Shown here: positions 1 through 64,000 of the stretch, in pieces | Position numbering within the stretch: the first letter of the stretch is position 1 | Layout: every line of letters begins with the position of its first letter | From: Promethearchaeota archaeon | GTDB lineage: Archaea; Asgardarchaeota; Lokiarchaeia; Sigyniarchaeales; SOKP01 | Reading direction: 5' to 3' | Assembly (NCBI GenBank): GCA_016839765.1 | Contig: JAEOTP010000015.1 | Coordinates: 1-64,000, forward strand | Length of the DNA: 64,000 nt | The notes under the pieces: model-generated | Seen by the model: the letters and a program-made list of their open reading frames with translations, nothing else | Databases searched by the model: none | Told to the model about the DNA's origin: nothing | Program-made: the position numbers and the translations under genes

Positions 1-858
1 ACTGAAACTATATTCAAGCCCATAGCCCAAAGTGGCGCAGGTTGGGTCCATTACTATTCGGTTCCTTGGTAATCCTAATTCTATTGCATCTTTATTCATC
101 TTGATTTGATTATTTAAGTCCAGACTGGTCCATAGAAGGCAATTGTGGTCGTATTTTACCGCTAAAGGAATGACATCCTCCCATGTTGCCTTATCAGCAG
201 CGGAAAGCATTAAGACTTCACTTTCTGTTGCTGCTGCTGTAGCTTTAAACAGTTCAATATCTTTCGCTTTATTTCCAGAGCAACCAATAATTACCGGAAC
301 ATCAACAGCTTGTAGTATATCTTCTAAATATTTTACAGACTGAGAAATTGGAGCATCTCCCATTCCTGGATCGATTTCAAGGGAATGAAAGGTAACACAT
401 TCAGCTCCAAATTTATCTACTGCGAATTTTGCCCATTGTGCTGGATGTGCCAAAACATCTCCATATTCTTCTTTAATAGGTTTGGGTAGCATCATTTTGG
501 CACCCATATCGAATACGTCGTAGGTTACAAGTGGAGGATGAGGGTTTCTTTTGTCAAGTCCAACAAAATTGTAGAAAGGTGGAACCACTTCTCCTCCAAT
601 AACAGCTTTTTTGCCATTGGATCGGACAAATTCAACAGTTTGGATTGTTCCTGGATAAGCTACATCAAGTGAAAATTTGGTTGCGGTCCATTCTGCCTTT
701 CCAATACCAGGAAGAGCTGCTTGAGCCGCAGCTTGAACGATACTCGGAAGCATTTGGAATTCTAAATATTCTGCAAATAATTCTACGTCTTTTAATTCTA
801 TTTCTTCTGTATCTTTCATTAATTTAGCAAATTTTTTACTGATCTCTTCGAATGAAAT
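1..858 (-). CDS. cdhD: Acetyl-CoA decarbonylase/synthase (corrinoid Fe-S protein) delta subunit, 3' end runs off window
   Basis: Not in ORF track; manual translation of the minus strand gives ...IGGEVVPPFY...PPLVTYDVFD...PAQWAKFAVDKFGAE...LQAVDVPVIIGCSGN...RIVMDPTCATLGYGLEYSFS, typical of CdhD. First ATG at 819; frame open to ATT at 858 behind a GTGA SD-like motif. Confidence 0.93.
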   Translation of the reverse strand, partial: MSFEEISKKFAKLMKDTEEIELKDVELFAEYLEFQMLPSIVQAAAQAALPGIGKAEWTATKFSLDVAYPGTIQTVEFVRSNGKKAVIGGEVVPPFYNFVGLDKRNPHPPLVTYDVFDMGAKMMLPKPIKEEYGDVLAHPAQWAKFAVDKFGAECVTFHSLEIDPGMGDAPISQSVKYLEDILQAVDVPVIIGCSGNKAKDIELFKATAAATESEVLMLSAADKATWEDVIPLAVKYDHNCLLWTSLDLNNQIKMNKDAIELGLPRNRIVMDPTCATLGYGLEYSFS

Positions 859-1202
859 TTTATCTCACTTTTATTTTCTGTAATATTTGATAATTAGGCT
901 ATTGAAGAATTGAATTTAAAATTATGTGATGGAGATTGATCATGGACCAACTGATTCCATTACTTTTGTAGAGTATCAGACAAGAAATAAGGTCAGAATT
1001 ATGGGAAAAGGAAATTTATTTAAATTTAATAGTGATGATTTTCGATCATTATTAGAAATAATCAACGTTTTTTTTTAACTAAATTGTAGAATATTTAAAT
1101 GTAATAATATCTTAAAAAAAATTTACAGTAATTTTTAGAAAATAAAAAAAGAAAGTATTATTAAAATATTAAAAATATTTAGTTCACATAAGGTGATTGA
1201 TT

Positions 1203-1964
1203 ATGGGCAAATTGGATAATAAGGTCGCCATTGTAACAGGGGCAGGTCAGGGCGTTGGAAGAGGTATAGCCCTTGCATTTGCAAAGGAAGGTGCAACCGT
1301 CGTTGTGGCTGAAATCAATGAAGACTCAGCAAATTCAACAGCTGATGAACTGCGAAACCTGGGTGCCAAGGCGATGGCCATTAATTGTGATGTCAGTAAA
1401 CGTGAAGATGTAGATAAGGTTGTGCAGACCACAGTTGACGAATATGGGGCTATTGATATTTTGGTAAATAATGCGCAAAGTGTTCCACGACCAAGTACTC
1501 CCTTTGTGGAAATAACGCAAGAGGATTGGGATTTGACACTGGGGTCGGGTCTTATGGGGACATTCTTCTTCATGAAAGCCTGCTTCCCACATATGAAGGG
1601 AAGGGGTGGTAAGATCATCAACTTTGCTTCGGGTGCCGGAACCCAACGGATGGTGGGCTTTACACCCTACTCGGCAACCAAAGAAGCGATCCGAGCGATC
1701 ACAGGTGTAGCAGCTCGTGAGTGGGGAAAGCAAGGGATTAATGTGAATGTCGTCTGCCCTGCCGCAAACTCTCCAGGGATGATCCAGTGGAAGGAGAACT
1801 TCCCTGAACAGTATGAGGCATCAATGGCACAAATTCCGCTCGGACGAATCGGCGACTGCGAGGAGGATATTGGCCGGACAGTTGTGTTCCTTGCTAGCAG
1901 TGACTCTGATTACATTACAGGACAGACCATCATAGTTGATGGTGGCACTGATATCCATTCCTAA
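1203..1964 (+). CDS. Short-chain dehydrogenase/reductase (classical SDR)
   Basis: TGAGQGVG, NNAQ, YSATK, ITGQTIIVDGG motifs; ATG at 1203 follows GGTGA SD. Confidence 0.92.
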   Translation: MGKLDNKVAIVTGAGQGVGRGIALAFAKEGATVVVAEINEDSANSTADELRNLGAKAMAINCDVSKREDVDKVVQTTVDEYGAIDILVNNAQSVPRPSTPFVEITQEDWDLTLGSGLMGTFFFMKACFPHMKGRGGKIINFASGAGTQRMVGFTPYSATKEAIRAITGVAAREWGKQGINVNVVCPAANSPGMIQWKENFPEQYEASMAQIPLGRIGDCEEDIGRTVVFLASSDSDYITGQTIIVDGGTDIHS

Positions 1965-2034
1965 CGGACACTGAACTTTGCTACTTTGATTGCTTGGAAC
2001 TTGTCTGAAACGGAAAAAGAGAAAAAAATTAAAT

Positions 2035-2247
2035 TTACTTTTTTTTATTCAAAATTCCATTCTCAAAGAGAGTAAGGCAAAATAGAAAATTTCGCCAGTT
2101 GACGTTCCACCAGGCGTTAGATTTTCGGAAAACATATTTTTCGTTTCGAAAAGCGAAGCAGTTTTTATCCTCATCTAAATTGAATCGTTTATCATCAAAT
2201 CTGCGCTGAATTTCATCTAGTTCAAGGATTGTTGCGAATATAATCAA
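2035..2247 (-). other. Short ORF / possible gene remnant
   Basis: 70-aa ORF with TTG start, no recognisable motif or SD. Confidence 0.2.
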
Positions 2248-2278
2248 ACTTTTTTTTATAAAAAAATTAGTAAAAGAA

Positions 2279-3478
2279 TTAAAAATCTATATCTTTACCC
2301 TCATGAGCATATCTATAAATATTTTCGAAATCTGCTTTAGAAGGTAATCTTGGAGACATTGAGCCACTTGCGTCTTGAAAACATAAATTAACTAAGCTAT
2401 CCAAGTTTTTTTCTAATTGTTCTCTTGAAATTCCTAAATCTTGAATTTTTTCTGGAAATCCCACTTTATTAAATAGTTCTTTTATTCTTTCAATAACAAT
2501 ATTAGCTGCTTTTATATCATCATCATCCCATTTAGCCCATCCTAGTTGTTTTGCCAGTTTTGAATAAATTTCGGTTGATGGATCATCTTTATCAGGGTTA
2601 TTCAAACAATATTGTGTTACATATTTTAACATTAATCCTACACATCTACCATGAGGCGTCTGAAAGACTGCTCCAAGACAATGTCCAGTAGTATGTCCTA
2701 TATGTACATTAGCATTTCCAAATGCTAATCCCGCCATAGTAGCTGCTTGGTGGAGATAATCTCTAGCTTCCTTATTTTTTCCATCCTTATAAGCAATAGG
2801 CAAATATGTAAATACTAATTCGATTGCTTTAGTAGCTAAAGCATTACTGAATTCGTTTCTTCCGTTAGCGATCATGGCTTCCATAGAATGTGCTAAAACA
2901 TCCATACCAGTATCTAAAGTTAAATTGGGCGTCATTCCCGTAGGGAAAATGGGATCCAATATAGAATAAATCGGAACCAAGCCTCTATGCGCTTGGATAA
3001 GTTTTTGCCACACACCATCATTATATCTTGAGACAACCGCAGCATAAGTAGCATCTGCTCCAGTTCCAGAAGTAGTAGGAATTGCAATTAATTTGGCTTT
3101 GTTGCCTAATTCATAGAGATCATTGTTAAAAATATGTAAATCATCTATTCCAAATTCTGGAAATTCATAAATAGCCCACACACATTTTGCAGTATCTATT
3201 ACAGAACCTCCTCCTAACGCAATAATTAAATCTGGCTTATAGGATAAACAAGATTCTTTAGCTTTTAATACTACTTCTTCTTTTGGATCAGGTTCTACCT
3301 CATTAAATACATCATACTTCTTTCCTAATTTCTCTAATTTGTCTGTTAAAATCTTTAAGTATCCTAAATCTTGAATATTTTTATCAGTAACAACAAAACA
3401 CTTACTTCCTACAATATTTTCAAGAAAATCTAGAGCATCTTCTCCATAAACGATATTAGGACTATTGAAATACCACAT
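2279..3478 (-). CDS. Iron-containing alcohol dehydrogenase
   Basis: GGGSVID, IPTTSGTG, DVLAH, HTTGH..H metal ligands. Confidence 0.93.
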   Translation of the reverse strand: MWYFNSPNIVYGEDALDFLENIVGSKCFVVTDKNIQDLGYLKILTDKLEKLGKKYDVFNEVEPDPKEEVVLKAKESCLSYKPDLIIALGGGSVIDTAKCVWAIYEFPEFGIDDLHIFNNDLYELGNKAKLIAIPTTSGTGADATYAAVVSRYNDGVWQKLIQAHRGLVPIYSILDPIFPTGMTPNLTLDTGMDVLAHSMEAMIANGRNEFSNALATKAIELVFTYLPIAYKDGKNKEARDYLHQAATMAGLAFGNANVHIGHTTGHCLGAVFQTPHGRCVGLMLKYVTQYCLNNPDKDDPSTEIYSKLAKQLGWAKWDDDDIKAANIVIERIKELFNKVGFPEKIQDLGISREQLEKNLDSLVNLCFQDASGSMSPRLPSKADFENIYRYAHEGKDIDF

Positions 3479-3543
3479 TTATATATCACTTCTATAATTT
3501 TATTTTGGTTAATTTGAATAAATTAAAAAAGAAAAGAAATAAA

Positions 3544-3945
3544 TTATAGAAATTCTGTTTCTACATTCTGTAAACTATTTACAATTTCTTGGGCTGCTCT
3601 TGTAGCTCTCATCAACTTTGCCATATTTCCTACGAGTCTTAATTTTCCTGACATTACTCCTTGAATAGTATCCAATTCTTTTTTGGCAATTTTTACCCAA
3701 TTATCATATGGTCCAGAAAGTGTAAATTCTACATCAACTTCTTCACCTTCTTCTACTAATTTAACACCTGTGCATTCACCATGATATAATCCTAAAAAAA
3801 ATCGGACTTCACGGTCTAATGGTCCACTAGGTTCAATTACACAAAGCATGTTCCCTTCCCACCAGGATGCTGCCTCACTATAGGTGGGATTATCATTAAT
3901 AGCCTTCCCAAAGGCATCTAACCACTCTTTTGTTAAAATTTTCAT
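3544..3945 (-). CDS. SCP2 sterol/lipid-binding domain protein
   Basis: WEG...GPYDNWVKI...GVMSGKLRLVGNMAKLMR SCP2 signature. Confidence 0.88.
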   Translation of the reverse strand: MKILTKEWLDAFGKAINDNPTYSEAASWWEGNMLCVIEPSGPLDREVRFFLGLYHGECTGVKLVEEGEEVDVEFTLSGPYDNWVKIAKKELDTIQGVMSGKLRLVGNMAKLMRATRAAQEIVNSLQNVETEFL

Positions 3946-4024
3946 AATATTCCCCTTAAAGAATTCATTTTTTGTATTTTATTTTTTAAATATTTAATAT
4001 TTTTTAGTATTTATTAAAAAAAGT

Positions 4025-5212
4025 TTAGGTTAGAGTTAAATCCAGATGGATATCAGTTAAAGGATAAGATATACAAGGATGGATAAAGCCAAAATCTTTA
4101 TCAACCTCACGAATTGTAACTTCGGGAGGTACAAAAACTTTTCCAGAAATCATTTTAGTTCTGCACAATGCGCATTCACCTGAACGACATCCATTATTTA
4201 CATATAGAGCTAAGTTTTTTGTACGTTCTAAACTATTAATTAATGGCTCGGTACAATATGCTTCAAATTCAATTTTTTCTGTTTTACTATATTTCCTGAA
4301 TTTGATTGAAATGTTGACTTTTTTCGAACTATTAATTTCTGTTGGCCATCCCATAACTTGAGTGATATCATCTGGAACACCAAATGCTTCATAATATATT
4401 CTGTGTTTAGAAACTCCTAATTCTTTCATTTCCTCTTTTATGAATTGATACATAGGAAGATTTCCAACGATATAGAAATATTTATCCTTAATTGAACCGA
4501 TTTCATTTAAAATCTTATCTCTTGTAATAAAGCCACATTCACCTTTCCAATCAGACTCTGGTTCTGATAAAATAAAATTAGTCTTTATATTTGACCTTCT
4601 TTTTTGCATATCTTCTAATTCATCTCTAAATAGAATATCTTTTTCAGTTAAGCATCCGTATATTAGTGAGACGTTTAGAGGTATTGCTCTTTCAGAAATA
4701 TCTCGTAACATTGATATAAATGGTGTTATACCACATCCACCAGCAATATAGACTAAATCTTTACCATGAAACATTGAATTATAAGAGAGATTTCCTAATG
4801 GCTCAGTAACTTCAAAAATATCTCCAACTTTAGCATTTTCGAAAAAATATGGACTAACAAATCCGTCTTCTTTTTTTCTTATACCTAATTCATAGTAGGC
4901 GAGTTGATTAGGTGATGATACTATTGAATAAGGGCGTGAGGTTCGTACTCCGTTAATTTCTACTATAAGCCCTATATATTGTCCAGCACGAAACGGTGCA
5001 AGGGGTTTATTTTTTTTAGCAGAAATAAGCCTAAATAATTTTGTATCATGCGAGAGCGCCTTAATGTCGGTTATCTTTAATAATTGACTTCCTGGATGTA
5101 TTCTATCGCATAGGTTTTCCAAACCATCATAATACCAGGGTATTGCTTGAGTTTCTTCTCGCTGCTTTTTTAATTTTTCAGCTTTTTGATACTTTTTTAT
5201 ATCTTCCATCAT
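4025..5212 (-). CDS. FAD/NAD-binding ferredoxin reductase with C-terminal [2Fe-2S] domain (PaaE/KshB-like architecture)
   Basis: RPYSIVS, GFVS, AGGCGITP, EAFG, CRSGECALC...C; ATG at 5212 follows GGAGGTGG SD inside the end of the upstream gene. Confidence 0.88.
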   Translation of the reverse strand: MMEDIKKYQKAEKLKKQREETQAIPWYYDGLENLCDRIHPGSQLLKITDIKALSHDTKLFRLISAKKNKPLAPFRAGQYIGLIVEINGVRTSRPYSIVSSPNQLAYYELGIRKKEDGFVSPYFFENAKVGDIFEVTEPLGNLSYNSMFHGKDLVYIAGGCGITPFISMLRDISERAIPLNVSLIYGCLTEKDILFRDELEDMQKRRSNIKTNFILSEPESDWKGECGFITRDKILNEIGSIKDKYFYIVGNLPMYQFIKEEMKELGVSKHRIYYEAFGVPDDITQVMGWPTEINSSKKVNISIKFRKYSKTEKIEFEAYCTEPLINSLERTKNLALYVNNGCRSGECALCRTKMISGKVFVPPEVTIREVDKDFGFIHPCISYPLTDIHLDLTLT

Positions 5213-5214
5213 GA

Positions 5215-6768
5215 TTACCACCTCCCTTCAATTTTATCTTTTAAATACATCCCCGAAGCAATTCTACCGCCAAGGATTGTTGAAGAAAATCCTCCACCAA
5301 AGTTAGTCCAAGCACCAACTTGGTAAAGTCCAGAAATTGCACCTCTACTCTTTAATCTAAGTAGAGGTCCGTTTGTTACATCTTGAGTTGTTCCGTAAAT
5401 GGCGCCTTCAATATTTTTAGAATAACGGTAATATGTTAATGGGGTTGCTGCGACAGCCACTTCAATGTTTTCTCGAATTTCCGGACAAATTGTGTTTTCC
5501 ACTAATGTTACCATACTATTAGCAATTTCATCTTTAATATGAAAATATTGATCAGGAGGGACACTTTGCCACAATTTCCCCATTTGTAGAGTGGTCAGTA
5601 CTAATTGAGTAGTTCCTGGAGGAGAGATATCCTCATAGATATGATTATAACATGCCGCTACAATATATTTTGGTGCTTCTAATTTATTGAACATTTCAAA
5701 GGCTACATTTATATCATATTTTTCATTGATAAACGTTTCATGAGCAGTTAACCCTAAATCTTTATAAGATCTATTTAATCCAATATAAACAGAGAACCCT
5801 GAAGGTCCGATCTCTGGAGCGTAGATTTTTTTCTTATATTCATCAGGAACAACCTCAGGAGGTAACATCTTCATGGCAGTACATATTGGATTAACATTTG
5901 AGATTACTGCCTTACATTTATATACATCTCCATTTAGTAATTCTACTCCACAAACCTTATTATTTTCAACCAATATTCTATTAACTAAAGCATTATACCT
6001 TATTTCTCCACCTAATTTTTCAAAAGCCTCCACCATCGCATTTACTAATGAATGAGATCTTCCTAGAGGAAATGCTGCTCCCCAGTTTAAATAAAATATT
6101 AACATTGCAATGAATGCATAAGCATTTATCCTCTCTGGTGGTAAACCAAGATAACCCCATAGTTGTGATATCAATGAGATTAGTTTCTTATCTGTGAAAA
6201 ATTTATTATATAATTCTGACAACGTAATACCAGAAATACGTGGAAGCCATGGGTGTTCCTTAAGAACTTCTTGTGGCTTAAATTTTCCACCTTTTGAAGC
6301 AATATATTTAATTCCTTTTAAAACAGCTCCACACATCTCCATAAATTCTTCAATTCCTTTTTTTTCAGCAGGAAAAAGTTCTATTAACTTTTCTCTATAT
6401 TCATCTACACCCAAAGGCATAGTAACATCAAAACCGTCAAGATAGACACTCCGATAAAACTCAGGTATATGTTTAAACCTTAATTTATTTGGAACAACAC
6501 CTAGTCTTTCTAAAAATCTATAAAGACTTCCTTTATTATCTTGTGTTCCTATATCACTTAATTCATGAAGAGCACCTTCAAATTCAAACCGACCTCTCAC
6601 GAAGGAAGTTGCAAATCCACCTGGAACATTATGTTTTTCAAGTAGTAATACTGTTTCTCCTCTCAATACTAATTGACAAGCAGCACCAAGTCCTCCGAGC
6701 CCAGCTCCAATTACAATAACTGGAGATGTAGAAATTACTCTATTTTCATCATAAACACTATTTACCAT
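5215..6768 (-). CDS. Phytoene desaturase (CrtI)/retinol-saturase-like FAD oxidoreductase
   Basis: VIGAGLGGL, EKHNVPGG..SFVRGRFEFE, ATPLTYYRY...GAIYG, GLYQVGAW..GGG. Confidence 0.85.
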   Translation of the reverse strand: MVNSVYDENRVISTSPVIVIGAGLGGLGAACQLVLRGETVLLLEKHNVPGGFATSFVRGRFEFEGALHELSDIGTQDNKGSLYRFLERLGVVPNKLRFKHIPEFYRSVYLDGFDVTMPLGVDEYREKLIELFPAEKKGIEEFMEMCGAVLKGIKYIASKGGKFKPQEVLKEHPWLPRISGITLSELYNKFFTDKKLISLISQLWGYLGLPPERINAYAFIAMLIFYLNWGAAFPLGRSHSLVNAMVEAFEKLGGEIRYNALVNRILVENNKVCGVELLNGDVYKCKAVISNVNPICTAMKMLPPEVVPDEYKKKIYAPEIGPSGFSVYIGLNRSYKDLGLTAHETFINEKYDINVAFEMFNKLEAPKYIVAACYNHIYEDISPPGTTQLVLTTLQMGKLWQSVPPDQYFHIKDEIANSMVTLVENTICPEIRENIEVAVAATPLTYYRYSKNIEGAIYGTTQDVTNGPLLRLKSRGAISGLYQVGAWTNFGGGFSSTILGGRIASGMYLKDKIEGRW

Positions 6769-6817
6769 AAAAAATAATTCTACCAGATAGCATTTAAAAT
6801 TATAGATTTCACATTGG

Positions 6818-6863
6818 ATTTTCCATTTTTGGAAAATTAAAAAAAGTTTACAAACAAGTTTGT
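6818..6863. promoter_or_regulatory. Two palindromes upstream of the CrtI-like operon (candidate operators)
   Basis: ATTTTCCA-N4-TGGAAAAT (6818-6837) and ACAAAC-N2-GTTTGT (6850-6863). Confidence 0.35.
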
Positions 6864-6872
6864 TATTATTAG

Positions 6873-7688
6873 CTACTTACCTATGAAAATTGGTTTTCGT
6901 TTTTCTTTAAGTGCTTGCATTGATTCCTTAAAATCTTTTGAAGTAAATGTTTTTCTTAAGGCTTTATTCTCTAGATCGAGAGTATTGGAAAATATTTCTC
7001 TAAAGTAGCTATGCATCGTCTTTTTCATTAGTTTTATTGAAAGGTACGGACCTTTGGGAGGTATTAACTTTAAAGCTTGTTCTCTCACAAAAGGAATTAA
7101 CTCATCAGGAGGTAACACTTTATTTACCAAACCAAGCTCATAAGCTTGCTTAGCTGTGATTTTATCTCCAAAGTATACGATTTCTTTTGTTTTTTGAAAA
7201 CCTAGATAAAAAGGAAGAATAAAAGAATTAGCAAATTCAGGAATAATACCTCTCTTTACAAAATAGAAACCAAGCCAAGCATCTTCAGACATGTATATTA
7301 AATCTGCCCCAGACAAAGGCATCGTAATACCACCACCGATAGCCATTCCATTAATTGCAGCGATAACTGGTTTATTAAAGTCCCAAAACTTCATACATAA
7401 TTTTTTTTGAGCAATATCCATAATTTCAATTTCAGGATATTTTTTCATTTTTTCAAACATTTCTGGTTTGAAGTAACCACCAGAAGTGAAAGCAGTTCCT
7501 TTTGGATCACCAGTTATTATTAGAACTTTAGCATTCTTATCCTTTTCCATATCTTCTAAAACTCTATATATCTCTAAAAATGTTATATAAGTAACAGCAT
7601 TTCGTATTTCTGGTTTAGATATTATAACTGTACAAATACCGTTTTCTTCTTTTTCATATATGATATCTTCAAAATCTTCTATTATCAT
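6873..7688 (-). CDS. Enoyl-CoA hydratase/isomerase (crotonase family)
   Basis: KPVIAAINGMAIGGG, RGIIPE, AKQAYELGLVNKV, EKRKPIFIGK. Confidence 0.9.
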   Translation of the reverse strand: MIIEDFEDIIYEKEENGICTVIISKPEIRNAVTYITFLEIYRVLEDMEKDKNAKVLIITGDPKGTAFTSGGYFKPEMFEKMKKYPEIEIMDIAQKKLCMKFWDFNKPVIAAINGMAIGGGITMPLSGADLIYMSEDAWLGFYFVKRGIIPEFANSFILPFYLGFQKTKEIVYFGDKITAKQAYELGLVNKVLPPDELIPFVREQALKLIPPKGPYLSIKLMKKTMHSYFREIFSNTLDLENKALRKTFTSKDFKESMQALKEKRKPIFIGK

Positions 7689-7746
7689 CTTGAATTTAAA
7701 ACAATATTTAATTTAAAAAAAATAAGGAAAATTTATCACGTTATTA

Positions 7747-9453
7747 TTACTTTTCTTCTTCTCTAAGTGCCTTTTTCAACACTTTTCCTACTAATGTTAA
7801 TGGTAATTCTTCACGAAATTCCCAAAGTTTTGGAACTTCATATTTAGAAAGATTTTCTTCAGCATACTTCTTTATATTTTCTTTTACTTCATCAGATGCA
7901 ATGACTCCTTCTTTCAGTTGGATAACTGCTTTAACGATTTCAGCGCCAGGTCTATCTGGATTAGGTACTCCAATGATTGCGATTATTGTTATATCAGGAT
8001 GTTTAGTCATGACTTCTTCTACATGGACACTATATACTTTAAATCCACTGACAATTAACATATCCTTTGTACGATCAACTATCTTTAGATAACCTTCCTC
8101 ATCAAAGACACCTACGTCACCCGTGTGAACATAACCATCTTTATCAAATGTAACAGCTGTAGCCTCAGGTTTATTATGATATTGTTTAACTACTTGAGGG
8201 CCTTTTATTAAAATTTCACCTGGTTGTCCAATTTCTTTTATTTCTTCTCCTGATTCTGTATCAATAAGTTTAATGTCTGTATCTGGTAGGGGTAATCCTA
8301 CAGTTCCAATTTTTTTCTCTCCATACATTGGATTAGCAGTTGCAAGAGGGGAAGTTTCAGTCATTCCATATAATTCAATAAACTTGTTCTCAGTATGAAA
8401 TTGTTTTTCAAAATCTCTTATAGCTTCAGGAGGAAAAGGAGCAGCCCCACTTACATATAATTCTATTCCTTCTAATACTTCTGGCGGAATTGTTTTTGAT
8501 TTTGGATTATTCTGAACCATAAGGAAGAGTGTAGGCACATTTCCAAAAGCAGTTGGTTTTTTGTCTTTGATTTCTTCAATAATATGGTCAGTATTCCTTG
8601 GATCTGCTATTAATATTTGAGCACCACCAATATAATTTAAGAATAGCCCTATGAAATACCCTGCGATATGAAAGAAGGGAAATGCAGAAATAACTATTGT
8701 TTTTCCTTTTTCTCTATCAAGCCAAACGTCGAATTGTTTCATATTAGCTATCATATTGAATTGCGAGACTTGAGTCCCTTTCGGACGCCCTGTAGTACCA
8801 CCAGTATATTGAATTAATGCTAAATCTTTTTTAGGATCTATGGCTACTTTCTTTAAATCGATCTCAATATCAACTGCTTCAAGAAATGGGACAACAGTTT
8901 TTCCTGGCCAAGGATCCATCTTTCCCTTAGGTATTTTTTTAATTAATTTTCCCATGAATACTTTAAAGCCTCCAAATCCCATGAATTCTGAAATATTTGT
9001 TGGTACTATCACTTGCATATCAGGTAAGTCATTAAGAAATTTTGAAAAAACTTTTTCATAAAGAATATCCATGGTAACTAGAAATTTAGCACCTGAATCT
9101 TTCATTTGATATGCAATTTCATCAGGACTTAATAAAGCTGAACAACCTGTAACTGTACCACCGGCTATATACGTTCCATAAGCAGCAAATAGATATTGTG
9201 GACAGTTTGCAAGGCAGATAGCAACAACATCACCTTTTTCCAGACCATTTTTTTGCAGAAAAGTAGCAAATTTTTGAGAAAACTCTAATACTTCTTTGAA
9301 AAGCATTGTACGATCCATGAAATATAGACCTACTATATCTGAGTATTTAGTCATTGTTTGAGTTAATATAGTCCCTAAATCTTCTGTTGGATAGGAAAGG
9401 GTTGGCGTAACATGCTTATCATAAGATTTCAGCCATAATTTTTCTCCACTCAT
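7747..9453 (-). CDS. Long-chain fatty-acid--CoA ligase
   Basis: YTGGTTGRPKG, YGMTE, TGD, DRTKDM, LTLVGKVLK. Confidence 0.93.
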   Translation of the reverse strand: MSGEKLWLKSYDKHVTPTLSYPTEDLGTILTQTMTKYSDIVGLYFMDRTMLFKEVLEFSQKFATFLQKNGLEKGDVVAICLANCPQYLFAAYGTYIAGGTVTGCSALLSPDEIAYQMKDSGAKFLVTMDILYEKVFSKFLNDLPDMQVIVPTNISEFMGFGGFKVFMGKLIKKIPKGKMDPWPGKTVVPFLEAVDIEIDLKKVAIDPKKDLALIQYTGGTTGRPKGTQVSQFNMIANMKQFDVWLDREKGKTIVISAFPFFHIAGYFIGLFLNYIGGAQILIADPRNTDHIIEEIKDKKPTAFGNVPTLFLMVQNNPKSKTIPPEVLEGIELYVSGAAPFPPEAIRDFEKQFHTENKFIELYGMTETSPLATANPMYGEKKIGTVGLPLPDTDIKLIDTESGEEIKEIGQPGEILIKGPQVVKQYHNKPEATAVTFDKDGYVHTGDVGVFDEEGYLKIVDRTKDMLIVSGFKVYSVHVEEVMTKHPDITIIAIIGVPNPDRPGAEIVKAVIQLKEGVIASDEVKENIKKYAEENLSKYEVPKLWEFREELPLTLVGKVLKKALREEEK

Positions 9454-9693
9454 TTAAATCCACTCATTTTAAATTTATATTTTGTTTTGGTTTGTAAATT
9501 ACTTTGCTCTATTTGTTTTTAAAAGTTATTTTTTGATTCATTAAAGTTTATGAGAATAAATAGTTTTTCAATTTTCATCCTAGATTTTAAAAAATACTAA
9601 TTAAAATTTTATTGAGTATAAACTAAGCTCCATAAAAAGTAGGAAAAAATATTGATTCGATTTTCTATAATATATCCTTTCTTCTCAATCAGA

Positions 9694-10440
9694 TTACAAA
9701 CCTGGAATCGCTGTTCGCTTATGTATGAATTCCAGCAACTTGGATATAGATGTGATCGTAATTAGGAACATTATTGAGACAATAATATATGTAGTAAGTG
9801 GAAAAAACGTCTTATGCTGGATAAAGTCTGCTTGGAAAAAAAGTTCTTCAACCCCCCCAATGAAGTAGACTAGAACCGTATATTTTGGAAGATAAGCTGC
9901 TTCATTAGACCAAGCAGGAATGACACGACGCAAAGCCTGAGGTAAAACGACGTGCCTAATACTAGATAACCGGGACATACCTAACGATTGAGCTGCCTCT
10001 AATTGTCCGGCTCCAACCGAAACGATGGATCCCCGTAGGTATTCAGCCTGATAGGCTCCACTATTAAGGCTCAATGTAAGTATACCAACAAATATCGGAT
10101 AATCCAGGAGTTTGAGGGAGATTTCCTTATTAAAGATACTAAAACTGGTCTCAATAACCCACATTTCAGAAGGGATATTTAGAGTATTCGGGAGAAAAAA
10201 AATGAAGAATAATTGTGCAACTAAAGGTGTGCCACGCATAATTTCGATGTAACCAGTAGCGACCCCTGAAAAAATAGTCCCTCCATAAACGCGAAGAATA
10301 GCAAGGAATAGACCGAGTATAAAGCCCAGTAAAAGTGCCCATCCATACATCCACATTGTCAACAAGAAACCTGAAAACAAGCGATCCCAGTATCCGAGTA
10401 CAGCAAGCAATTCTTCAATCAGATTCGCTTGAAATATCAT
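9694..10440 (-). CDS. Polar amino-acid ABC transporter permease
   Basis: RGTPLVAQL, SGAYQAEYLRG, GQLEAAQSLGM EAA loop. Confidence 0.92.
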   Translation of the reverse strand: MIFQANLIEELLAVLGYWDRLFSGFLLTMWMYGWALLLGFILGLFLAILRVYGGTIFSGVATGYIEIMRGTPLVAQLFFIFFLPNTLNIPSEMWVIETSFSIFNKEISLKLLDYPIFVGILTLSLNSGAYQAEYLRGSIVSVGAGQLEAAQSLGMSRLSSIRHVVLPQALRRVIPAWSNEAAYLPKYTVLVYFIGGVEELFFQADFIQHKTFFPLTTYIIVSIMFLITITSISKLLEFIHKRTAIPGL

Positions 10441-11228
10441 TTGCCTTCCTCCTCTTCTGATAGCTTAAGAAGTTTTTCATGACTCCCATATAAAACATCA
10501 AGCTGATTGAGAAAGCGCTTTACTCGCTTGGATTTAGGCGAAACTGAGAAGTGTTCGGGTGTGCCTCGCTCTATAACAACACCATCATCAAGGAATATCA
10601 TTTCTGATGCAACAGCTCTAGCAAATCCCATTTCATGTGTAACAACTACCATTGTAGTACCAGCCTTAGCAATATCCAACATAGCTTGAAGAACCTCGCC
10701 AATTAATTCAGGATCTAAAGCAGAAGTAGGTTCATCGAATAAAATTACATCTGGCTCCATGGCTAAGGCACGAGCAATGCCTACGCGTTGTTGTTGACCA
10801 CCCGATAATTGTGCAGGATAATGATCAGCCCATTCAGCCAACCTCACACGATTTAAAGCCTCGAGTGCCTTCCTACGGGCTTCTTGTTTTTCTAAGCCTT
10901 TTACTCGGCGAAGACCAATACTAACATTGTCTATCGCTTTGAGGTGGGCAAACAGATTAAAATGTTGAAATACCATGCCGATCCTTGTTCTTATTGCATT
11001 AAGATCAACATTAGGCGCTGTAATATTGTCTCCACGGAGATAGATTTCACCACTGTCTGGGGGGTTCAACATATTGATGCAACGAAGCAATGTACTTTTG
11101 CCAGAGCCACTTGGTCCAAAAATGACCTTAACATCTCGCTCTGCTAACTCGAATGATACCCCTTTAAGGACTTGTAAATCTTCGTATGATTTCCATACAT
11201 CAACTATACGTAATAAGGGTTCATCCAT
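10437..11228 (-). CDS. Polar amino-acid ABC transporter ATPase (GlnQ-like)
   Basis: GPSGSGKS, LSGGQQQR, DEPTSALDPE, VTHEMGFA. Confidence 0.95.
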   Translation of the reverse strand: MDEPLLRIVDVWKSYEDLQVLKGVSFELAERDVKVIFGPSGSGKSTLLRCINMLNPPDSGEIYLRGDNITAPNVDLNAIRTRIGMVFQHFNLFAHLKAIDNVSIGLRRVKGLEKQEARRKALEALNRVRLAEWADHYPAQLSGGQQQRVGIARALAMEPDVILFDEPTSALDPELIGEVLQAMLDIAKAGTTMVVVTHEMGFARAVASEMIFLDDGVVIERGTPEHFSVSPKSKRVKRFLNQLDVLYGSHEKLLKLSEEEEGK

Positions 11229-11230
11229 AT

Positions 11231-12322
11231 CTAGCCACCTCCCATTCCTAATTTTTTAAGTTTCTTGGTTTGTCGTTCACCAAACAACCGTGTAACAGGA
11301 AAAGTGAATAGAAAGTATAAAACCGCAACAACACCCATCGATAAAGTAAAAAGTTCTACAGAACGTAATCCCCAGATATAGGCTATAAAAGTCATTTCAA
11401 AAGTTCCAATTGCGCTAGCAAAGGATGAATCCTTAATGACCACTGCATATTCATTGGACCAGCCAGGCACCGCTAATCGCAAGGCTTGAGGTAAAACAAC
11501 ATGTCGGAAAGCTTGAATCTTATTCATTCCCACCGAACGAGCCGCCTCCATCTGCCCCGGATTCACAGACAAAATAGCCCCACGAAAAATTTGAGATTGA
11601 TACGCACCACTACGAAGTCCAAGCGCCATAATTACGCTAGCAAGCAACCTATCCAGCGACTCTAGATACCAAAATAAACCTGGAAATCCGAAAGCGAATA
11701 TAAAGATCAGAACCAGAAGTGGGATGCCACGGAACAACTTCTCATAGCCGCTTGATAACCAATGGAGTTCTTTACCACCATATACACGCATGATTGCTAA
11801 TGATATACCTATCGCAAACCCAATTAAAAGACTTGAAGCGGTAATCAGTAGTGTAAAAAATAACCCGAATTCGAGAACAAAAAAGAAGACATCGGAAACC
11901 TCCGGAAAGATATAACCTAAAAGAAGAACTGTTATAAAACCTATAATAAGGCCTATTCCAAAAAGAATAACCTGAATAATGAAGACAAACATAAAAGATT
12001 CTCCCAATTCTTTTTTATAGATGCTTTTAACAACTATAGTGCCAATAAAGAGATCAATTATCATGTAAACGTAATACTGTATTAGAAAGTAAATGGTTAT
12101 GTTTTTGGCAAACGTGTTAAACAAAATACCGATCAGAATATTTACCATTAGCCATACTAAACTAACCTTATACGCAGTTTTGAGAGAAGTATCCCATAAT
12201 TGAATATGAGGCATATCTTTTTTCTTAGAATACCATCTCATAATATAAATACTGATTGGGAAGATAATAATTGAATTAACAATCCCCATCCCTATAAATT
12301 CTAATTCAGTTTGAAATAACAT
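11231..12322 (-). CDS. Polar amino-acid ABC permease with extra N-terminal membrane domain
   Basis: C-terminal RGIPLL, SGAYQSQIFRG, GQMEAARSVGM; about 140-aa hydrophobic N-terminal extension; ATG at 12322 follows GGTGA. Confidence 0.88.
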   Translation of the reverse strand: MLFQTELEFIGMGIVNSIIIFPISIYIMRWYSKKKDMPHIQLWDTSLKTAYKVSLVWLMVNILIGILFNTFAKNITIYFLIQYYVYMIIDLFIGTIVVKSIYKKELGESFMFVFIIQVILFGIGLIIGFITVLLLGYIFPEVSDVFFFVLEFGLFFTLLITASSLLIGFAIGISLAIMRVYGGKELHWLSSGYEKLFRGIPLLVLIFIFAFGFPGLFWYLESLDRLLASVIMALGLRSGAYQSQIFRGAILSVNPGQMEAARSVGMNKIQAFRHVVLPQALRLAVPGWSNEYAVVIKDSSFASAIGTFEMTFIAYIWGLRSVELFTLSMGVVAVLYFLFTFPVTRLFGERQTKKLKKLGMGGG

Positions 12323-12491
12323 AATTATCACCTAACTATAGAAAGTTTTTCTAGTATAATCTAAGATTATTAAAAAAAAAATTTATTTATTTTAGGATAT
12401 ACCCAATACAAACTTTTAAAGTTAAATAGTAAATAGAGATTTTTTGGGTAATCTATCCTCGAAGTATTATCCAAAATGTCTGGAACATCGC

Positions 12492-13286
12492 TCAACCAAA
12501 CCATGTGTCAAATAAGTCATACATCGTTCCGTCTAAATAGGCATCAAAGATGGCAAGGTTCATCACATACAACAGTTCTGGTTCTCCATATCTGGTCCAA
12601 AGTGATAGAGGTTCAGATCCTGTACTAAAGATAATTCTGAGGTCTTCTGTCCTATTATAGGAGCTAAAAACTGGTTCATCTACATATGCTGCAGCTATAT
12701 TATCATTAATTAAATTTGTCATAAGCACAACAGCACTAGGATATGCATTAACAGTAACATTACCGAGGGCAGTCAATTCATCCTGCATTACAGTGCCTGT
12801 TTGACAGCCAACTGTTAATCCCCCAAGATCACCTAAATCATTAATTGTTGTGAGTGGTGAAGCGTCCTTTACGATAACAACCTGACTTACAGTAATATAG
12901 GTAATGGAAGCTGCGAGACTTCCTGCACGTTCCTCTGTATATGTCATTGCTGCGGCAATCATGTCGACTGTACCTGCTCTACAAGCAGAAATCAAACTTC
13001 CAAAATCCATATGCGTCATTGTAAGGGTCACACCAAGATCATCTGCAATCAACTGTGATACGTCGACATCGAAACCTTCGATGGCGCCCGTAAAAGGGTA
13101 AGTGAAGTTTTCGAATGGTGGGTAATCAGCACTAGTTCCAACAATTAGTTCGCCTCGGCTTATAATTTGATCATGTAATGATACACGAGCAGGTTCGGGA
13201 ATTAAATCAAGAGGTATTAGTAGCCCAGAAAGCAATCCAACTCCTAAACATGCAATAAATCCTATTATAGCAAATTCTCTTTTCAT
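12492..13286 (-). CDS. Polar amino-acid ABC substrate-binding protein (SBP family 3)
   Basis: GTSADYPPFE, GFDVD, MTYTEER, QTGT; N-terminal TM anchor. Confidence 0.92.
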   Translation of the reverse strand: MKREFAIIGFIACLGVGLLSGLLIPLDLIPEPARVSLHDQIISRGELIVGTSADYPPFENFTYPFTGAIEGFDVDVSQLIADDLGVTLTMTHMDFGSLISACRAGTVDMIAAAMTYTEERAGSLAASITYITVSQVVIVKDASPLTTINDLGDLGGLTVGCQTGTVMQDELTALGNVTVNAYPSAVVLMTNLINDNIAAAYVDEPVFSSYNRTEDLRIIFSTGSEPLSLWTRYGEPELLYVMNLAIFDAYLDGTMYDLFDTWFG

Positions 13287-13422
13287 ATAACGATCAACTC
13301 GTCGCTTTAATATTAATTTTTATTAAATTTACGGATTCCTTTTTTATTTAAATTCCGATGGTAAAATATTTTTTAAGTTGCTATTTAAAGATTTCTATTT
13401 TTTTATAGACAGTAAAAAAAAG

Positions 13423-13794
13423 TCATTTTGTCTTAAGAGCAGTCGTTACGGCTCGGGTCAACCGTATAACTTCTATAACCTTACCCTTTTCAACAGTTAT
13501 TTCCTCACGACTAATGGCATGAGTAAAATCACCCTTTCCCTCACAGATTCTTACTATTGCATTATTATCCCCTGTCATAAGAATATCCGGCTCTGAAGCC
13601 TTTCCCTCAAGCACTTGTGCTTTTCTCGTTTTAATTTCGACAAAAAAAGGCTCTTCATTTTCCAAATTAAATTGAAATATCATATCCCAATCAAATGGTT
13701 TTCCAGCAATATCCGTTATAAATACTTGTTCTACTTTTGGAGTTACATTCATTTTTTCAACAATCCTTTCTAAATTTTCTTTTGCTATACCCAT
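13423..13794 (-). CDS. SCP2 sterol/lipid-binding domain protein
   Basis: IFQFNL...EGKASEPDILMTG...ITVEKG pattern. Confidence 0.75.
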   Translation of the reverse strand: MGIAKENLERIVEKMNVTPKVEQVFITDIAGKPFDWDMIFQFNLENEEPFFVEIKTRKAQVLEGKASEPDILMTGDNNAIVRICEGKGDFTHAISREEITVEKGKVIEVIRLTRAVTTALKTK

Positions 13795-13797
13795 TTA

Positions 13798-14298
13798 TTA
13801 TTCACCTCCTTCAAATTCAGGTTTATTTGCCCATATCTCGTATTCATCTTCTGGTACAAAGAAAAAATCAGTCATTTTTCCTTCCCTTTCATCTGGCTTT
13901 TTAAATACTGCTCTCACACGACGTCCTTTCTTAATTTTAGAAGGTACTAAGTTTTCTGAAAATATCCCTTGAAATAATGCTGTATCAACTCCATCTAACT
14001 TAATAAAGCCACATCCATAGGGTACATTTTTAATAAATTCTGCAGCACCATACCATACGATCGTACTAACTTCAATAGTCCCTGTATGAGATATTTCAAC
14101 CCATTCAGCGGGAGTATAACACTCAGAACAATTTTTCCGCGGAGGCATCCAAATTTTTCCGCATTTTGTACATTTAGTTCCATGAAGCTTTTTATTTTTC
14201 ATTAATTCAATGAAAAATTTCGATTGTCCTCCCATAGTATATTTATAATCAATTTGAATCTTATCACGTATTTGGTGATCTTCAAACTTTTCACTCAT
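13798..14298 (-). CDS. DUF35 zinc-ribbon/OB-fold thiolase partner
   Basis: GTKCTKCG..MPPR..CSEC, PYG.GFIKLDG; overlaps thiolase stop. Confidence 0.9.
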   Translation of the reverse strand: MSEKFEDHQIRDKIQIDYKYTMGGQSKFFIELMKNKKLHGTKCTKCGKIWMPPRKNCSECYTPAEWVEISHTGTIEVSTIVWYGAAEFIKNVPYGCGFIKLDGVDTALFQGIFSENLVPSKIKKGRRVRAVFKKPDEREGKMTDFFFVPEDEYEIWANKPEFEGGE

Positions 14299-15539
14299 GG
14301 TTTTTTCACCCCCTCCTCATTTGCCATTACTATTACTGCAGCATATGCTGCTCCAGGACCCCCTATTGAATGTGAGATCGCCCTTCCCTTTTCAATTGTC
14401 ATAAGTTGATGTTTGCCTGCATCACCTCTTAGTTGAAGTGCTGCCTCTCCTGTTGACATTATTCCTGTCGCTCCCACTGCATGACCACAGCCTATTAAAC
14501 CTCCACATGGGCAACATGGGATTTCTCCATCCATAAAAGGACCTCCTGATTCAATCCATTTTCCACCCTCCCCGAAAGGTACGAATCCTAACTCTTCATA
14601 TGAAATCACTTCTTGTCCTGAAAATGCATCGTGCAGTTCAGCACAATCTATTTGATCTTTAATCTTATCGTAATCTAAACCCGCCATTTTATATGCTGCT
14701 TTTGCTGCATAGATGTTTGAATAAAGACGACCCATGTCTTCTCTATTCCCTATAAAACAATCTGTATTTGCAGCGCCTACTCCTGTAATCCAAATTGGAT
14801 TTTCGACTTTTAATTCTTTTACTTTTTGTTCATTAGCTAAAATCAATGCTGCTGAGGCTTCCGAGTAAAGACAACAATCTAACATTTTAAAGGGATAACA
14901 TATAATTCTCGAATTCATGACATCTTCAACAGTAATTTTCATTGGAGATTGTGCTTTTGGATTATTTATAGCATTACCATGATTTTTTACGGATACTAAC
15001 GCCATCTGTTCTTCTGTTGGATTCCCAAATTCTTCAAAATGGGCGTTCACCATAGTAACATAAGAACTCGCCGCCATCATACCCATAGGATATTCATAAG
15101 TCATGTCAGCAGAATATGCAATAGCATTTAATACTTCTGGAGTTGTAGTTCCTGTCTGTTCATCATAACAATCATTACATTTCTCTACACCTAAACAAAG
15201 GCTGAGATCTGATATTCCAGATGCTACTTCTGCATATGCCATTCTTACAGTATATCCTCCTGTAGCGCCACCTGTCGCTATCCGCGTGCCTGATTTATTA
15301 TTCATCCCTAAATAAGAATTGATAAAAATGTCAGGCATAAATTGCCGTTCGAATAACTCGTTATATATCCCATAAACAGTAGATTGAAGGTTTTTGTGAG
15401 TTATTTCAGCTCCATTTTTATTAGCATCTTCAAACGCTAATTTTGTGGCATCATATGCAAGTTCAAAATATGTTTTATCTAAGTATCGAGCTTTAAATGG
15501 TGTTATTCCAATTCCGATTATAGCTACTTTTTTAGGCAT
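14295..15539 (-). CDS. SCP-x/archaeal-type thiolase-family protein
   Basis: KNHGNAINNPKAQ, ELHDAFS, GGLIGCGHAVGATG. Confidence 0.9.
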   Translation of the reverse strand: MPKKVAIIGIGITPFKARYLDKTYFELAYDATKLAFEDANKNGAEITHKNLQSTVYGIYNELFERQFMPDIFINSYLGMNNKSGTRIATGGATGGYTVRMAYAEVASGISDLSLCLGVEKCNDCYDEQTGTTTPEVLNAIAYSADMTYEYPMGMMAASSYVTMVNAHFEEFGNPTEEQMALVSVKNHGNAINNPKAQSPMKITVEDVMNSRIICYPFKMLDCCLYSEASAALILANEQKVKELKVENPIWITGVGAANTDCFIGNREDMGRLYSNIYAAKAAYKMAGLDYDKIKDQIDCAELHDAFSGQEVISYEELGFVPFGEGGKWIESGGPFMDGEIPCCPCGGLIGCGHAVGATGIMSTGEAALQLRGDAGKHQLMTIEKGRAISHSIGGPGAAYAAVIVMANEEGVKKP

Positions 15540-15743
15540 TATTATTTTTCACTACTACAAGTATTATTACTTTGTTTTTTTAATATTTTAATGAATTAAA
15601 TTTAATTTCGTTAAAAAAGTATTTAATTATTATTTTAACAATAGACATAGAAATCAGGGGGTGAACCCCAATTAGATAGTTTTTTTAGGTCCAAAATAGT
15701 AATATTAACTATAAATATTGATAATATAAGGGTGATTAAAAAA

Positions 15744-16766
15744 ATGATCAAAACACGAATAACAGAAATGTTTGGAATAAAGTATCCAATATTAAGTGCA
15801 CCTATGGGTCCTTTTTATACAACTGAGTTGTCTGTCGCCGTTTCAGAAGCAGGTGGACTTGGAGTTGTAAGTCATGCTACGTTAAGGGGAAAAAATTCTC
15901 TCCAAGATATGAAACAACAATTAGAATATGTGATTGAGCATACTGATAAACCCTTTGGTGTTAATGTTCGTACTGCCCGGATTCAAACTGATCATAAATT
16001 AATGTTAAGAAAAATGACCCAATGGTGCAAAGAAAACTCTAAATTACGAGAACAATTAGTATATATCTTAACAAGCGCCGGAAGTCCTCGTTTCGCAAGT
16101 CAATTATTAAAACAAAGGGCTCCTCAAATAAAACATTTTCATGTTGGGCCAGCTTTGTGGTTGATTGATAAGATTGTCGGTTCTGGATGTGATGGAATTG
16201 TTGCTACGGGTACAGAAGGTGGTGGGCATCAAAGTTATGAAGGGATTAGTACTCTTGTTTTAGTTCAACAAGCAGTAATAAAATATCCAGATAAACCTGT
16301 AATAGCATGTGGTGGTATTTCTAGCCCAGAAGGTGTAGCTTCTGGATTAGCTATGGGTGCTGATGCCGTTGCTATGGGTACCAGGTTTATTGCTTCAAAG
16401 GAAAGCGAATTTCATCCTAATTATAAAGCTCTTATCCCTCCAGCGACTGCTCGGGACACATTACTAACTACAGGAGGTTTTGGACCAATAAGATTATTAA
16501 AAAATAAATATTCTTTGGAGCATGGAGAAATTATGACAAAAGAACAAAAGGTTTCCCAAGAGCTTGCATATAATATGGATGAATATTTAAAAGATCTTTA
16601 TGCGTATGAAGTTGTTTATACTAAAGGGGATATAGAGAATGGAGCAATACCGGTAGGTCAAACATGTGGATTAATTGATTCTATAATGGATGTAGATGAT
16701 ATTATTACTAGTTTCTCAGATGGAGCTGAAAAGATCTTAAAGGATTTATGTTCTAAAATTTCATAA
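15744..16766 (+). CDS. Nitronate monooxygenase / FabK-like flavin oxidoreductase
   Basis: YPILSAPM, AVSEAGGLG, GTEGGGH, ACGGI, MGTRF. Confidence 0.88.
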   Translation: MIKTRITEMFGIKYPILSAPMGPFYTTELSVAVSEAGGLGVVSHATLRGKNSLQDMKQQLEYVIEHTDKPFGVNVRTARIQTDHKLMLRKMTQWCKENSKLREQLVYILTSAGSPRFASQLLKQRAPQIKHFHVGPALWLIDKIVGSGCDGIVATGTEGGGHQSYEGISTLVLVQQAVIKYPDKPVIACGGISSPEGVASGLAMGADAVAMGTRFIASKESEFHPNYKALIPPATARDTLLTTGGFGPIRLLKNKYSLEHGEIMTKEQKVSQELAYNMDEYLKDLYAYEVVYTKGDIENGAIPVGQTCGLIDSIMDVDDIITSFSDGAEKILKDLCSKIS

Positions 16767-16773
16767 TTATTTC

Positions 16774-17388
16774 TTAAATATCTTTTCTCCAGAATTTTGG
16801 AATTAAAGCTCCTACATTCTTTTTATAAAAAAGATAACCTTCACCAAATCTTTTTATTAAATCTTTTTCCTCAAAATATATCACGATCGGAGTTATTAGT
16901 ACCATTAATGATATTATCCAGATTAAAAGGAATAGAGAATTTAATATCAAACATAAAATAATAAATAAAAGTATACTTCCTGAGATTTGTGGATGTCTAA
17001 TCTGTTTATAAATTCCTCCATACATTTTAGTGTCTTTAGAAGTCTCTATAGTTTCTTTTCCAGCATCTTTTAGTGCCCTTATTAAGATATAGAAGCTTGG
17101 AACCGCAATTAAGATTGCAATAATTATCAAAAAGAGATAATTTTCTGAAATTCTACAATTAAGAACAGAAATAGGAAACCAAATCCACAATAAAATTGAG
17201 ATAATTAAAATTAAAAATATAATATCTGATAGAACCCTAAAAATAGCACATAATTTCCACGATCTTTCTCCAATCTTCTCTTCTCGAGTTGCGGGTATAA
17301 CACTTAATATATAAAAGAAGAAAGTTAGAAAAATACTCAGATTAAGAGTTAAAAAGTTAATCCAACTTAATATTTCAAACAACGACAT
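16774..17388 (-). CDS. Isoprenylcysteine carboxyl methyltransferase/PEMT-family membrane methyltransferase
   Basis: GIYKQIRHPQ, EEKDLIKRFGEGY..YKKNV..LIP. Confidence 0.85.
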   Translation of the reverse strand: MSLFEILSWINFLTLNLSIFLTFFFYILSVIPATREEKIGERSWKLCAIFRVLSDIIFLILIISILLWIWFPISVLNCRISENYLFLIIIAILIAVPSFYILIRALKDAGKETIETSKDTKMYGGIYKQIRHPQISGSILLFIILCLILNSLFLLIWIISLMVLITPIVIYFEEKDLIKRFGEGYLFYKKNVGALIPKFWRKDI

Positions 17389-17435
17389 TTTGCATTAACC
17401 TAATAAAATAACTTTATATTTTCATAATCAATATT

Positions 17436-17873
17436 TTAGATTTTTGGCTTATATAATTTTTTATCTGGGATAAAACTCATCATAACTAGGTCTTTTCTAA
17501 TCTCCCAGCCTAATTTACTATAAAAAGCTATAACATCTTCATTATGTCTTTCGATGAATAAATGTATTTTATGAACTCCTTTTTGTTGAAATCTTTCTAT
17601 TAACTCATCCATTAATAATGTACCATATCCTTTTTTCTGATATTCTGGGTCAATAGCTAAATGATGTACATACCCTCTTCTGCCATCAAAACCACCCATT
17701 ATTATAGCTATAACTTTTTCATCTATTTTTGCAATTAAGCAAAGATCCGGGTTTCTATTTAACATTACATTAAGTTCATCTTTGGTATCTGAAGATGTAA
17801 TACTAATTCCAGTTCTTTTCCAGATCTCTACAACATCTTCATAAAATTGTAAGGAAAAATTTTCGATCTTCAT
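17436..17873 (-). CDS. GNAT acetyltransferase (YpeA-like)
   Basis: GFDGRRGYVHHLAIDPEYQKKGYG, N..VIAFYSKLGW. Confidence 0.9.
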   Translation of the reverse strand: MKIENFSLQFYEDVVEIWKRTGISITSSDTKDELNVMLNRNPDLCLIAKIDEKVIAIIMGGFDGRRGYVHHLAIDPEYQKKGYGTLLMDELIERFQQKGVHKIHLFIERHNEDVIAFYSKLGWEIRKDLVMMSFIPDKKLYKPKI

Positions 17874-17880
17874 GGTTTCT

Positions 17881-19995
17881 TCACGAATTATTAGAGGAGA
17901 ACATATTTAACTTATTAATTTTTTTCCTAATTTCAATTTTCTTTTCTATAATCTCAATTACATAGGATGAAATTTTCTTCCTTTTGTTAATATCGGATGG
18001 TAAAGGCAAAGCAACTTCCATGATACGATTACCTAATGTTGCTATTGTTCCTTGTACAAATGTAATTGCTTGAATTTGCTTCTGAACGATATCAAGATTA
18101 ATAAGGTATAATAATAAGTATGAATCAATAGCTTTATCATTTTCAAGTGCTTTAATTTGATAAATATGGCTTTGGATGATAATTTTTGTATCCAATTCTG
18201 TAATATATGCTGTCTTTCCAATTAAGTTAGGTCCTCCATCTTTAACTAAAAGAATATCTCCTGCTTCAATGTTTTGTTTATCCTTATATAACTCATAAAC
18301 TTCTTCCGAAGTTTTTTTATTTGAATCGAGATTTACCTCCCAATTATGAATTTCACTCGTACGTATAAAAGGAATTCCCCCTAATCCATAAACATGAGAA
18401 CCAATTTCATCTCCACGGGGAAGATACCCATTTTTATTAGTATAGATTATGTTTTGTTCAATTAAATCTCCGAAAGTAGTTAATATTACATCTTTTTTAG
18501 TAGATAATGATTTGAGTGTTTTTTCAACTCCCGTATAATAACTTGGTATAAAAATTTCGTTTTTTATTTGACTTCTTTTAATTTTAAATATCTTTTGGCG
18601 TTTGAAATAATCAAAATCTTCATCATTTATTAATTCTAAATGTAAATCTAATAACTCATCATTAATGGTTGGCTTTCCATCTGAATCAAGTTTTTTACTA
18701 CCATCCTTATTTAGTTTGTATAATACTTTTCCATCTTTATTATGACCAACATTATCTACAATAGCAAAATCAATCGTGTAGTCTTCTGGTACATTTTTAA
18801 GTTTCTGGAAAAATAAAATACTAGCTTTATTACATGTATAAGGCTGAAATGTGTTTTGATCTAATGAAATAACCCCTAAAATTTGACCATTTGAGTTTAA
18901 ATATTCCCAGATATACCTATCTGTTGGATTACCAAATATTCCTTCTGGTAAAACTATTCCCAATTTCCCTCCATTTTTAAGTAATTGGACACATCTTTCA
19001 ATAAACAAAATTTGTGGTGGTTGTTGTTTAACAAGTTTATTTTGCATTACCCATTTATTTCTGGTATTTTTCCATATATGTCCAAATTGATAATTGGATA
19101 AAATAGACTTATCATTAATTGGAATTTTAGAACCAAAAGGAGGATTAGTAATAATATAGTCAAATGAATTATCTTTTATTATTTTCCTTGCTTCAGTCTG
19201 ATATCCTTTTACATCTAAGGAATCTTCACAAAATATATAAGATTTTTCACCACTCAGAATCTCTAAATATAATTTACATAGTTTGACTAAAAACGAGTCT
19301 TTATCTATACCATATAAATTAGAAATAACTCCAAACTTCTTCTCTTCAATATTTTTTTCATCCGCTCTAAACTTTTTTTCAATTTTTAGCCAAAGTAAAT
19401 CTTTACTTTCAAGTAAAAAACCTCCATGACCACAAGCAGGATCCAAAATGTAATCATCTATTTCTGGATTTAAATAATTTACCATAAATTTTATTACATT
19501 AAAGGGTGTAAAAAATTGCCCTCCCTCATCCTTTAGTATCTTACTTACGAAGATTTCAAAAGCATCACTCAAAATGTCTCGAGAAGAATGTAAGAGTGAA
19601 ATATTTTGTAATTCTCTTACAACTAGATAGACTAATTCTTGGTTTAGATTAATTTTTTCATCCTTACCGATTATATCTTTGTATTTCTCCTTAACATTTC
19701 TATTAAAAAAATCTTGGATTCTCAAAAATAAAGTGTATTCATTTTCCCCTTTTTTTATACAGAAATCAACAGGTTCTGCCGAAGATTTGTTTTTTTCATC
19801 AATTATTTTGCACAAAAGTAAATTTATAATTTCTTTAGACCTTGATCTAGTATCAGTATCTGTATACTTTAATTTTCCGTAAAGATGTTGGTTGATCTGA
19901 GAAAACGTCTTTTTTAAGTTTGTTACTTTGATTAAATCTTTCTTCTTTAATATTTCTGAATCCTCTTCTATATAATCTGTGATTTTAGCAGACAT
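17881..19995 (-). CDS. N6-adenine DNA methyltransferase (HsdM-like) fused to a target-recognition (HsdS-like) domain
   Basis: GQFFTP, DPACGHGGFL, NPPF, IVLPEG; C-terminal IPFIRTSEI...GDILLVKDG..IGKTA TRD. Confidence 0.88.
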   Translation of the reverse strand: MSAKITDYIEEDSEILKKKDLIKVTNLKKTFSQINQHLYGKLKYTDTDTRSRSKEIINLLLCKIIDEKNKSSAEPVDFCIKKGENEYTLFLRIQDFFNRNVKEKYKDIIGKDEKINLNQELVYLVVRELQNISLLHSSRDILSDAFEIFVSKILKDEGGQFFTPFNVIKFMVNYLNPEIDDYILDPACGHGGFLLESKDLLWLKIEKKFRADEKNIEEKKFGVISNLYGIDKDSFLVKLCKLYLEILSGEKSYIFCEDSLDVKGYQTEARKIIKDNSFDYIITNPPFGSKIPINDKSILSNYQFGHIWKNTRNKWVMQNKLVKQQPPQILFIERCVQLLKNGGKLGIVLPEGIFGNPTDRYIWEYLNSNGQILGVISLDQNTFQPYTCNKASILFFQKLKNVPEDYTIDFAIVDNVGHNKDGKVLYKLNKDGSKKLDSDGKPTINDELLDLHLELINDEDFDYFKRQKIFKIKRSQIKNEIFIPSYYTGVEKTLKSLSTKKDVILTTFGDLIEQNIIYTNKNGYLPRGDEIGSHVYGLGGIPFIRTSEIHNWEVNLDSNKKTSEEVYELYKDKQNIEAGDILLVKDGGPNLIGKTAYITELDTKIIIQSHIYQIKALENDKAIDSYLLLYLINLDIVQKQIQAITFVQGTIATLGNRIMEVALPLPSDINKRKKISSYVIEIIEKKIEIRKKINKLNMFSSNNS

Positions 19996-20101
19996 TTGAT
20001 AAAGTTAGGTATAAATTTGTTTTTTTTGCTTCTTATTCTATAAATCTCTATTGCTATTCAAATTATTATTCTTTTTTATTAAGTGAAAATTAATCTTATT
20101 T

Positions 20102-20887
20102 ATGTCTTCGAATGAATTAAATTTGGGGGAATATATTGAATTTTCAATTAAACGACGGTTTGGAATAATAACGCTTAATAGAGTTGATAGATCTAATGCT
20201 TTTAATATTGAACAACTAGAATATCTGAAAAATGCATTAATTCATTGCCAACAAAATGAAAAAATTAAAGGGGTGATACTTACCGCAAATGGAGATAGTT
20301 TTACTACAGGGATGGATTTACGTGCTGTGACGTCCTATGATTATGAAGGCGTAAAAAAATTAGAACAATTAGCTGCTCAAGTTTGTGAATTATTATATAA
20401 TGGTAAACCTTCTATTTGTGCTATTAACGGGCGCACATTGGGGGAAGGGGTTGTATTTTTGGTCTGCTGTGATTACCGCATCGCTATAAAAGACAGTTTC
20501 TTTCAAATGCCTGAAATTAATTCTGCTATATTTCCAGGTACAGGGTGTGTTATTTTATTTTCTAAAATAATAGGAATATCTTGGACTAAGAAAATGCTCA
20601 TGTTTTCAGAAAAATTAGATGCTTCAAAGGCTTTAGAAATAGGTCTAATTGATCAGATTGTTGATTCAAAAGAAGATCTTATGAATTTTGCCATGGAGAA
20701 AGCAAAGTTTCTTTACTCAAAAAATCAAACTGTTATAAATGCAATCAAGTTATTAAGTAATCATCTACTTGATAAAAGTTTCAAAGAAGGTTATGAGTTA
20801 GAAAAAATAGGTTCTGACTGGTATAAATTTGAAAAAAAAGACGAAATGATTTATAATATACGAGAAAAGTTTAATTGGAAACCATAA
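20102..20887 (+). CDS. Enoyl-CoA hydratase/isomerase
   Basis: LNRVDRSNAF, FTTGMDL, AINGRTLGEG, MPE, ALEIGLIDQIV. Confidence 0.88.
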   Translation: MSSNELNLGEYIEFSIKRRFGIITLNRVDRSNAFNIEQLEYLKNALIHCQQNEKIKGVILTANGDSFTTGMDLRAVTSYDYEGVKKLEQLAAQVCELLYNGKPSICAINGRTLGEGVVFLVCCDYRIAIKDSFFQMPEINSAIFPGTGCVILFSKIIGISWTKKMLMFSEKLDASKALEIGLIDQIVDSKEDLMNFAMEKAKFLYSKNQTVINAIKLLSNHLLDKSFKEGYELEKIGSDWYKFEKKDEMIYNIREKFNWKP

Positions 20888-20952
20888 ATGTTTTTTATCT
20901 TATTTAAATACTTTATTATAAATACATGAAAATATTAAGGAGATGAAAAGTA

Positions 20953-22635
20953 ATTTCTTGGGAAGAATTTAATGAATATCCTCATTCGATTGTGGGAGTT
21001 ATAAAAAAATGGGCTAAAGAACGCCCCAATAAAAAAGCACTTATTATATATGACACCAGTAAGGAAGTAACTTTTAAAGAGTTTAATGAAGCAATTAATA
21101 TTATGGCATTTAAACTTTTCAATATGGGATTTAGAAAAGGAGACATCATAATAACCTCATTACCTTTTCTGTATGAACATATTATTTTAGGATATGCGTG
21201 CGCAAAACTAGGTGTAATTTGGACACCATTAGACCTTAGATTGAAACCTCCAGAAATTATTAAATGCTTAGAATTATTAAAAGAAAAAGCAAAAATGTAT
21301 TGCCATTTAGGAAAGACGTCTGTAGCAAATTTCGGAATGATTGGTGCAGCGATTATGAAAAATAATCCTTGGTTACAATATGTAGTACAATTCAGCACAC
21401 CTGACGATAAATATAGAAAAGGGATAATTCCCGCATATCAGATTGTTGAGGAAGCAAAAAATGAAATGTCTGAAGCTACAAAAAAACCTGACACTATGAA
21501 AGAGTTTAATGAGGAATGTGCTAGAGTTAGTGAAAATGACCCTATTATGATTGTTTTTACTACAGGGAGTACAGGCTTTCCTAAACCTGCTATGCTCACA
21601 AATCTGGGAATTACATGTCAAAATCTGTGTTTATCTAAAGGACTTAAAGCAGACTCTAATGACATTATGCTAGTAAACCTTCCTCCGTCTCATGTTGGAG
21701 GAACTACAGAACAATTAATGACACCACTATTTAAAGGAGGAACCTGTGTGGTGCTTCATATTTTTGATCCCGCAAAAACCCTTGATGCTATTCAAAAATA
21801 TAAGGTTACTATAATGGGTCAAATCCCCGCTTTATTTGTAATGGAATGGAGATTACCGAATTATAGTCAATATGATTTAAGTTCACTTAAATTTGCTATT
21901 GCCGCTGGTCAACCTGTTGATAAACCATTCCTCGAAAAATTATCTGAAATGGCTCCAAATTTATTTACTGGTTTAGGATTAACTGAAAGTTCTGGATTTT
22001 GTTCATATACTCCAACTGACCTCACTCTGGATGAATTTACTGGAACATTAGGTTATGATTTCCCAATTTACCCCATGACTATTAGAAAGCCTATGAAAGA
22101 GGATGGGAGTGCAGGTAATGAACTTCCAGAAGGAGAAATCGGTGAAATATGTTATAATGGTCCCCAAACTTTTCTTGGTTATTTTGGTAATGAAGAAGCA
22201 ACAAGAAAAACATTATCTACTGATGGATATCTTTATACTGGAGATATGGGTTTTATTGATAGCAAGGGTCTCCATCTTTCTGGTCGTAGAAAATTTCTTA
22301 TCAAACCTAAAGGATTTCAAGTTTTTCCACCCGAAGTTGAGACATTTATTGCTGAATTGCCTCAAGTTGAGTTTGTTGGTGTTGTTGGAGCTAAACATGA
22401 AATATTCACAGAGGGCGTTGTTGTTTATATAAAATTAAGAGAGGGGCAAAGTTTAACTGAAAAAGAAGTGTTTGATCATTGTAAAGGGATAGCTGCTTAT
22501 AAAAGACCATCCTTAGTTGTGTTTCTAGATGAATTTCCGCTCAATCGTGTGGCCAAAACCGATTATGTAGCTCTTAAGGAGCGTGTAGAAAAGGATATTG
22601 AAGAAGCTAGAGCAATAGGGGGATGGGATACTTAA
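20953..22635 (+). CDS. Acyl-CoA synthetase (AMP-binding, class I adenylate-forming)
   Basis: FTTGSTGFPK, GLGLTE, YTGD, PLNRVAK; start placed at ATT 20953 (SD AGGAGATGA); ORF track starts at GTG 20992. Confidence 0.88.
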   Translation: MSWEEFNEYPHSIVGVIKKWAKERPNKKALIIYDTSKEVTFKEFNEAINIMAFKLFNMGFRKGDIIITSLPFLYEHIILGYACAKLGVIWTPLDLRLKPPEIIKCLELLKEKAKMYCHLGKTSVANFGMIGAAIMKNNPWLQYVVQFSTPDDKYRKGIIPAYQIVEEAKNEMSEATKKPDTMKEFNEECARVSENDPIMIVFTTGSTGFPKPAMLTNLGITCQNLCLSKGLKADSNDIMLVNLPPSHVGGTTEQLMTPLFKGGTCVVLHIFDPAKTLDAIQKYKVTIMGQIPALFVMEWRLPNYSQYDLSSLKFAIAAGQPVDKPFLEKLSEMAPNLFTGLGLTESSGFCSYTPTDLTLDEFTGTLGYDFPIYPMTIRKPMKEDGSAGNELPEGEIGEICYNGPQTFLGYFGNEEATRKTLSTDGYLYTGDMGFIDSKGLHLSGRRKFLIKPKGFQVFPPEVETFIAELPQVEFVGVVGAKHEIFTEGVVVYIKLREGQSLTEKEVFDHCKGIAAYKRPSLVVFLDEFPLNRVAKTDYVALKERVEKDIEEARAIGGWDT

Positions 22636-22821
22636 TTAAAAATAATTCCATGATTTATGTATTTCTTGATTAAATTTACATAATCTTTAAATCATGGTTT
22701 AAGTTTATAATCCATAACGACCTATACATATGTGATTTTATTAAAAACAAACCTTTGACTAAAAAAGCTGAAAATCTTATTAAAGAATATTTAAAAGCAA
22801 TCTGTTTATAGGTGAAAGAAA

Positions 22822-23118
22822 GTGGCTAAGAAAAAGAAGGTTGAAGATGATACAGAAAAAGTCTTTATTGGCAAAAAGAAATCTATGAGTTATGTCATGG
22901 CAGCAATGGTTATTTTAAATGATAAACCAGTAAGACTTCTTGCTCGGGGTAGATCAATCTCTAGAGCAGTAGATGTAGCCGAAATTCTTATTAATAAATT
23001 TGTCCGCGGGGCGACTTATGGAGAAATAAAAATTGATACTGAAATAATAACTAATGATGATAATACTCAAACAAATGTATCATCTATTGAAATTGAAGTA
23101 ATTCCACCTAAGAAATAA
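22822..23118 (+). CDS. albA: DNA/RNA-binding protein Alba
   Basis: VFIGKK..MSYV, ARGRSISRAVDVAE, NVSSIEI. Confidence 0.95.
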   Translation: MAKKKKVEDDTEKVFIGKKKSMSYVMAAMVILNDKPVRLLARGRSISRAVDVAEILINKFVRGATYGEIKIDTEIITNDDNTQTNVSSIEIEVIPPKK

Positions 23119-23217
23119 TTCATGTCAAAACCAAATAACTAGGAGAAAATCAGGAGACTTTCTCGTTTATTTTTTTTATTTTTTAATTATCCTACTATGT
23201 TTGAGAACCTACTATTG

Positions 23218-23517
23218 TTATAGTGTTTTTTTAATGGCTTCTAATTCATTTTGAAGTGTTTCTATTTGTTCCTTTGTAGCTGAATTATCATTTATGCTCT
23301 TGAGTAGTTTAATGAAATCCCCAATAAGTGAATGTTCTAATACCATACATGTTTGATTTAATGTATTTACGTCCAGAATTAAGGTTGATTTTAAGGTTTC
23401 TCCTATTCCTAACACATCTTTACATACTAATTCATAATTTTCATTGTAGGATAATACAACAACATCTTCTAATATCTGAGAACCATCGTTTTTCCTAATA
23501 ATTTTAAATTCACACAT
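23218..23517 (-). CDS. cooT: CooT-family nickel-binding protein with C-terminal helical extension
   Basis: N-terminal MCE, ILEDVV, KDVLG; lies among CODH/ACS genes. Confidence 0.7.
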   Translation of the reverse strand: MCEFKIIRKNDGSQILEDVVVLSYNENYELVCKDVLGIGETLKSTLILDVNTLNQTCMVLEHSLIGDFIKLLKSINDNSATKEQIETLQNELEAIKKTL

Positions 23518-23671
23518 GTTAAACTTTTCACTAAATTTTTAAATATATACGCTTTAAATCTGCTTTAATTAAATAAAACTAAATTTTTTAAAATAGGCTT
23601 AATAATTTAAAATATAACAATTATTTTAAAATATATACATAAAAACTTAAACAGAGGAAATTGGTGGAATT

Positions 23672-24202
23672 ATGGCAAGACCATATCAAAAAGCGAATAT
23701 TCCCGGGCCAGAGATGGGTACAACTGTTTTTGAACCGCAAGTTATGGCTAACATTCTAAAGGCTCCAAAGAATAAAGTCCTTGTTATAGGAGCTGAATCC
23801 TTAACTTGGGAGCTTGATGGCAAGAAAGTTGCTGATTATTATATCGAAATTGCAAAGAAGCTAGATTGTCATGTCGTTGCTACTGGACATACCTACAAGT
23901 ATTTAAAAGAAAAAATTGATTTAAATAAGCTTTGGGATATGTCCCTAATTAATATCACGGGAAGACTAGTTGATAAAGATTGGGAAGGATTGGATGGAAA
24001 AGGTCAATATAATATGGCTATTTTTGGGGGCCATCTTGTATTTTATGTGAGTCAAACCCTAAGTCGTATTAAGAATTTCTCAAACTGGGTAAGAACTATT
24101 GAATTAGATAAATATGCACATCCAAATGCGCGTTTTAGCTTGCCTAACTTTAGTGATAATGATTGGAAAGAGTTTTTAGAAAAATTAATTGAATTATTAT
24201 AA
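23672..24202 (+). CDS. cdhB: ACDS epsilon subunit
   Basis: KANIPGP, VVATGH, RLVDKDWEGLDGKGQY, HPNARFSLPN. Confidence 0.9.
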   Translation: MARPYQKANIPGPEMGTTVFEPQVMANILKAPKNKVLVIGAESLTWELDGKKVADYYIEIAKKLDCHVVATGHTYKYLKEKIDLNKLWDMSLINITGRLVDKDWEGLDGKGQYNMAIFGGHLVFYVSQTLSRIKNFSNWVRTIELDKYAHPNARFSLPNFSDNDWKEFLEKLIELL

Positions 24203-24243
24203 TAAAAGAAAATTAAAACTAATATTATGAGGAGAAGTATAAA

Positions 24244-25650
24244 ATGAGTTTTTCAGATATGCCTGTAGATGTTGGCCCTGTATATGAGGGTGAACGTATC
24301 AGGGCAAACCAAATGTATGTAGAACTCGGCGGACCTAAAATTGAGAAACACTTTGAATTAGTTAGAGTTAAATCACCTAAAGAGATCAAGGATGGTCAAG
24401 TTATACTTCATGGTCCTGATATTAAGGACATGAAAGAAGGAGAAAGATATCCTATTGGAATTTTAGTAGAAGTTGCTGGACCTGAATTAGAAGAAGACTT
24501 AGAAGCTGTATTTGAAAGGCGAATTCATGAATTTTGCAACTTTGTAAATGGTATTATGCACTTAAATCAACGTTATACTAATTGGATGCGCATTTCAAAA
24601 TCCGCCTTTGAGAAAGGTTTAAATTCTTTCGATATGCTTGGAACAATTTTAATTAGGCTATATAAAGCAGAATTACCAATTATTGAGCAAGCTCAAGTCA
24701 CCTTCTATACTGATGCAAAAGAAATTGAAAAACCTTACGATATGGCATTGGAAATCTACAATAAAAGAGATGAGAGAGCCAGAACAATCCATGATGAAGA
24801 TGTCGATATGTTTTATGGATGTGTTTTGTGTCAATCTTTTGCTCCTACCCATGCATGCTGTATCACTCCTGATAGAACTTCATTATGTGGTTCAATAAAT
24901 TGGTTTGACGCCAGAGCTGCGGCAAAAGTAGATCCTAAAGGCCCTATCTATGAGGTACCACCTGGCGAGTGCATAAATGAGCTGGCTGGAGAGTTTTCTG
25001 GTGTAAATGAAATGATTAAGAAACGTTCACTTGGTGAGATTGAAAGAATTTATCTTTACAGTGGAATGGAGTTCCCTCATACCTCGTGTGGCTGTTTTGA
25101 GGCAATTGATTTCTACATTCCTGAAGTAAATGGTCATGGAATTGTTGATCGCAACTATGGTGAAGTCGCTATAAATGGCTTACCTTTCTCAGCTATGGCC
25201 AACCAAACTGGGGGAGGAAAACAAATGCCTGGTTTCAATGGTGTGAGCATTCAGTACATCGCAAGTCCTAAATATCAAAAATATGACGGTGGTATTGAAA
25301 CGATTGTCTGGATGCCTAAGGCTGTTAAAGATAGAATTGGAGAATTACTCCCACAAGACTTATTGCCAAAGATTGCAACGGAGGAGGAAGTACAAGACAT
25401 TAACCAGCTAAAAGATTTTCTAAAAGAGAAAGGTCATCCTGTTGTTGAGACTTGGGCAGAGCTTGAAGCAATGGAGGAAGAAGAGGAGGAATGGATAGAA
25501 GAAGGTGCAATGGTTCCTATGGGTACTGTTGGAATGACTATCCCAGGTGTTGGTGGCGCTGGTGGCTTTAAAGTGATTCTAAAGAATTGCAAGATACATG
25601 CTGAGTCAATAATTATTAAGAAAATAGAACCTAAACGCAGAAAAAAATAA
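24244..25650 (+). CDS. cdhC: Acetyl-CoA synthase, ACDS beta subunit
   Basis: YEGERIR, FYGCVLCQSFAPTH, CGSINW, PHTSCGCFE A-cluster ligands. Confidence 0.97.
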   Translation: MSFSDMPVDVGPVYEGERIRANQMYVELGGPKIEKHFELVRVKSPKEIKDGQVILHGPDIKDMKEGERYPIGILVEVAGPELEEDLEAVFERRIHEFCNFVNGIMHLNQRYTNWMRISKSAFEKGLNSFDMLGTILIRLYKAELPIIEQAQVTFYTDAKEIEKPYDMALEIYNKRDERARTIHDEDVDMFYGCVLCQSFAPTHACCITPDRTSLCGSINWFDARAAAKVDPKGPIYEVPPGECINELAGEFSGVNEMIKKRSLGEIERIYLYSGMEFPHTSCGCFEAIDFYIPEVNGHGIVDRNYGEVAINGLPFSAMANQTGGGKQMPGFNGVSIQYIASPKYQKYDGGIETIVWMPKAVKDRIGELLPQDLLPKIATEEEVQDINQLKDFLKEKGHPVVETWAELEAMEEEEEEWIEEGAMVPMGTVGMTIPGVGGAGGFKVILKNCKIHAESIIIKKIEPKRRKK

Positions 25651-25711
25651 TTTAATCTTTTTTTATTTACTTTTTATTCCTGATTTTTTAATTATCCTAA
25701 TTTAAATTCAA

Positions 25712-26005
25712 TTATCGTTCGGTATATCCTACAAACCCTCCTATTAGCACTAATATTCCTCCAATTATACTAGTGTAAATTATCATGATTATTCCTAAAA
25801 CTACAAATAGTATCCAATTCAGAGGAATAGGATTGTTTGGTCGAATTATACTTAATAATATAATGACAGCAATAACTATAGCAACAATTAACGTAATTAG
25901 CTTAACAGTATCTAAATTTCTTTGATCGAATCCCATTATTGCTTCTATTAATGATATTGCCCCTCCAATACCTCCTAAAAGTTTCATTAAATCCTCGTTT
26001 CGCAT
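25712..26005 (-). CDS. Small hypothetical membrane protein
   Basis: 97 aa, 3-4 hydrophobic segments, ATG start. Confidence 0.7.
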   Translation of the reverse strand: MRNEDLMKLLGGIGGAISLIEAIMGFDQRNLDTVKLITLIVAIVIAVIILLSIIRPNNPIPLNWILFVVLGIIMIIYTSIIGGILVLIGGFVGYTER

Positions 26006-26164
26006 TTTTTCTGAGTATTTAAGCTATAATTTAATTAAGTCTATAATAAAAATTCTTAATAAAAAATCTAATGATTTTTCTCAAATAATAATAAATATCT
26101 AATTAGTATTCATGCCTATATTTTTTACAAAAATGGCAATTATTTTGACTATATATTCAAAAGA

Positions 26165-26250
26165 TTTATAACTTAGTTAATTCCAACTAGAGATCAACGA
26201 CTTTTTTGTCGTTGTTTAGAAAAACTAATAAAGGTGAAATTCAAACACCT
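26165..26250 (+). promoter_or_regulatory. Putative cooF promoter (TATA) with palindromic operator
   Basis: TTTATA 26165-26170 after a purine-rich BRE-like tract; perfect CAACGAC-N6-GTCGTTG at 26195-26214 near the expected TSS. Confidence 0.5.
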
Positions 26251-26333
26251 AAACTTAAAACCAATCTAAATATAAAAAATTATTTTTTATAAAAAAAAAT
26301 TAAAACTAAATTTAAAATGAGGGAAGTCCAAAA

Positions 26334-26942
26334 ATGAAGACCGTATATGTAATACCAGAACATTGTATTGGATGTAAACATTGTGAAATTGCTTGTTCAG
26401 TAGAACATTCAGAATCAAAAAATCTTTTTGCTGCAATTTTTGAAGAACCCTTTCCTACTCCAAGAATTCATGTAATGCCTTCTGTTGGAATATTGACCTA
26501 TCCGGGTAAATGTCGACAATGTTACCCAACACCATGTATAAATGTATGTCCTTCAGGAGCAATAAGTAGAGATAAAGAAACAGAAACTATCCTTTTAAAT
26601 GAAGAAAAATGTATTGCGTGTGGTATGTGTGCTATAGCCTGCCCTCTTGATGCGATTACTTTTCATCCATCTTGGAAGGTCTCTTTAGATAGGGAAGTTG
26701 CCATTAAATGTGACAATTGTCAAGAGCGTATTAGTGTTGGATTGAATCCAGTGTGCGTTGATGCATGTAAAACAATGGCTCTTAATTATGGAGATATTAA
26801 CGAGATTATAAAAGAGGAAAGAAAAACAGTTGCTCAAAAAGTTGCAGCAGTAGAGACAGAAATTCGACCTGAAATTCCTGGATTAATAAAGTTGTGGCGT
26901 GATTTGGGTTTCTCTATGATGCAGGTAGGTGTGGAAAAATGA
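26334..26942 (+). CDS. cooF: CO dehydrogenase 4x[4Fe-4S] electron-transfer subunit
   Basis: CIGCKHCEIAC, CRQC..PCINVCP, CIACGMCAIACP, KCDNC..PVCVDAC; overlaps cooS. Confidence 0.88.
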   Translation: MKTVYVIPEHCIGCKHCEIACSVEHSESKNLFAAIFEEPFPTPRIHVMPSVGILTYPGKCRQCYPTPCINVCPSGAISRDKETETILLNEEKCIACGMCAIACPLDAITFHPSWKVSLDREVAIKCDNCQERISVGLNPVCVDACKTMALNYGDINEIIKEERKTVAQKVAAVETEIRPEIPGLIKLWRDLGFSMMQVGVEK

Positions 26943-28840
26943 AAAGGGAAATTATTTTAGAAAGGACAATAGATACAGCTGCACAAGAAATGTTAGAAAA
27001 AGCAACTGAAGAGCATATTGATACAGCTTGGGATAGATATGAAGCACAAGAACCACAATGTGGTTATGGATTACTTGGTATTTGTTGTAGAAATTGCGTT
27101 ATGGGTCCTTGTCGAATTGATCCTTTTGGAAATGAGCCACAGAAAGGAGTGTGTGGTGCTGACGCGGATACAATCGTTGCTAGAAATCTTGCGAGAATGA
27201 TTGCTGGAGGAGCGGCAGCGCATTCTGATCATGGTCGAGACATAGTAGAAGTTCTTCATTTAACTGCTGAGGGTAAAACACAAGGATATCAAATAAATGA
27301 TGAAGAAAAATTGAAACGAATTGCCCAAGAATATAGAATAATTACAGATGAAAGACCTAAAGAGGAAATAGCCAAGGAATTAGCAGAAAAAGCAATGGAA
27401 GAATTTGGGATGATTAAAAATACCATTCAATTTGCAGAACGAGCACCAGAGAAAAGAAAGGAGTTATGGAAAAATCTTGGAATTTGGCCACGAAGTATTG
27501 ATAGAGAAATTGTTGAAATAATGCATCGTACTCATATAGGAGTTGGGGCAGAAATTGCGAGTCTATTATTACATGGCTTAAGAGCCTCTCTTAGTGATGG
27601 TTGGGGTGGATCAATGCTAGCTACAGAATTCAGTGATATTTTATGGGGGACTCCAAAACCAAAGGAGAGTACGGTAAGCCTTGGAGTGTTAAAGGAAGAT
27701 CACGTTAATATTATTGTACATGGTCATAATCCTGTTTTGTCTGAAGTAATTGTAGATGCTGTTAGAGATCCTGAAATGATTGAATTAGCAAAACAGAAAG
27801 GAGCTATTGGAATTAATATTGCTGGAATTTGTTGTACCTCAAATGAACTATTGATGAGAAAAGGGATTCCTGTTGCTGGAAACTTCCTGGTACAGGAATT
27901 AGCACTTATTTCTGGAGCTGTAGATGCTATGGTTGTAGATTATCAGTGTCTTATGCCCTCTTTACCATCAATTGCTAATTGTTATCATTCAAAAGTAATA
28001 ACTACCTCTCCAAAAGCTCAGATTCCTGGAGCCACTCACATTGAATTCGATCCTGAACATGCTTATGATATTGGAACTAAGATTGTGAAAGAAGCTATTG
28101 AAGCCTATGAAAACAGAAACCCTAATCTTGTAAGAATCCCTAAGAAGATTGTAAAATTAATGGCTGGATTTTCTGCGGAAGCAATTCTGGAAGCTCTTGG
28201 TGGTACTGTGCAACCTTTAATTGATGCAATAGTAGCAGGAAAAATTCGCGGAATAGCTGCTGTAGTTGGTTGCAACAATCCAAAAATTAAACATGATTTT
28301 AATCATGTTACCTTGACAAAACGATTAATTGAAAAGGATATTCTAGTTGTTGAAACTGGTTGTGCAGCAATAGCAAATGCTAAGGCGGGTTTATTAGTTC
28401 CAGAAGCGGCAGATCAAGCTGGTGAAGGGTTAAAGGAAGTCGCAAAAAGTCTTGGGATACCTCCTGTTTTGCATATGGGTTCATGTGTTGATATAAGTAG
28501 AATTTTGAACGTTGCCGCTGCTATCGCAAACAAGTTAAATGTAGATATTAGCGACTTGCCGGTTGCTGGTGCCGCTCCAGAATGGATGTCTGAAAAAGCA
28601 GTTAGTATTGGAGCCTATGTTGTTTCTTCGGGAATATTTACAGTTCTTGGTGCTATTCCTCCTGTATTAGGAAGTAAAGGAGTAACAGAACTTCTCACAC
28701 AAGGATTAAAAAACGTCGTAGGAGCTACTTTCGCTGTTGAACCAGATCCAGAGAAGGAAGCAGAATTAATAATTAATCATATTAATGAAAAGCGAAAAGC
28801 TCTTGGATTAAAAGAAACACCAATAGAAACTGTTATGTAA
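26939..28840 (+). CDS. cooS: Anaerobic Ni-CO dehydrogenase catalytic subunit (CooS type)
   Basis: CGYGLLGICCRNCVMGPC, HSDH, VHGH, ICCT, DYQC, GCNN, TGC, MGSCVD, PEWMSEKA. Confidence 0.97.
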   Translation: MKREIILERTIDTAAQEMLEKATEEHIDTAWDRYEAQEPQCGYGLLGICCRNCVMGPCRIDPFGNEPQKGVCGADADTIVARNLARMIAGGAAAHSDHGRDIVEVLHLTAEGKTQGYQINDEEKLKRIAQEYRIITDERPKEEIAKELAEKAMEEFGMIKNTIQFAERAPEKRKELWKNLGIWPRSIDREIVEIMHRTHIGVGAEIASLLLHGLRASLSDGWGGSMLATEFSDILWGTPKPKESTVSLGVLKEDHVNIIVHGHNPVLSEVIVDAVRDPEMIELAKQKGAIGINIAGICCTSNELLMRKGIPVAGNFLVQELALISGAVDAMVVDYQCLMPSLPSIANCYHSKVITTSPKAQIPGATHIEFDPEHAYDIGTKIVKEAIEAYENRNPNLVRIPKKIVKLMAGFSAEAILEALGGTVQPLIDAIVAGKIRGIAAVVGCNNPKIKHDFNHVTLTKRLIEKDILVVETGCAAIANAKAGLLVPEAADQAGEGLKEVAKSLGIPPVLHMGSCVDISRILNVAAAIANKLNVDISDLPVAGAAPEWMSEKAVSIGAYVVSSGIFTVLGAIPPVLGSKGVTELLTQGLKNVVGATFAVEPDPEKEAELIINHINEKRKALGLKETPIETVM

Positions 28841-28870
28841 AATTTAATTGAGAAAAAGGTGCAAAGGAAA

Positions 28871-30097
28871 ATGAGATTTGTAATAATCGGTACTGGTGGA
28901 GCTGGTGTAAGTGGTGTTGAAGCGATAAGAGAGCACGACCAAGAGTCAGAAATTATTATGATTTCTAAAGAAGATGTTCCGCCATATTCCGCTTGCCTTC
29001 TCTGTCATTACATCTTGGAAGAGGATGAACGAGATACGATTTTCTGGAAAGGAAAAGATTTTTTCGATCAGATGAATATTACTCCAATCTTAGGCAAAGA
29101 AGTAAAAAGTATTCAGCCTGAAAACAAAAAGGTTTTAGTTGACTCAGAATCGGTTGATTATGACAAACTTCTTATAGCAGCAGGTGGCTATGTTGATGTA
29201 CCTCCTATAAAGAAACTTGATAAAAATGGTGTTTTTACATTCAAAACTTTGAGCAATACTGATAATATTTACAATTGGGTTAAAACCCAAAAAATTGAAA
29301 ATGCTGTTGTGCTTGGTGCCGGTTTCATAGGTCTTGATGCTGCTGAGGGTTTGAAGAAAAAAAATATAAATGTTACTATTGTAGAGGCTTTAGATAGGAT
29401 TTTACCACGTATGCTTGATAAAGAAATGGGGAATATGGCAAAAGAGATTCTTGGAAAAAATGATATCAATCTTTTTCTAGAAAATAATATCACTGAGATT
29501 TTAGGGAAAAAAAAAGTAAAAGGTGTTAAACTTACTGATGGAACTGTTTTAGATGCCGATATCGTTATAATTGCCACAGGTGTCAAACCAAATTTAGAGT
29601 TTTTAAGGGATAGTGGAATTAGAACAAATTCAGGAGTGATTGTAAATGAATATCTCGAAACAAATGTCCCTAATATATACGCTGCAGGAGATGTCGCCGA
29701 ATCTACTAATATTTCAACGGAAAATAGAGAATCAATTTTACTTTGGTCCAATGCATTAGTTCAGGGGACAGTTGCAGGTTATAATATGGTTGGAAAAAAG
29801 ACTAAATATGAGGGTTCTGCTATTCAAACCCTTATTAAGGTATTTGGGATACCAATAATTTCAGATGGAGTATATGAAGGAGAAGAATTGAAATTTTTTG
29901 AAGATAGTATTTACAAGAAAATGTATCTTAAGAACTCAACTATTAATGGTTATATGCTTATTAATACGATGCAAAATGCAGGGGTATATCACTCGCTCAT
30001 GATAAGTAAGAGAGAAGTATCCAAATATAAGAAGTTTATATTAACAAATAAGTTTAATATAGGCAAAATCATAATGGAGGCTGCTTTAGTAAGCTAA
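28871..30097 (+). CDS. FAD-dependent NAD(P) oxidoreductase (FNOR) of the cooF-cooS operon
   Basis: IIGTGGAG, YDKLLIAAG, GAGFIGL, IYAAGDVAE; ATG 28871 or GTG 28859. Confidence 0.88.
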   Translation: MRFVIIGTGGAGVSGVEAIREHDQESEIIMISKEDVPPYSACLLCHYILEEDERDTIFWKGKDFFDQMNITPILGKEVKSIQPENKKVLVDSESVDYDKLLIAAGGYVDVPPIKKLDKNGVFTFKTLSNTDNIYNWVKTQKIENAVVLGAGFIGLDAAEGLKKKNINVTIVEALDRILPRMLDKEMGNMAKEILGKNDINLFLENNITEILGKKKVKGVKLTDGTVLDADIVIIATGVKPNLEFLRDSGIRTNSGVIVNEYLETNVPNIYAAGDVAESTNISTENRESILLWSNALVQGTVAGYNMVGKKTKYEGSAIQTLIKVFGIPIISDGVYEGEELKFFEDSIYKKMYLKNSTINGYMLINTMQNAGVYHSLMISKREVSKYKKFILTNKFNIGKIIMEAALVS

Positions 30098-30302
30098 ATC
30101 GATACTAATAAAATTCTGACAAATTATTATTAATTAAATTTTTTTTTTATTATATTTTCAGCAGTGATTTATAATATTATTAAATAATACTCATAGTTTT
30201 AATATGAACATAGTATAGTGATTCATTAGAACCACAATCAAAAATAATTATATACTAAGCTGTTAAAATACTAATTATTAATATTAAATCTCGAAAAAAT
30301 TA

Positions 30303-31265
30303 ATGAACTTCAAAATAATTATCTATGGTCAAGAGGGTGTAGGAACCGGTACTTTTCTTAAGAAGTATGCTAAAACTCCTATACATGTAGATGATGAAAT
30401 AGAAGAGATGAGGAGACCGTTCTCTGATACAATATATTACAATATAAGAAAAGAGTTCGATGAAAAATATACTGTAAGTTCCATAATGAATGAAATTAAA
30501 AATATTTACGATAACGCCTTACACAAATACAGTAATAGCATTCTTAATGCAGAATTGTTTATAAATCCAGACATACAAAAGGCATTTGGATTTAAAATAA
30601 AAATATCACCTGAGATTGATTGGTTATCTTTTATATTTGATTATAATGGTTTGAAAATAGTATGTAGAGGTTCTATCAAGACAGAAATAGCGAAAGATTT
30701 TTTTAAAGTCCATGGAACGGCTCTGGAATTAATTAATTTCTTCAAGAACTTTAATTATTCTGTAGAATTAATTGACCAGACAGAAACTAGTTCGTTTTCT
30801 ACAAAGTCAGATAAGGAATTAATAGTTGGAGCAGATTTTTTCCTTAAAAAGATTTTGGTTGATGAAAATACCATTAATTTACAAATTTGGCATATCACAA
30901 GCGAGGAAAGATTTCAATTTTTAATACCAACCTATATAAAAGGTTCCTTAGGAGCCATCTTAATATTCGATATTACAAATTCTAAAACATTATATCATTT
31001 AATCGAGGTTATTCGAATTGTTAAAGAAAATGTTGGTAATATTCCAATTATATTGGTTGGGAATAAAATTGATTTAAAAAAATCAAGAGAAGTTTTTAAA
31101 GAAGAAGGAAATTTATTTAAAGAAACATATAGTTTAGCCTCTTACATAGAGATTTCCTCTAATTTGGGATATAATATTGAAACTGTATTTATAGAACTTG
31201 TTAAATTATTACTTGAATATACGCAGACAAACCAAAAGGATGGATTAAGCATTCCGAATCTCTAG
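30303..31265 (+). CDS. Rab-like small GTPase fold, degenerate, with about 140-aa insertion
   Basis: FKIIIYGQEGVGT ... VGADFFLKKI..NLQIW..ERF..L.PTYIKG..GAILIFDIT..IILVGNKIDL..EISS. Confidence 0.8.
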   Translation: MNFKIIIYGQEGVGTGTFLKKYAKTPIHVDDEIEEMRRPFSDTIYYNIRKEFDEKYTVSSIMNEIKNIYDNALHKYSNSILNAELFINPDIQKAFGFKIKISPEIDWLSFIFDYNGLKIVCRGSIKTEIAKDFFKVHGTALELINFFKNFNYSVELIDQTETSSFSTKSDKELIVGADFFLKKILVDENTINLQIWHITSEERFQFLIPTYIKGSLGAILIFDITNSKTLYHLIEVIRIVKENVGNIPIILVGNKIDLKKSREVFKEEGNLFKETYSLASYIEISSNLGYNIETVFIELVKLLLEYTQTNQKDGLSIPNL

Positions 31266-31411
31266 AAATCGCGCTTAAGAAACTAATTTTTTTTTAATCT
31301 AACGATTTTTTTAAAAAAAACTTCAATTTGAGGGAAGCTTAGCAAGAAATCCGCGTCTTTAAAGAGAGGGTTAAGTGAATTTTTAAATAGTAAAAAAGTT
31401 ATTTATTGCAT

Positions 31412-31691
31412 ATGAGAAGCGACGTCTTAACTTTAGAGGGTGTGAAGATTAATAATACAATTGAGAGATTTATCAATTATTTTCAACCTAGCGGTAAATT
31501 CACAGATGCTACAGGCACTATCCATGTATTTTAGAGCGGGATCAACTATTGCATCGACAGTAATTTTTGAACAAAAGGATCAAAGTACCTTGGTAATTCA
31601 TATGGCGGTAGCTGGAGGAGGCGCAACCATATTTTCTGGGAATGCTAAGAAATCTATGCTTAAGAAGTTAAGAAACTTCTTATTAGAATAA
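31412..31691 (+). pseudogene. Frameshifted small gene (or +1 recoded gene)
   Basis: ATG 31412 frame ends TTT-TAG at 31534; protein-like sequence continues in the +1 frame to 31691. Confidence 0.5.
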
Positions 31692-31697
31692 ATGAAT

Positions 31698-32264
31698 TCA
31701 GAACTCCTTTAATCTGTGTACGATATTCCATTCTTTAACAAGTTTAGCTACACTAGAAGGTACAAAATGTTCCCACGATTCCCCTTTTATCATAGCGTCC
31801 CGAATCTCGCTACCATTTAATCCTTTTTTCTCCAATGGACCTTCCCATAGGACGTGAATTTTTAAGCCTAATTTCTCAAAATATTTTCTTTTTTGGCGCC
31901 CCCAATCATCGTAAATTGTAAGAAAGAATATTGCATCCATCGGAACATAAAATTTGACAAGTTCTGGAAGATTAATTGGAAATGGAACGATTGAAAATTC
32001 AGATAATTTTAAACCTTTTTCCAATAATGCTTCTCGTATCATTACATAACGTTCATAGTAAGTCAATGGATTGGCTAAAGAAGTGCTTCGATGTGGATTC
32101 GATTTATGGTCTTTAGTTAAGAAGGGATCAGGATTTGTAATCCCTACAATAAGGTGTTTACATAATTCTTTTCCTGCTAATAGATATTTCACATGGTCAT
32201 TATGGAGTATCTGGAATCTTCCATGAATCACGCCAATATCGTAAACTGATTCCTTATCTTGCAT
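31698..32264 (-). CDS. Nicotinamide/nicotinate-nucleotide adenylyltransferase-like (HxGH superfamily)
   Basis: HGRFQILHNDH, NPLTYYER, GSEIR..M..GESWEHFVP. Confidence 0.85.
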   Translation of the reverse strand: MQDKESVYDIGVIHGRFQILHNDHVKYLLAGKELCKHLIVGITNPDPFLTKDHKSNPHRSTSLANPLTYYERYVMIREALLEKGLKLSEFSIVPFPINLPELVKFYVPMDAIFFLTIYDDWGRQKRKYFEKLGLKIHVLWEGPLEKKGLNGSEIRDAMIKGESWEHFVPSSVAKLVKEWNIVHRLKEF

Positions 32265-32430
32265 CTAATCATAAGAATTATTTTGTTTTAGCGTAAATCG
32301 AATAATTCAAAAGATAATAATAATCTTTTTATTTAGAGGTTTCATAATCACTATTTTTTCAGGCTTTTACTATTTATAAATTCTGATATAATTTTTATTT
32401 TATAACTGAGTGAGGTTTTCTGGTTTTTAA

Positions 32431-33624
32431 ATGTCAGCTAAAAATTCATTTTTTACGCTATATGGAGATTTCAACAAAAACAAAAGTAAAAATCAAGATA
32501 CCACAATATTTATCCACGCAAGTGACATTCATTTGGGGAGTCATCAATATAGAAATGAATATCGAGCAGACGATTTTATTAGAGCTTTTCAAGAAATTTT
32601 TTGTGTTTCAATAATTCATCATGCAGATTTTATACTATTAGGTGGGGATGTTTTTACATCTTTAGAAATGCTTCCTGGAAAGTTGACTAAGATTATAAAT
32701 ATATTAACAGAATTCAAAGATTATACTGGTGGAACAATTCCTATTATAGCGATAGAAGGAAATCATGATATTCGGAAATTTTCAAGGGGAGTAAAGTTTT
32801 CTAAGCGTGGACAGTCATGGTTGAAACTTTTACTTAATTTAGATTTACTTATTCTTCTTGATGGTAATATGGAGGCACCTCCAAATTCAATTTACTTACC
32901 TTATGACTCTAAGCATAAAAAGGGAGGCAAAATCCAAATTAAAAATACCATCATTTATGGTAATCATTATCTTGGTGAAGATCCAGAGGAATATATTCCG
33001 AAGATAACAAAAGCAATAGAAAAAAAGGAGAATTTTTTTTACATTCTTTTACAACATTTTGGAATCGAAGGACAAATGAAAAATGTACCAGGAATTAATT
33101 ATAATAAATTGCTTTCATTAAGAGAAAAAGTTGATTATCTAGCTTTAGGACATTATCATTTACAATTTATCTTAGATGATTGGGTTTATAATCCCGGGTC
33201 TACCGAGGCAGCTTGTTCGGTTGATTCTAATTTTAAAAGAGGAGTCTTTATTGTTAAAATAACGGGAAAAAAACACTATGAAAAAAAAGTTTATTCTCTT
33301 AGATTAATTAATAGAAAAAATATCTGGAAAACCATTTATTTCCCTTATTCTTTTAAAAATAAAGAGGACATTAAAAATTACATAACTAAAAATCTAAAAG
33401 TAGAAATGAATAGATCAGGAGATGAACTTGATCTTTCAAATCCTGAAATACCTATGCTATATCTTGTATTAAAGGGCTGGAAACCATTATTAAAATATAA
33501 ATTGAATGAAAGAGATTTGAAAGCAGAAATCTTAAAATCTCTACGTGTAGTTGATGTAAAAATTTATCAAAAATTTTCTGATCCTATAAAAAATCTAAAT
33601 GACTTTCTTAATATTACATCATAA
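32431..33624 (+). CDS. Mre11/SbcD-like metallophosphoesterase nuclease
   Basis: SDIHLG, GGDVF, EGNHD, QHFG, YLALGHYH, NPGSTE. Confidence 0.85.
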   Translation: MSAKNSFFTLYGDFNKNKSKNQDTTIFIHASDIHLGSHQYRNEYRADDFIRAFQEIFCVSIIHHADFILLGGDVFTSLEMLPGKLTKIINILTEFKDYTGGTIPIIAIEGNHDIRKFSRGVKFSKRGQSWLKLLLNLDLLILLDGNMEAPPNSIYLPYDSKHKKGGKIQIKNTIIYGNHYLGEDPEEYIPKITKAIEKKENFFYILLQHFGIEGQMKNVPGINYNKLLSLREKVDYLALGHYHLQFILDDWVYNPGSTEAACSVDSNFKRGVFIVKITGKKHYEKKVYSLRLINRKNIWKTIYFPYSFKNKEDIKNYITKNLKVEMNRSGDELDLSNPEIPMLYLVLKGWKPLLKYKLNERDLKAEILKSLRVVDVKIYQKFSDPIKNLNDFLNITS

Positions 33625-33692
33625 TTGATTGGATTTAGACTTAATAATATAAAATTAGATCTTTTTAAACAACAATAATTAAAAATTTAATT

Positions 33693-35309
33693 ATGGCATT
33701 AAAGGCTTTTCTTAAAAAAAATAAATTTTTCAGCATTATAACGTTAGTTTTTACTATTTGGATTTTATTTCTGATAATTTTAGCCATATTTAATAGGAGA
33801 AATGTGATATTTTGGGAAAATATCTCTAATACTGATGTTTCTTCGGAATACTTAAGTGTTTTACCTCCCTTAAGGTATATTTTAGAACCAATTGCTCAAT
33901 TATCATTTATTTTAGAAATGGAGTTCTCTTGGTTATTTATTGTTATCATAATATACCCCATTTTACGAATAATATATTTAATTTTAAGGAAAAAAGGAAT
34001 AATTCATTCTAAAAAACTTAGATTGATAAAAAACCCGTTAGTAGATGTCATTAGATTTTCTTATAAAGTTTTAATGCTAACCATATTGGTTATTGGGTTA
34101 ATAATTCTTGCAGGTTATTTAATTCAAGGATATTTTTTTGTTAGCAGGTATTTTATGATTCCTGTTCAAATTGGAGTTCATTTATGTATCATTCTTATTA
34201 TAATTAAGACGTTATATGTTTTAATTAAATTATTCCATCCTAGACTTCAGTGCAACTATTCCAAGAAAAGAAAAAAAAAAGTAAAAAAGAGAATTAAAAG
34301 AAGATCTTTAAAATCTATAAAAAGAGAATTTGTTTATTTAGTTGGAGTTTGTTCCTTACTTTTGGGTATCAATATTTTATTAATTTCAATACCCTTTCCT
34401 ACACATAGAATAGTACCTATCGTTCCTCTTGATGATGATGAATTTTTATTTGATTTTCATGTTCATACTACTTATTCAGATGGTTGGCTTACTCCAGAAG
34501 AGAGAGTTCTTTGGTATATAGAACAAGGAATTTCAGGTGCAGCATTTTCTGATCACGACAACATAAGAGGAGCGTCAGCGGCTCAAAATTTTGTCGAAGT
34601 GAATGGACTTCAATTTATAGTTTTCATGGCTGAGGAATGGACTGATAATGAAAACGGTATTCATATGAATTATTTTGGGATTGCAGAAGAATTAGTCCCA
34701 CTTCAATCTTATACTCCTGGAGGCCCTACAGCTAAGAATGCTCAAGATACTATAGCTTATGTAAAGGCTAATGGAGGATATATTACCGTAAATCATTATA
34801 ACGCCGATCCTAATCCAAATGGAGGAGTCGGTGTCCCATATAATTTGACTCAGTTAAGAGATTGGGGCGTCGATGGTTTTGAAATTATTAATGGTGGTAG
34901 TTATGGAGGTAAATATCAAGATATAAGAAATTTTACTCTCTCAAACAATTTAATATGCATAGGAGGAAGTGATATCCACACAAATGAACCATTAAACACG
35001 TTCATTAAGATAAAATTATCTGATCCAACGAATTTAACAATTACAAATATCTTTGAAACTATGAAAACAAATTCAACTCATGAAGTAATTGGTATAAAGT
35101 TAAATCCTAAAGCAGTTGATTTCCCTGGTGATCTAAATGATTTTGGGTTTTATGTAATTGAAGATTTTATCAATTATTTTCTAAATGTTGATGTGTACCA
35201 GTCATTATCATGGATCATATGGTCTGGAGCAGTATATATTATAATCTTTCTGTCTTATAGAAAAATTAAAAAAGTAGACATAGCTTTTTTAAAACGTAAA
35301 ATCTTATAA
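33693..35309 (+). CDS. Membrane-anchored PHP-domain phosphoesterase
   Basis: DFHVHTTYSDG, SDHD, EE, NH, GGSDIH; multiple N-terminal TMs and one C-terminal TM. Confidence 0.85.
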   Translation: MALKAFLKKNKFFSIITLVFTIWILFLIILAIFNRRNVIFWENISNTDVSSEYLSVLPPLRYILEPIAQLSFILEMEFSWLFIVIIIYPILRIIYLILRKKGIIHSKKLRLIKNPLVDVIRFSYKVLMLTILVIGLIILAGYLIQGYFFVSRYFMIPVQIGVHLCIILIIIKTLYVLIKLFHPRLQCNYSKKRKKKVKKRIKRRSLKSIKREFVYLVGVCSLLLGINILLISIPFPTHRIVPIVPLDDDEFLFDFHVHTTYSDGWLTPEERVLWYIEQGISGAAFSDHDNIRGASAAQNFVEVNGLQFIVFMAEEWTDNENGIHMNYFGIAEELVPLQSYTPGGPTAKNAQDTIAYVKANGGYITVNHYNADPNPNGGVGVPYNLTQLRDWGVDGFEIINGGSYGGKYQDIRNFTLSNNLICIGGSDIHTNEPLNTFIKIKLSDPTNLTITNIFETMKTNSTHEVIGIKLNPKAVDFPGDLNDFGFYVIEDFINYFLNVDVYQSLSWIIWSGAVYIIIFLSYRKIKKVDIAFLKRKIL

Positions 35310-35331
35310 CTAATTTTATCTTTTTTTTTGT

Positions 35332-35787
35332 TTAAATATAGTAAAAAGTTTTGTCATCATCGTATTTATCTTTATCATCGTCATTCTCGTCATCATCGTC
35401 ATTTAGAAATTTTTTTGACAGTAATTTTAAAATTTCTTCTGGATCCATGTCAGGGTCAAAATCTTTTAAATCATTTAAGTTTATTGGGATTATCCCACCT
35501 TTTTTAAATGGAATCATACCTGCCTTTATTTCTTTTTCTATTTTTTGTTGCTTTCTAGCATTTAAAGCTAACTCTTTTTTCATTAATTCGCTTAACTGGT
35601 CGGCCACAAGTTCATCCAATTCTTCTGGTCTTAGATTTAGAAGTACTTCTTCGCTATAAAGTCTAGTAAGTCTTTTAATAGCCTTTAGTTTCTTATATTC
35701 GGGTATTTGGTTAATGGATTTCAAGCCTAAAAGGTTAATTATATTCAACCAATCCAGTTGATAAGTCCAAGGTTCTGTTTCTGACAT
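35332..35787 (-). CDS. Hypothetical protein with acidic C-terminal tail
   Basis: 151-aa ORF, ATG start, host-like composition. Confidence 0.75.
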   Translation of the reverse strand: MSETEPWTYQLDWLNIINLLGLKSINQIPEYKKLKAIKRLTRLYSEEVLLNLRPEELDELVADQLSELMKKELALNARKQQKIEKEIKAGMIPFKKGGIIPINLNDLKDFDPDMDPEEILKLLSKKFLNDDDDENDDDKDKYDDDKTFYYI

Positions 35788-35954
35788 TTTATTATATAAA
35801 ATTAGTTATCAAATTTTGAAATTTTGGATGCTAGATAAATGTTTATCTTTTTCTTAAAGAAGAAAATTTATCGATATAAATTTATGGTTTGTAATCTATT
35901 AAATGTTTTCACCATTATGTTTTAAAATTATAAAGAAAAAATTTTTAATCTGCT

Positions 35955-36803
35955 TTAATTTTTGAAGAACTTCTGAAAATTTGCTACAATTAGTTCGGGT
36001 TTATCATGCATAACCCAATGAGAAGCATCTATCTTAACAACTATAAGATGCTTAACATATTCAGATAATCCATCTAAAACTTGAGGTAGTACCGCCTTAT
36101 CTTGCATACCATGAATGACTAAGGTTGGTAGGCTGATAATTCCTGTCCAATCATCAAAATTAAGATTTGCCCTATAATAATTGACACCACTTAATATTGC
36201 GTTCGGTTGAGACCAGGCATCTAAATATTTTTGTTTATCAGTTTCGGTAAAATCTTTTTTATTAATCAATCCTTCAAAAACGGCCCATTTTAACCACTTA
36301 TAATCATTTTCGTAAAGGAATTTTTCCCCATCTGGTTTAAGGAATTCAAAAATATAATAACTGGCTTTCTGTTGGTCCTTATCAGTTCTTAATTTTTCTT
36401 GCCAAATTTTTGGATGGGGGCCATTTAGTATTGCAAGCTTTTTAACCTTTTTTGGATATTTTTCAGCAAAAGCCCATGATATAAGTGCTCCCCAATCGTG
36501 TCCTGCGAGAAAAAAACTACCTAAATTTAATTTTTCGCTTAAAGCATGTATGTCATCAACTAAAAGTTCAATTCTATACTTCCGAATGCCTTTTGGTTTA
36601 TCTGATAAATTATATCCCCTTAAATCAGGAATTATCAGTTCAAAATAATCCTTAAGCTTAGGGATTATATTTTTCCAACCATACCAGAAATCAGGAAAAC
36701 CATGAAGTAATAATAGAGGTTCTCCAGATCCGATAAAGACTGTGTGTAGTTTAATACCATTTACAGATATATATTTTTCTTCTATCTCCTTTAACCAATC
36801 CAT
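35955..36803 (-). CDS. Alpha/beta hydrolase (epoxide hydrolase family)
   Basis: LHGFPDFWYGW, PDLRGYNLSDKP, GHDWGA, NYYRA, SHWV. Confidence 0.92.
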   Translation of the reverse strand: MDWLKEIEEKYISVNGIKLHTVFIGSGEPLLLLHGFPDFWYGWKNIIPKLKDYFELIIPDLRGYNLSDKPKGIRKYRIELLVDDIHALSEKLNLGSFFLAGHDWGALISWAFAEKYPKKVKKLAILNGPHPKIWQEKLRTDKDQQKASYYIFEFLKPDGEKFLYENDYKWLKWAVFEGLINKKDFTETDKQKYLDAWSQPNAILSGVNYYRANLNFDDWTGIISLPTLVIHGMQDKAVLPQVLDGLSEYVKHLIVVKIDASHWVMHDKPELIVANFQKFFKN

Positions 36804-37037
36804 TTTAATCCTACAATATAAATGATTATTCTAATTTTGAATAGTCTTATTAATTAAAAAACAATCGGCTTATAATTCAAAAATTTTCGTTTAAAAATTG
36901 GACTCTATAAATAGAGATCAGAGACAACAGAGGTTGTCAATTCTTAAATAAAATATGTGATAAAGAATTTTAAAAAATAAAATTTTCAATAAAAAGTAAC
37001 ATTAAAATATAGTCAACAAAAAAAACTTTTAATTGTT

Positions 37038-37247
37038 CTATTCAAAATAATTTCTGAAAGATTCTTCAAAATCATCAACCGATTCACTATTCAATTCAGC
37101 AAATTTGTAGCGTCCCCGGGGTAGATTTTTCTTTTCCTTAAAATGTTTTTTAAAAGAACTCTCAAAATCACTTGCACTCATACTATTTTCTTCTGCGAAT
37201 TTAATTTCACCAAAATTTTTCAGATATTCTGGATCTGGTTTACTCAT
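37038..37247 (-). CDS. Small protein made of two internal repeats
   Basis: GAGGT SD before ATG; KFAEENSMSASDFESSFKKHF and KFAELNSESVDDFEESFRNYF. Confidence 0.75.
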   Translation of the reverse strand: MSKPDPEYLKNFGEIKFAEENSMSASDFESSFKKHFKEKKNLPRGRYKFAELNSESVDDFEESFRNYFE

Positions 37248-37724
37248 TTTTTTTTCTTACCTCGTAACTTTTGTAAAATTTTTGTTCAAATAATTATTTA
37301 TATAATTAGAATACTAATGCATAATCATCTATTTAAACCTTTTCATACAATTAAACAATTAAAATTATTATAAATCTATATTCGGAAAAGATTCCCACTT
37401 ATATGTTATTGAATTTATTGAGAAATGAGTTATTTTTTTCAAATTGTAATAATTCTACTTGCTTATCTTCGAATATTAGATATATATTGATAAAATTAAT
37501 ATCTCAAAATAATAATTTCATTTCAAAATTTGAAGATTTTATAAAATTTTCATAAAGTGAATTTGGAGGTTTATACAATGATGTAATCAATTTCAATTAA
37601 TTTATTAACAAAATCCAAAATCATGAGAACAACCCAAAAACAATAAATATGAGAATATAAATTTATAATAAAAAACGTAATTATCAATGTTTTTGGAAAA
37701 TTCTTCTTGTTATAGGGGCTTAAG

Positions 37725-38672
37725 ATGAGTAGAAAAATAGAAGATAAAACTTATTTAAATTATTTATTGCAATCTCTAAATGTAGATGATTTGAAACAAA
37801 TATGTAGAGATTTCAATATCAAAGGATTTTCTAAATGGAAAAAAGTAGAAATAATTGAAAATATTCTGAGCTTTTTATCTGAAGAAGAACAGAAAGAATT
37901 AATTAAAGAAAAAGAATTAGATATTATCTCAGATTCGCTGGATCTTGCAATTAAGAAAATTAAAGGGATAGAAAGAGAAAAATTAAGCGCAATTAGGATA
38001 GCGAATGAAGAAGAACATTTAGTTGAGATTGATTTCGAAGGTTTTAATTGGAATAGTTCCTCTTATTTAGCTATTAATCCACAAAATATTGATAACCCAG
38101 AAAGAGATTGTGATTGCCGTATTGGAGCTAATATGGGATTTTGTAGCCATTTTTGGGTAGGATTTATTTTATCATTAAAACGAAACTATTTTCAATTAAA
38201 AGATTGGACATTGACAATTTTACCAGAAGATTTCGAAAAGAAAATTCAAAATATAGAAATCTCAGTTATTTTAGGTGAACAAGATAAAGCAGAAGTTTTA
38301 ACTTTGGTAGATACCAGTTCCGAGGATGCTGAATTAATAAAACATCTTGATCAAAGTATCACTGTTTATGAAGGGGAACTTGTTAAAATGGAAAAGAAAC
38401 AACAACAATTTCAAGATATTGTTACCAATTATTATTTGGGAGCATTGAATGACGTTCGATTTGGTCCAAGAATTCAAAAAAAAAGTGATTTTAAAGAGGA
38501 AGAGATTGAAACTATTGCCGAATTAAATATTCGAATAAGTGAAAAATTATTTGAAGAACTTAATTTAAGAGAAGGAGACAAAATAACTACAAATGGTAAA
38601 TTAACTAGAGATGATTTTTTAAAGTTATATGTTGTAAAGAATATCAGAAAAATCACTAAAATTAATGATTGA
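37725..38672 (+). CDS. SWIM zinc-finger protein with N-terminal helix-extension-helix-like segment
   Basis: CDC-x8-CSH SWIM motif; LNVDDLKQICRDFNIKGFSKWKKVEII resembles HeH/Rho-N. Confidence 0.7.
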   Translation: MSRKIEDKTYLNYLLQSLNVDDLKQICRDFNIKGFSKWKKVEIIENILSFLSEEEQKELIKEKELDIISDSLDLAIKKIKGIEREKLSAIRIANEEEHLVEIDFEGFNWNSSSYLAINPQNIDNPERDCDCRIGANMGFCSHFWVGFILSLKRNYFQLKDWTLTILPEDFEKKIQNIEISVILGEQDKAEVLTLVDTSSEDAELIKHLDQSITVYEGELVKMEKKQQQFQDIVTNYYLGALNDVRFGPRIQKKSDFKEEEIETIAELNIRISEKLFEELNLREGDKITTNGKLTRDDFLKLYVVKNIRKITKIND

Positions 38673-38781
38673 TCCTATAAAATAAATCAATATTAATTTT
38701 ATATTTATACAATATTAATAATATGAATTTTTATCGTTATGATTCTATTTTATGTTTGAATAATATTGTTGAAAAAAAATC

Positions 38782-40161
38782 ATGAAAAATATAAATTCTG
38801 GTTATATTGATGATTTTAATATGATCTTAGCGACAGATTTTTATCAATTAACTATGAGTGCTGCTTATTACCAGTATAATCTTGAAAATAATATTAATGA
38901 AAATGACGAAAAAGCCTCTTTTGAATTATTTATAAGGCAATATCCGAAAAATCGTAATTATTTAATTTTTGCTGGTTTAGAACAAGCGATATATTATTTA
39001 TTAAATGCCAGATTTACTGAAAGGACTATAGAATTTTTAAGAAAAAAAGAAGTATTCAAAAATTTAGATTCAAGTTTCTATGATGTTTATTTACCGAATT
39101 TTAAATTTAAGTTAAATGTCTGGTCGATGAAAGAAGGAGACTACTTTTTTCCAAATGAACCAATAATGAGAATCCAAGGACCAATGATTCATGCTCAACT
39201 TGCTGAAACCTTTTTACTTAACGTGATCAATTATCAAACATTAGTTGCATCTAAAGCATCAAGAGTAAGAAATATAGCCCCAAATAAAGTCTTACTTGAG
39301 TTTGGAACAAGAAGGTCCCATAGTCCGCTTGCTGGAGTGTATGCCGCTAGAGCTAGTTACATAGCTGGTTTTGATGGTACAAGTAATGTAATAGCTGATC
39401 TTGAACTTGGAATTAATTCAACAGGAACGATGGCTCATAGTTTCGTTCAAAGATTTAATAGTGAGATTGAAAGTTTTAACACGTATTATGATATTTACAA
39501 AGAAAATTCAATTTTTTTAATTGATACATATGACACTGAAGAAGGTGCTCGAAAATCCTGCAAATTCGGCAATAAAATTAGAGGGGTTAGAATTGACTCA
39601 GGTAATCTTATCGATCACGCCAAAAAAGTTCGAAATATCTTGGATAAGGAAGGCTGTGATAAAGTTTTAATCGTTGCAAGTTCAGATTTGAATGAATACA
39701 AAATAAAGGAAATTCTTGATAATAAGGCACCAATAGATGCTTTCGGCATAGGGACTGAATTAGCAACTTCAAGAGACGATCCTACAATTTCTGGGGTATA
39801 TAAACTAATAGAATATAATGATGCTCCAAAGATTAAAGTTAGCGAGGAAAAATTAACTTATCCTGGAATTAAACAAATAGATAGGATATTTGATAGAAGT
39901 GGAATATTTAAAGAAGACATATTAAGATTGGATGAGGAATTTGAAGTTCCTAATTCAAAACCATTATTAATACCTATAATGATGGATGGGAAATTAATTT
40001 ATGATTTGCCCAAGATAGATGAAATCCGCCAATACTACTTGAAAAATATGGAAACCCTACCCAAGGGGTATAAAGTATTGAAAGAGAACCATCTATTTAG
40101 GCTAAAAATTTCACAAAAATTAGAAAGTTTGACAGAATCATTGAAAGGAAAGTATGACTAA
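38782..40161 (+). CDS. pncB: Nicotinate phosphoribosyltransferase
   Basis: TDFYQLTM, EFGTRRSH, GTMAHSFV, LIDTYD, VRIDSG, GVYKL. Confidence 0.95.
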   Translation: MKNINSGYIDDFNMILATDFYQLTMSAAYYQYNLENNINENDEKASFELFIRQYPKNRNYLIFAGLEQAIYYLLNARFTERTIEFLRKKEVFKNLDSSFYDVYLPNFKFKLNVWSMKEGDYFFPNEPIMRIQGPMIHAQLAETFLLNVINYQTLVASKASRVRNIAPNKVLLEFGTRRSHSPLAGVYAARASYIAGFDGTSNVIADLELGINSTGTMAHSFVQRFNSEIESFNTYYDIYKENSIFLIDTYDTEEGARKSCKFGNKIRGVRIDSGNLIDHAKKVRNILDKEGCDKVLIVASSDLNEYKIKEILDNKAPIDAFGIGTELATSRDDPTISGVYKLIEYNDAPKIKVSEEKLTYPGIKQIDRIFDRSGIFKEDILRLDEEFEVPNSKPLLIPIMMDGKLIYDLPKIDEIRQYYLKNMETLPKGYKVLKENHLFRLKISQKLESLTESLKGKYD

Positions 40162-40299
40162 TTTAAATAATAAGAGTGATAATTTAAAAGAAAAATCATT
40201 GTTTAAGTTATTTTTTTTAAGAAGTATTTTTAATATCTGATTTACCCAATTATTTCATTAATTTAAATTTATGATTAAAGGTGAGAAACTAATAACTAG

Positions 40300-41242
40300 A
40301 TGAGAATCCTGTACAAAGTATAATCACACCGCCTTTTTGCTTATAATACTAGTAGGATTGCTTTTTTCAACACTATCTATTCCAGCTAAAGGACAAGAAT
40401 TGATATGGTATGATGATTTTTACGATATAAATCACATTGAATATTTTATTGAATTCTACCCAGATAGAAATGGATATTCGACAACGAAATATGCTATGGA
40501 ATTAAATAAAATCACCGAAGGAGATAATACTAATTTAATGGTTGATATATATTACAATGACTTAGATTTAACCTATACTAATGATGATTTCTTTTACACA
40601 ATATCTCTTAAAACCCGTGAAATATTAGATACAAGTGATAATATTTATGATATTTACTTTAATGGAACATATACAGAATTATTCTTGAATCTTTCGAATA
40701 TAGGAAATCCACAATTATTTCGAATAGATGAGAATGTTGTATTCACCGATTATTTAACAAGGGGTTTTTCATTAGGATTATTCAAAATAAATACCGAATT
40801 TAACTACATTGAAGAAGTAATATATAACGAGAATTTATTGCTTAATTTTACAACTTACCATTATTCGACAACATATACATGGAGTGGACTTGGGATAGCT
40901 TGAGATTCATTCGCATCTTGGATGTTAGAAGCTGATTATTTTTTCGATAAAATTACTGGTCTTTTAATAGCCGAAACTTTACATGTTCATCGATGGGACT
41001 ATAAAGATAATAAGCCACAATATGAGCAATACGATTATCATTCTTTTAACCGCAAATTAGCAATGGTTAATTCACAAATCATTTTGAAAGATTACCAAAA
41101 AATCGTAAAAGGAGATAATATTTACCTGCTAGAAAGCATATATTGGATAATATCTATAGGAATTATTGTTTCTATTACTATACTTTACGGTATTTTGAAG
41201 AGATCAAAAATTAACATAAAGACCAAGGAGAACCTACGATGA
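40300..41242 (+). pseudogene. Disrupted secreted/surface protein (signal peptide and C-terminal TM)
   Basis: ORFs 40337-40903 and 40922-41242 are in the same frame separated by one TGA; ATG 40300 is out of frame by 1 nt with the signal-peptide h-region. Confidence 0.6.
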
Positions 41243-41386
41243 ATCTACTATAATAAATTATAGATAGTAGAAGAGTGAAAGGATGCACCTTTCAAACTCC
41301 TTATTATTAATACTAAATTAATTTTATAAATTAGTTCTGAATATTATCTATTATTCAAACTAAACAACTTTTAGAGGTAAAAGATA

Positions 41387-41677
41387 TTGAGTGAAAAACC
41401 AAAATTAGGTTATCGAATTATTGGAACAATAAAAAGTGTGAAAGGTACCTGTTCAGCAGGTCATAAAGTGGGGGATCAAATAGAATTGAGCGGGTATGGC
41501 TCCAATCCACAATTGTGTGGGTTTTTTTATCACGATATCTTCCCATATATAATAATGCTCCAATTTGGGGGAGGATTTCCTTCAGATTGGGGCGGAGATC
41601 CTGATGTTGTGGAGCTAACGTGTATAGATAAAGTAAATGCGGTGACAATAGAATTAAAAAGAATCAAGGAGGATTAA
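41387..41677 (+). CDS. TIGR04076-like small Cys protein
   Basis: VKGTCSAGHKVGD, LCGFFYHDIFPYI..LQFGG.F..W, C.D. Confidence 0.75.
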   Translation: MSEKPKLGYRIIGTIKSVKGTCSAGHKVGDQIELSGYGSNPQLCGFFYHDIFPYIIMLQFGGGFPSDWGGDPDVVELTCIDKVNAVTIELKRIKED

Positions 41678-41826
41678 ATAAAGTTTAATTAAATGAATAT
41701 TGATTTATTCAAATTTCCTTTTTACCTAATATTTAAACGAATGTTTTATTACAGATAACTTTTTAATCTTTCATCTCTGGATGATTATTAATACACTTAA
41801 TTTTTACTAGGGAGTGAGGTATGTAT

Positions 41827-41994
41827 ATGGAAAAAAAATTAGATATACCACAAAATTTACATATTCTTTCTTGTCCATTCTTTAAGGGCTGTAATCTTCC
41901 AAAAAGTAGATGCAGTTTTCCTGAATATAAAGTATGTCCTGATTACCAATCTAAATTGAATGCTTTAAGACAGGAATCAAAAGTATTATATTAA
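41827..41994 (+). CDS. Small 4-Cys protein (55 aa; below ORF-track cutoff)
   Basis: GGAGTGAGGT SD then MEKKLDIPQNLHILSCPFFKGCNLPKSRCSFPEYKVCPDYQSKLNALRQESKVLY. Confidence 0.65.
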   Translation: MEKKLDIPQNLHILSCPFFKGCNLPKSRCSFPEYKVCPDYQSKLNALRQESKVLY

Positions 41995-42149
41995 AGATTT
42001 CCTAAGTTCTTCTTATTGAAATTAAATCTTTAAAGAATTCTTATATTTACTTAATAAGTTAGGTTTTGTTGTAATTAAAATACAATTTTTAACTAAAGGA
42101 ATATTTTATTTATTGATTTTTTAATTAGGAACTTGTTTTATTCTAAGGC

Positions 42150-43628
42150 GTGTTAAGCTTGAATGATAATAATATTGTTGATATATTTCTGAATCCTAAA
42201 TCTGTGGCGGTTATTGGAGCTTCAAAAAACATGTTAAAGGGAGGTTATCGTATTTTAAGTAATCTCGTGCTAAATAACTTCAATGGAAAAATATTTCCAG
42301 TTAATCCTAATGCGACTGGTAAATTATATGGTTTAGAATTTAAAAAGTCAGTGTTAGACATTGAAGAAGAAGTTGATATTGCTATATTTTATGTTCCAAA
42401 TCAATTAATTCCAAAATTATTAGAAGAATGTGTTAAAAAAGGCATAAAAGGAGCAATTATTGAAACTTCTGGATTTGAGGAAGTTGGTGAGAAAGGCCTT
42501 GAATTAAGTGACCAAATTTTAGAAATAACTGATACTTTTTCTAAAATAAGAATTGTTGGGCCTAATTGTATGGGCCTTACTAGAATCGATTCTGATAGTA
42601 ATAAAGAAAATAAAAGCGGCTTTTTTACTTCCTTTTTAGTATTTAATGAATATAAAAGAGGAAATATTGCTATTATAAGTCAATCAGGTATGTTAAATGG
42701 GGGATATTTTACCCATGTTGTCACCAAGTATCCAAATCTTGGTTTTAGATATATATGCTCTATTGGAAATAAAATGGATTTAAGTGAAATAGAATTTTTA
42801 GATTATTTCTTAAATGATACTGATATAAATGTTATTGCAATGTATCTTGAATCGTTTAAAGACCCTCGAAAATTCATTAATTTATGTAAAAAGGCAAAAA
42901 GTATGCCAGATAAAACAATCATTTTAGTTAAGGGAGGTTTAACTTCTCAAGGTCAGAGTTCTTCTTTAAGTCATACAGCCGCTCTTTCAGAAAACTTTAA
43001 GTTAACAGAAGGTGTGATTAAACAATCAGGAATTATTCAAGCTCGGAATTTTTTTGAATTATTTGAGTTTGCCAGGACTTTTTCTATGCTATATAAATCT
43101 AAGAAAATTTTACCAAAACGAGGATATCTTGCACAAGTTTTTGGATCAGGAGGAGCAGGAACAATTTCTGCCGATCTTACAATGCAGTATGGTTTAAAAC
43201 TTCCAATTTTGGGAGAGAAAGCATATTCTGCTCTTGTAGAATTATTTCCTCCATGGATGCCCCCAAATAAATTTGCATTTGTAGATATTTGGCCAGCTAT
43301 GGAAAAAGCTATGACTAATAGTAAAAATCCTCGGGATGTTATTCGATCTGTTTATAATATTTTATTAGAGGAACCTGAAATAGAAGGGATTTTTAACATG
43401 CTATTTTGCTCAAAGCAATTTAGAGCTGTAAATGATGTGAATAATCTGATTGATATAATATCCACCTATCCTAAACCTGTTTTTCTGTATTTGGTTGGAG
43501 AATTTGAAGAAACTCGTCAGATTTCTCAGCAACTAGGTAAAAATAATATACCTAGCTTTTCAAATTTAGAGGACATGGTAAAGAATTTCCAAATACTAAT
43601 TCAAGAATCAAAAAATAAAAGCAACTAG
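42150..43628 (+). CDS. ADP-forming acyl-CoA synthetase alpha-subunit-like CoA-binding protein
   Basis: PKSVAVIGAS, GPNCMG, SQSG, SIGNKMD, SHTAAL. Confidence 0.88.
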   Translation: MLSLNDNNIVDIFLNPKSVAVIGASKNMLKGGYRILSNLVLNNFNGKIFPVNPNATGKLYGLEFKKSVLDIEEEVDIAIFYVPNQLIPKLLEECVKKGIKGAIIETSGFEEVGEKGLELSDQILEITDTFSKIRIVGPNCMGLTRIDSDSNKENKSGFFTSFLVFNEYKRGNIAIISQSGMLNGGYFTHVVTKYPNLGFRYICSIGNKMDLSEIEFLDYFLNDTDINVIAMYLESFKDPRKFINLCKKAKSMPDKTIILVKGGLTSQGQSSSLSHTAALSENFKLTEGVIKQSGIIQARNFFELFEFARTFSMLYKSKKILPKRGYLAQVFGSGGAGTISADLTMQYGLKLPILGEKAYSALVELFPPWMPPNKFAFVDIWPAMEKAMTNSKNPRDVIRSVYNILLEEPEIEGIFNMLFCSKQFRAVNDVNNLIDIISTYPKPVFLYLVGEFEETRQISQQLGKNNIPSFSNLEDMVKNFQILIQESKNKSN

Positions 43629-43673
43629 CTTTTCTAGAAACAAATTAATTCTATAAAAAATTATTTACCTACT

Positions 43674-44906
43674 ATGAATCTTGAAAATACTTCTTTTTAT
43701 AACTTTATAATAGTTGGAGCTGGACCAGCGGGTTTGACTGCTGGAATAGTAGCTGCTAGGAAAGGATTTTCAACAATCATATTAGAAAAAGGAAAAATTG
43801 CAGGACCAAAACCGAGAGGGGAAGGAATGGCTCATATGCCTATAGTAGACAAAATATTAGGAAAAGATTTTCTTCCTTCAATTGGATTGAAATCTAATGG
43901 TGGACGAGTTTGGCACTCCCCTGGTGATTTAAAATCCAGTACTACATATCGGGATTATCCTCACTATTTCTTTGAATGGCGTACATTCATTGATCGATTC
44001 GTAGGGGCGGCTAATGAATTAAAGGTTCCAGTCTTACTGAATAGTGAAGTAATTGAGCCTATTGAAAGAAAAAATGTAACTATAGGTGTGAAATACAGAG
44101 ATAAAGAAGGAAATGTCAAGGAAATCTATGGAAATGCGATTTTAGATTGTAGTGGTTATGAAGGAGTTATTGGAAAGAAATATGGAATATCTTATAATGA
44201 GATGAATTGCCCTATAATTAAATGTCTTATTAGTAATGCAAACTATGATCTAGAAGAACATCCTGATTTGGAATACTTCTTTATAGGTAATGGTGATTTA
44301 GATTATTCCCCAAACTTTCCTCCAAGTGTTGCTTATTTCTTCCCTTTAGATAATAAAAAAGCTGAAGTAGGTTTGATGTTGAGAATGGCACAAGTTCCCA
44401 ATATGAAAACAGTTAAAATTCCTAACGAAAATGAAATAATGAAAGTTTGGGATTCCATTAAAGCCTCATATCCAAGCTTTAGTGAATTTTTTAAAGGCGC
44501 TAATATTGATTATGAAGAACCAACCCAATTACCAAACGTTAAAATGGCAGAAATCTTTGTGCCAAATCCAGGAGTGGTGTTGATAGGTGATAGTGCAGGA
44601 TTTGTAAATCCATTTGGTTCGTCTGGACTCTACTTTTCTATGGAAATGGGTAACTTTTGGGTTAATATAATCTCAGAAAAATTGAAAAATACCAATAATG
44701 ACATAAAATACAACGAAATCTTATGGAATACTAAAAATATCAATGAATTCAATAGTAAATTTGAAAATTTTGAAGTATTTAAACAGGTACAGCATATGTA
44801 CAATCTGATTGGAGCATTTGAATATAAGATTTTCAATAGATTACGTACAGCAGAGAAAATTAATAGAAAATGGGACTATATTAAATCACTCTTAAAACAA
44901 GCATAA
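43674..44906 (+). CDS. Geranylgeranyl-reductase-family FAD oxidoreductase
   Basis: IVGAGPAG, KPRGEG, YFFP, LIGDSAGFVNPFGSSGL. Confidence 0.8.
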   Translation: MNLENTSFYNFIIVGAGPAGLTAGIVAARKGFSTIILEKGKIAGPKPRGEGMAHMPIVDKILGKDFLPSIGLKSNGGRVWHSPGDLKSSTTYRDYPHYFFEWRTFIDRFVGAANELKVPVLLNSEVIEPIERKNVTIGVKYRDKEGNVKEIYGNAILDCSGYEGVIGKKYGISYNEMNCPIIKCLISNANYDLEEHPDLEYFFIGNGDLDYSPNFPPSVAYFFPLDNKKAEVGLMLRMAQVPNMKTVKIPNENEIMKVWDSIKASYPSFSEFFKGANIDYEEPTQLPNVKMAEIFVPNPGVVLIGDSAGFVNPFGSSGLYFSMEMGNFWVNIISEKLKNTNNDIKYNEILWNTKNINEFNSKFENFEVFKQVQHMYNLIGAFEYKIFNRLRTAEKINRKWDYIKSLLKQA

Positions 44907-45121
44907 TCTCATTGGGTTAAAAATAGTTCAAAAATATCATTTCTTCACAGAAGAAAGGGTGAAAGTATGATTTTTAACAATTAATAAATAATACTAATAA
45001 GAGTATGAACTATTGAGATTGTTAATTGTAGTAATTGTAGTAAAATCTTTAAATAATTTGAAACTTAATTTTGTTTAATTACTTATTTGAATAAAACACT
45101 TAAAATTGGAGAAAATTTAGA

Positions 45122-46885
45122 ATGTACCATTTAGATGGAACAGACGTTTTAGAGGCAAAATATTACAGAAAGACTTTTAGTATATGCCCAGAATGCATGG
45201 AAAGAATTCCAGCTGAAGTTTACGAAGATGATAATGAAGAGATCTGGATGAAAAAAAATTGTCTGGAACATGGCGATTTTAAAGACAAAATAAGCTCTTC
45301 CGCAAAATATTACAAATGGACTCACCATGCCATGAAAGATAAAGACGGAAACATCGTATGGCAATTCGATAAGGATGGAGAAGCTAATCCTGCTGATTGT
45401 GCACCAGAAGATCCACGAGGTTGTCCTTATAACTGTGGACTCTGTCCAGAACATAAATCTACATGCGCATTGGCTTTAATCGATTTAACTAATCGCTGTA
45501 ATTTTAACTGTAATTTCTGTTATGCTAATGTGGAAAAAGCTGGTTATTTAATTGAACCGACATTAGAAGAAATCGGACGAATTATGGACCATTTTAGAAA
45601 TAAACCACTTCCTGCCGTTGCCATCATGTTCACCGGAGGAGAACCAACCGTAAGAAAAGACTTCCCTGAAATCTGCAAGATGGCAAAGGACAAAGGATTT
45701 AAAGAGGTCATTGTAGCCACAAACGGATATGGATTCCAACGTAAGAAAGGCGGACTAGAATTTACTAAAAAATGTTGGGAAATGGGTTTAGATACCTTGT
45801 ATTTCCAATTTGATGGAATTAATGATATTACCTATGAAAAAACTCGTGGAATTAAAAATCTTATGGCATATAAGCAAAGAGTCATAGATAACTGTCGAAA
45901 GGCAGGTCTTAGTTCCGTTGTTTTAGTCGCAACGATTGCCAAGGGTGTTACTGACATTGAGATTGGAAATATAATACAATATTCGATTGATAACATTGAC
46001 ATTGTGCGAGGTATTACTTTCCAACCGGTTTCGCTATGTGGACGGATTACAGCAGAAGAGATGGATGATCTTCGAATAACAAATGCAGATGTTTTAAAAG
46101 CAATTGAGGAACAAACTGGTGGAAAGATCAGCATGGAAAATGCATGGTATCCGCTGACAACTATAGTGGAGTTCGGCAGACTCATCGCATATTTAGCTGA
46201 AGTTGAGCCTATTGAATTTACTTGCCACCCTGATTGCGGATTTGCTACTTACATGGCGATAGATCCCGATACACATGAAATGGTTCCAATTATGGACTAT
46301 TTCGATCCGTTGAAAGTTATTGATTTTGCTAATAAATTCTGGGAAAAAATCAAACATAAAGAAAAACAGGAGATTAAATTCTTTGAAAATTTTATGGGTG
46401 ATTTTGGAAAAACACTTGATAAAGGCTTGAATTTTCTTGATAAAACTCAGCTTCGCGCCAGATTTCTTTTAGGAATATTACAATACATGAAAAAACCAGG
46501 AAAACTTATGGAGATGTTTGGTAGATTAATAATGAATGGGGATTGGGAGAGTATTAGCTCATTCAGCCATGGAACGCTCTTACTTTCAAGTATGCACTTC
46601 CAAGATGCATATAATATGGATCTCGAAAGGACAAAAAGATGTATTGTACATTTTGGAGTAGCTATGCCAGATGGAACTGTAAACGAGATTTCATTTTGTA
46701 CTATGAATACACTGCATCGTCCCAATATAGAGAAACAAGTCGCTAAAAAAATTACACAAAAAGTTAGAGACGAATTTGATACTGCAGTTGGTCAAGCCAG
46801 AAAGGACATTGAACAGGAAGTAGAGCTAGAAGTTGCTCAAAATGGTGGTATTGATAGAAATGAACTAGAAGAGGAGGAGGAATAA
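45122..46885 (+). CDS. tes: Radical SAM tetraether lipid synthase (Tes/GDGT-MAS family)
   Basis: N-terminal SICPEC...C.EHG, GCPYNCGLCPEH, TNRCNFNCNFCYA, FQPVS..GR, TCHPDCG, MHFQDAYN.D.ER..RC..H...FC.MN. Confidence 0.85.
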   Translation: MYHLDGTDVLEAKYYRKTFSICPECMERIPAEVYEDDNEEIWMKKNCLEHGDFKDKISSSAKYYKWTHHAMKDKDGNIVWQFDKDGEANPADCAPEDPRGCPYNCGLCPEHKSTCALALIDLTNRCNFNCNFCYANVEKAGYLIEPTLEEIGRIMDHFRNKPLPAVAIMFTGGEPTVRKDFPEICKMAKDKGFKEVIVATNGYGFQRKKGGLEFTKKCWEMGLDTLYFQFDGINDITYEKTRGIKNLMAYKQRVIDNCRKAGLSSVVLVATIAKGVTDIEIGNIIQYSIDNIDIVRGITFQPVSLCGRITAEEMDDLRITNADVLKAIEEQTGGKISMENAWYPLTTIVEFGRLIAYLAEVEPIEFTCHPDCGFATYMAIDPDTHEMVPIMDYFDPLKVIDFANKFWEKIKHKEKQEIKFFENFMGDFGKTLDKGLNFLDKTQLRARFLLGILQYMKKPGKLMEMFGRLIMNGDWESISSFSHGTLLLSSMHFQDAYNMDLERTKRCIVHFGVAMPDGTVNEISFCTMNTLHRPNIEKQVAKKITQKVRDEFDTAVGQARKDIEQEVELEVAQNGGIDRNELEEEEE

Positions 46886-47173
46886 ATGCCGGAAGAAATA
46901 ATAGAAACAAAAGATGGGCTTAAACTTCGTAAACTGGCTGAATTGAAAACTTCAGCGGAAAAAGATTACGAAGATGCAATGCTTAGTCGAGTAGAATACT
47001 TCAAGAAGAAAAATGAAGAAAAAAGCGGGTTTAATAGTACTTTGCAGAACACTTTCTTTAAAGCTTTCAGTACTGCTTTAGATCTTAAGGTAAACATAGA
47101 TAAGGCCTTAGGAGAGGAAAATTTGAAGAAGATTCGTGATGTAATAGACAATATCCTCTTATTTGGCTTATAA
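46886..47173 (+). CDS. Hypothetical helical protein abutting tes
   Basis: ATG directly follows tes TAA; GGAGG SD lies inside the tes 3' end. Confidence 0.75.
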   Translation: MPEEIIETKDGLKLRKLAELKTSAEKDYEDAMLSRVEYFKKKNEEKSGFNSTLQNTFFKAFSTALDLKVNIDKALGEENLKKIRDVIDNILLFGL

Positions 47174-47331
47174 ATTATTTTTTGAAACTTTTTTTATTTT
47201 ATTTTGATTTTTCTTTTAAACCATAATAGGAATATTTTTAATTTTATAGGATTGTTAAATTATTAAAAAAGGGGATAAACTTTCCACTTTATTTATAATT
47301 TTTAAACTAACCTATTAATGATTATAATAAT

Positions 47332-47826
47332 ATGTCTATGAATGTAATACTATATGGAGATTTGAAACATAAGGAGCAGCAAAAGACCAATAAAGACAGC
47401 AGTCCTTTAAAAATTAATATTTCAAATAGAGAAATAAATACTGTATATGATCTTTTAGATAATCTTAACATAGGAGAGAATAAAATAAGTCATATCTTCG
47501 TTAATCATAATTATTGTGGTCCTGGAAAAGAAATTAAAGAAGGAGATAGAGTTGCCTTATTTCCAAAAAGAATGGCTTTAATGTTTGTAGAAATTCCTCA
47601 ATCAAATTCAATTGAGGTTAGAGTTAAGCTTTCTGCTGATTTAAGAAAATATGGACCAGAGGAGTCTATAATAGCCATACCAGAAGGTAGCAATCTACTA
47701 AAAATATTTAAAAAATACAATATCACTAAAGAAGAAAGAAATTTAACAACATTGATAAATGGAATTGCTTGTCATGACAAACAATATATTTTAAGAAGTG
47801 GAGATGTTGTTGCATTTAAAATATAA
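47332..47826 (+). CDS. Tandem MoaD/ThiS (ubiquitin-like beta-grasp) domain protein lacking C-terminal GG
   Basis: Two repeats: V.LYGDL...IFVN...IKEGDRVALFP and V.LSADL...LING...LRSGDVVAF. Confidence 0.75.
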   Translation: MSMNVILYGDLKHKEQQKTNKDSSPLKINISNREINTVYDLLDNLNIGENKISHIFVNHNYCGPGKEIKEGDRVALFPKRMALMFVEIPQSNSIEVRVKLSADLRKYGPEESIIAIPEGSNLLKIFKKYNITKEERNLTTLINGIACHDKQYILRSGDVVAFKI

Positions 47827-47914
47827 TTCTTCTTTTGAGATTTTTTAGTATTTATCAAATTATAATTCAATTTTCCAAAGTTATTTTTGAGATAGTAATT
47901 TAAATTAGATTAAG

Positions 47915-48997
47915 ATGATTTTTAACTTCTTTACCTTATCTATTACACTTTTATTTATTGTAAATGCGTTCGCTCAATTATATTATGCAATCAAGTTAAG
48001 AAAGAATTTTTCGGAAAAACATAATATAATTAATTCAGTACTAGTATTTTTGCTTTGGATTCTTGCGGGAATATTATATCCTTTTTTTTATATAAGAGAT
48101 GATGTGTATACCAGATGGTTTCAATCATTATCAATGCAAATAATATGTATATACGCTCCGCTTCTTATTCTTTTTATATTATTTTATCAACGTCGCTTCG
48201 TTATTAAGAATAACAAGGAACTAATACATGAAAGGTCAATTGAAAATTTTTTAGAAAAAATGGATTCTGTTTATAAAGGTAAATCTGAAAATAAGAATTA
48301 TCCGTTAATCACCGATTTACATAGAAAAGCGTTTCATTTGATACCAGTCGTGGTAATTATTTTTTTGTGGTTATTTGCTGTTAAAATATGGGATGGAATA
48401 TGGGACGCAGATCTTTTTTGGGGCATAACTGGAGAGGAATACGCTATTTTTTTGATTGTAACTGTCGGATATACAGGTATACTGATATTTGCAGCATTAG
48501 ATTACGTCCGTTTATCCTACATATTTGAAAGTAGGAATATTTATCATCTAATGCCAAGTTCTATTTCAAATATCTTAGCAAAAACGTTAAAACCTAATGA
48601 AATATATGAATTTACTAAACCTGTCGCTTTAGTTTTGTCTTTTGTTCCTATTTTTTTCCTTCCTATAAGTATTTTTTCAGCAACAGCATTAATCTCTACT
48701 TTAGGTGATGGCGCAGCTTCTATTTTTGGGATACGATTTGGAAAAAAAACCTTTCCTAAAGGAAGTAAAAAAACTATAATCGGATATCTGGCTGGCTTTT
48801 TATCATCTCTAGGTTGCTCTATCATTGTGTTTTTAATTTTTGAGCCATTTATGCCTATAATTAAATTGAGCATTATTTCACTTAGTGGAGCTTTAACATT
48901 TTTGACTATAGATTTGTTAAATTTAAAAATAGATGATAATATTACCAATCCAATATTTTGTGGATTAATAATGTTCCTAGTTTTTCTTTATATTTAG
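47915..48997 (+). CDS. CTP-dependent polyprenol/phytol/DAG kinase-like membrane protein
   Basis: RKAFHL, LGDGAASIFG.RFG, KKTIIG..AG, IDDNITNP. Confidence 0.8.
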   Translation: MIFNFFTLSITLLFIVNAFAQLYYAIKLRKNFSEKHNIINSVLVFLLWILAGILYPFFYIRDDVYTRWFQSLSMQIICIYAPLLILFILFYQRRFVIKNNKELIHERSIENFLEKMDSVYKGKSENKNYPLITDLHRKAFHLIPVVVIIFLWLFAVKIWDGIWDADLFWGITGEEYAIFLIVTVGYTGILIFAALDYVRLSYIFESRNIYHLMPSSISNILAKTLKPNEIYEFTKPVALVLSFVPIFFLPISIFSATALISTLGDGAASIFGIRFGKKTFPKGSKKTIIGYLAGFLSSLGCSIIVFLIFEPFMPIIKLSIISLSGALTFLTIDLLNLKIDDNITNPIFCGLIMFLVFLYI

Positions 48998-49021
48998 AAA
49001 TGACAGTTAGAATTTAATAGG

Positions 49022-51982
49022 CTAAAAAAAAGCATCTAACTTCTTAGTTTCAATCTCTTTTTTTGATCTTTTTTGATACCCTTTATATATAATCTCTTCA
49101 AATTCAATATTCAAAGCGTCCAATACCTGTTCTAGTGCTGATTGTAAAAGATCTCTATATTTTGACACATCTAAATCCTGAAATTTTGCTAATTCCAGAA
49201 CCTTCGCTCCAGTCTTGTCATTGCTTTTAATAAAACTTATTGTTTCCCCCTTTTGATACTTTTTTCCAGTGGCTTTATGATGTTCTTTAGCTGCTCTTAC
49301 ATGTTGAGGAATTACCTTATCATATCTACTAATATCTTTCTGTATACTAATATTAATAGTGTAATCTTCTAAGTTAAATGCATCAGGTTTACCTATTTTA
49401 TTTCTATTATCCTTTATAATTTCAATTATTCTCTTTCTTGCTTTCTTAAATTCCTGATCATTAGTTACATTTTTTAAGATATCCAATATCTCATTGAAAA
49501 CCTTTTTGATAAAATCCGGAGTATTTTTCTTTTTAGCCACTAATCCTTTTATATCAATATATTTCGTATCCTTATATATACCTACATAATTTTTTTTTCT
49601 CTGAGAAAGTGCTAAGAATTGGTATGTTTTTTCCTCTTCTAAATCTAAATCTAACTCTTTTTTGCTCCATTCAGATATTTCTTTCATTTGTTGTTTCGTT
49701 GGGTTCGCTAAAAACACCGAGTCTGTATCGCCATATAATACTTCTACTCCTAATTCCTCTGCTTTTTTAATAGTCTGTTTGATTGAATATTGACCTATCC
49801 CAGTAGTACTTTCAGCAACTGGTAAGCAAAACAATGGAAAGTTTTGACTACCAAAAACTCCATAGGACCCATTTATAAATACTTTAAGAGCTTGTTGAAT
49901 TGTTTGATAATAGCTCCTCTGTTTGGGAGAAGTATTTTTATCGCTTGATTTAGGTTTGAAAAATTTCACTCTAATGTCTCGGAAAAATCCTACAACATAC
50001 GCAAATATTCCCATCTTATGTGTACATATATGATAAGGTGTTCCTTTCACAAAATTATTTTTATCATCTTCATGAGGACAGAGTACAGTTTCATAAGAAA
50101 GATTAGATTCTTTAATAATAGAAGGATATAGGCTGGCAAAATCCATAACAACAACATTATAATGAATTCCGGGTACAGGTGGAACAACATAAGCTCCAAG
50201 AAATTTTTCATCATCAAATTTAGACATTAAGGCTCCACCTTTTTTTAATTCTGAGATCTCTGATCGCCTTGGAATGAGATATTCCTTTCTGCGGTGTTCA
50301 AAATAGAAGATACTCTGGATCCAAGTTGAAATTTGACGTCTAACCATTTCATGAATTGGCAATTTAGTTATCCTACACAATAAAATGATTAAATTCCACA
50401 CTAATGAATTATTGAACTGTGTCAATTCCAATGTTAAAATGGAATCTTTTAGATTGTACCACGTGAGAATATCATATTCCATTTCATAAATTTCTTCTTC
50501 ATGCTCGTATTTTTTTCTACCTAATAATGCTGCACTTATCGCATTTAGCGAAGCACTTTCATATGCTCCACCAAATGCATAACCAGAAATACTTCTATTA
50601 AAGAAAAAGTTAAATAAATCAATATGGACTCCCTTTCTGAGATCGCAATCTGATTTTGAAAGTAATCCATATCCTCTTTTTACATGTATAGGATTTAAAT
50701 CTCTATCAATTTTTAATTTGTCTGCTCGATGAGACATATAATTCAGATCAAAATTATCTCCATTAAAGGTAATTATTATCGGATATTCCCATAAAATCCT
50801 GAAAGTCTCCTCTAATAACTCCTTTTCATCTTTAAAATAGAAAAGTTGAGCATCAGAAGGAAAATCTTTATGAACTTTCCGATATGAGAAGCCCTCCCTT
50901 TCTAAAACATAAACAAACTTGAGTCCATCATTTGAAACAAATGAAACGCTAATTATCTCTTGTTTTGCGAGTTGAGGATCAGGTATAATAAAATCTTCTG
51001 GTCCTAAATTAACTTCAATGTCCATTGCTAAACGCTTCACATCGGGTATTGGTGTAAGGAAAATATTCAAAAATTTCTCAGAAAATTCTTGTATCTCTGG
51101 AGATTCATCTTTAAAAACATTTCTAAGTTCGCTAGCCATTGTTTTTGATTCTTCTGAATCTTCTTCAAAACTTATTTTCTCAATTTTTCCATTCTTAATT
51201 TTATAAATTAGTCCAGGAATTAATTGTATATCGTATATATAATTCAAGTGGTATCTAATATCTGCCTCCCAGGCTTTAATATCATTTTTACCTAAAATAT
51301 TTTTTATATTTAAACCTGAACCACCAATATTTGTAGGAGTTTTACCATAGATTTTTGAAATCTCGATTTCTTTATCACTGATCAAATCATAACGCTTTAT
51401 TTCCTCAAATCGCTTAAATCCGTCGTACTCCGTTATTTTCTTTTGTATTACATGCTCATTAATTCTTTCTTCATAGTATAAATTTTTTAATTCCGATATT
51501 GGCTCCTTACTTAAACAGTATGGTTCATGGCCAGTTGTATCAATCCAGATCCTTATTTCATCTGAATCTAGATCATAAAATTTACAATAAGCTTTATTTT
51601 GCCCACCATCATAATCAACGTCGAGCAATAATCCTCTTTCTAGATTTTGAATAAGTTCTCCTTTTTTATTCAGATAGCGTATATATTTTGAGGAAACTGA
51701 TTCACGAAATATTTTTTCCACCTTTATATTACCCTTTTTCAATCCAAAGGGTTCGGGATTTCCTTTAAAGAATAATTTCTGAGGAATTGATTTTAATTGA
51801 GACTCTTGTATTAAAATCTCTTTTTCTTCTTCAATATCATCTTTTTCAATTATTTTTTCTTCTAATGAGTCTTGTTCATAAGTTCCTTTTTCTACCTTCG
51901 GTTTATCATCAACAAATGAAATAAGAGACTTTTGCTTTTGATCTGGGGTTTTTTCCTTATCAGATTTTTTGGAGCTTGGCAA
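49022..51982 (-). CDS. polB: Family B DNA polymerase (PolB1-like)
   Basis: DIEV, FNGDNFD exonuclease motifs; DFASLYPSII, QALKVFINGSYGVFG, YGDTDS, KKNY; no intein seen. Confidence 0.96.
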   Translation of the reverse strand: MPSSKKSDKEKTPDQKQKSLISFVDDKPKVEKGTYEQDSLEEKIIEKDDIEEEKEILIQESQLKSIPQKLFFKGNPEPFGLKKGNIKVEKIFRESVSSKYIRYLNKKGELIQNLERGLLLDVDYDGGQNKAYCKFYDLDSDEIRIWIDTTGHEPYCLSKEPISELKNLYYEERINEHVIQKKITEYDGFKRFEEIKRYDLISDKEIEISKIYGKTPTNIGGSGLNIKNILGKNDIKAWEADIRYHLNYIYDIQLIPGLIYKIKNGKIEKISFEEDSEESKTMASELRNVFKDESPEIQEFSEKFLNIFLTPIPDVKRLAMDIEVNLGPEDFIIPDPQLAKQEIISVSFVSNDGLKFVYVLEREGFSYRKVHKDFPSDAQLFYFKDEKELLEETFRILWEYPIIITFNGDNFDLNYMSHRADKLKIDRDLNPIHVKRGYGLLSKSDCDLRKGVHIDLFNFFFNRSISGYAFGGAYESASLNAISAALLGRKKYEHEEEIYEMEYDILTWYNLKDSILTLELTQFNNSLVWNLIILLCRITKLPIHEMVRRQISTWIQSIFYFEHRRKEYLIPRRSEISELKKGGALMSKFDDEKFLGAYVVPPVPGIHYNVVVMDFASLYPSIIKESNLSYETVLCPHEDDKNNFVKGTPYHICTHKMGIFAYVVGFFRDIRVKFFKPKSSDKNTSPKQRSYYQTIQQALKVFINGSYGVFGSQNFPLFCLPVAESTTGIGQYSIKQTIKKAEELGVEVLYGDTDSVFLANPTKQQMKEISEWSKKELDLDLEEEKTYQFLALSQRKKNYVGIYKDTKYIDIKGLVAKKKNTPDFIKKVFNEILDILKNVTNDQEFKKARKRIIEIIKDNRNKIGKPDAFNLEDYTINISIQKDISRYDKVIPQHVRAAKEHHKATGKKYQKGETISFIKSNDKTGAKVLELAKFQDLDVSKYRDLLQSALEQVLDALNIEFEEIIYKGYQKRSKKEIETKKLDAFF

Positions 51983-52197
51983 AATAATTACCTTTTAAAA
52001 ATTAAATTTAACTTTCTAATTAATAATATTATAATATTCATTATAATCTCAACTATTTTTAATTTAATAACCATATATAAGGATAGGGACTAATAAAAAC
52101 CATTAATAAAGTGAATAACATTCAAAGAAATTCTAATTAATAATAATAATGTAACTAATTTATTGAAAAATAAGAAGCATTATTTTATCTTTGAAAT

Positions 52198-52545
52198 TTA
52201 TTGACTCGTTCTATTTTCTTTAATAATCTTCTTTATCTCTTCTAAAAGGAGTTGTTTTTCAGCAATAAACCAATGTAATTTTGATTTTTCAGGGTGTTCT
52301 TGATGAATTGTTTCAGCAAGCTTTCTAATTTCTTCCTCAAGGGGTTTAATAACTTCTCCATTCACATCATCCCTAATTAACAACACCAAATTATCAGTTT
52401 CGAGGGGTTTAATATCATATCCATTCTTTACATTTTTATTTATTGTAACACATAATTCGGCAAGAAACCAAACGCTTTTTTCATAACCTTCATGTGATTT
52501 ATATCTTTGAAACGCCAATACTTCTACATCTTCTTTTGTGAACAA
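52198..52545 (-). CDS. Small protein with two DUF2934-like helical repeats
   Basis: EDVEVLAFQRY...WFLAEL and EEIRKLAETIH...WFIAEKQL. Confidence 0.65.
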   Translation of the reverse strand: MFTKEDVEVLAFQRYKSHEGYEKSVWFLAELCVTINKNVKNGYDIKPLETDNLVLLIRDDVNGEVIKPLEEEIRKLAETIHQEHPEKSKLHWFIAEKQLLLEEIKKIIKENRTSQ

Positions 52546-52716
52546 TTTTTTTTAAACAACTCCTTCATTAAATAATTTAAACGTTAATCTTATTATCAAA
52601 AAAGAAAGTTTTACATTTAATTATTTGTATTGAGATTTATAAGCTGTTAAAACCACAAAATTAAAAATTCATTGTATTTTAATAGTATTATTAGAGTATA
52701 ATTATTTTCAAATTAA

Positions 52717-52847
52717 GCCTCCGTGGCTTAGTGGTAGAGCAGCAGACTGTGAATGATTAAAGCTTTCTCTCTGCACTTGTAATCTGCCGGTCGTGGGTTC
52801 AAGTATTCAGAGCGTTTGGTTCTGAGTTGAAATTCCCACCGGGGGCT
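52717..52847 (+). tRNA. tRNA-Thr(UGU) with introns at 32/33 (52748-52776) and 59/60 (52804-52833)
   Basis: Acceptor GCCTCCG/CGGGGGC plus U73; D arm GCTT/GAGC; anticodon stem GCAGA/TCTGC; T stem GTGGG/CCCAC; both introns have bulge-helix-bulge geometry; no encoded CCA. Confidence 0.9.
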
Positions 52848-52955
52848 TTCTTAATTTACTACTCCTTCTAACCAAATATTTTAAAGAAAGCCTTAAATCA
52901 AGTAATATTATAAATCTTTAAGTTAATATTTAGATCAAACCTTTAAATCTCGAAA

Positions 52956-54539
52956 ATGAACAAAATTAACCAAATAATTTTATGCATTATTGATGATGTA
53001 AGTTCAGATCATTTTTTTAACTTAATAAATAAAGGTCGTCTTCTAAATTTTAAAAAATTAATGAAAAGTGGAATTTTTTCAACAAGTTGTATAACTGATT
53101 TTCCAGCGATAACATTTCCAACTCAAGTCTCAATAATTACTGGAACCTATACTGGTGATTATCGAAATGAGTTATGTCACGGTGTTCCAATGTATGATTG
53201 GATGGAACGGAGTGTCTCACCTCCGATGTTACGTTCATATGGTACTTATGGTTCTGACGAACGAGTTCAAATTTATAAAATAAATGAAGACATTGGAAAT
53301 AAATGCCAAACTATATTTGAAATGGTTGACGAGGGAAATTCCGCTAGTATAGCTCAATTTATCAATAGAGGCACCAAATATTTCTTCCCAGAGAGAAAAA
53401 CAAAACTAATGATGTACTATCTCTTCATAAAATATTACAAAAACATTAAAGAAATGATGATAAGAGCAAATACAATTATTGTAAAGGAACTTCTAAAGAC
53501 TTTTAAAACTCCAAGGAAATTTTTTGAAAACCAAGAACCCCCAATTATCTCACTGTTATGGTTTGTTTCATCTGATTTATTAATGCATAGTTTTGGTTAT
53601 GATTCAAAAATTTATGAATTAAATCTTCGACATATTGATAAAGTAATGGGATATTTGATTGAAGAACTCGATAAATTAGGATATTTGGATGATACAGTAT
53701 TAGCTATAACCTCCGATCATGGAAATTACAAGGCAAATAAGATTGGAAATATGGGCTTATTTCTTAGAAGTAAAGGATTAACGCAATATCATCCTCGTAA
53801 AAATATTAAAGGAAATATGGATCTAGCCGAATTTGGAGGATTAGGGTTTTTTTATTTTAAATCGAATAATCCAATTTCAAAGAAAATTTGGAAGTATCCA
53901 AACTTGGAGAGTTTTAAAGTATATGGCCCAAAGAAGGTAAATTTATTTCAAGAATTATTTAAGATTGATGGTACTGAATTGATGTATTATAAAGATGATG
54001 AAAATTCGACAGATAAAGGTATGATTTATTTAAAGAGGAAAAATCCTGAAACAAATAAAATTGAATCTGGATATATTGAATATCGGGGAAATTCTAAAGA
54101 TCTTAAAACAAAATATGTATCTGAAAATCAAAATAATGATATTTTTGGATATTCTGATGATGCGCTCGCATTTAAATTGTTGGATAACAAATTTCATTCA
54201 ATTCAAGAATGGCTAGATGTTACTTATCATGCTAACTATCCAATATATCCGGATCTATTAATAAGACATTTTAAAAATCCTCGAAGTGCAGATATTATCA
54301 TTAGCACTAAAGGTAAAATTGCTTATAACATTAAACATGGTCGAGAGAGGCGTAGTAGTTATTATTTGCATGACATTGGTTTAAGGAGGAGCGCTGTTGT
54401 ACCTCTAATAATAGCAGGGCCTGATGAGATCCCCCAAAGAGAAATATCTCATTGTAAAATAACTGATATTGTACCTACATTATTAAAATTGTTAGGAAAA
54501 ACTCCTCATAAAAGTGTTGTAGGAAAAACTCTAATTTAA
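52956..54539 (+). CDS. Alkaline phosphatase superfamily (nucleotide pyrophosphatase/phosphodiesterase-like)
   Basis: IIDD, FPAITFP, DLLMH, TSDHG, H..., DIVPTLL. Confidence 0.85.
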   Translation: MNKINQIILCIIDDVSSDHFFNLINKGRLLNFKKLMKSGIFSTSCITDFPAITFPTQVSIITGTYTGDYRNELCHGVPMYDWMERSVSPPMLRSYGTYGSDERVQIYKINEDIGNKCQTIFEMVDEGNSASIAQFINRGTKYFFPERKTKLMMYYLFIKYYKNIKEMMIRANTIIVKELLKTFKTPRKFFENQEPPIISLLWFVSSDLLMHSFGYDSKIYELNLRHIDKVMGYLIEELDKLGYLDDTVLAITSDHGNYKANKIGNMGLFLRSKGLTQYHPRKNIKGNMDLAEFGGLGFFYFKSNNPISKKIWKYPNLESFKVYGPKKVNLFQELFKIDGTELMYYKDDENSTDKGMIYLKRKNPETNKIESGYIEYRGNSKDLKTKYVSENQNNDIFGYSDDALAFKLLDNKFHSIQEWLDVTYHANYPIYPDLLIRHFKNPRSADIIISTKGKIAYNIKHGRERRSSYYLHDIGLRRSAVVPLIIAGPDEIPQREISHCKITDIVPTLLKLLGKTPHKSVVGKTLI

Positions 54540-54593
54540 GAACTATCTGAAATTATGTATTCTAATCTAAAAGCTTAAAAAAATAAGCTAACA

Positions 54594-55550
54594 TTGAACA
54601 ACGAAATTTTAATTACTGGTACAGATGGATTTATCGGTTCATATTTAAAGAGCTATTTTTTAGATAATCAATATAGGGTATATGGAACTGTTTACAATCT
54701 GAGAGAACCTAATGATTATGAAGTAAAAATTGACTTTCGAAAAAAGCAAGATTTTGAAAAATTACCAAATAAAACTTTTGATATTATTATACATACCGTT
54801 GGAATAGTGGATCAAACTGTTCCAAAAAAGTTAATAATGTCCGTTAATGCTAAAGGTACAAAATATATTTGTAATTGGGCTCTAAAGCATAAATGTAAAC
54901 ATTTTATATTCGTTAGCTCTGTTTCTGCATATGGTTTTAAACTGTTAGGGGAAAATCGTTCTGAAAAGAAAACAAGGAGAACCTTTGGAATTTTAAGTCT
55001 ACCTTATATGAAATCCAAAGCAAACGCAGAACGATATATTGAAAAAAGTGGGTTATATTATACTATATTAAGACTTCCTCCTGTTTTAGGTAAAGGTGAT
55101 ACTTATCTCTCTCCTGCAATTATTCCTAAACTACTTCAAGGCACCTTTTTCTTTTGTGGTAAAAAGGATCGAAAATTTTCTACTCTTAACATAAAGAATC
55201 TAGGTCCAATTCTTACCAAAATAATCCAAGATGATCCATATTGTGAGGTATTTAATTGTACTGATTTCGAAATTACTTGGAGTGAATTAATAGAAGAATA
55301 TGCAAAACGGTTAGAGATTGACTTAATTAAGCAATATAAACCTTTATTGAGCTGCTTGAAAAGGTGGAGTGATAAACAATATTTACTGATATTAGGTTTT
55401 GCTCGATTTGGATGTCATTATTCAAATGATAAATTAATAAATAGATATAACTTTATCCCTATATACTCATGGAAAGATGGAATAAAAGAAGCAGTTGATG
55501 GTTATAAAACTAAAAAAGAAGATTGGAAAAAAAATTCCGTCTTATTGTAA
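54594..55550 (+). CDS. NAD-dependent epimerase/dehydratase (extended SDR)
   Basis: ITGTDGFIG, VSSVSAYG, YMKSK, LRLP.VLG. Confidence 0.88.
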   Translation: MNNEILITGTDGFIGSYLKSYFLDNQYRVYGTVYNLREPNDYEVKIDFRKKQDFEKLPNKTFDIIIHTVGIVDQTVPKKLIMSVNAKGTKYICNWALKHKCKHFIFVSSVSAYGFKLLGENRSEKKTRRTFGILSLPYMKSKANAERYIEKSGLYYTILRLPPVLGKGDTYLSPAIIPKLLQGTFFFCGKKDRKFSTLNIKNLGPILTKIIQDDPYCEVFNCTDFEITWSELIEEYAKRLEIDLIKQYKPLLSCLKRWSDKQYLLILGFARFGCHYSNDKLINRYNFIPIYSWKDGIKEAVDGYKTKKEDWKKNSVLL

Positions 55551-55663
55551 TTAACTAAAAGCTAATGATTATAAAGATATAATTATATTATTAATATTGT
55601 TTCAATAAGCTAGCTTACCTAATTAAGTTTCAATTTCTTAATAACAGGACTGATATTTTAATA

Positions 55664-56275
55664 ATGGTTGAGTTGAATAAATTCATAGAAGAGTTAAAAA
55701 GTTCACGAAATATTGTTCGGATAACGGTAGTAGGAGATGGTGCGGTAGGGAAAACAACTTTAGTCCGAGCACTTCTTCGAAAAACTAAAAATTGTTCTGG
55801 AAATCATTCAAATATTAATTTAATAGAGGAAAAGGAAATTAAGCGTACTCCCTTCATAGAGATAGAATCTTGGACATATAAAGATTTGATAATTCAGTGC
55901 TATGATTTAGCAGGCCAAAGAATTCCAGGTGCTCATCCTTTAGATATTTTACAAAGTCAAGTTATTAGTTCAATAGATATTTTCATTTTTGTTTTCTCAG
56001 TTGATAGATATAAGTCTTTTGAAAACCTTAATAATTGGAGGACATTAATGAATTTAAATAACATGAGAAGGGATAATAACGGATTAATACTTGTTGGAAA
56101 CAAAATAGACTTAGAGAGAAATGTATCAAGAGGACTAGTACAATTAATTGCTGGGGAAGACAGATACTTTCATTCATATGTAGAAACAAGTGCAACAAAG
56201 GAAATTGGAATTGAAGAATTATTAGATGAAATTGTTAATGTTGGAAAAAAAATCTTAACATTTTACAGCTCTTAA
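55664..56275 (+). CDS. Ras-superfamily small GTPase
   Basis: GDGAVGKT, RT, DLAGQ, NKID, ETSA all intact. Confidence 0.92.
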   Translation: MVELNKFIEELKSSRNIVRITVVGDGAVGKTTLVRALLRKTKNCSGNHSNINLIEEKEIKRTPFIEIESWTYKDLIIQCYDLAGQRIPGAHPLDILQSQVISSIDIFIFVFSVDRYKSFENLNNWRTLMNLNNMRRDNNGLILVGNKIDLERNVSRGLVQLIAGEDRYFHSYVETSATKEIGIEELLDEIVNVGKKILTFYSS

Positions 56276-56286
56276 TTGATAATTGT

Positions 56287-58506
56287 ATGACTATTATAAA
56301 TTGTAAACTCTGTAATGAAAAGATTAGTTTTGACCTTCATAATGCAGGAACTTACTTACATATAACTGAGTCAGGAAATCCTATGATTGGAAAATTATAC
56401 ACAGTCCGCGTAGGACATCAAACTAATTCAGGATCATTACATATAAATGTTGTTGTTATCGATCAAAGAGGTGAATATCGTGCTCATAAAGATTACTATG
56501 AAGATAAACAACTTAAGGATAAAACAGCTGATATATGGGAAAAAATAATACATCAAATTCCAATAGAAATTCGAGCCTATTTATCCTTAGCAAATAATGA
56601 GGAAAAAAAAATTATCTCCTCAATTCCTGAACCATTTACTAAATCTGCTAATGAATGGTATGATGTTTTAATAAGATTAAAAAATGAAAATCCAAATAAT
56701 CAGTTGCTCAGCCTTCTTTCTGTTAAATGGGGTTTTATTATAGGTAAAGGAAAGCAGCTTTTACAGGATACTTATAATCCTAATTCCTGGAGTTATCCTA
56801 TCTATATACGCTTACAAGCAAGATTTGCTCCTAGACCAGAATTAGTTGGAATAGCAAAAAACATGAACATACCTTCTGCTCCCCCTTTAATGCAATTAGA
56901 AGAAGCGATCGCTAGAGCTGAAACTTATTTGCGTTTAAATGAATATAATCTTATAAAAGAATTATATAATGACTCTTTGAGAAAATGGGGAAATGAAACT
57001 TCTATTGAAATGAAAACTGGGTTAATGCTTATTCAAGGATATTATGGTTTTGGGTTCTACTTCCTTGGGGATATCAATAAAGGACTTGAATTAATAGAAC
57101 CAGCTTTTAATTTCGGACAAATAATTGAAAACCGTGAAGTAATCAGCATTACTGGAAATTTTTATGCTGCAGTGCTCCAATCCAGTGGAGAATTAGAAAA
57201 AACTTTACAGACTTACAATATTGTTCTAGATGTTAGTGAAGATATGGGTGATGAAAGAACTAAAGCTGTAATCTCAACAAATATGTCCATTGTTGAGTCA
57301 AAACAAGGATTATATGATAAAGCATTAAAACGTCAAAGAGCTATTTTAGAGTCACCAGTAGTTAAAGATGAATTTTTCTTAAAAATTTCGCTCCAAAGCA
57401 TTATCGCTGAGACGCTCTTTATAGCTGAGCATTATGATGAGTCAAAAGAGTTATGTCAAGCAATACTTCTTGAGAAAAATATGCCAACTAATTACAAATT
57501 TGATACCCTTTCCACCTTAAAAAAAATTGCCGGAAAGACTGATTCACCCGAATTATTGGAGTTTGTCACCAATAATCTACCGGATGATAAAGAATTTTTA
57601 GAAACACCTGTATATAAGATTTTTAATTATGATTTACAAGCAATTAATGCAAAATTACACGAAAACTGGCATGAATTAATTGAGTGTTTAAAGAACGAAC
57701 GAGATATTATGTTTAAGAATAAATTGGTAGAAGATGCGAGTGATATTGAAATTAGACTTGCTGATGGATATTTTAAACAATATCAAAAATCTGATAAGCT
57801 TGAATATCTCAATCATGCATATAGCCATTTAGACTTAGCTAAAATTATTGCTATAGAGCAACAAAATTATCTAGATCATTGTAGATTGGTAATGCTTAAA
57901 GGATTTCTAGCTTCAAAAAGTAAGTTATCTGAACAAGCAGAAATGAATTTTAAAGAAGCTTTGAAAATCGCTCGGGTATATAAATTAACTCATTTAGAAA
58001 GTCAAATTATCCAGCAATTAGATTTACTAAAAAAAGGTAGTATTGAAAAGTCTGCAGGTTCATTTTTACGGAAATTATTCAATAGATTAACCTTCAGAAA
58101 AGTTGAAGAGTCAAAACCAAAACAAAAAAGCATAATCTATGCAGTATCCATAGGAGCCCAAGATTCTACTTGGATGATGATTTTACAAAATGAAAAAGAT
58201 GGTAATCCGGAACATACTAATTATCTTTTAGGATTCCGTGATTTATGGAATCATTTAGGAACAGATAACATTCAGCAACAAGTAAATTATTTTACAGTCA
58301 GTAAGGGAGCTGTTTTAATCGAGAAGTCACTAAATTTTCAATTAATTGCTCTAAGCAATAAATTAGATTATTTAACTAGATTAACACTTCAGAATCTATT
58401 ACCTAAGATAGAAAATTTCTCTTATAAAAATATTCCCGAAAAGTTGACAGAACACGTGCATGAACTGATTAATAGCACTTTAACTAATTTTTTCAAAGTC
58501 AAGTAA
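56287..58506 (+). CDS. TPR-like helical repeat protein with N-terminal CxxC/His domain and possible C-terminal longin-like domain
   Basis: CKLC...H...H N-terminus; repeated G...A...Y/F helical pairs; C-terminal beta-beta-alpha-beta-beta-beta-alpha-alpha pattern; 11 nt after the GTPase gene. Confidence 0.7.
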   Translation: MTIINCKLCNEKISFDLHNAGTYLHITESGNPMIGKLYTVRVGHQTNSGSLHINVVVIDQRGEYRAHKDYYEDKQLKDKTADIWEKIIHQIPIEIRAYLSLANNEEKKIISSIPEPFTKSANEWYDVLIRLKNENPNNQLLSLLSVKWGFIIGKGKQLLQDTYNPNSWSYPIYIRLQARFAPRPELVGIAKNMNIPSAPPLMQLEEAIARAETYLRLNEYNLIKELYNDSLRKWGNETSIEMKTGLMLIQGYYGFGFYFLGDINKGLELIEPAFNFGQIIENREVISITGNFYAAVLQSSGELEKTLQTYNIVLDVSEDMGDERTKAVISTNMSIVESKQGLYDKALKRQRAILESPVVKDEFFLKISLQSIIAETLFIAEHYDESKELCQAILLEKNMPTNYKFDTLSTLKKIAGKTDSPELLEFVTNNLPDDKEFLETPVYKIFNYDLQAINAKLHENWHELIECLKNERDIMFKNKLVEDASDIEIRLADGYFKQYQKSDKLEYLNHAYSHLDLAKIIAIEQQNYLDHCRLVMLKGFLASKSKLSEQAEMNFKEALKIARVYKLTHLESQIIQQLDLLKKGSIEKSAGSFLRKLFNRLTFRKVEESKPKQKSIIYAVSIGAQDSTWMMILQNEKDGNPEHTNYLLGFRDLWNHLGTDNIQQQVNYFTVSKGAVLIEKSLNFQLIALSNKLDYLTRLTLQNLLPKIENFSYKNIPEKLTEHVHELINSTLTNFFKVK

Positions 58507-58524
58507 AGATTAATATTTACTTTT

Positions 58525-58965
58525 GTGAAGCGTATGGAACCTAAATTTATGTCAAAAGTATTAAAAATTAAAGATAAAACCAGAATAAAAGTTCGTTTTA
58601 ATGACACGGATGCAATGGGTATCGTACATTTTAAAAATTATTTAGTATATTTTGACGATGGTTTTGTCAGTTTTATGAATAACTTACTTGCTCCTAAAAG
58701 AATAGAGGACACTGTTCATGAAGGATTTGTATTTGGTGTTAAAAAAGTTGATATTACTTATCAAGGTTCTGTAGGATTTGGGGATTATGTAATAGTTGAG
58801 ACCCAAATAACAGAAATGGGGAATTCTTCTGTTACATTTCATCATAAGATTTTTAGGGAATCCGATAATAAATTAATTGCAACAATTAATTGCGTAAGGC
58901 TAGTTATGGAGCTTCGAACTAATAAATTAGTAAAAGTTAATGATTTTTTTACTAAATATCTTTAA
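58525..58965 (+). CDS. Acyl-CoA thioesterase (4HBT/YbgC hot-dog)
   Basis: VRFNDTDAMGIVHFKNYLVYFD. Confidence 0.9.
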   Translation: MKRMEPKFMSKVLKIKDKTRIKVRFNDTDAMGIVHFKNYLVYFDDGFVSFMNNLLAPKRIEDTVHEGFVFGVKKVDITYQGSVGFGDYVIVETQITEMGNSSVTFHHKIFRESDNKLIATINCVRLVMELRTNKLVKVNDFFTKYL

Positions 58966-59040
58966 TTTTTAATAAGATTATACATTCAAATGATCATTCT
59001 ATTTGATTATATTTTATAAAGAGTAAAGAAGGTTAAGAAT

Positions 59041-60054
59041 ATGGATTCTAATATTGCAGCAGCCAATGCTCTTCAATATGTTTTAGAAGCTAAACCAGGG
59101 GAAACTATACTAATAATTTCCGATGATATAAAAAAAGAAGTAGGACAAGCTTTCGCAAGTGGAGCAATTGATTTAGGGCTGTGGACTCGTTTAGTTATTT
59201 TAGAAACGGAAGATGAATTATTTAGAACAGAAATACCTGCTAATCTATTAGAAATGCTAAACTCACCTTATAAACCAGATATTTTTATCAATATTTTTAG
59301 AGATACCAGTAAAGAAACACCTTTTCGAATTAAGATAGTTCAATTAGAGACTCGAAAGAAGCTTTCACGAGCGGGACACTGTCCAGGTATAACTATGGAT
59401 ATGTTAACAAAAGGAGCTTTATCATTAAAAAAGGAAGAATATATTAAAATGCAAAATAATGCTAGAAGGTTATTAACCGTACTACAAGATGTAGAATCAG
59501 CGAAAGTAAAAGCACCAAATGGTTCCAATTTCGAGTTAAGTGTTAAAAATAGAACTTGGTTCTCAGATACATATATTGATTGGAAATTAATGAAATGGAT
59601 GAATTTACCTGTTGGGGAAGTTCTTATAGGACCTATTGAAACCTCAATGCAAGGAACTCTAGTATGTGATCTAGCAATTGGTGGAATAGGTCCAATAGAA
59701 AAAAAAATTACGTTAGAGGTTAAGGACGGTCGTGTTGAGAGTGTTGTAAGTGAAGATAAAGAAGTTCTCAACAATGTTAAAGAAACACAAGCAATTGATG
59801 AGATGGCAAAATATGTAGGAGAATTTGCCTTTGGACTTAACCCTAAAGCCAGATTAGTCGAACAATTTCTCGAAGCTGAAAAAATAGATAATGCGATACA
59901 TGTTGCGTTTGGCAACAATATGGATTACCCAGGCATAGTAGCAAATAATTCAGCACAACATCAAGACTTTTTGGTTGATAACCCAACAGTAGAAATATTT
60001 TACACAAATGGTCGTTCTCGTATAGTGATGGATAAAGGAAAATTAATTATATAA
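59041..60054 (+). CDS. M29-like aminopeptidase
   Basis: NLPVGEV, GEFAFGLN, EAEK, IHVAFG, HQD. Confidence 0.85.
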   Translation: MDSNIAAANALQYVLEAKPGETILIISDDIKKEVGQAFASGAIDLGLWTRLVILETEDELFRTEIPANLLEMLNSPYKPDIFINIFRDTSKETPFRIKIVQLETRKKLSRAGHCPGITMDMLTKGALSLKKEEYIKMQNNARRLLTVLQDVESAKVKAPNGSNFELSVKNRTWFSDTYIDWKLMKWMNLPVGEVLIGPIETSMQGTLVCDLAIGGIGPIEKKITLEVKDGRVESVVSEDKEVLNNVKETQAIDEMAKYVGEFAFGLNPKARLVEQFLEAEKIDNAIHVAFGNNMDYPGIVANNSAQHQDFLVDNPTVEIFYTNGRSRIVMDKGKLII

Positions 60055-60082
60055 TTAATTTTTACAATATTTCTATTTTTTA

Positions 60083-61183
60083 TCATGTAATTTGAATAGG
60101 GGGTATAAATACATCTCTTGGACCGGTTCTTTTTAGTTTAATGGCATTTTCAGGACAAAAATGAGCACACACTCCACACCCTATACATTTTTTTTGATTT
60201 ACTTTTGCTGTTGAATTACTTAACTCAATTGTTTCCATAGGACATTTTTCTACACAAGTTCCACATCCTAGACAATATTCTTCATTAATTACAGCTAAAT
60301 ATGATGATATTGTATGTAAAGGCGCAATTCCTTGGTAATACATTCGAAACGGGCCACAACAACATTTGCAGCAGTTACATATTGCTTCTAAACCTCGATT
60401 TGTATCCAAATGAACATGAAATACTTTGTGAACTAAACCATAATCCTCAGCTTCTCTAAAGATTTTTAAAGCATCCTCTTTCGAGATGGGTTTCCCAAAA
60501 TTATGTTCTATAACAAATTGAGCACTTTTATCTAAAAAAAAGCAATTTTGTTTCGGTGCGTTTAATTTACATGGATCATCTACCAACTCTTTTTCTTGCC
60601 GACAGTAACAATTTGCTAAAGCAATATCATCATAATCATTGATAATTTGTTCTATTTCTTCATAAGGCATAATACCCTCACCAGCTACCTCTATTTGTTT
60701 TTCTACTGGAATAATTCGATCTAGTGCTGGAGTATTCTTAAATTGTTCAACAATACGATCATAATTCTTCTGAGTTCCTTCTCTCAATTCCTTAAATAAT
60801 TTTTCAAAAAAATATGCCTTTTTTTTATCTTTTTCTGTTGAAGTTCCCCTAAGAAATTGATATTCAAAAATTCCAGGCCACATTGGCATTAAACGATAAA
60901 CCATAATGCCTGTTCTTCTACTGGGAACTCCAACAATTACACCATTGTCCATTAAGCTATTTAATATTTTATTTAATGAGTCATCATCTAAATCGCTTTT
61001 TTGTTTAATCTCGTTAATATTTAGTGAAGGTTTTTTAAAAATTAAAATAAAATTAGCTTGTTCTTCTGACATTAAAGTTTTTATTAACTCTATTATTGTA
61101 GGTGTTATTGGTATAGGCATTTGTCCTGCTTTAGCAATAGTTCTTGCTGCTCGATACCAGAGTTTTTCTATTTTTTCAGTCAT
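60083..61183 (-). CDS. 4Fe-4S dicluster protein with N-terminal wHTH-like region
   Basis: CYCR, C, CNCCKCCC, CLGCGTCVEKCP, CIGCGVCAHFCP. Confidence 0.85.
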   Translation of the reverse strand: MTEKIEKLWYRAARTIAKAGQMPIPITPTIIELIKTLMSEEQANFILIFKKPSLNINEIKQKSDLDDDSLNKILNSLMDNGVIVGVPSRRTGIMVYRLMPMWPGIFEYQFLRGTSTEKDKKKAYFFEKLFKELREGTQKNYDRIVEQFKNTPALDRIIPVEKQIEVAGEGIMPYEEIEQIINDYDDIALANCYCRQEKELVDDPCKLNAPKQNCFFLDKSAQFVIEHNFGKPISKEDALKIFREAEDYGLVHKVFHVHLDTNRGLEAICNCCKCCCGPFRMYYQGIAPLHTISSYLAVINEEYCLGCGTCVEKCPMETIELSNSTAKVNQKKCIGCGVCAHFCPENAIKLKRTGPRDVFIPPIQIT

Positions 61184-61290
61184 AATTTAAAATGAAGCCA
61201 GAATATTTTATCCCAAAATTAATGTATAGAAAAAACTAACATTATTTAATTATATTGCGCTGTTTATGAAAAAGAAATTAATGACTGTTT

Positions 61291-61716
61291 TCAAAGAGGT
61301 TCTCTGACTAGATAATATATTTTTTCAGAATTGCATTTAGGACAATTCACTTTCTTATCCTTTGAAGCGGATTCGTCCTCCCATTCTTCATTGCAATTTA
61401 AACAACCATACCCTATAAATCCTTTTTTAACATCAATATTTCCCCCATAAACTTTAATGGCTTTTCCCTCCATTATAGCTTGCGTTACCTTTTGATGAGC
61501 GCTTTCTAATATTCTAGAAAAAGTAGGTTGAGACACTCCCATTTTATTTGCAGAATCTTGTTGATTTAAATCGATATAGTGTTTTAAACGCAATGCTTCG
61601 AATTCTGCTACAGTTAGAATTATTTGATCTTCAGCTAATGGGCCCTCTATTGCTCTTCGAAAATATTGATTATCTGGTGGACTTTTCACCATACGCATTC
61701 TTGTTCGACGACCCAT
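61291..61716 (-). CDS. DUF134 DNA-binding protein with C-terminal zinc ribbon
   Basis: MGR..R.R, EFEALRL...L.Q..A.KMGVSQPTFSRIL.SA; CLNC...CPKC; ATG at 61716 preferred over TTG 61761. Confidence 0.88.
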   Translation of the reverse strand: MGRRTRMRMVKSPPDNQYFRRAIEGPLAEDQIILTVAEFEALRLKHYIDLNQQDSANKMGVSQPTFSRILESAHQKVTQAIMEGKAIKVYGGNIDVKKGFIGYGCLNCNEEWEDESASKDKKVNCPKCNSEKIYYLVREPL

Positions 61717-61970
61717 AGTCAACACTGAAATAATTAAGTTATATTTGAAATATTTATTCAAAATTTTTATAATTATTTATTCACATTATAAATTTTAATT
61801 ATGGGGTTATATGTTATAAATGAATTGAATTTTTAATGTGAGATATCGATTAGATCAAATTCTTTATTTTTTTTAATTTTTAAATTAATTTTAAAAAATA
61901 TATTACCTACATTGATATTATTATCATATATTTATAAAAATCAAAAAAAGGGTGTTCTAAAGTTAGATAT

Positions 61971-63065
61971 ATTGAATATCAAATAATTATTGGAGATACT
62001 CCACCTGGAATAATAACTGAGGATATTCGGGAAATTGGTACTCCAGAAAAGGGTAAGGTTTTTGAGGAGCAAATTGAAGAAGTAGAGAGGGAAGCAAAAT
62101 TATTTCCTAAAGGTGTAATTCACCATCTTTCAACTGAAGCCTACGTTTGGAACTTTTCTCTAGTGTATCAAGCTCGTAGTTTTGATGTAATTAAATGGAA
62201 AACTGCCTTTTCTTGGAAAGAGGCTATGGATGAAAAAGAAATGAAAAAATATGAAATTGAAAAAGGCTTGTTCATCGGTGTAGTTGCTGGAATATTCTTT
62301 TTTTTAATAGATGAAAATATTGATAGAAATTACATTCAATTAGCAGAAATGATTGACATTTTCATTCAAAAAACCAATCAGGAGGCACCATTTTTAGTCT
62401 ATGGGCTTTTAGAAAGTAAAAAAAAAGTTACTGAATTAAAAACTAATAAAGAAATGCTCAAAAATCTAGCGGATATAAAAACTTTGGTATCTAAATATGG
62501 TGGTGAATTTAAGCTAGAGAATTTAAAAGAAATTAAAATAAATTTACCATCCTTGATCAGAGAATATTCCCATTATATATTAACAACCTTTAAATCTTCT
62601 GCAACGAATTATAAAAATCTTAAACTTAATCAAGTATATTTCTTAGACTATGAAGATTTAACCGCATTAAGAGAGATTGAACTTTCATTAAGTCAACAAT
62701 TAAAAGCTGGAGAGACTGTAGATGAATTGTTAGCTGAATTGTTCTTTAAATATCTAAAGCAGTATCAAGAAAAAATTGAACCTGTTATAGAAGAACCGGT
62801 AGCTCAAGAAGTTGAAAAACCTGTTCCTAAAAGAGCTCAAATAATTAAGGTAATTATCGAAGAAATTAAAAAAGGAATAAGAAGACAATGTCCTGAATGC
62901 CTTAATAATGACAGAAATAAAATTAGAGAAGTTTTAGATAAAGATAATATAATAATGGAAAACCCAAACATTTACGGGTTTAAATATATCTGCGGAATGT
63001 GTGGTTGTGAATTTACTAAAACAGATATGATAAAAAAGGTAAAAGAAGAACAAAAAACTTCTTAG
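61971..63065 (+). CDS. Hypothetical protein: degenerate GTPase-like N-terminal domain plus C-terminal zinc ribbon
   Basis: Frame open from 61938; first canonical start GTG 62163; CPEC...CGMC at C-terminus; true start uncertain. Confidence 0.65.
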   Translation: MEYQIIIGDTPPGIITEDIREIGTPEKGKVFEEQIEEVEREAKLFPKGVIHHLSTEAYVWNFSLVYQARSFDVIKWKTAFSWKEAMDEKEMKKYEIEKGLFIGVVAGIFFFLIDENIDRNYIQLAEMIDIFIQKTNQEAPFLVYGLLESKKKVTELKTNKEMLKNLADIKTLVSKYGGEFKLENLKEIKINLPSLIREYSHYILTTFKSSATNYKNLKLNQVYFLDYEDLTALREIELSLSQQLKAGETVDELLAELFFKYLKQYQEKIEPVIEEPVAQEVEKPVPKRAQIIKVIIEEIKKGIRRQCPECLNNDRNKIREVLDKDNIIMENPNIYGFKYICGMCGCEFTKTDMIKKVKEEQKTS

Positions 63066-63134
63066 TTAATGAATTTTTATATTTTTTGAATTATTTAACC
63101 AAATTATTAACTTATTTTTCAACGGGTGTATATA

Positions 63135-64000
63135 ATTAAAATAGAGTATGCAAATCGATTAGGGAGATTGCCTAAATATATTTTTGCTGCTATTGAAGAG
63201 CTAAAAGAACAGAAAAAAAAAGAAGGAATGGATTTAATTTCTCTCGGTATAGGAGATCCTGATTTACCAACTCCAAATGTAATTATTGAAGAATTAATTA
63301 AACAAGTTAAATTACCTGAAAACCAAAATTATCCCTCCAGTATGGGTGAGCAAGAATTTAGAGAGGCAATAGCAAAATGGAATAAAATAAGATATGGAAT
63401 AAATTTAAACCCCTCTACAGAAGTTTCTCATGTCTTGGGAGGTAAAGAAGGAGTAGCAAACATTGCAAGAGCTTTTATTAACCCAGGAGATCTCGTATTA
63501 TGCCCTAATCCTGGATATCCTGTTTATGAAAATGGTGCTACAAAATTATGCGATGGAGAGCCATATTTAATGCCATTAAAAAAAGAAAATAATTTCTTAC
63601 CAGAAATTGAAGCAATTGATAAAGAAGTCCTTAAGAAAGCTAAATTGATATATTTAAATTACCCTAATAATCCTACTGGTGCGATAGTTCCTAGAGATTA
63701 TTTAAAAAAAATGATTGATTTTGCTGAAGATTATAATTTTATCATAGTTTATGACAATCCATATTCAGAATTCACCTATGGTAATTATATTGCCCCCTCT
63801 ATATTGCAATTTAGTTTAGATCACGTAGAAATCAACAGCGCATCCAAAATGTTTAATATGACAGGTTTTCGATGCGGTTGGATAGCTGGAAATGCTGAAA
63901 TAATTGAGGGCCTAAGAAAAGTTAAATCTCAAATTGATTCAGGGGGTTCAATTTTTATTCAAAAAGCACTAATTAAGGGTCTCAATGAATATACTTCGCA
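63135..64000 (+). CDS. dapL: LL-diaminopimelate aminotransferase-like class I/II PLP aminotransferase, 3' truncated by window
   Basis: Manual translation: YANRLGRLPKYIF, LGIGDPDLPTP, GGKEG, PGYPVY, LNYPNNPTGA, DNPYSE, SASKMFNMTGFRCGW, KSQIDSG. Confidence 0.85.
   Translation, partial: MKIEYANRLGRLPKYIFAAIEELKEQKKKEGMDLISLGIGDPDLPTPNVIIEELIKQVKLPENQNYPSSMGEQEFREAIAKWNKIRYGINLNPSTEVSHVLGGKEGVANIARAFINPGDLVLCPNPGYPVYENGATKLCDGEPYLMPLKKENNFLPEIEAIDKEVLKKAKLIYLNYPNNPTGAIVPRDYLKKMIDFAEDYNFIIVYDNPYSEFTYGNYIAPSILQFSLDHVEINSASKMFNMTGFRCGWIAGNAEIIEGLRKVKSQIDSGGSIFIQKALIKGLNEYTS

Follow-up and report, generated by a model that had tools for sequence, protein, structure and literature searches.

ATT, ATA and ATC as probable ordinary start codons in a genus of Lokiarchaeia

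The window, by which we mean the whole stretch of 64,000 nucleotides analysed, comes from a low-GC Lokiarchaeia (Promethearchaeota) MAG and holds four genes that probably begin with ATT or GTT. The gene for the CODH/ACS delta subunit, cdhD, occupies positions 1 to 858 of the minus strand, runs off the contig end and matches TIGR00381. Its start codon is placed at ATT 856–858 by the ortholog column and by a model posterior of 0.94, 6 nt behind the SD motif GTGA (865–868), whose TGA is an in-frame stop two codons upstream. Motif and spacing are the same in nearly all 29 orthologs, and their start column holds 21 ATT, 2 ATA, 5 ATG and 1 TTG. The first ATG lies 13 codons downstream, and a caller choosing this ATG (819) misses the part from 858 to 820. 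This extension is 78% identical among the orthologs, its codon changes being 84 synonymous versus 57 non-synonymous. The TIGR00381 alignment pairs residue 9 with profile position 3 at its outset.

A long-chain acyl-CoA synthetase of the AMP-binding family (560 aa) is encoded on the plus strand at 20953–22635. Within its SD motif AGGAGATGA (20938–20946) lie an in-frame TGA and, out of frame, an ATG (20943); ATT 20953–20955, the start indicated by the ortholog column and a posterior of 0.98, follows after 6 nt. The first GTG, 13 codons downstream at 20992, is the start of the public call, a truncated form of 547 aa, which bears out the mis-annotation anticipated by the preliminary description. 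In the ortholog column ATT is found in one clade of four species (support 99/98) and ATG in 14 others; the SD duplex energy is −9.9 kcal/mol in the ATT carriers versus a mean of −4.0 kcal/mol in the ATG carriers.

LL-diaminopimelate aminotransferase (dapL, plus strand, 63135–64000) matches NF006756, with residue 3 at profile position 2 at the outset of the alignment, and runs off the window end. Its ATT (63135–63137) is identified by the ortholog column, which comprises 20 ATT, 2 ATC, 2 ATA and 6 ATG, and follows the SD motif GGTG (63125–63128) after 6 nt. This motif includes an in-frame GTG (63126) three codons upstream of the ATT, and the start is ambiguous in the source genome. In 8 of the 24 orthologs with ATT, ATA or ATC (ATH) an in-frame stop lies between the SD and the ATH codon, which excludes the GTG as start in those. 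For cdhD, the synthetase and dapL the motifs, spacers and neighbouring in-frame codons are thus as first proposed, and the ATG gene at 1203 (plus strand), used then for comparison, has the spacing attributed to it.

The fourth gene (plus strand, 61962–63065) encodes a 367-aa protein with a C-terminal Cys-pair (zinc-ribbon-like) segment; family and Atlas searches gave no Pfam, NCBIfam or Atlas match. The preliminary description had placed its start at ATT 61971, in a frame of 64 codons lacking a canonical start. The open frame is present, its first canonical start being GTG 62163, 67 codons in; the position of the start did not hold. The SD motif GGTG (61951–61954) is 15 nt from ATT 61971, and posteriors are 0.11 for this codon versus 0.84 for GTT 61962–61964. 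All non-ATG orthologs keep GGTG(A) with identical spacing, and the start column of the gene holds seven GTT, five ATT and one ATG; one GTT ortholog has TAA directly before the GTT. The N-terminal 29 codons are 78% identical among orthologs. From these comparisons the gene most likely begins at GTT 61962 and not at ATT 61971.

The ortholog alignments show ATG exactly at the flagged column in several relatives of these genes. In cdhD, the synthetase and dapL the column contains only ATT, ATA, ATC and ATG, and once TTG. Internal isoleucine columns behave differently, 25% varying to other codons and 0.9% to ATG. No usable canonical start precedes the conserved N-terminus in cdhD, the synthetase and the 61962 gene, each of which has a stop in frame upstream, nor in dapL in eight orthologs. 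Protein conservation begins at the start site: amino-acid identity is 62–86% in the extensions, with synonymous changes, and drops to 19–40% ahead of it in three genes. Judged by this pattern the extensions are under purifying selection, and orthologs starting downstream of unconserved extensions were not what we found. In all four genes the SD duplex is stronger in non-ATG than in ATG carriers, and trees place three switches between ATG and ATH in dapL, three in cdhD and one in the synthetase, although the ortholog counts come from kin that are not independent.

The same preference is seen genome-wide. Behind an SD match of at least 5 nt with a spacer of 5–7, in-frame ATH was counted 70 times versus 18.0 expected and in-frame ATT 38 times versus 9.0 (Poisson p 6e-13), while the other two frames gave no excess (12 versus 26 and 8 versus 16); the count omits SDs belonging to a downstream canonical start, and the signal is weak without this omission. 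The enrichment is specific for frame and spacer, with a peak at 6–7 for ATG and ATH alike, and an anti-SD complementary to the SD is present at the 16S 3′ end (on C56). Two start-site models assigned 9.1% and 8.9% of starts to ATH (bootstrap 7.4–9.9%), 4.3–4.5% to ATT, 3.2% to GTG and 72% to ATG; ten control triplet sets received 1.0% or less. The models give an estimated 240 ATH starts among 2717 long ORFs, and the model-free SD excess corresponds to some 52 genes (2%). Unlike in the infC pattern, AUU is therefore not confined to a few genes, with about 9% by model and at least about 50 genes by SD excess. Thirteen predicted ATH genes had testable orthologs; a canonical codon stood in the column for five, and a few low-posterior calls looked wrong. 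GTH, TTH and CTN were not enriched as general starts in the genome-wide SD test, which makes GTT 61962 an exception.

It therefore appears from these counts that about one in eleven genes of the genome has ATT, ATA or ATC as its start codon and none of the canonical ATG, GTG and TTG. A stronger ribosome-binding site usually precedes the codon, so that standard gene finders truncate such proteins. Cross-fitted ATH percentages in other Asgard genomes were 6.6 in G018 (same genus), 3.6 in G060, 2.8 in G044, 0.9 in G061 and 4.4 in G072, from under-powered 400-kb samples in which controls reached 2.9–4.2 and own-genome subsets ranged over 3–11. Joint EM on such samples was unstable, own-genome subsets giving 1–7%. 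With samples this scattered, high ATH use is shown for the genus only.

The initiation factors aIF1, aIF1A and aIF2 beta were all found. The aIF1 gene appears to share the habit: none of 80 relatives has a canonical start on it (77 ATT, 3 ATC), and a long spacer of 9 nt separates the ATT from its SD. The gene of the fidelity factor itself thus carries a conserved suboptimal start. In other Asgard families this gene begins with ATA, GTT or CTG in some and with ATG, TTG or GTG in several. Sulfolobus aIF1 discriminates against AUU (PMC4705826). The initiator tRNA is absent from the source assembly; in genus members it has a CAT anticodon and three G–C pairs. Examination of aIF1 basic loop 1, the uS9 terminal Arg, Nep1 and Tsr3 found all intact and no clear lesion explaining the tolerance. 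A defective aIF1 loop 1 was discarded, as the basic residues are retained and the Trp for Tyr occurs in other Asgard too; so was a broken Tsr3, whose gene is intact, the two stops falling beyond its end and the shorter C-terminus being order-wide.

We infer relaxed start-codon selection. On the sequence evidence it is highly probable that this Lokiarchaeia genus uses ATT, ATA and ATC as ordinary start codons, though weaker ones; the best reading, at a probability of roughly 0.85, combines relaxed third-position checking with SD anchoring and an infC-like aIF1 feedback. The SD:anti-SD duplex would position such a codon at the P site, where the unchanged CAU initiator tRNA would pair with its first two bases and a mismatch at the third position would be tolerated. 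The ribosome would start there, inserting Met and producing the full-length protein; the codons' position, frame and conservation, and the normal initiator anticodon in relatives, are observed directly. AT-biased mutation may convert ATG to ATH, which would survive where a stronger SD makes up for it and could change back; the correlation with SD strength in the four genes and the switches on the trees are plain in the data. Held at ATT, aIF1 may set global stringency through feedback such that AUU still initiates.

Each ATH start could instead be a selected regulatory device within an aIF1-sensitive regulon, with no general tolerance. ATH is kept in 24 of 30 cases each for cdhD and dapL on genus trees, aIF1 never has ATG in the 80 genomes, and AUU mRNAs of E. 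coli respond to temperature and nutrients (PMC5499595). The candidates are, however, functionally unrelated (by N-terminal motifs, SMC-like ATPase, small GTPases, dehydrogenases and ABC ATPases), close species differ between ATG and ATH in the same genes, and the synthetase ATT was gained within one four-species clade, so that we regard such a regulon as unlikely. Mitochondrial initiator tRNA carries f5C at C34, and a dedicated decoding change reading AUH could likewise rest on a modified initiator C34, on an additional initiator tRNA or on a P site altered, for instance, by the Tyr-to-Phe tail of uS9. This would suit a relaxation nearly limited to the third position. All 15 of 15 genomes of the genus have a uS9 ending in Phe-Arg, as against Tyr-Arg in 30 other Asgard, and start fidelity in E. 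coli is influenced by this tail and the base at 966 (PMC3643588). Yet the uS9 change is conservative, amounts to about one lineage event and is missing from two genomes in which aIF1 has no canonical start either; in a pattern search for an initiator-like tRNA with GAT anticodon, the four matches examined are not tRNAs. We consider a dedicated change doubtful, though conceivable.

Canonical starts do lie near three of the codons: the GTG upstream of the dapL ATT, those 13 codons downstream in cdhD and the synthetase, and the out-of-frame ATG, common to all four ATT synthetase genes, which would require a frameshift. Were these used, ATT would be an Ile codon or untranslated. In-frame stops just upstream in 22 of 23 cdhD and 4 of 4 synthetase ATH orthologs, together with those in dapL, argue against this, as do the purifying selection on the extensions and the ATG that relatives carry in this column; some dapL orthologs reach their next canonical codon only after 48 or 171 codons. 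This explanation is very improbable. Sequencing or assembly error for ATG deserves mention in a MAG and has a negligible chance of being correct: the same ATT occurs in sister species from other samples, the peak is specific to frame and SD, and two Logan assemblies of reads, where ATG would have spoken against the proposal, have ATT at the synthetase site. Routine AUU initiation with N-terminal mis-annotation is supported once amended. The motifs exist and exceed chance, and ATT is probably used, but the class extends to ATA and ATC, with rare CTG and GTT, and the fourth site moves to GTT 61962.

E. coli pcnB is one gene with an AUU start. Another is bacterial infC (IF3), which is autoregulated (Butler 1987, as reviewed in PMC4705826). 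Both resemble the present case in an SD-led AUU read with a normal initiator tRNA, and infC, like aIF1 here, is a fidelity factor's own gene; bacteria, however, have a handful of AUU genes, far from the estimate given above with ATT exceeding GTG. The aIF1 fold is unrelated to IF3, and feedback is suggested here by the fixed ATT. Animal mitochondria use ATN start codons, and ATT, ATC and ATA are alternative initiators in NCBI table 11. Mitochondria share the use of all three ATH codons at genome scale but have leaderless mRNAs, an f5C34 tRNA and mtIF3, whereas here starts are SD-led in a free-living archaeon and internal ATH is Ile. Eukaryotic eIF1 autoregulates via a poor-context AUG (PMC4705826, PMC6237735); the factor is homologous and its own gene likewise has a suboptimal start, although the weak element of aIF1 is the AUU codon itself. 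Reviews give only AUG, GUG and UUG as archaeal starts (PMC7531240). Of 160 alternative sites in Haloferax Ribo-seq, about 30% were near-cognate candidates, and these were set aside (PMC7261190); unlike ours, those are not main starts of core genes, while factors, anti-SD and predominance of ATG are shared with standard archaea. In the papers searched on Asgard start-codon usage we found one ATT start only, proposed for Kariarchaeum atubA (PMC13394414). There too ATT with a plausible RBS recovers the conserved N-terminus of a GenBank-truncated gene; it is a single gene from another Asgard class, termed rare, with no genome-wide claim.

A lineage with AUU above GUG would mean that a free-living cell can do with far lower start-codon stringency, and its natural variants are material for studying the origin of strict eukaryotic AUG selection. 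Databases probably contain some 5–10% of the proteins of this large Lokiarchaeia genus in shortened form or not at all (the median loss is 23 codons in confident calls). This has consequences for domain assignment, for structure prediction and for expressing Asgard proteins heterologously, as the case of atubA illustrates. Since AUU is fixed on aIF1, an archaeal autoregulation loop is open to direct testing. More tentatively, it is possible that, in a free-living archaeal lineage near the eukaryote root, a heritable change of P site or initiator tRNA has widened the start code to AUN and, where the SD is good, even to the double-mismatch GUU; a feedback loop through aIF1, itself started at AUU, would tune this code and would connect the infC circuit of bacteria to the eIF1 circuit of eukaryotes.

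The window (contig C64:1-64000) belongs to a 3.32-Mb metagenome-assembled genome (96% complete, 29.7% GC), DNA of which was found by run search in marine sediment runs. The preliminary description proposed ATT starts behind Shine–Dalgarno (SD) motifs in four genes, and their motifs and coordinates were confirmed in the sequence. Aligned codons were then read from orthologs in 60 relatives, and ATG does sit at the flagged column in some orthologs of three genes. The cdhD column (ATT 858, minus strand) holds 21 ATT, 2 ATA, 5 ATG and 1 TTG; GTGA and six bases precede the start in nearly all orthologs, and TGA closes the frame. The acyl-CoA synthetase (ATT 20953, plus) has ATT in four sister species and ATG in nine other genus members, as well as in five more distant orthologs sharing the same N-terminus. 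For dapL (ATT 63135, plus) the column contains 20 ATT, 2 ATC, 2 ATA and 6 ATG. No Val, Leu or other codons beyond those counted occur in these three columns; internal Ile positions, by comparison, switch to another codon in 25% of cases and to ATG in 0.9%. ATG/ATH state (ATH being ATT, ATA or ATC) changed three times on the cdhD protein tree and once on that of the synthetase; the three dapL changes could also reflect a single origin. A second cdhD copy (C40:53815) is 88% identical to the window copy and likewise starts with ATT after GTGA; it could represent a paralog or contamination of the bin.

Starts at downstream canonical codons would leave the extensions unconserved. Amino-acid identity instead rises from 19% upstream of the site to 62% in the extension for dapL, from 40% to 78% for cdhD and from 27% to 78% for the gene at 61962, with many synonymous changes among orthologs in these extensions. 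Family profile matches also begin inside the extension, at residue 9 of cdhD (TIGR00381), residue 7 of the synthetase (NF004837, acyl-CoA ligase) and residue 3 of dapL (NF006756, profile position 2). In eight dapL orthologs an in-frame stop separates the GTG inside the SD from ATH and so rules out a start at that GTG; some of the eight have no further canonical codon until 48 or 171 codons on. The systematic N-terminal mis-annotation that had been anticipated is seen in the synthetase, whose public call is a truncated 547-aa form; the same contigs carry ATT at the upstream site. Directly 3′ of the synthetase lies an Alba gene (22822–23118, plus).

The fourth start, placed at ATT 61971, had to be moved: the SD of this gene (61962–63065, plus) indicates GTT 61962, three codons before that ATT. 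Orthologs carry GTT (7), ATT (5) or ATG (1) here; GGTG(A) precedes the codon with unchanged spacing in all except the ATG carrier, and the following Arg-Tyr is kept in all. In one species TAA lies immediately 5′ of GTT. A start-site model chose GTT 61962 independently (0.84). GTH, TTH and CTN codons showed no excess at spacer 5–7 behind an SD match of at least 5 bases in the leaders of this genome; GTT 61962 therefore stands alone as a double-mismatch start. It probably arose from ATT and is the least secure of the four starts. The protein could not be assigned to a known family; a Cys-pair segment at its C-terminus is found again in many other proteins of the order.

A model-free, genome-wide count scored codons for SD match in open-frame leaders, at least 5 codons ahead of where the first canonical start lies. 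The 16S 3′ end, located on C56, has the standard archaeal anti-SD. For ATT, ATA and ATC the counts are highest at aligned spacer 6 (20, 8 and 8 sites vs 29 among 11,436 other codons), and ATG peaks there too. ATH codons occupy the spot expected for the P site of a ribosome anchored at the SD. With spacer 5–7 and a match of at least 5 bases, in-frame ATH was observed 70 times against 18.0 expected; the excess is absent from the other two frames (12 vs 26 and 8 vs 16 expected). This sets a floor of about 50 ATH-started genes, in a genome where 29% of ATG starts have an SD and most genes lack one.

Joint EM over all 61 codons in 2717 ORFs of 120 or more codons gave start shares of ATG 71.7, TTG 10.9, ATT 4.5, GTG 3.3, ATA 3.2 and ATC 1.4%, followed by TTT (0.6%) and CTG (0.4%). 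A second, cross-fitted model trained on canonical starts only put ATH at 8.9% (bootstrap 7.4–9.9), while none of ten control triplet sets exceeded 1.0%. The 121 confident ATH calls lie a median of 23 codons from the next canonical codon. In an ortholog check, limited to the 13 predicted ATH genes for which it could be made, columns were mostly ATH or ATG, and some low-posterior calls were unsupported. We note that at window 40310–40903 (plus) the called start is TTG 40337, the frame stays open and coding-like for nine codons ahead of it, and the model put the start at a non-start codon.

Conversely, several genes that start with ATG in this genome have ATH in relatives. When 98 well-aligned start ATGs were compared with G018, of the same genus, 94 were ATG, 3 ATH and 1 TTG, with nothing else, whereas changed internal Met codons mostly became non-start codons. 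Window genes 15539 and 11228 (both minus) start with ATG; homologs in relatives show ATT (3/4) and ATA in that column. G018 itself gave 6.6% ATH, with a wide interval; 400 kb samples of four more distant Asgard genomes were not separable from noise (lowest 0.9%). We put the probability of ATH starts being both genuine and frequent at about 85–90%.

In all four window genes the SD duplex is stronger in non-ATG than in ATG orthologs, kin among them not being independent: −6.1 vs −3.4 kcal/mol (dapL), −5.3 vs −3.5 (cdhD), −9.9 vs −4.0 (synthetase) and −7.3 vs −5.6 (61962 gene). SD strength may compensate for a weaker start codon. The initiator tRNA, which is not assembled in this genome and was read from genus members, has a normal CAT anticodon, three G–C pairs and A1; it would pair with A and U and tolerate a third-position mismatch, AT-biased mutation supplying the ATG to ATH changes. 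In G029 and G005, both genus members, its gene carries a T-loop insert of about 31 nt, putatively an intron at a non-canonical position near 59/60, and is missed by ARAGORN. A separate tRNA with a TCA anticodon (C34:4361–4453) is called tRNA-Sec by ARAGORN, in agreement with the known use of selenocysteine in Lokiarchaeia.

A cause was sought in the initiation machinery. Upstream of its zinc knuckle, the aIF1 gene (C91:35519, minus) lacks ATG, GTG and TTG; it starts with an ATT that follows a conserved GTGA with a 9-nt spacer. Its nearest named relatives are Promethearchaeota (Lokiarchaeia) MAGs, and none of 80 has a canonical start (77 ATT, 3 ATC, never ATG), unlike the metabolic genes, which show ATG in some relatives. 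Internal Ile codons vary much more, with ATT making up about 53% of them. Other Asgard families use ATA, GTT, CTG or SD-less GTG for aIF1, and some ATG or TTG; four relatives have two aIF1 genes each. In Sulfolobus AUU is rejected by aIF1 (PMC4705826), so the fixation of its gene at ATT fits an infC-like feedback. An AUU-started aIF1 would regulate its own translation in this way. E. coli has such feedback and yet few AUU genes, so feedback alone is insufficient for the genome-wide ATH level. No lesion was found in aIF1 loop 1, which is basic (the R31, Y32, K34 region in Pyrococcus, PMC6237735), and the Nep1 and Tsr3 genes are intact. Tsr3 (C56:5621–5983, minus) lacks the last ~20 positions of its Pfam domain order-wide, whereas the class's other orders have it at full length. 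aIF2 beta and two full-length aIF1A paralogs (C47:4912 and C63:901) are encoded. The sole lineage-fixed oddity among the components inspected is a Tyr-to-Phe change adjoining the terminal Arg of uS9 (C49:19863–20243, minus), whose tail contacts the initiator anticodon loop (PMC7005279). Phe-Arg ends uS9 in 15/15 genus genomes and three other Lokiarchaeia (G051, G053, G056), and Tyr-Arg in 30 other Asgard genomes and in most other Lokiarchaeia. We regard a link to relaxed starts as a lead only.

AUU initiation as such is known, from infC, and table 11 lists ATH as alternative starts. As with infC, the AUU start here is also on the fidelity factor's own gene; few E. coli genes have such a start, whereas ATH reaches about 9% by model in this genome. 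One Asgard ATT start has been proposed, for atubA (PMC13394414), and reviews of archaeal initiation give AUG, GUG and UUG only (PMC7531240). Within the literature searched, which lacked many subscription papers, nothing was found on genome-wide use of ATH starts in Asgard. The present analysis adds the GTT start, two estimates near 9% that are bounded by controls, compensation by SD strength within sets of orthologs, and the uS9 change as a lead. With its fourth site corrected, the AUU-start interpretation is supported as a whole. From the orthologs and G018, at the level of sequence, the ATH-start habit is established for the genus, and the lineage would, within that genus, use such starts routinely.

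Follow-up and report, generated by a model that had tools for sequence, protein, structure and literature searches.

The locus at positions 52717-52847 raises the question of which tRNA it encodes, as two intervening sequences split it and alternative excisions of the first leave either a threonine or a histidine anticodon on an orderly cloverleaf. The window, i.e., the whole stretch of 64,000 nucleotides that was analyzed, derives from a 3.32-Mb MAG (29.7% GC, 96% complete, 96 contigs) of Promethearchaeia (Loki-type Asgard). The genes adjoining the tRNA locus code for a family B polymerase and a Ras-like GTPase, and positions 55664-58506 hold a Ras/Arf-like small GTPase (203 aa) followed, after an 11-nt gap, by a 739-aa TPR-containing protein. 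A first-pass annotation had read the locus as tRNA-Thr(UGU) with two non-canonical introns, masquerading as tRNA-His(GUG) when unspliced. The analysis described here indicates that it is very probably the single, essential tRNA-Thr(UGU) gene of this Loki-type Asgard archaeon, spliced as a two-intron precursor, and that the mature anticodon is, with about the same high confidence, predicted to be UGU.

Gene anatomy and detection

The locus is a plus-strand tRNA gene with two intervening sequences, its letters and coordinates being those given by the first-pass annotation, and it comprises the following parts.

52716, plus strand: position -1, an A; the G-1 of the tRNA-His genes in the genus is absent
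52717..52747, plus strand: exon 1, tRNA positions 1-32 of the cloverleaf that forms after splicing; acceptor 5' strand GCCTCCG, U8, D arm GCTT/GAGC (7-nt loop), position 26, anticodon-stem 5' strand GCAGA, then C32
52748..52776, plus strand: intron 1, 29 nt, at position 32/33; relaxed bulge-helix-bulge (BHB) motif of the hBH type
52777..52803, plus strand: exon 2, tRNA positions 33-59; U33, anticodon UGU at 52778-52780, A37 and A38, stem strand TCTGC, variable loop CGGTC, T-stem GTGGG, T-loop TTCAAG
52804..52833, plus strand: intron 2, 30 nt, at position 59/60 in the T loop; strict hBHBh' motif
52834..52847, plus strand: exon 3, tRNA positions 60-73; U60, T-stem 3' strand CCCAC, acceptor 3' strand CGGGGGC, discriminator U73; CCA not encoded

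When 52717-52747, 52777-52803, and 52834-52847 are joined, the resulting 72 nt are recognized by ARAGORN as a full-length, mismatch-free tRNA-Thr(tgt), and removal of 52748-52776 and 52804-52833 reproduces the anticodon loop CU-UGU-AA that had been claimed for the spliced product. This product has the cloverleaf expected of an archaeal elongator tRNA-Thr, defined by a length of 72-76 nt, stems of 7/4/5/5 bp, U8, G18G19, a TTCRANY-type T-loop, and a 7-nt anticodon loop with U33. Excision of 52753-52781 instead of intron 1 yields an equally tidy tRNA-His(gtg) by the same program.

Standard gene finders do not report the gene. Across the 64-kb window, default ARAGORN detects no tRNA at all, and a search with Rfam at the gathering score likewise gives no match. 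With a relaxed threshold, the Rfam tRNA model produces a partial match at 52717-52799 (21.4 bits against a cut-off of 29, E 0.07), the alignment containing a 31-nt insertion in the anticodon arm. After removal of intron 2, ARAGORN -i names the gene Asn(gtt), with the intron reported as i(36,29); the same option names the genome's tRNA-His gene Glu(ttc). Thus, the suspicion that automated tools would miscall the gene holds insofar as it is missed by ARAGORN and Rfam or called Asn, but none of the tools run returned a His call: the masquerade as tRNA-His is real at the level of the cloverleaf and was not reproduced as a tool assignment.

Splice motifs of the two introns

In the BHB scan, all pairs of cut sites were scored under the rule that cleavage falls after the second nucleotide of each 3-nt bulge and that the four nucleotides 5' of each bulge must pair together; this rule was checked on the canonical intron of the Arg(CCU) gene of the same genome. 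Two grades of motif were distinguished: the strict hBHBh' form, in which a 4-bp central helix (H) is bordered by two 3-nt bulges, one on each strand, and continues beyond each of them in a helix of 2 bp or more (h and h'), and the relaxed hBH/HBh' form, which keeps the complete 4-bp central helix but for which a single well-formed 3-nt bulge and a helix on one side are enough. The 131-nt precursor folds with a z-score of -2.9.

Intron 2, with cuts at 52803|52804 and 52833|52834, is of the strict form (H 4/4, h 5, h' 9). The central helix consists of four Watson-Crick pairs between TTCA (52798-52801) and TGAA (52828-52831), flanked by the bulges AGT and ATT, and the TTCA in question is the T-loop strand (54-57) rather than the TTCA internal to the intron. 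The 5-bp exon helix is the T stem, and the intron folds into a 9-bp hairpin that pairs 52805-13 with 52819-27. The complete motif is present in the RNAfold centroid fold of the 131-nt precursor, and only 0.3% of the shuffled versions of intron 2 give H=4 together with h' of at least 3. The description of this intron as a textbook BHB, with a TTCA/TGAA core, a 9-bp intron stem, and the T stem as the exon helix, is therefore upheld by both the scan and the centroid fold.

Intron 1, for which the scan places the cuts at 52747|52748 and 52776|52777, falls short of the strict form and matches the relaxed hBH form (H 4/4, h 3, h' 1). Four Watson-Crick pairs join GCAG (52742-45) to CTGC (52771-74), ACT bulges lie on both strands, positions 24-26 pair with 34-36 in a 3-bp exon helix, and just one G.U pair makes up the intron helix. 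The geometry proposed for this 29-nt intron was thus recovered by the scan; moreover, in the RNAfold minimum free energy structure of the precursor, the GCAG(A)/(T)CTGC helix forms together with the ACT bulge at 52775-77 and the pairing of 24-26 with 34-36. The 3' end of the intron, TCTGC-AC, duplicates stem strand 39-43 and nucleotides 31-32, and the 5' end, TGTGAA, yields the decoy GUG. The motif competes with the D stem, and a 4-bp helix arises in 2.2% of the shuffled sequences at the same register and in 14% of them when any of 14 registers is allowed. Hence, the motif is only modestly beyond chance and is by itself weak evidence that cannot settle the anticodon. The 32/33 design recurs in the tRNA-His gene of the same genome and across the His orthologs. 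Intron 1 is predicted to be cut at its bulges by the splicing endonuclease.

Threonine identity, the tRNA complement, and the choice of anticodon

The body of the spliced tRNA is identical at 56 of 72-73 positions to Thr(GGU) and to Thr(CGU) of the genome and at 48 of 73 positions to tRNA-His. The three Thr genes have in common the acceptor stem GCCTCNG (GCCTCCG in the window, GCCTCGG in GGU, and GCCTCTG in CGU) and U73; the argument that U73 suits Thr is borne out by this shared discriminator, the His genes carrying C73. The shared features thus comprise G1-C72, C2-G71, C3-G70, and U73, which we take to be identity elements for ThrRS. The genes compared in the genome are as follows.

C15:16721-16823: Thr(GGU), with a D-arm intron
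C25:33806-33936, plus strand: Thr(CGU), with two introns
G000:C67:4736-4868 (locus L040:101-233), plus strand: tRNA-His(GUG), with G-1, C73, and two interruptions

Additional Thr genes were sought by an acceptor/T-arm scan, GC-filtered to 35 candidates (24,122 unfiltered), by BHB-guided splicing, and by two pattern searches. Only three Thr-like genes were recovered, and this check of the 96%-complete, 96-contig MAG found no other Thr(UGU) gene by either scan or pattern. Among the candidates that were rejected, the ARAGORN -i prediction of Thr(tgt) at C73:12087-12189 belongs to a Ser(UGA) gene, which has a canonical intron and whose variable arm is long, and the "Thr tgt" combinations at C50:31920 and C56:505 have an acceptor stem with the G3.U70 pair of Ala and better solutions as Ala. 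Given that the gene in the window is the sole Thr(UGU) gene found and that ACA accounts for 38.5% of the Thr codons in 814 long open frames, it should be essential. The sole ACA-reading tRNA found in the genome is invisible to ARAGORN and to Rfam at the curated threshold, and intron-aware callers can misassign its anticodon; tRNA complements and inferences on codon capacity for such MAGs will be wrong unless non-canonical introns are handled.

The first-pass annotation had also called for a separate tRNA-His(GUG), and the gene listed above, with its G-1 and C73, is that tRNA. It contains a 30-nt intron at 32/33, in which GGGG (27-30) pairs with CCCC at the intron 3' end, followed by AC, and a second insert of ~31 nt in the variable region; the reading as tRNA-His(GUG) with two interruptions is confirmed by an intronless His ortholog in genome G007. 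All eight of the His orthologs displayed have g at -1, and the His genes of the genus have C73. Same-genus His orthologs carry from zero to three interruptions.

Interrupted genes are common in the tRNA set of this genome (G000). Default ARAGORN reports just 23 tRNAs, and no gene was located for several isoacceptors, Phe and Asn among them; about 26 of the ~40 detectable tRNA genes are interrupted, several of them by two introns, and seven have a 30-32-nt intron at 59/60. The 59/60 introns of Thr(CGU) (C25:33806-33936, plus strand) and of a probable Ile(UAU) gene (G000:C34:6686-6837, minus strand) are identical at 25 of 31 positions, i.e., essentially one T-loop intron resides in two different tRNA genes, which recalls the intron copying described in Thermoproteales; such copying is rare in Asgard according to a 2026 preprint (10.64898/2026.10.13.758758). 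At G000:C15:16721-16969 (plus strand; L042), two interrupted tRNA genes, namely Thr(GGU) with its D-arm intron and a 136-nt gene that contains two inserts and has the anticodon CAT, lie 10 nt apart and may be co-transcribed. At G000:C34:4361-4453 (plus strand), ARAGORN calls a tRNA-SeC(tca), with an Rfam tRNA match of 34 bits at 4362-4449; this call fits the selenocysteine system reported for Lokiarchaeota (PMC4989117).

Contigs from four metagenome DNA studies, of marine sediment, mangrove, other sediment, and soil, contain the gene with both introns; no intron-less allele was seen in contigs from the four DNA runs. No RNA run was among the sequencing runs that contain the locus. In these contigs, the exons are invariant, and the flanks and introns vary; two substitutions seen in intron 2, 52812 G>A and 52826 G>A, convert G.U to A-U pairs in the hairpin. 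The flanks of the locus are so AT-rich that a consensus scan for promoter and terminator would carry little meaning. One mangrove-metagenome contig matches the sequence on both sides of 52674-52932, where 232 different nucleotides replace the 259; it probably comes from a related strain whose tRNA locus is divergent or carries a different set of introns.

These data bear on the possibility that the locus is an unprocessed or decaying tRNA pseudogene and that ACA is read by something else. Its invisibility to the standard finders and the weak intron helix of intron 1 could be taken in that sense. Nevertheless, every stem is intact once the introns are removed, the exons are identical between strains that differ in the flanks, about two thirds of the detectable tRNA genes of the genome are interrupted likewise, and a pseudogene would leave the frequent ACA codons without the only UGU isoacceptor found. 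We consider this explanation very improbable.

The anticodon itself was addressed through a BLAST search of 40 relatives with the 131-nt gene, which yielded matches across the genus. Genomes G013 and G022 have genes 98-99% identical to that in the window, with both introns. The ortholog in G007 is free of intron 1 (the alignment is gapped at this point) and directly reads GCTGA-CTTGTAA-TCAGC; it contains a different 30-nt intron at 59/60. In the orthologs of G004 and G008, the intron at 32/33 is 27 nt long and has an intron helix of 8 bp, and the T loop is uninterrupted; in seven genomes, an intron of 28-30 nt shows its best BHB at 30/31; in G024, the intron lies in the D arm, and in G017, at the canonical 37/38 site. 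Besides G007, thirteen further same-genus orthologs, with introns at 32/33, 30/31, the D arm, or 37/38, give UGU. The best BHB was read for only the five ortholog rows displayed (G000/G013, G004, G011, G018, and G017), and in each of the five the best register gives UGU. Accordingly, it is the comparison with relatives, rather than the splice motif alone, that settles the predicted anticodon as UGU, and the original proposal of a two-intron tRNA-Thr(UGU) stands on the ARAGORN fold of the spliced 72 nt, the BHB geometry, and the orthologs, G007 and those with introns elsewhere alike.

The same comparison weighs against a canonical-like cut at 37/38, which would remove 52753-52781 and place a GUG anticodon on the threonine body in some or all of the product. 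Formally, the cloverleaf left by that excision is flawless, and a 5-bp exon helix (h=5) could be supplied by the real anticodon stem. However, as the first-pass annotation had maintained, there is no 4-bp helix at this register: two of the four central pairs form, and they are not adjacent, so that no recognizable GUG splice motif exists, and the only register with a 4-bp central helix for intron 1 leads to UGU. The G-1 and C73 of tRNA-His are missing from the gene, a proper tRNA-His is already encoded in the genome, G007 has no intron at this place at all, and a Thr-charged GUG tRNA would mistranslate His codons. Nor is the decoy conserved: canonical-like cuts in the relatives would leave other anticodons, CAG in G004 and UUA in the orthologs with a 30/31 intron, and the GUG decoy therefore appears to be an accident of one young lineage. 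Exclusive or partial use of this register is extremely improbable. A mixed scheme, in which splicing occurs mostly at 32/33 to give Thr(UGU) and occasionally at a 37/38-like site to give GUG on a threonine body, is just as hard to credit; the suggestion of alternative splicing to GUG found no support, the decoy being confined to three near-identical genomes. If true, mixed splicing would amount to regulated or noisy recoding of His codons through alternative tRNA splicing, which, to our knowledge, has not been shown in any organism.

Least probable of all is the use of another register that would generate Thr(GGU) or Asn(GUU). The cloverleaves for these registers also form, and the Asn(gtt) call of ARAGORN -i could be cited in their favor, but only one of the four central pairs is present with no flanking helices, the orthologs give UGU, and Thr(GGU) has a gene of its own. 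A Tyr(gta) product for 52717-52847, which surfaced in a relaxed BHB enumeration, depends on 3/4 helices and on a stem with a mismatch, and it finds no agreement among the orthologs.

Splicing endonuclease, known systems, and intron turnover

The presence of multiple non-canonical introns had led to the expectation of a splicing endonuclease (EndA) of relaxed specificity. The profiles PF01974 and PF02778 match two loci in the genome (C72:10166-10645 and C82:30139-30636), which correspond to the following genes.

L031:1453-2058 (C72), minus strand: EndA alpha, 201 aa, catalytic
L032:1423-2040 (C82), minus strand: second EndA paralog, 205 aa

EndA alpha aligns with the catalytic subunit of Aeropyrum pernix (E 3e-37) and retains the catalytic Tyr/His/Lys: the stretch ...vvYr...lEHSpfivH...svRKK... 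aligns to chain 3p1z_B, and the H-to-A mutant chain 3ajv_B marks the position of the His. The specificity loop reads gin-KPR-leyf against dve-KPR-gadf in A. pernix (chain residues 44-46), where K44 and R46 of the Crenarchaea-specific loop confer broad specificity (PMC3241643). The second paralog has Ala at the site of the catalytic His (...knAAky... opposite ...keHSvy... of M. jannaschii 1a79) and is closest to the M. kandleri and M. jannaschii chains, not to the crenarchaeal beta subunit. Together, the two paralogs would constitute a two-subunit (alpha-beta)2 EndA, a type with the L1 insert already reported for Asgard (PMC5829648). In agreement with the expectation, typing of the subunits by sequence points to a two-subunit enzyme with a Crenarchaea-type specificity loop.

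We propose that a ~131-nt precursor is transcribed with both introns and that the (alpha-beta)2 EndA, whose catalytic subunit carries the lysine/arginine loop, cuts each intron at the two 3-nt bulges that flank the 4-bp helix. In intron 2, T-loop nucleotides 54-57 and the T stem would supply the exon half of the strict bulge-helix-bulge. Intron 1 would be recognized in an alternative fold in which 27-30 pair with the CTGC copy at the intron 3' end and 24-26 pair with 34-36, such that the D stem and the real anticodon stem could form only after its excision. Ligation would then give the 72-nt tRNA with the loop CU-UGU-AA, to which CCA would be added later. The analysis shows how the gene is built, its motifs and orthologs, the EndA genes, and the tRNA set; that the locus is transcribed, where it is cut, in which order the introns leave, and that the tRNA is charged with threonine are all predicted here from the DNA.

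Several parallels to this scheme are available. In A. pernix, the D-loop intron of pre-tRNA-Thr(UGU) is cut by an (alpha-beta)2 EndA (Hirata et al., 2011, PMC3241643). The present gene seems to share with the Thermoproteales and Aeropyrum systems the BHB or relaxed hBH/HBh' splicing logic and a specificity-loop enzyme in which the equivalents of K44 and R46 are kept; unlike those systems, it belongs to a different phylum and to a mesophilic organism with an AT-rich genome, and its cleavage is predicted. With respect to intron sites, position 59/60 is listed as non-canonical in a review (PMC4090602), and the site list consulted there includes 29/30 and 30/31 and lacks 32/33. As in the TACK/Asgard (alpha-beta)2 EndA of Kaneta et al. 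(2018, PMC5829648), there are two paralogs of ~200 aa, of which one has the catalytic residues and K-P-R and the other is devoid of the catalytic His; here, assembly and substrate range are predicted.

Heavily interrupted Asgard tRNA genes, missed introns, and two EndA paralogs have also been published (2024, PMC11291895; Goswami et al., 2026, 10.64898/2026.10.13.758758). The cases in these two studies resemble the present one in having several BHB introns per gene, at non-canonical positions that include the T arm, in being missed or mis-annotated by standard software, and in the presence of two EndA paralogs per genome; they differ in centering on Atabeyarchaeia and Freyarchaeia/Jordiarchaeia. 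The main text of the Goswami et al. (2026) preprint contains no term starting with "Lokiarch" or "Promethe," and therefore the Loki-type genus may lack such a detailed description. The first-pass annotation had set the multiple non-canonical introns beside those of Thermoproteales; the host here is an Asgard archaeon, and from Asgard archaea such genes and the enzyme had already been described (PMC5829648, PMC11291895, 10.64898/2026.10.13.758758). The gene uses a known mechanism and a known type of enzyme and is a well-built example of the kind described in Asgard archaea. What remains new is the turnover of introns within the genus, not the decoy anticodon.

Across the Thr(UGU) loci of this one genus (L002-L014 and L021; alignment A1), five or six intron architectures occur at one orthologous gene: 32/33 alone or together with 59/60, 59/60 alone, 30/31, 37/38, and the D arm. 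BLAST aligns the introns at 30/31 with those at 32/33 over the full length at 74-81% identity, and both have AC at the 3' end, which suggests a 2-nt slide of the intron from 30/31 to 32/33. The genus series at the Thr(UGU) locus could serve as a natural series for the movement of BHB introns, and it is relevant to the gain, loss, and shifting of introns in archaeal tRNA genes.
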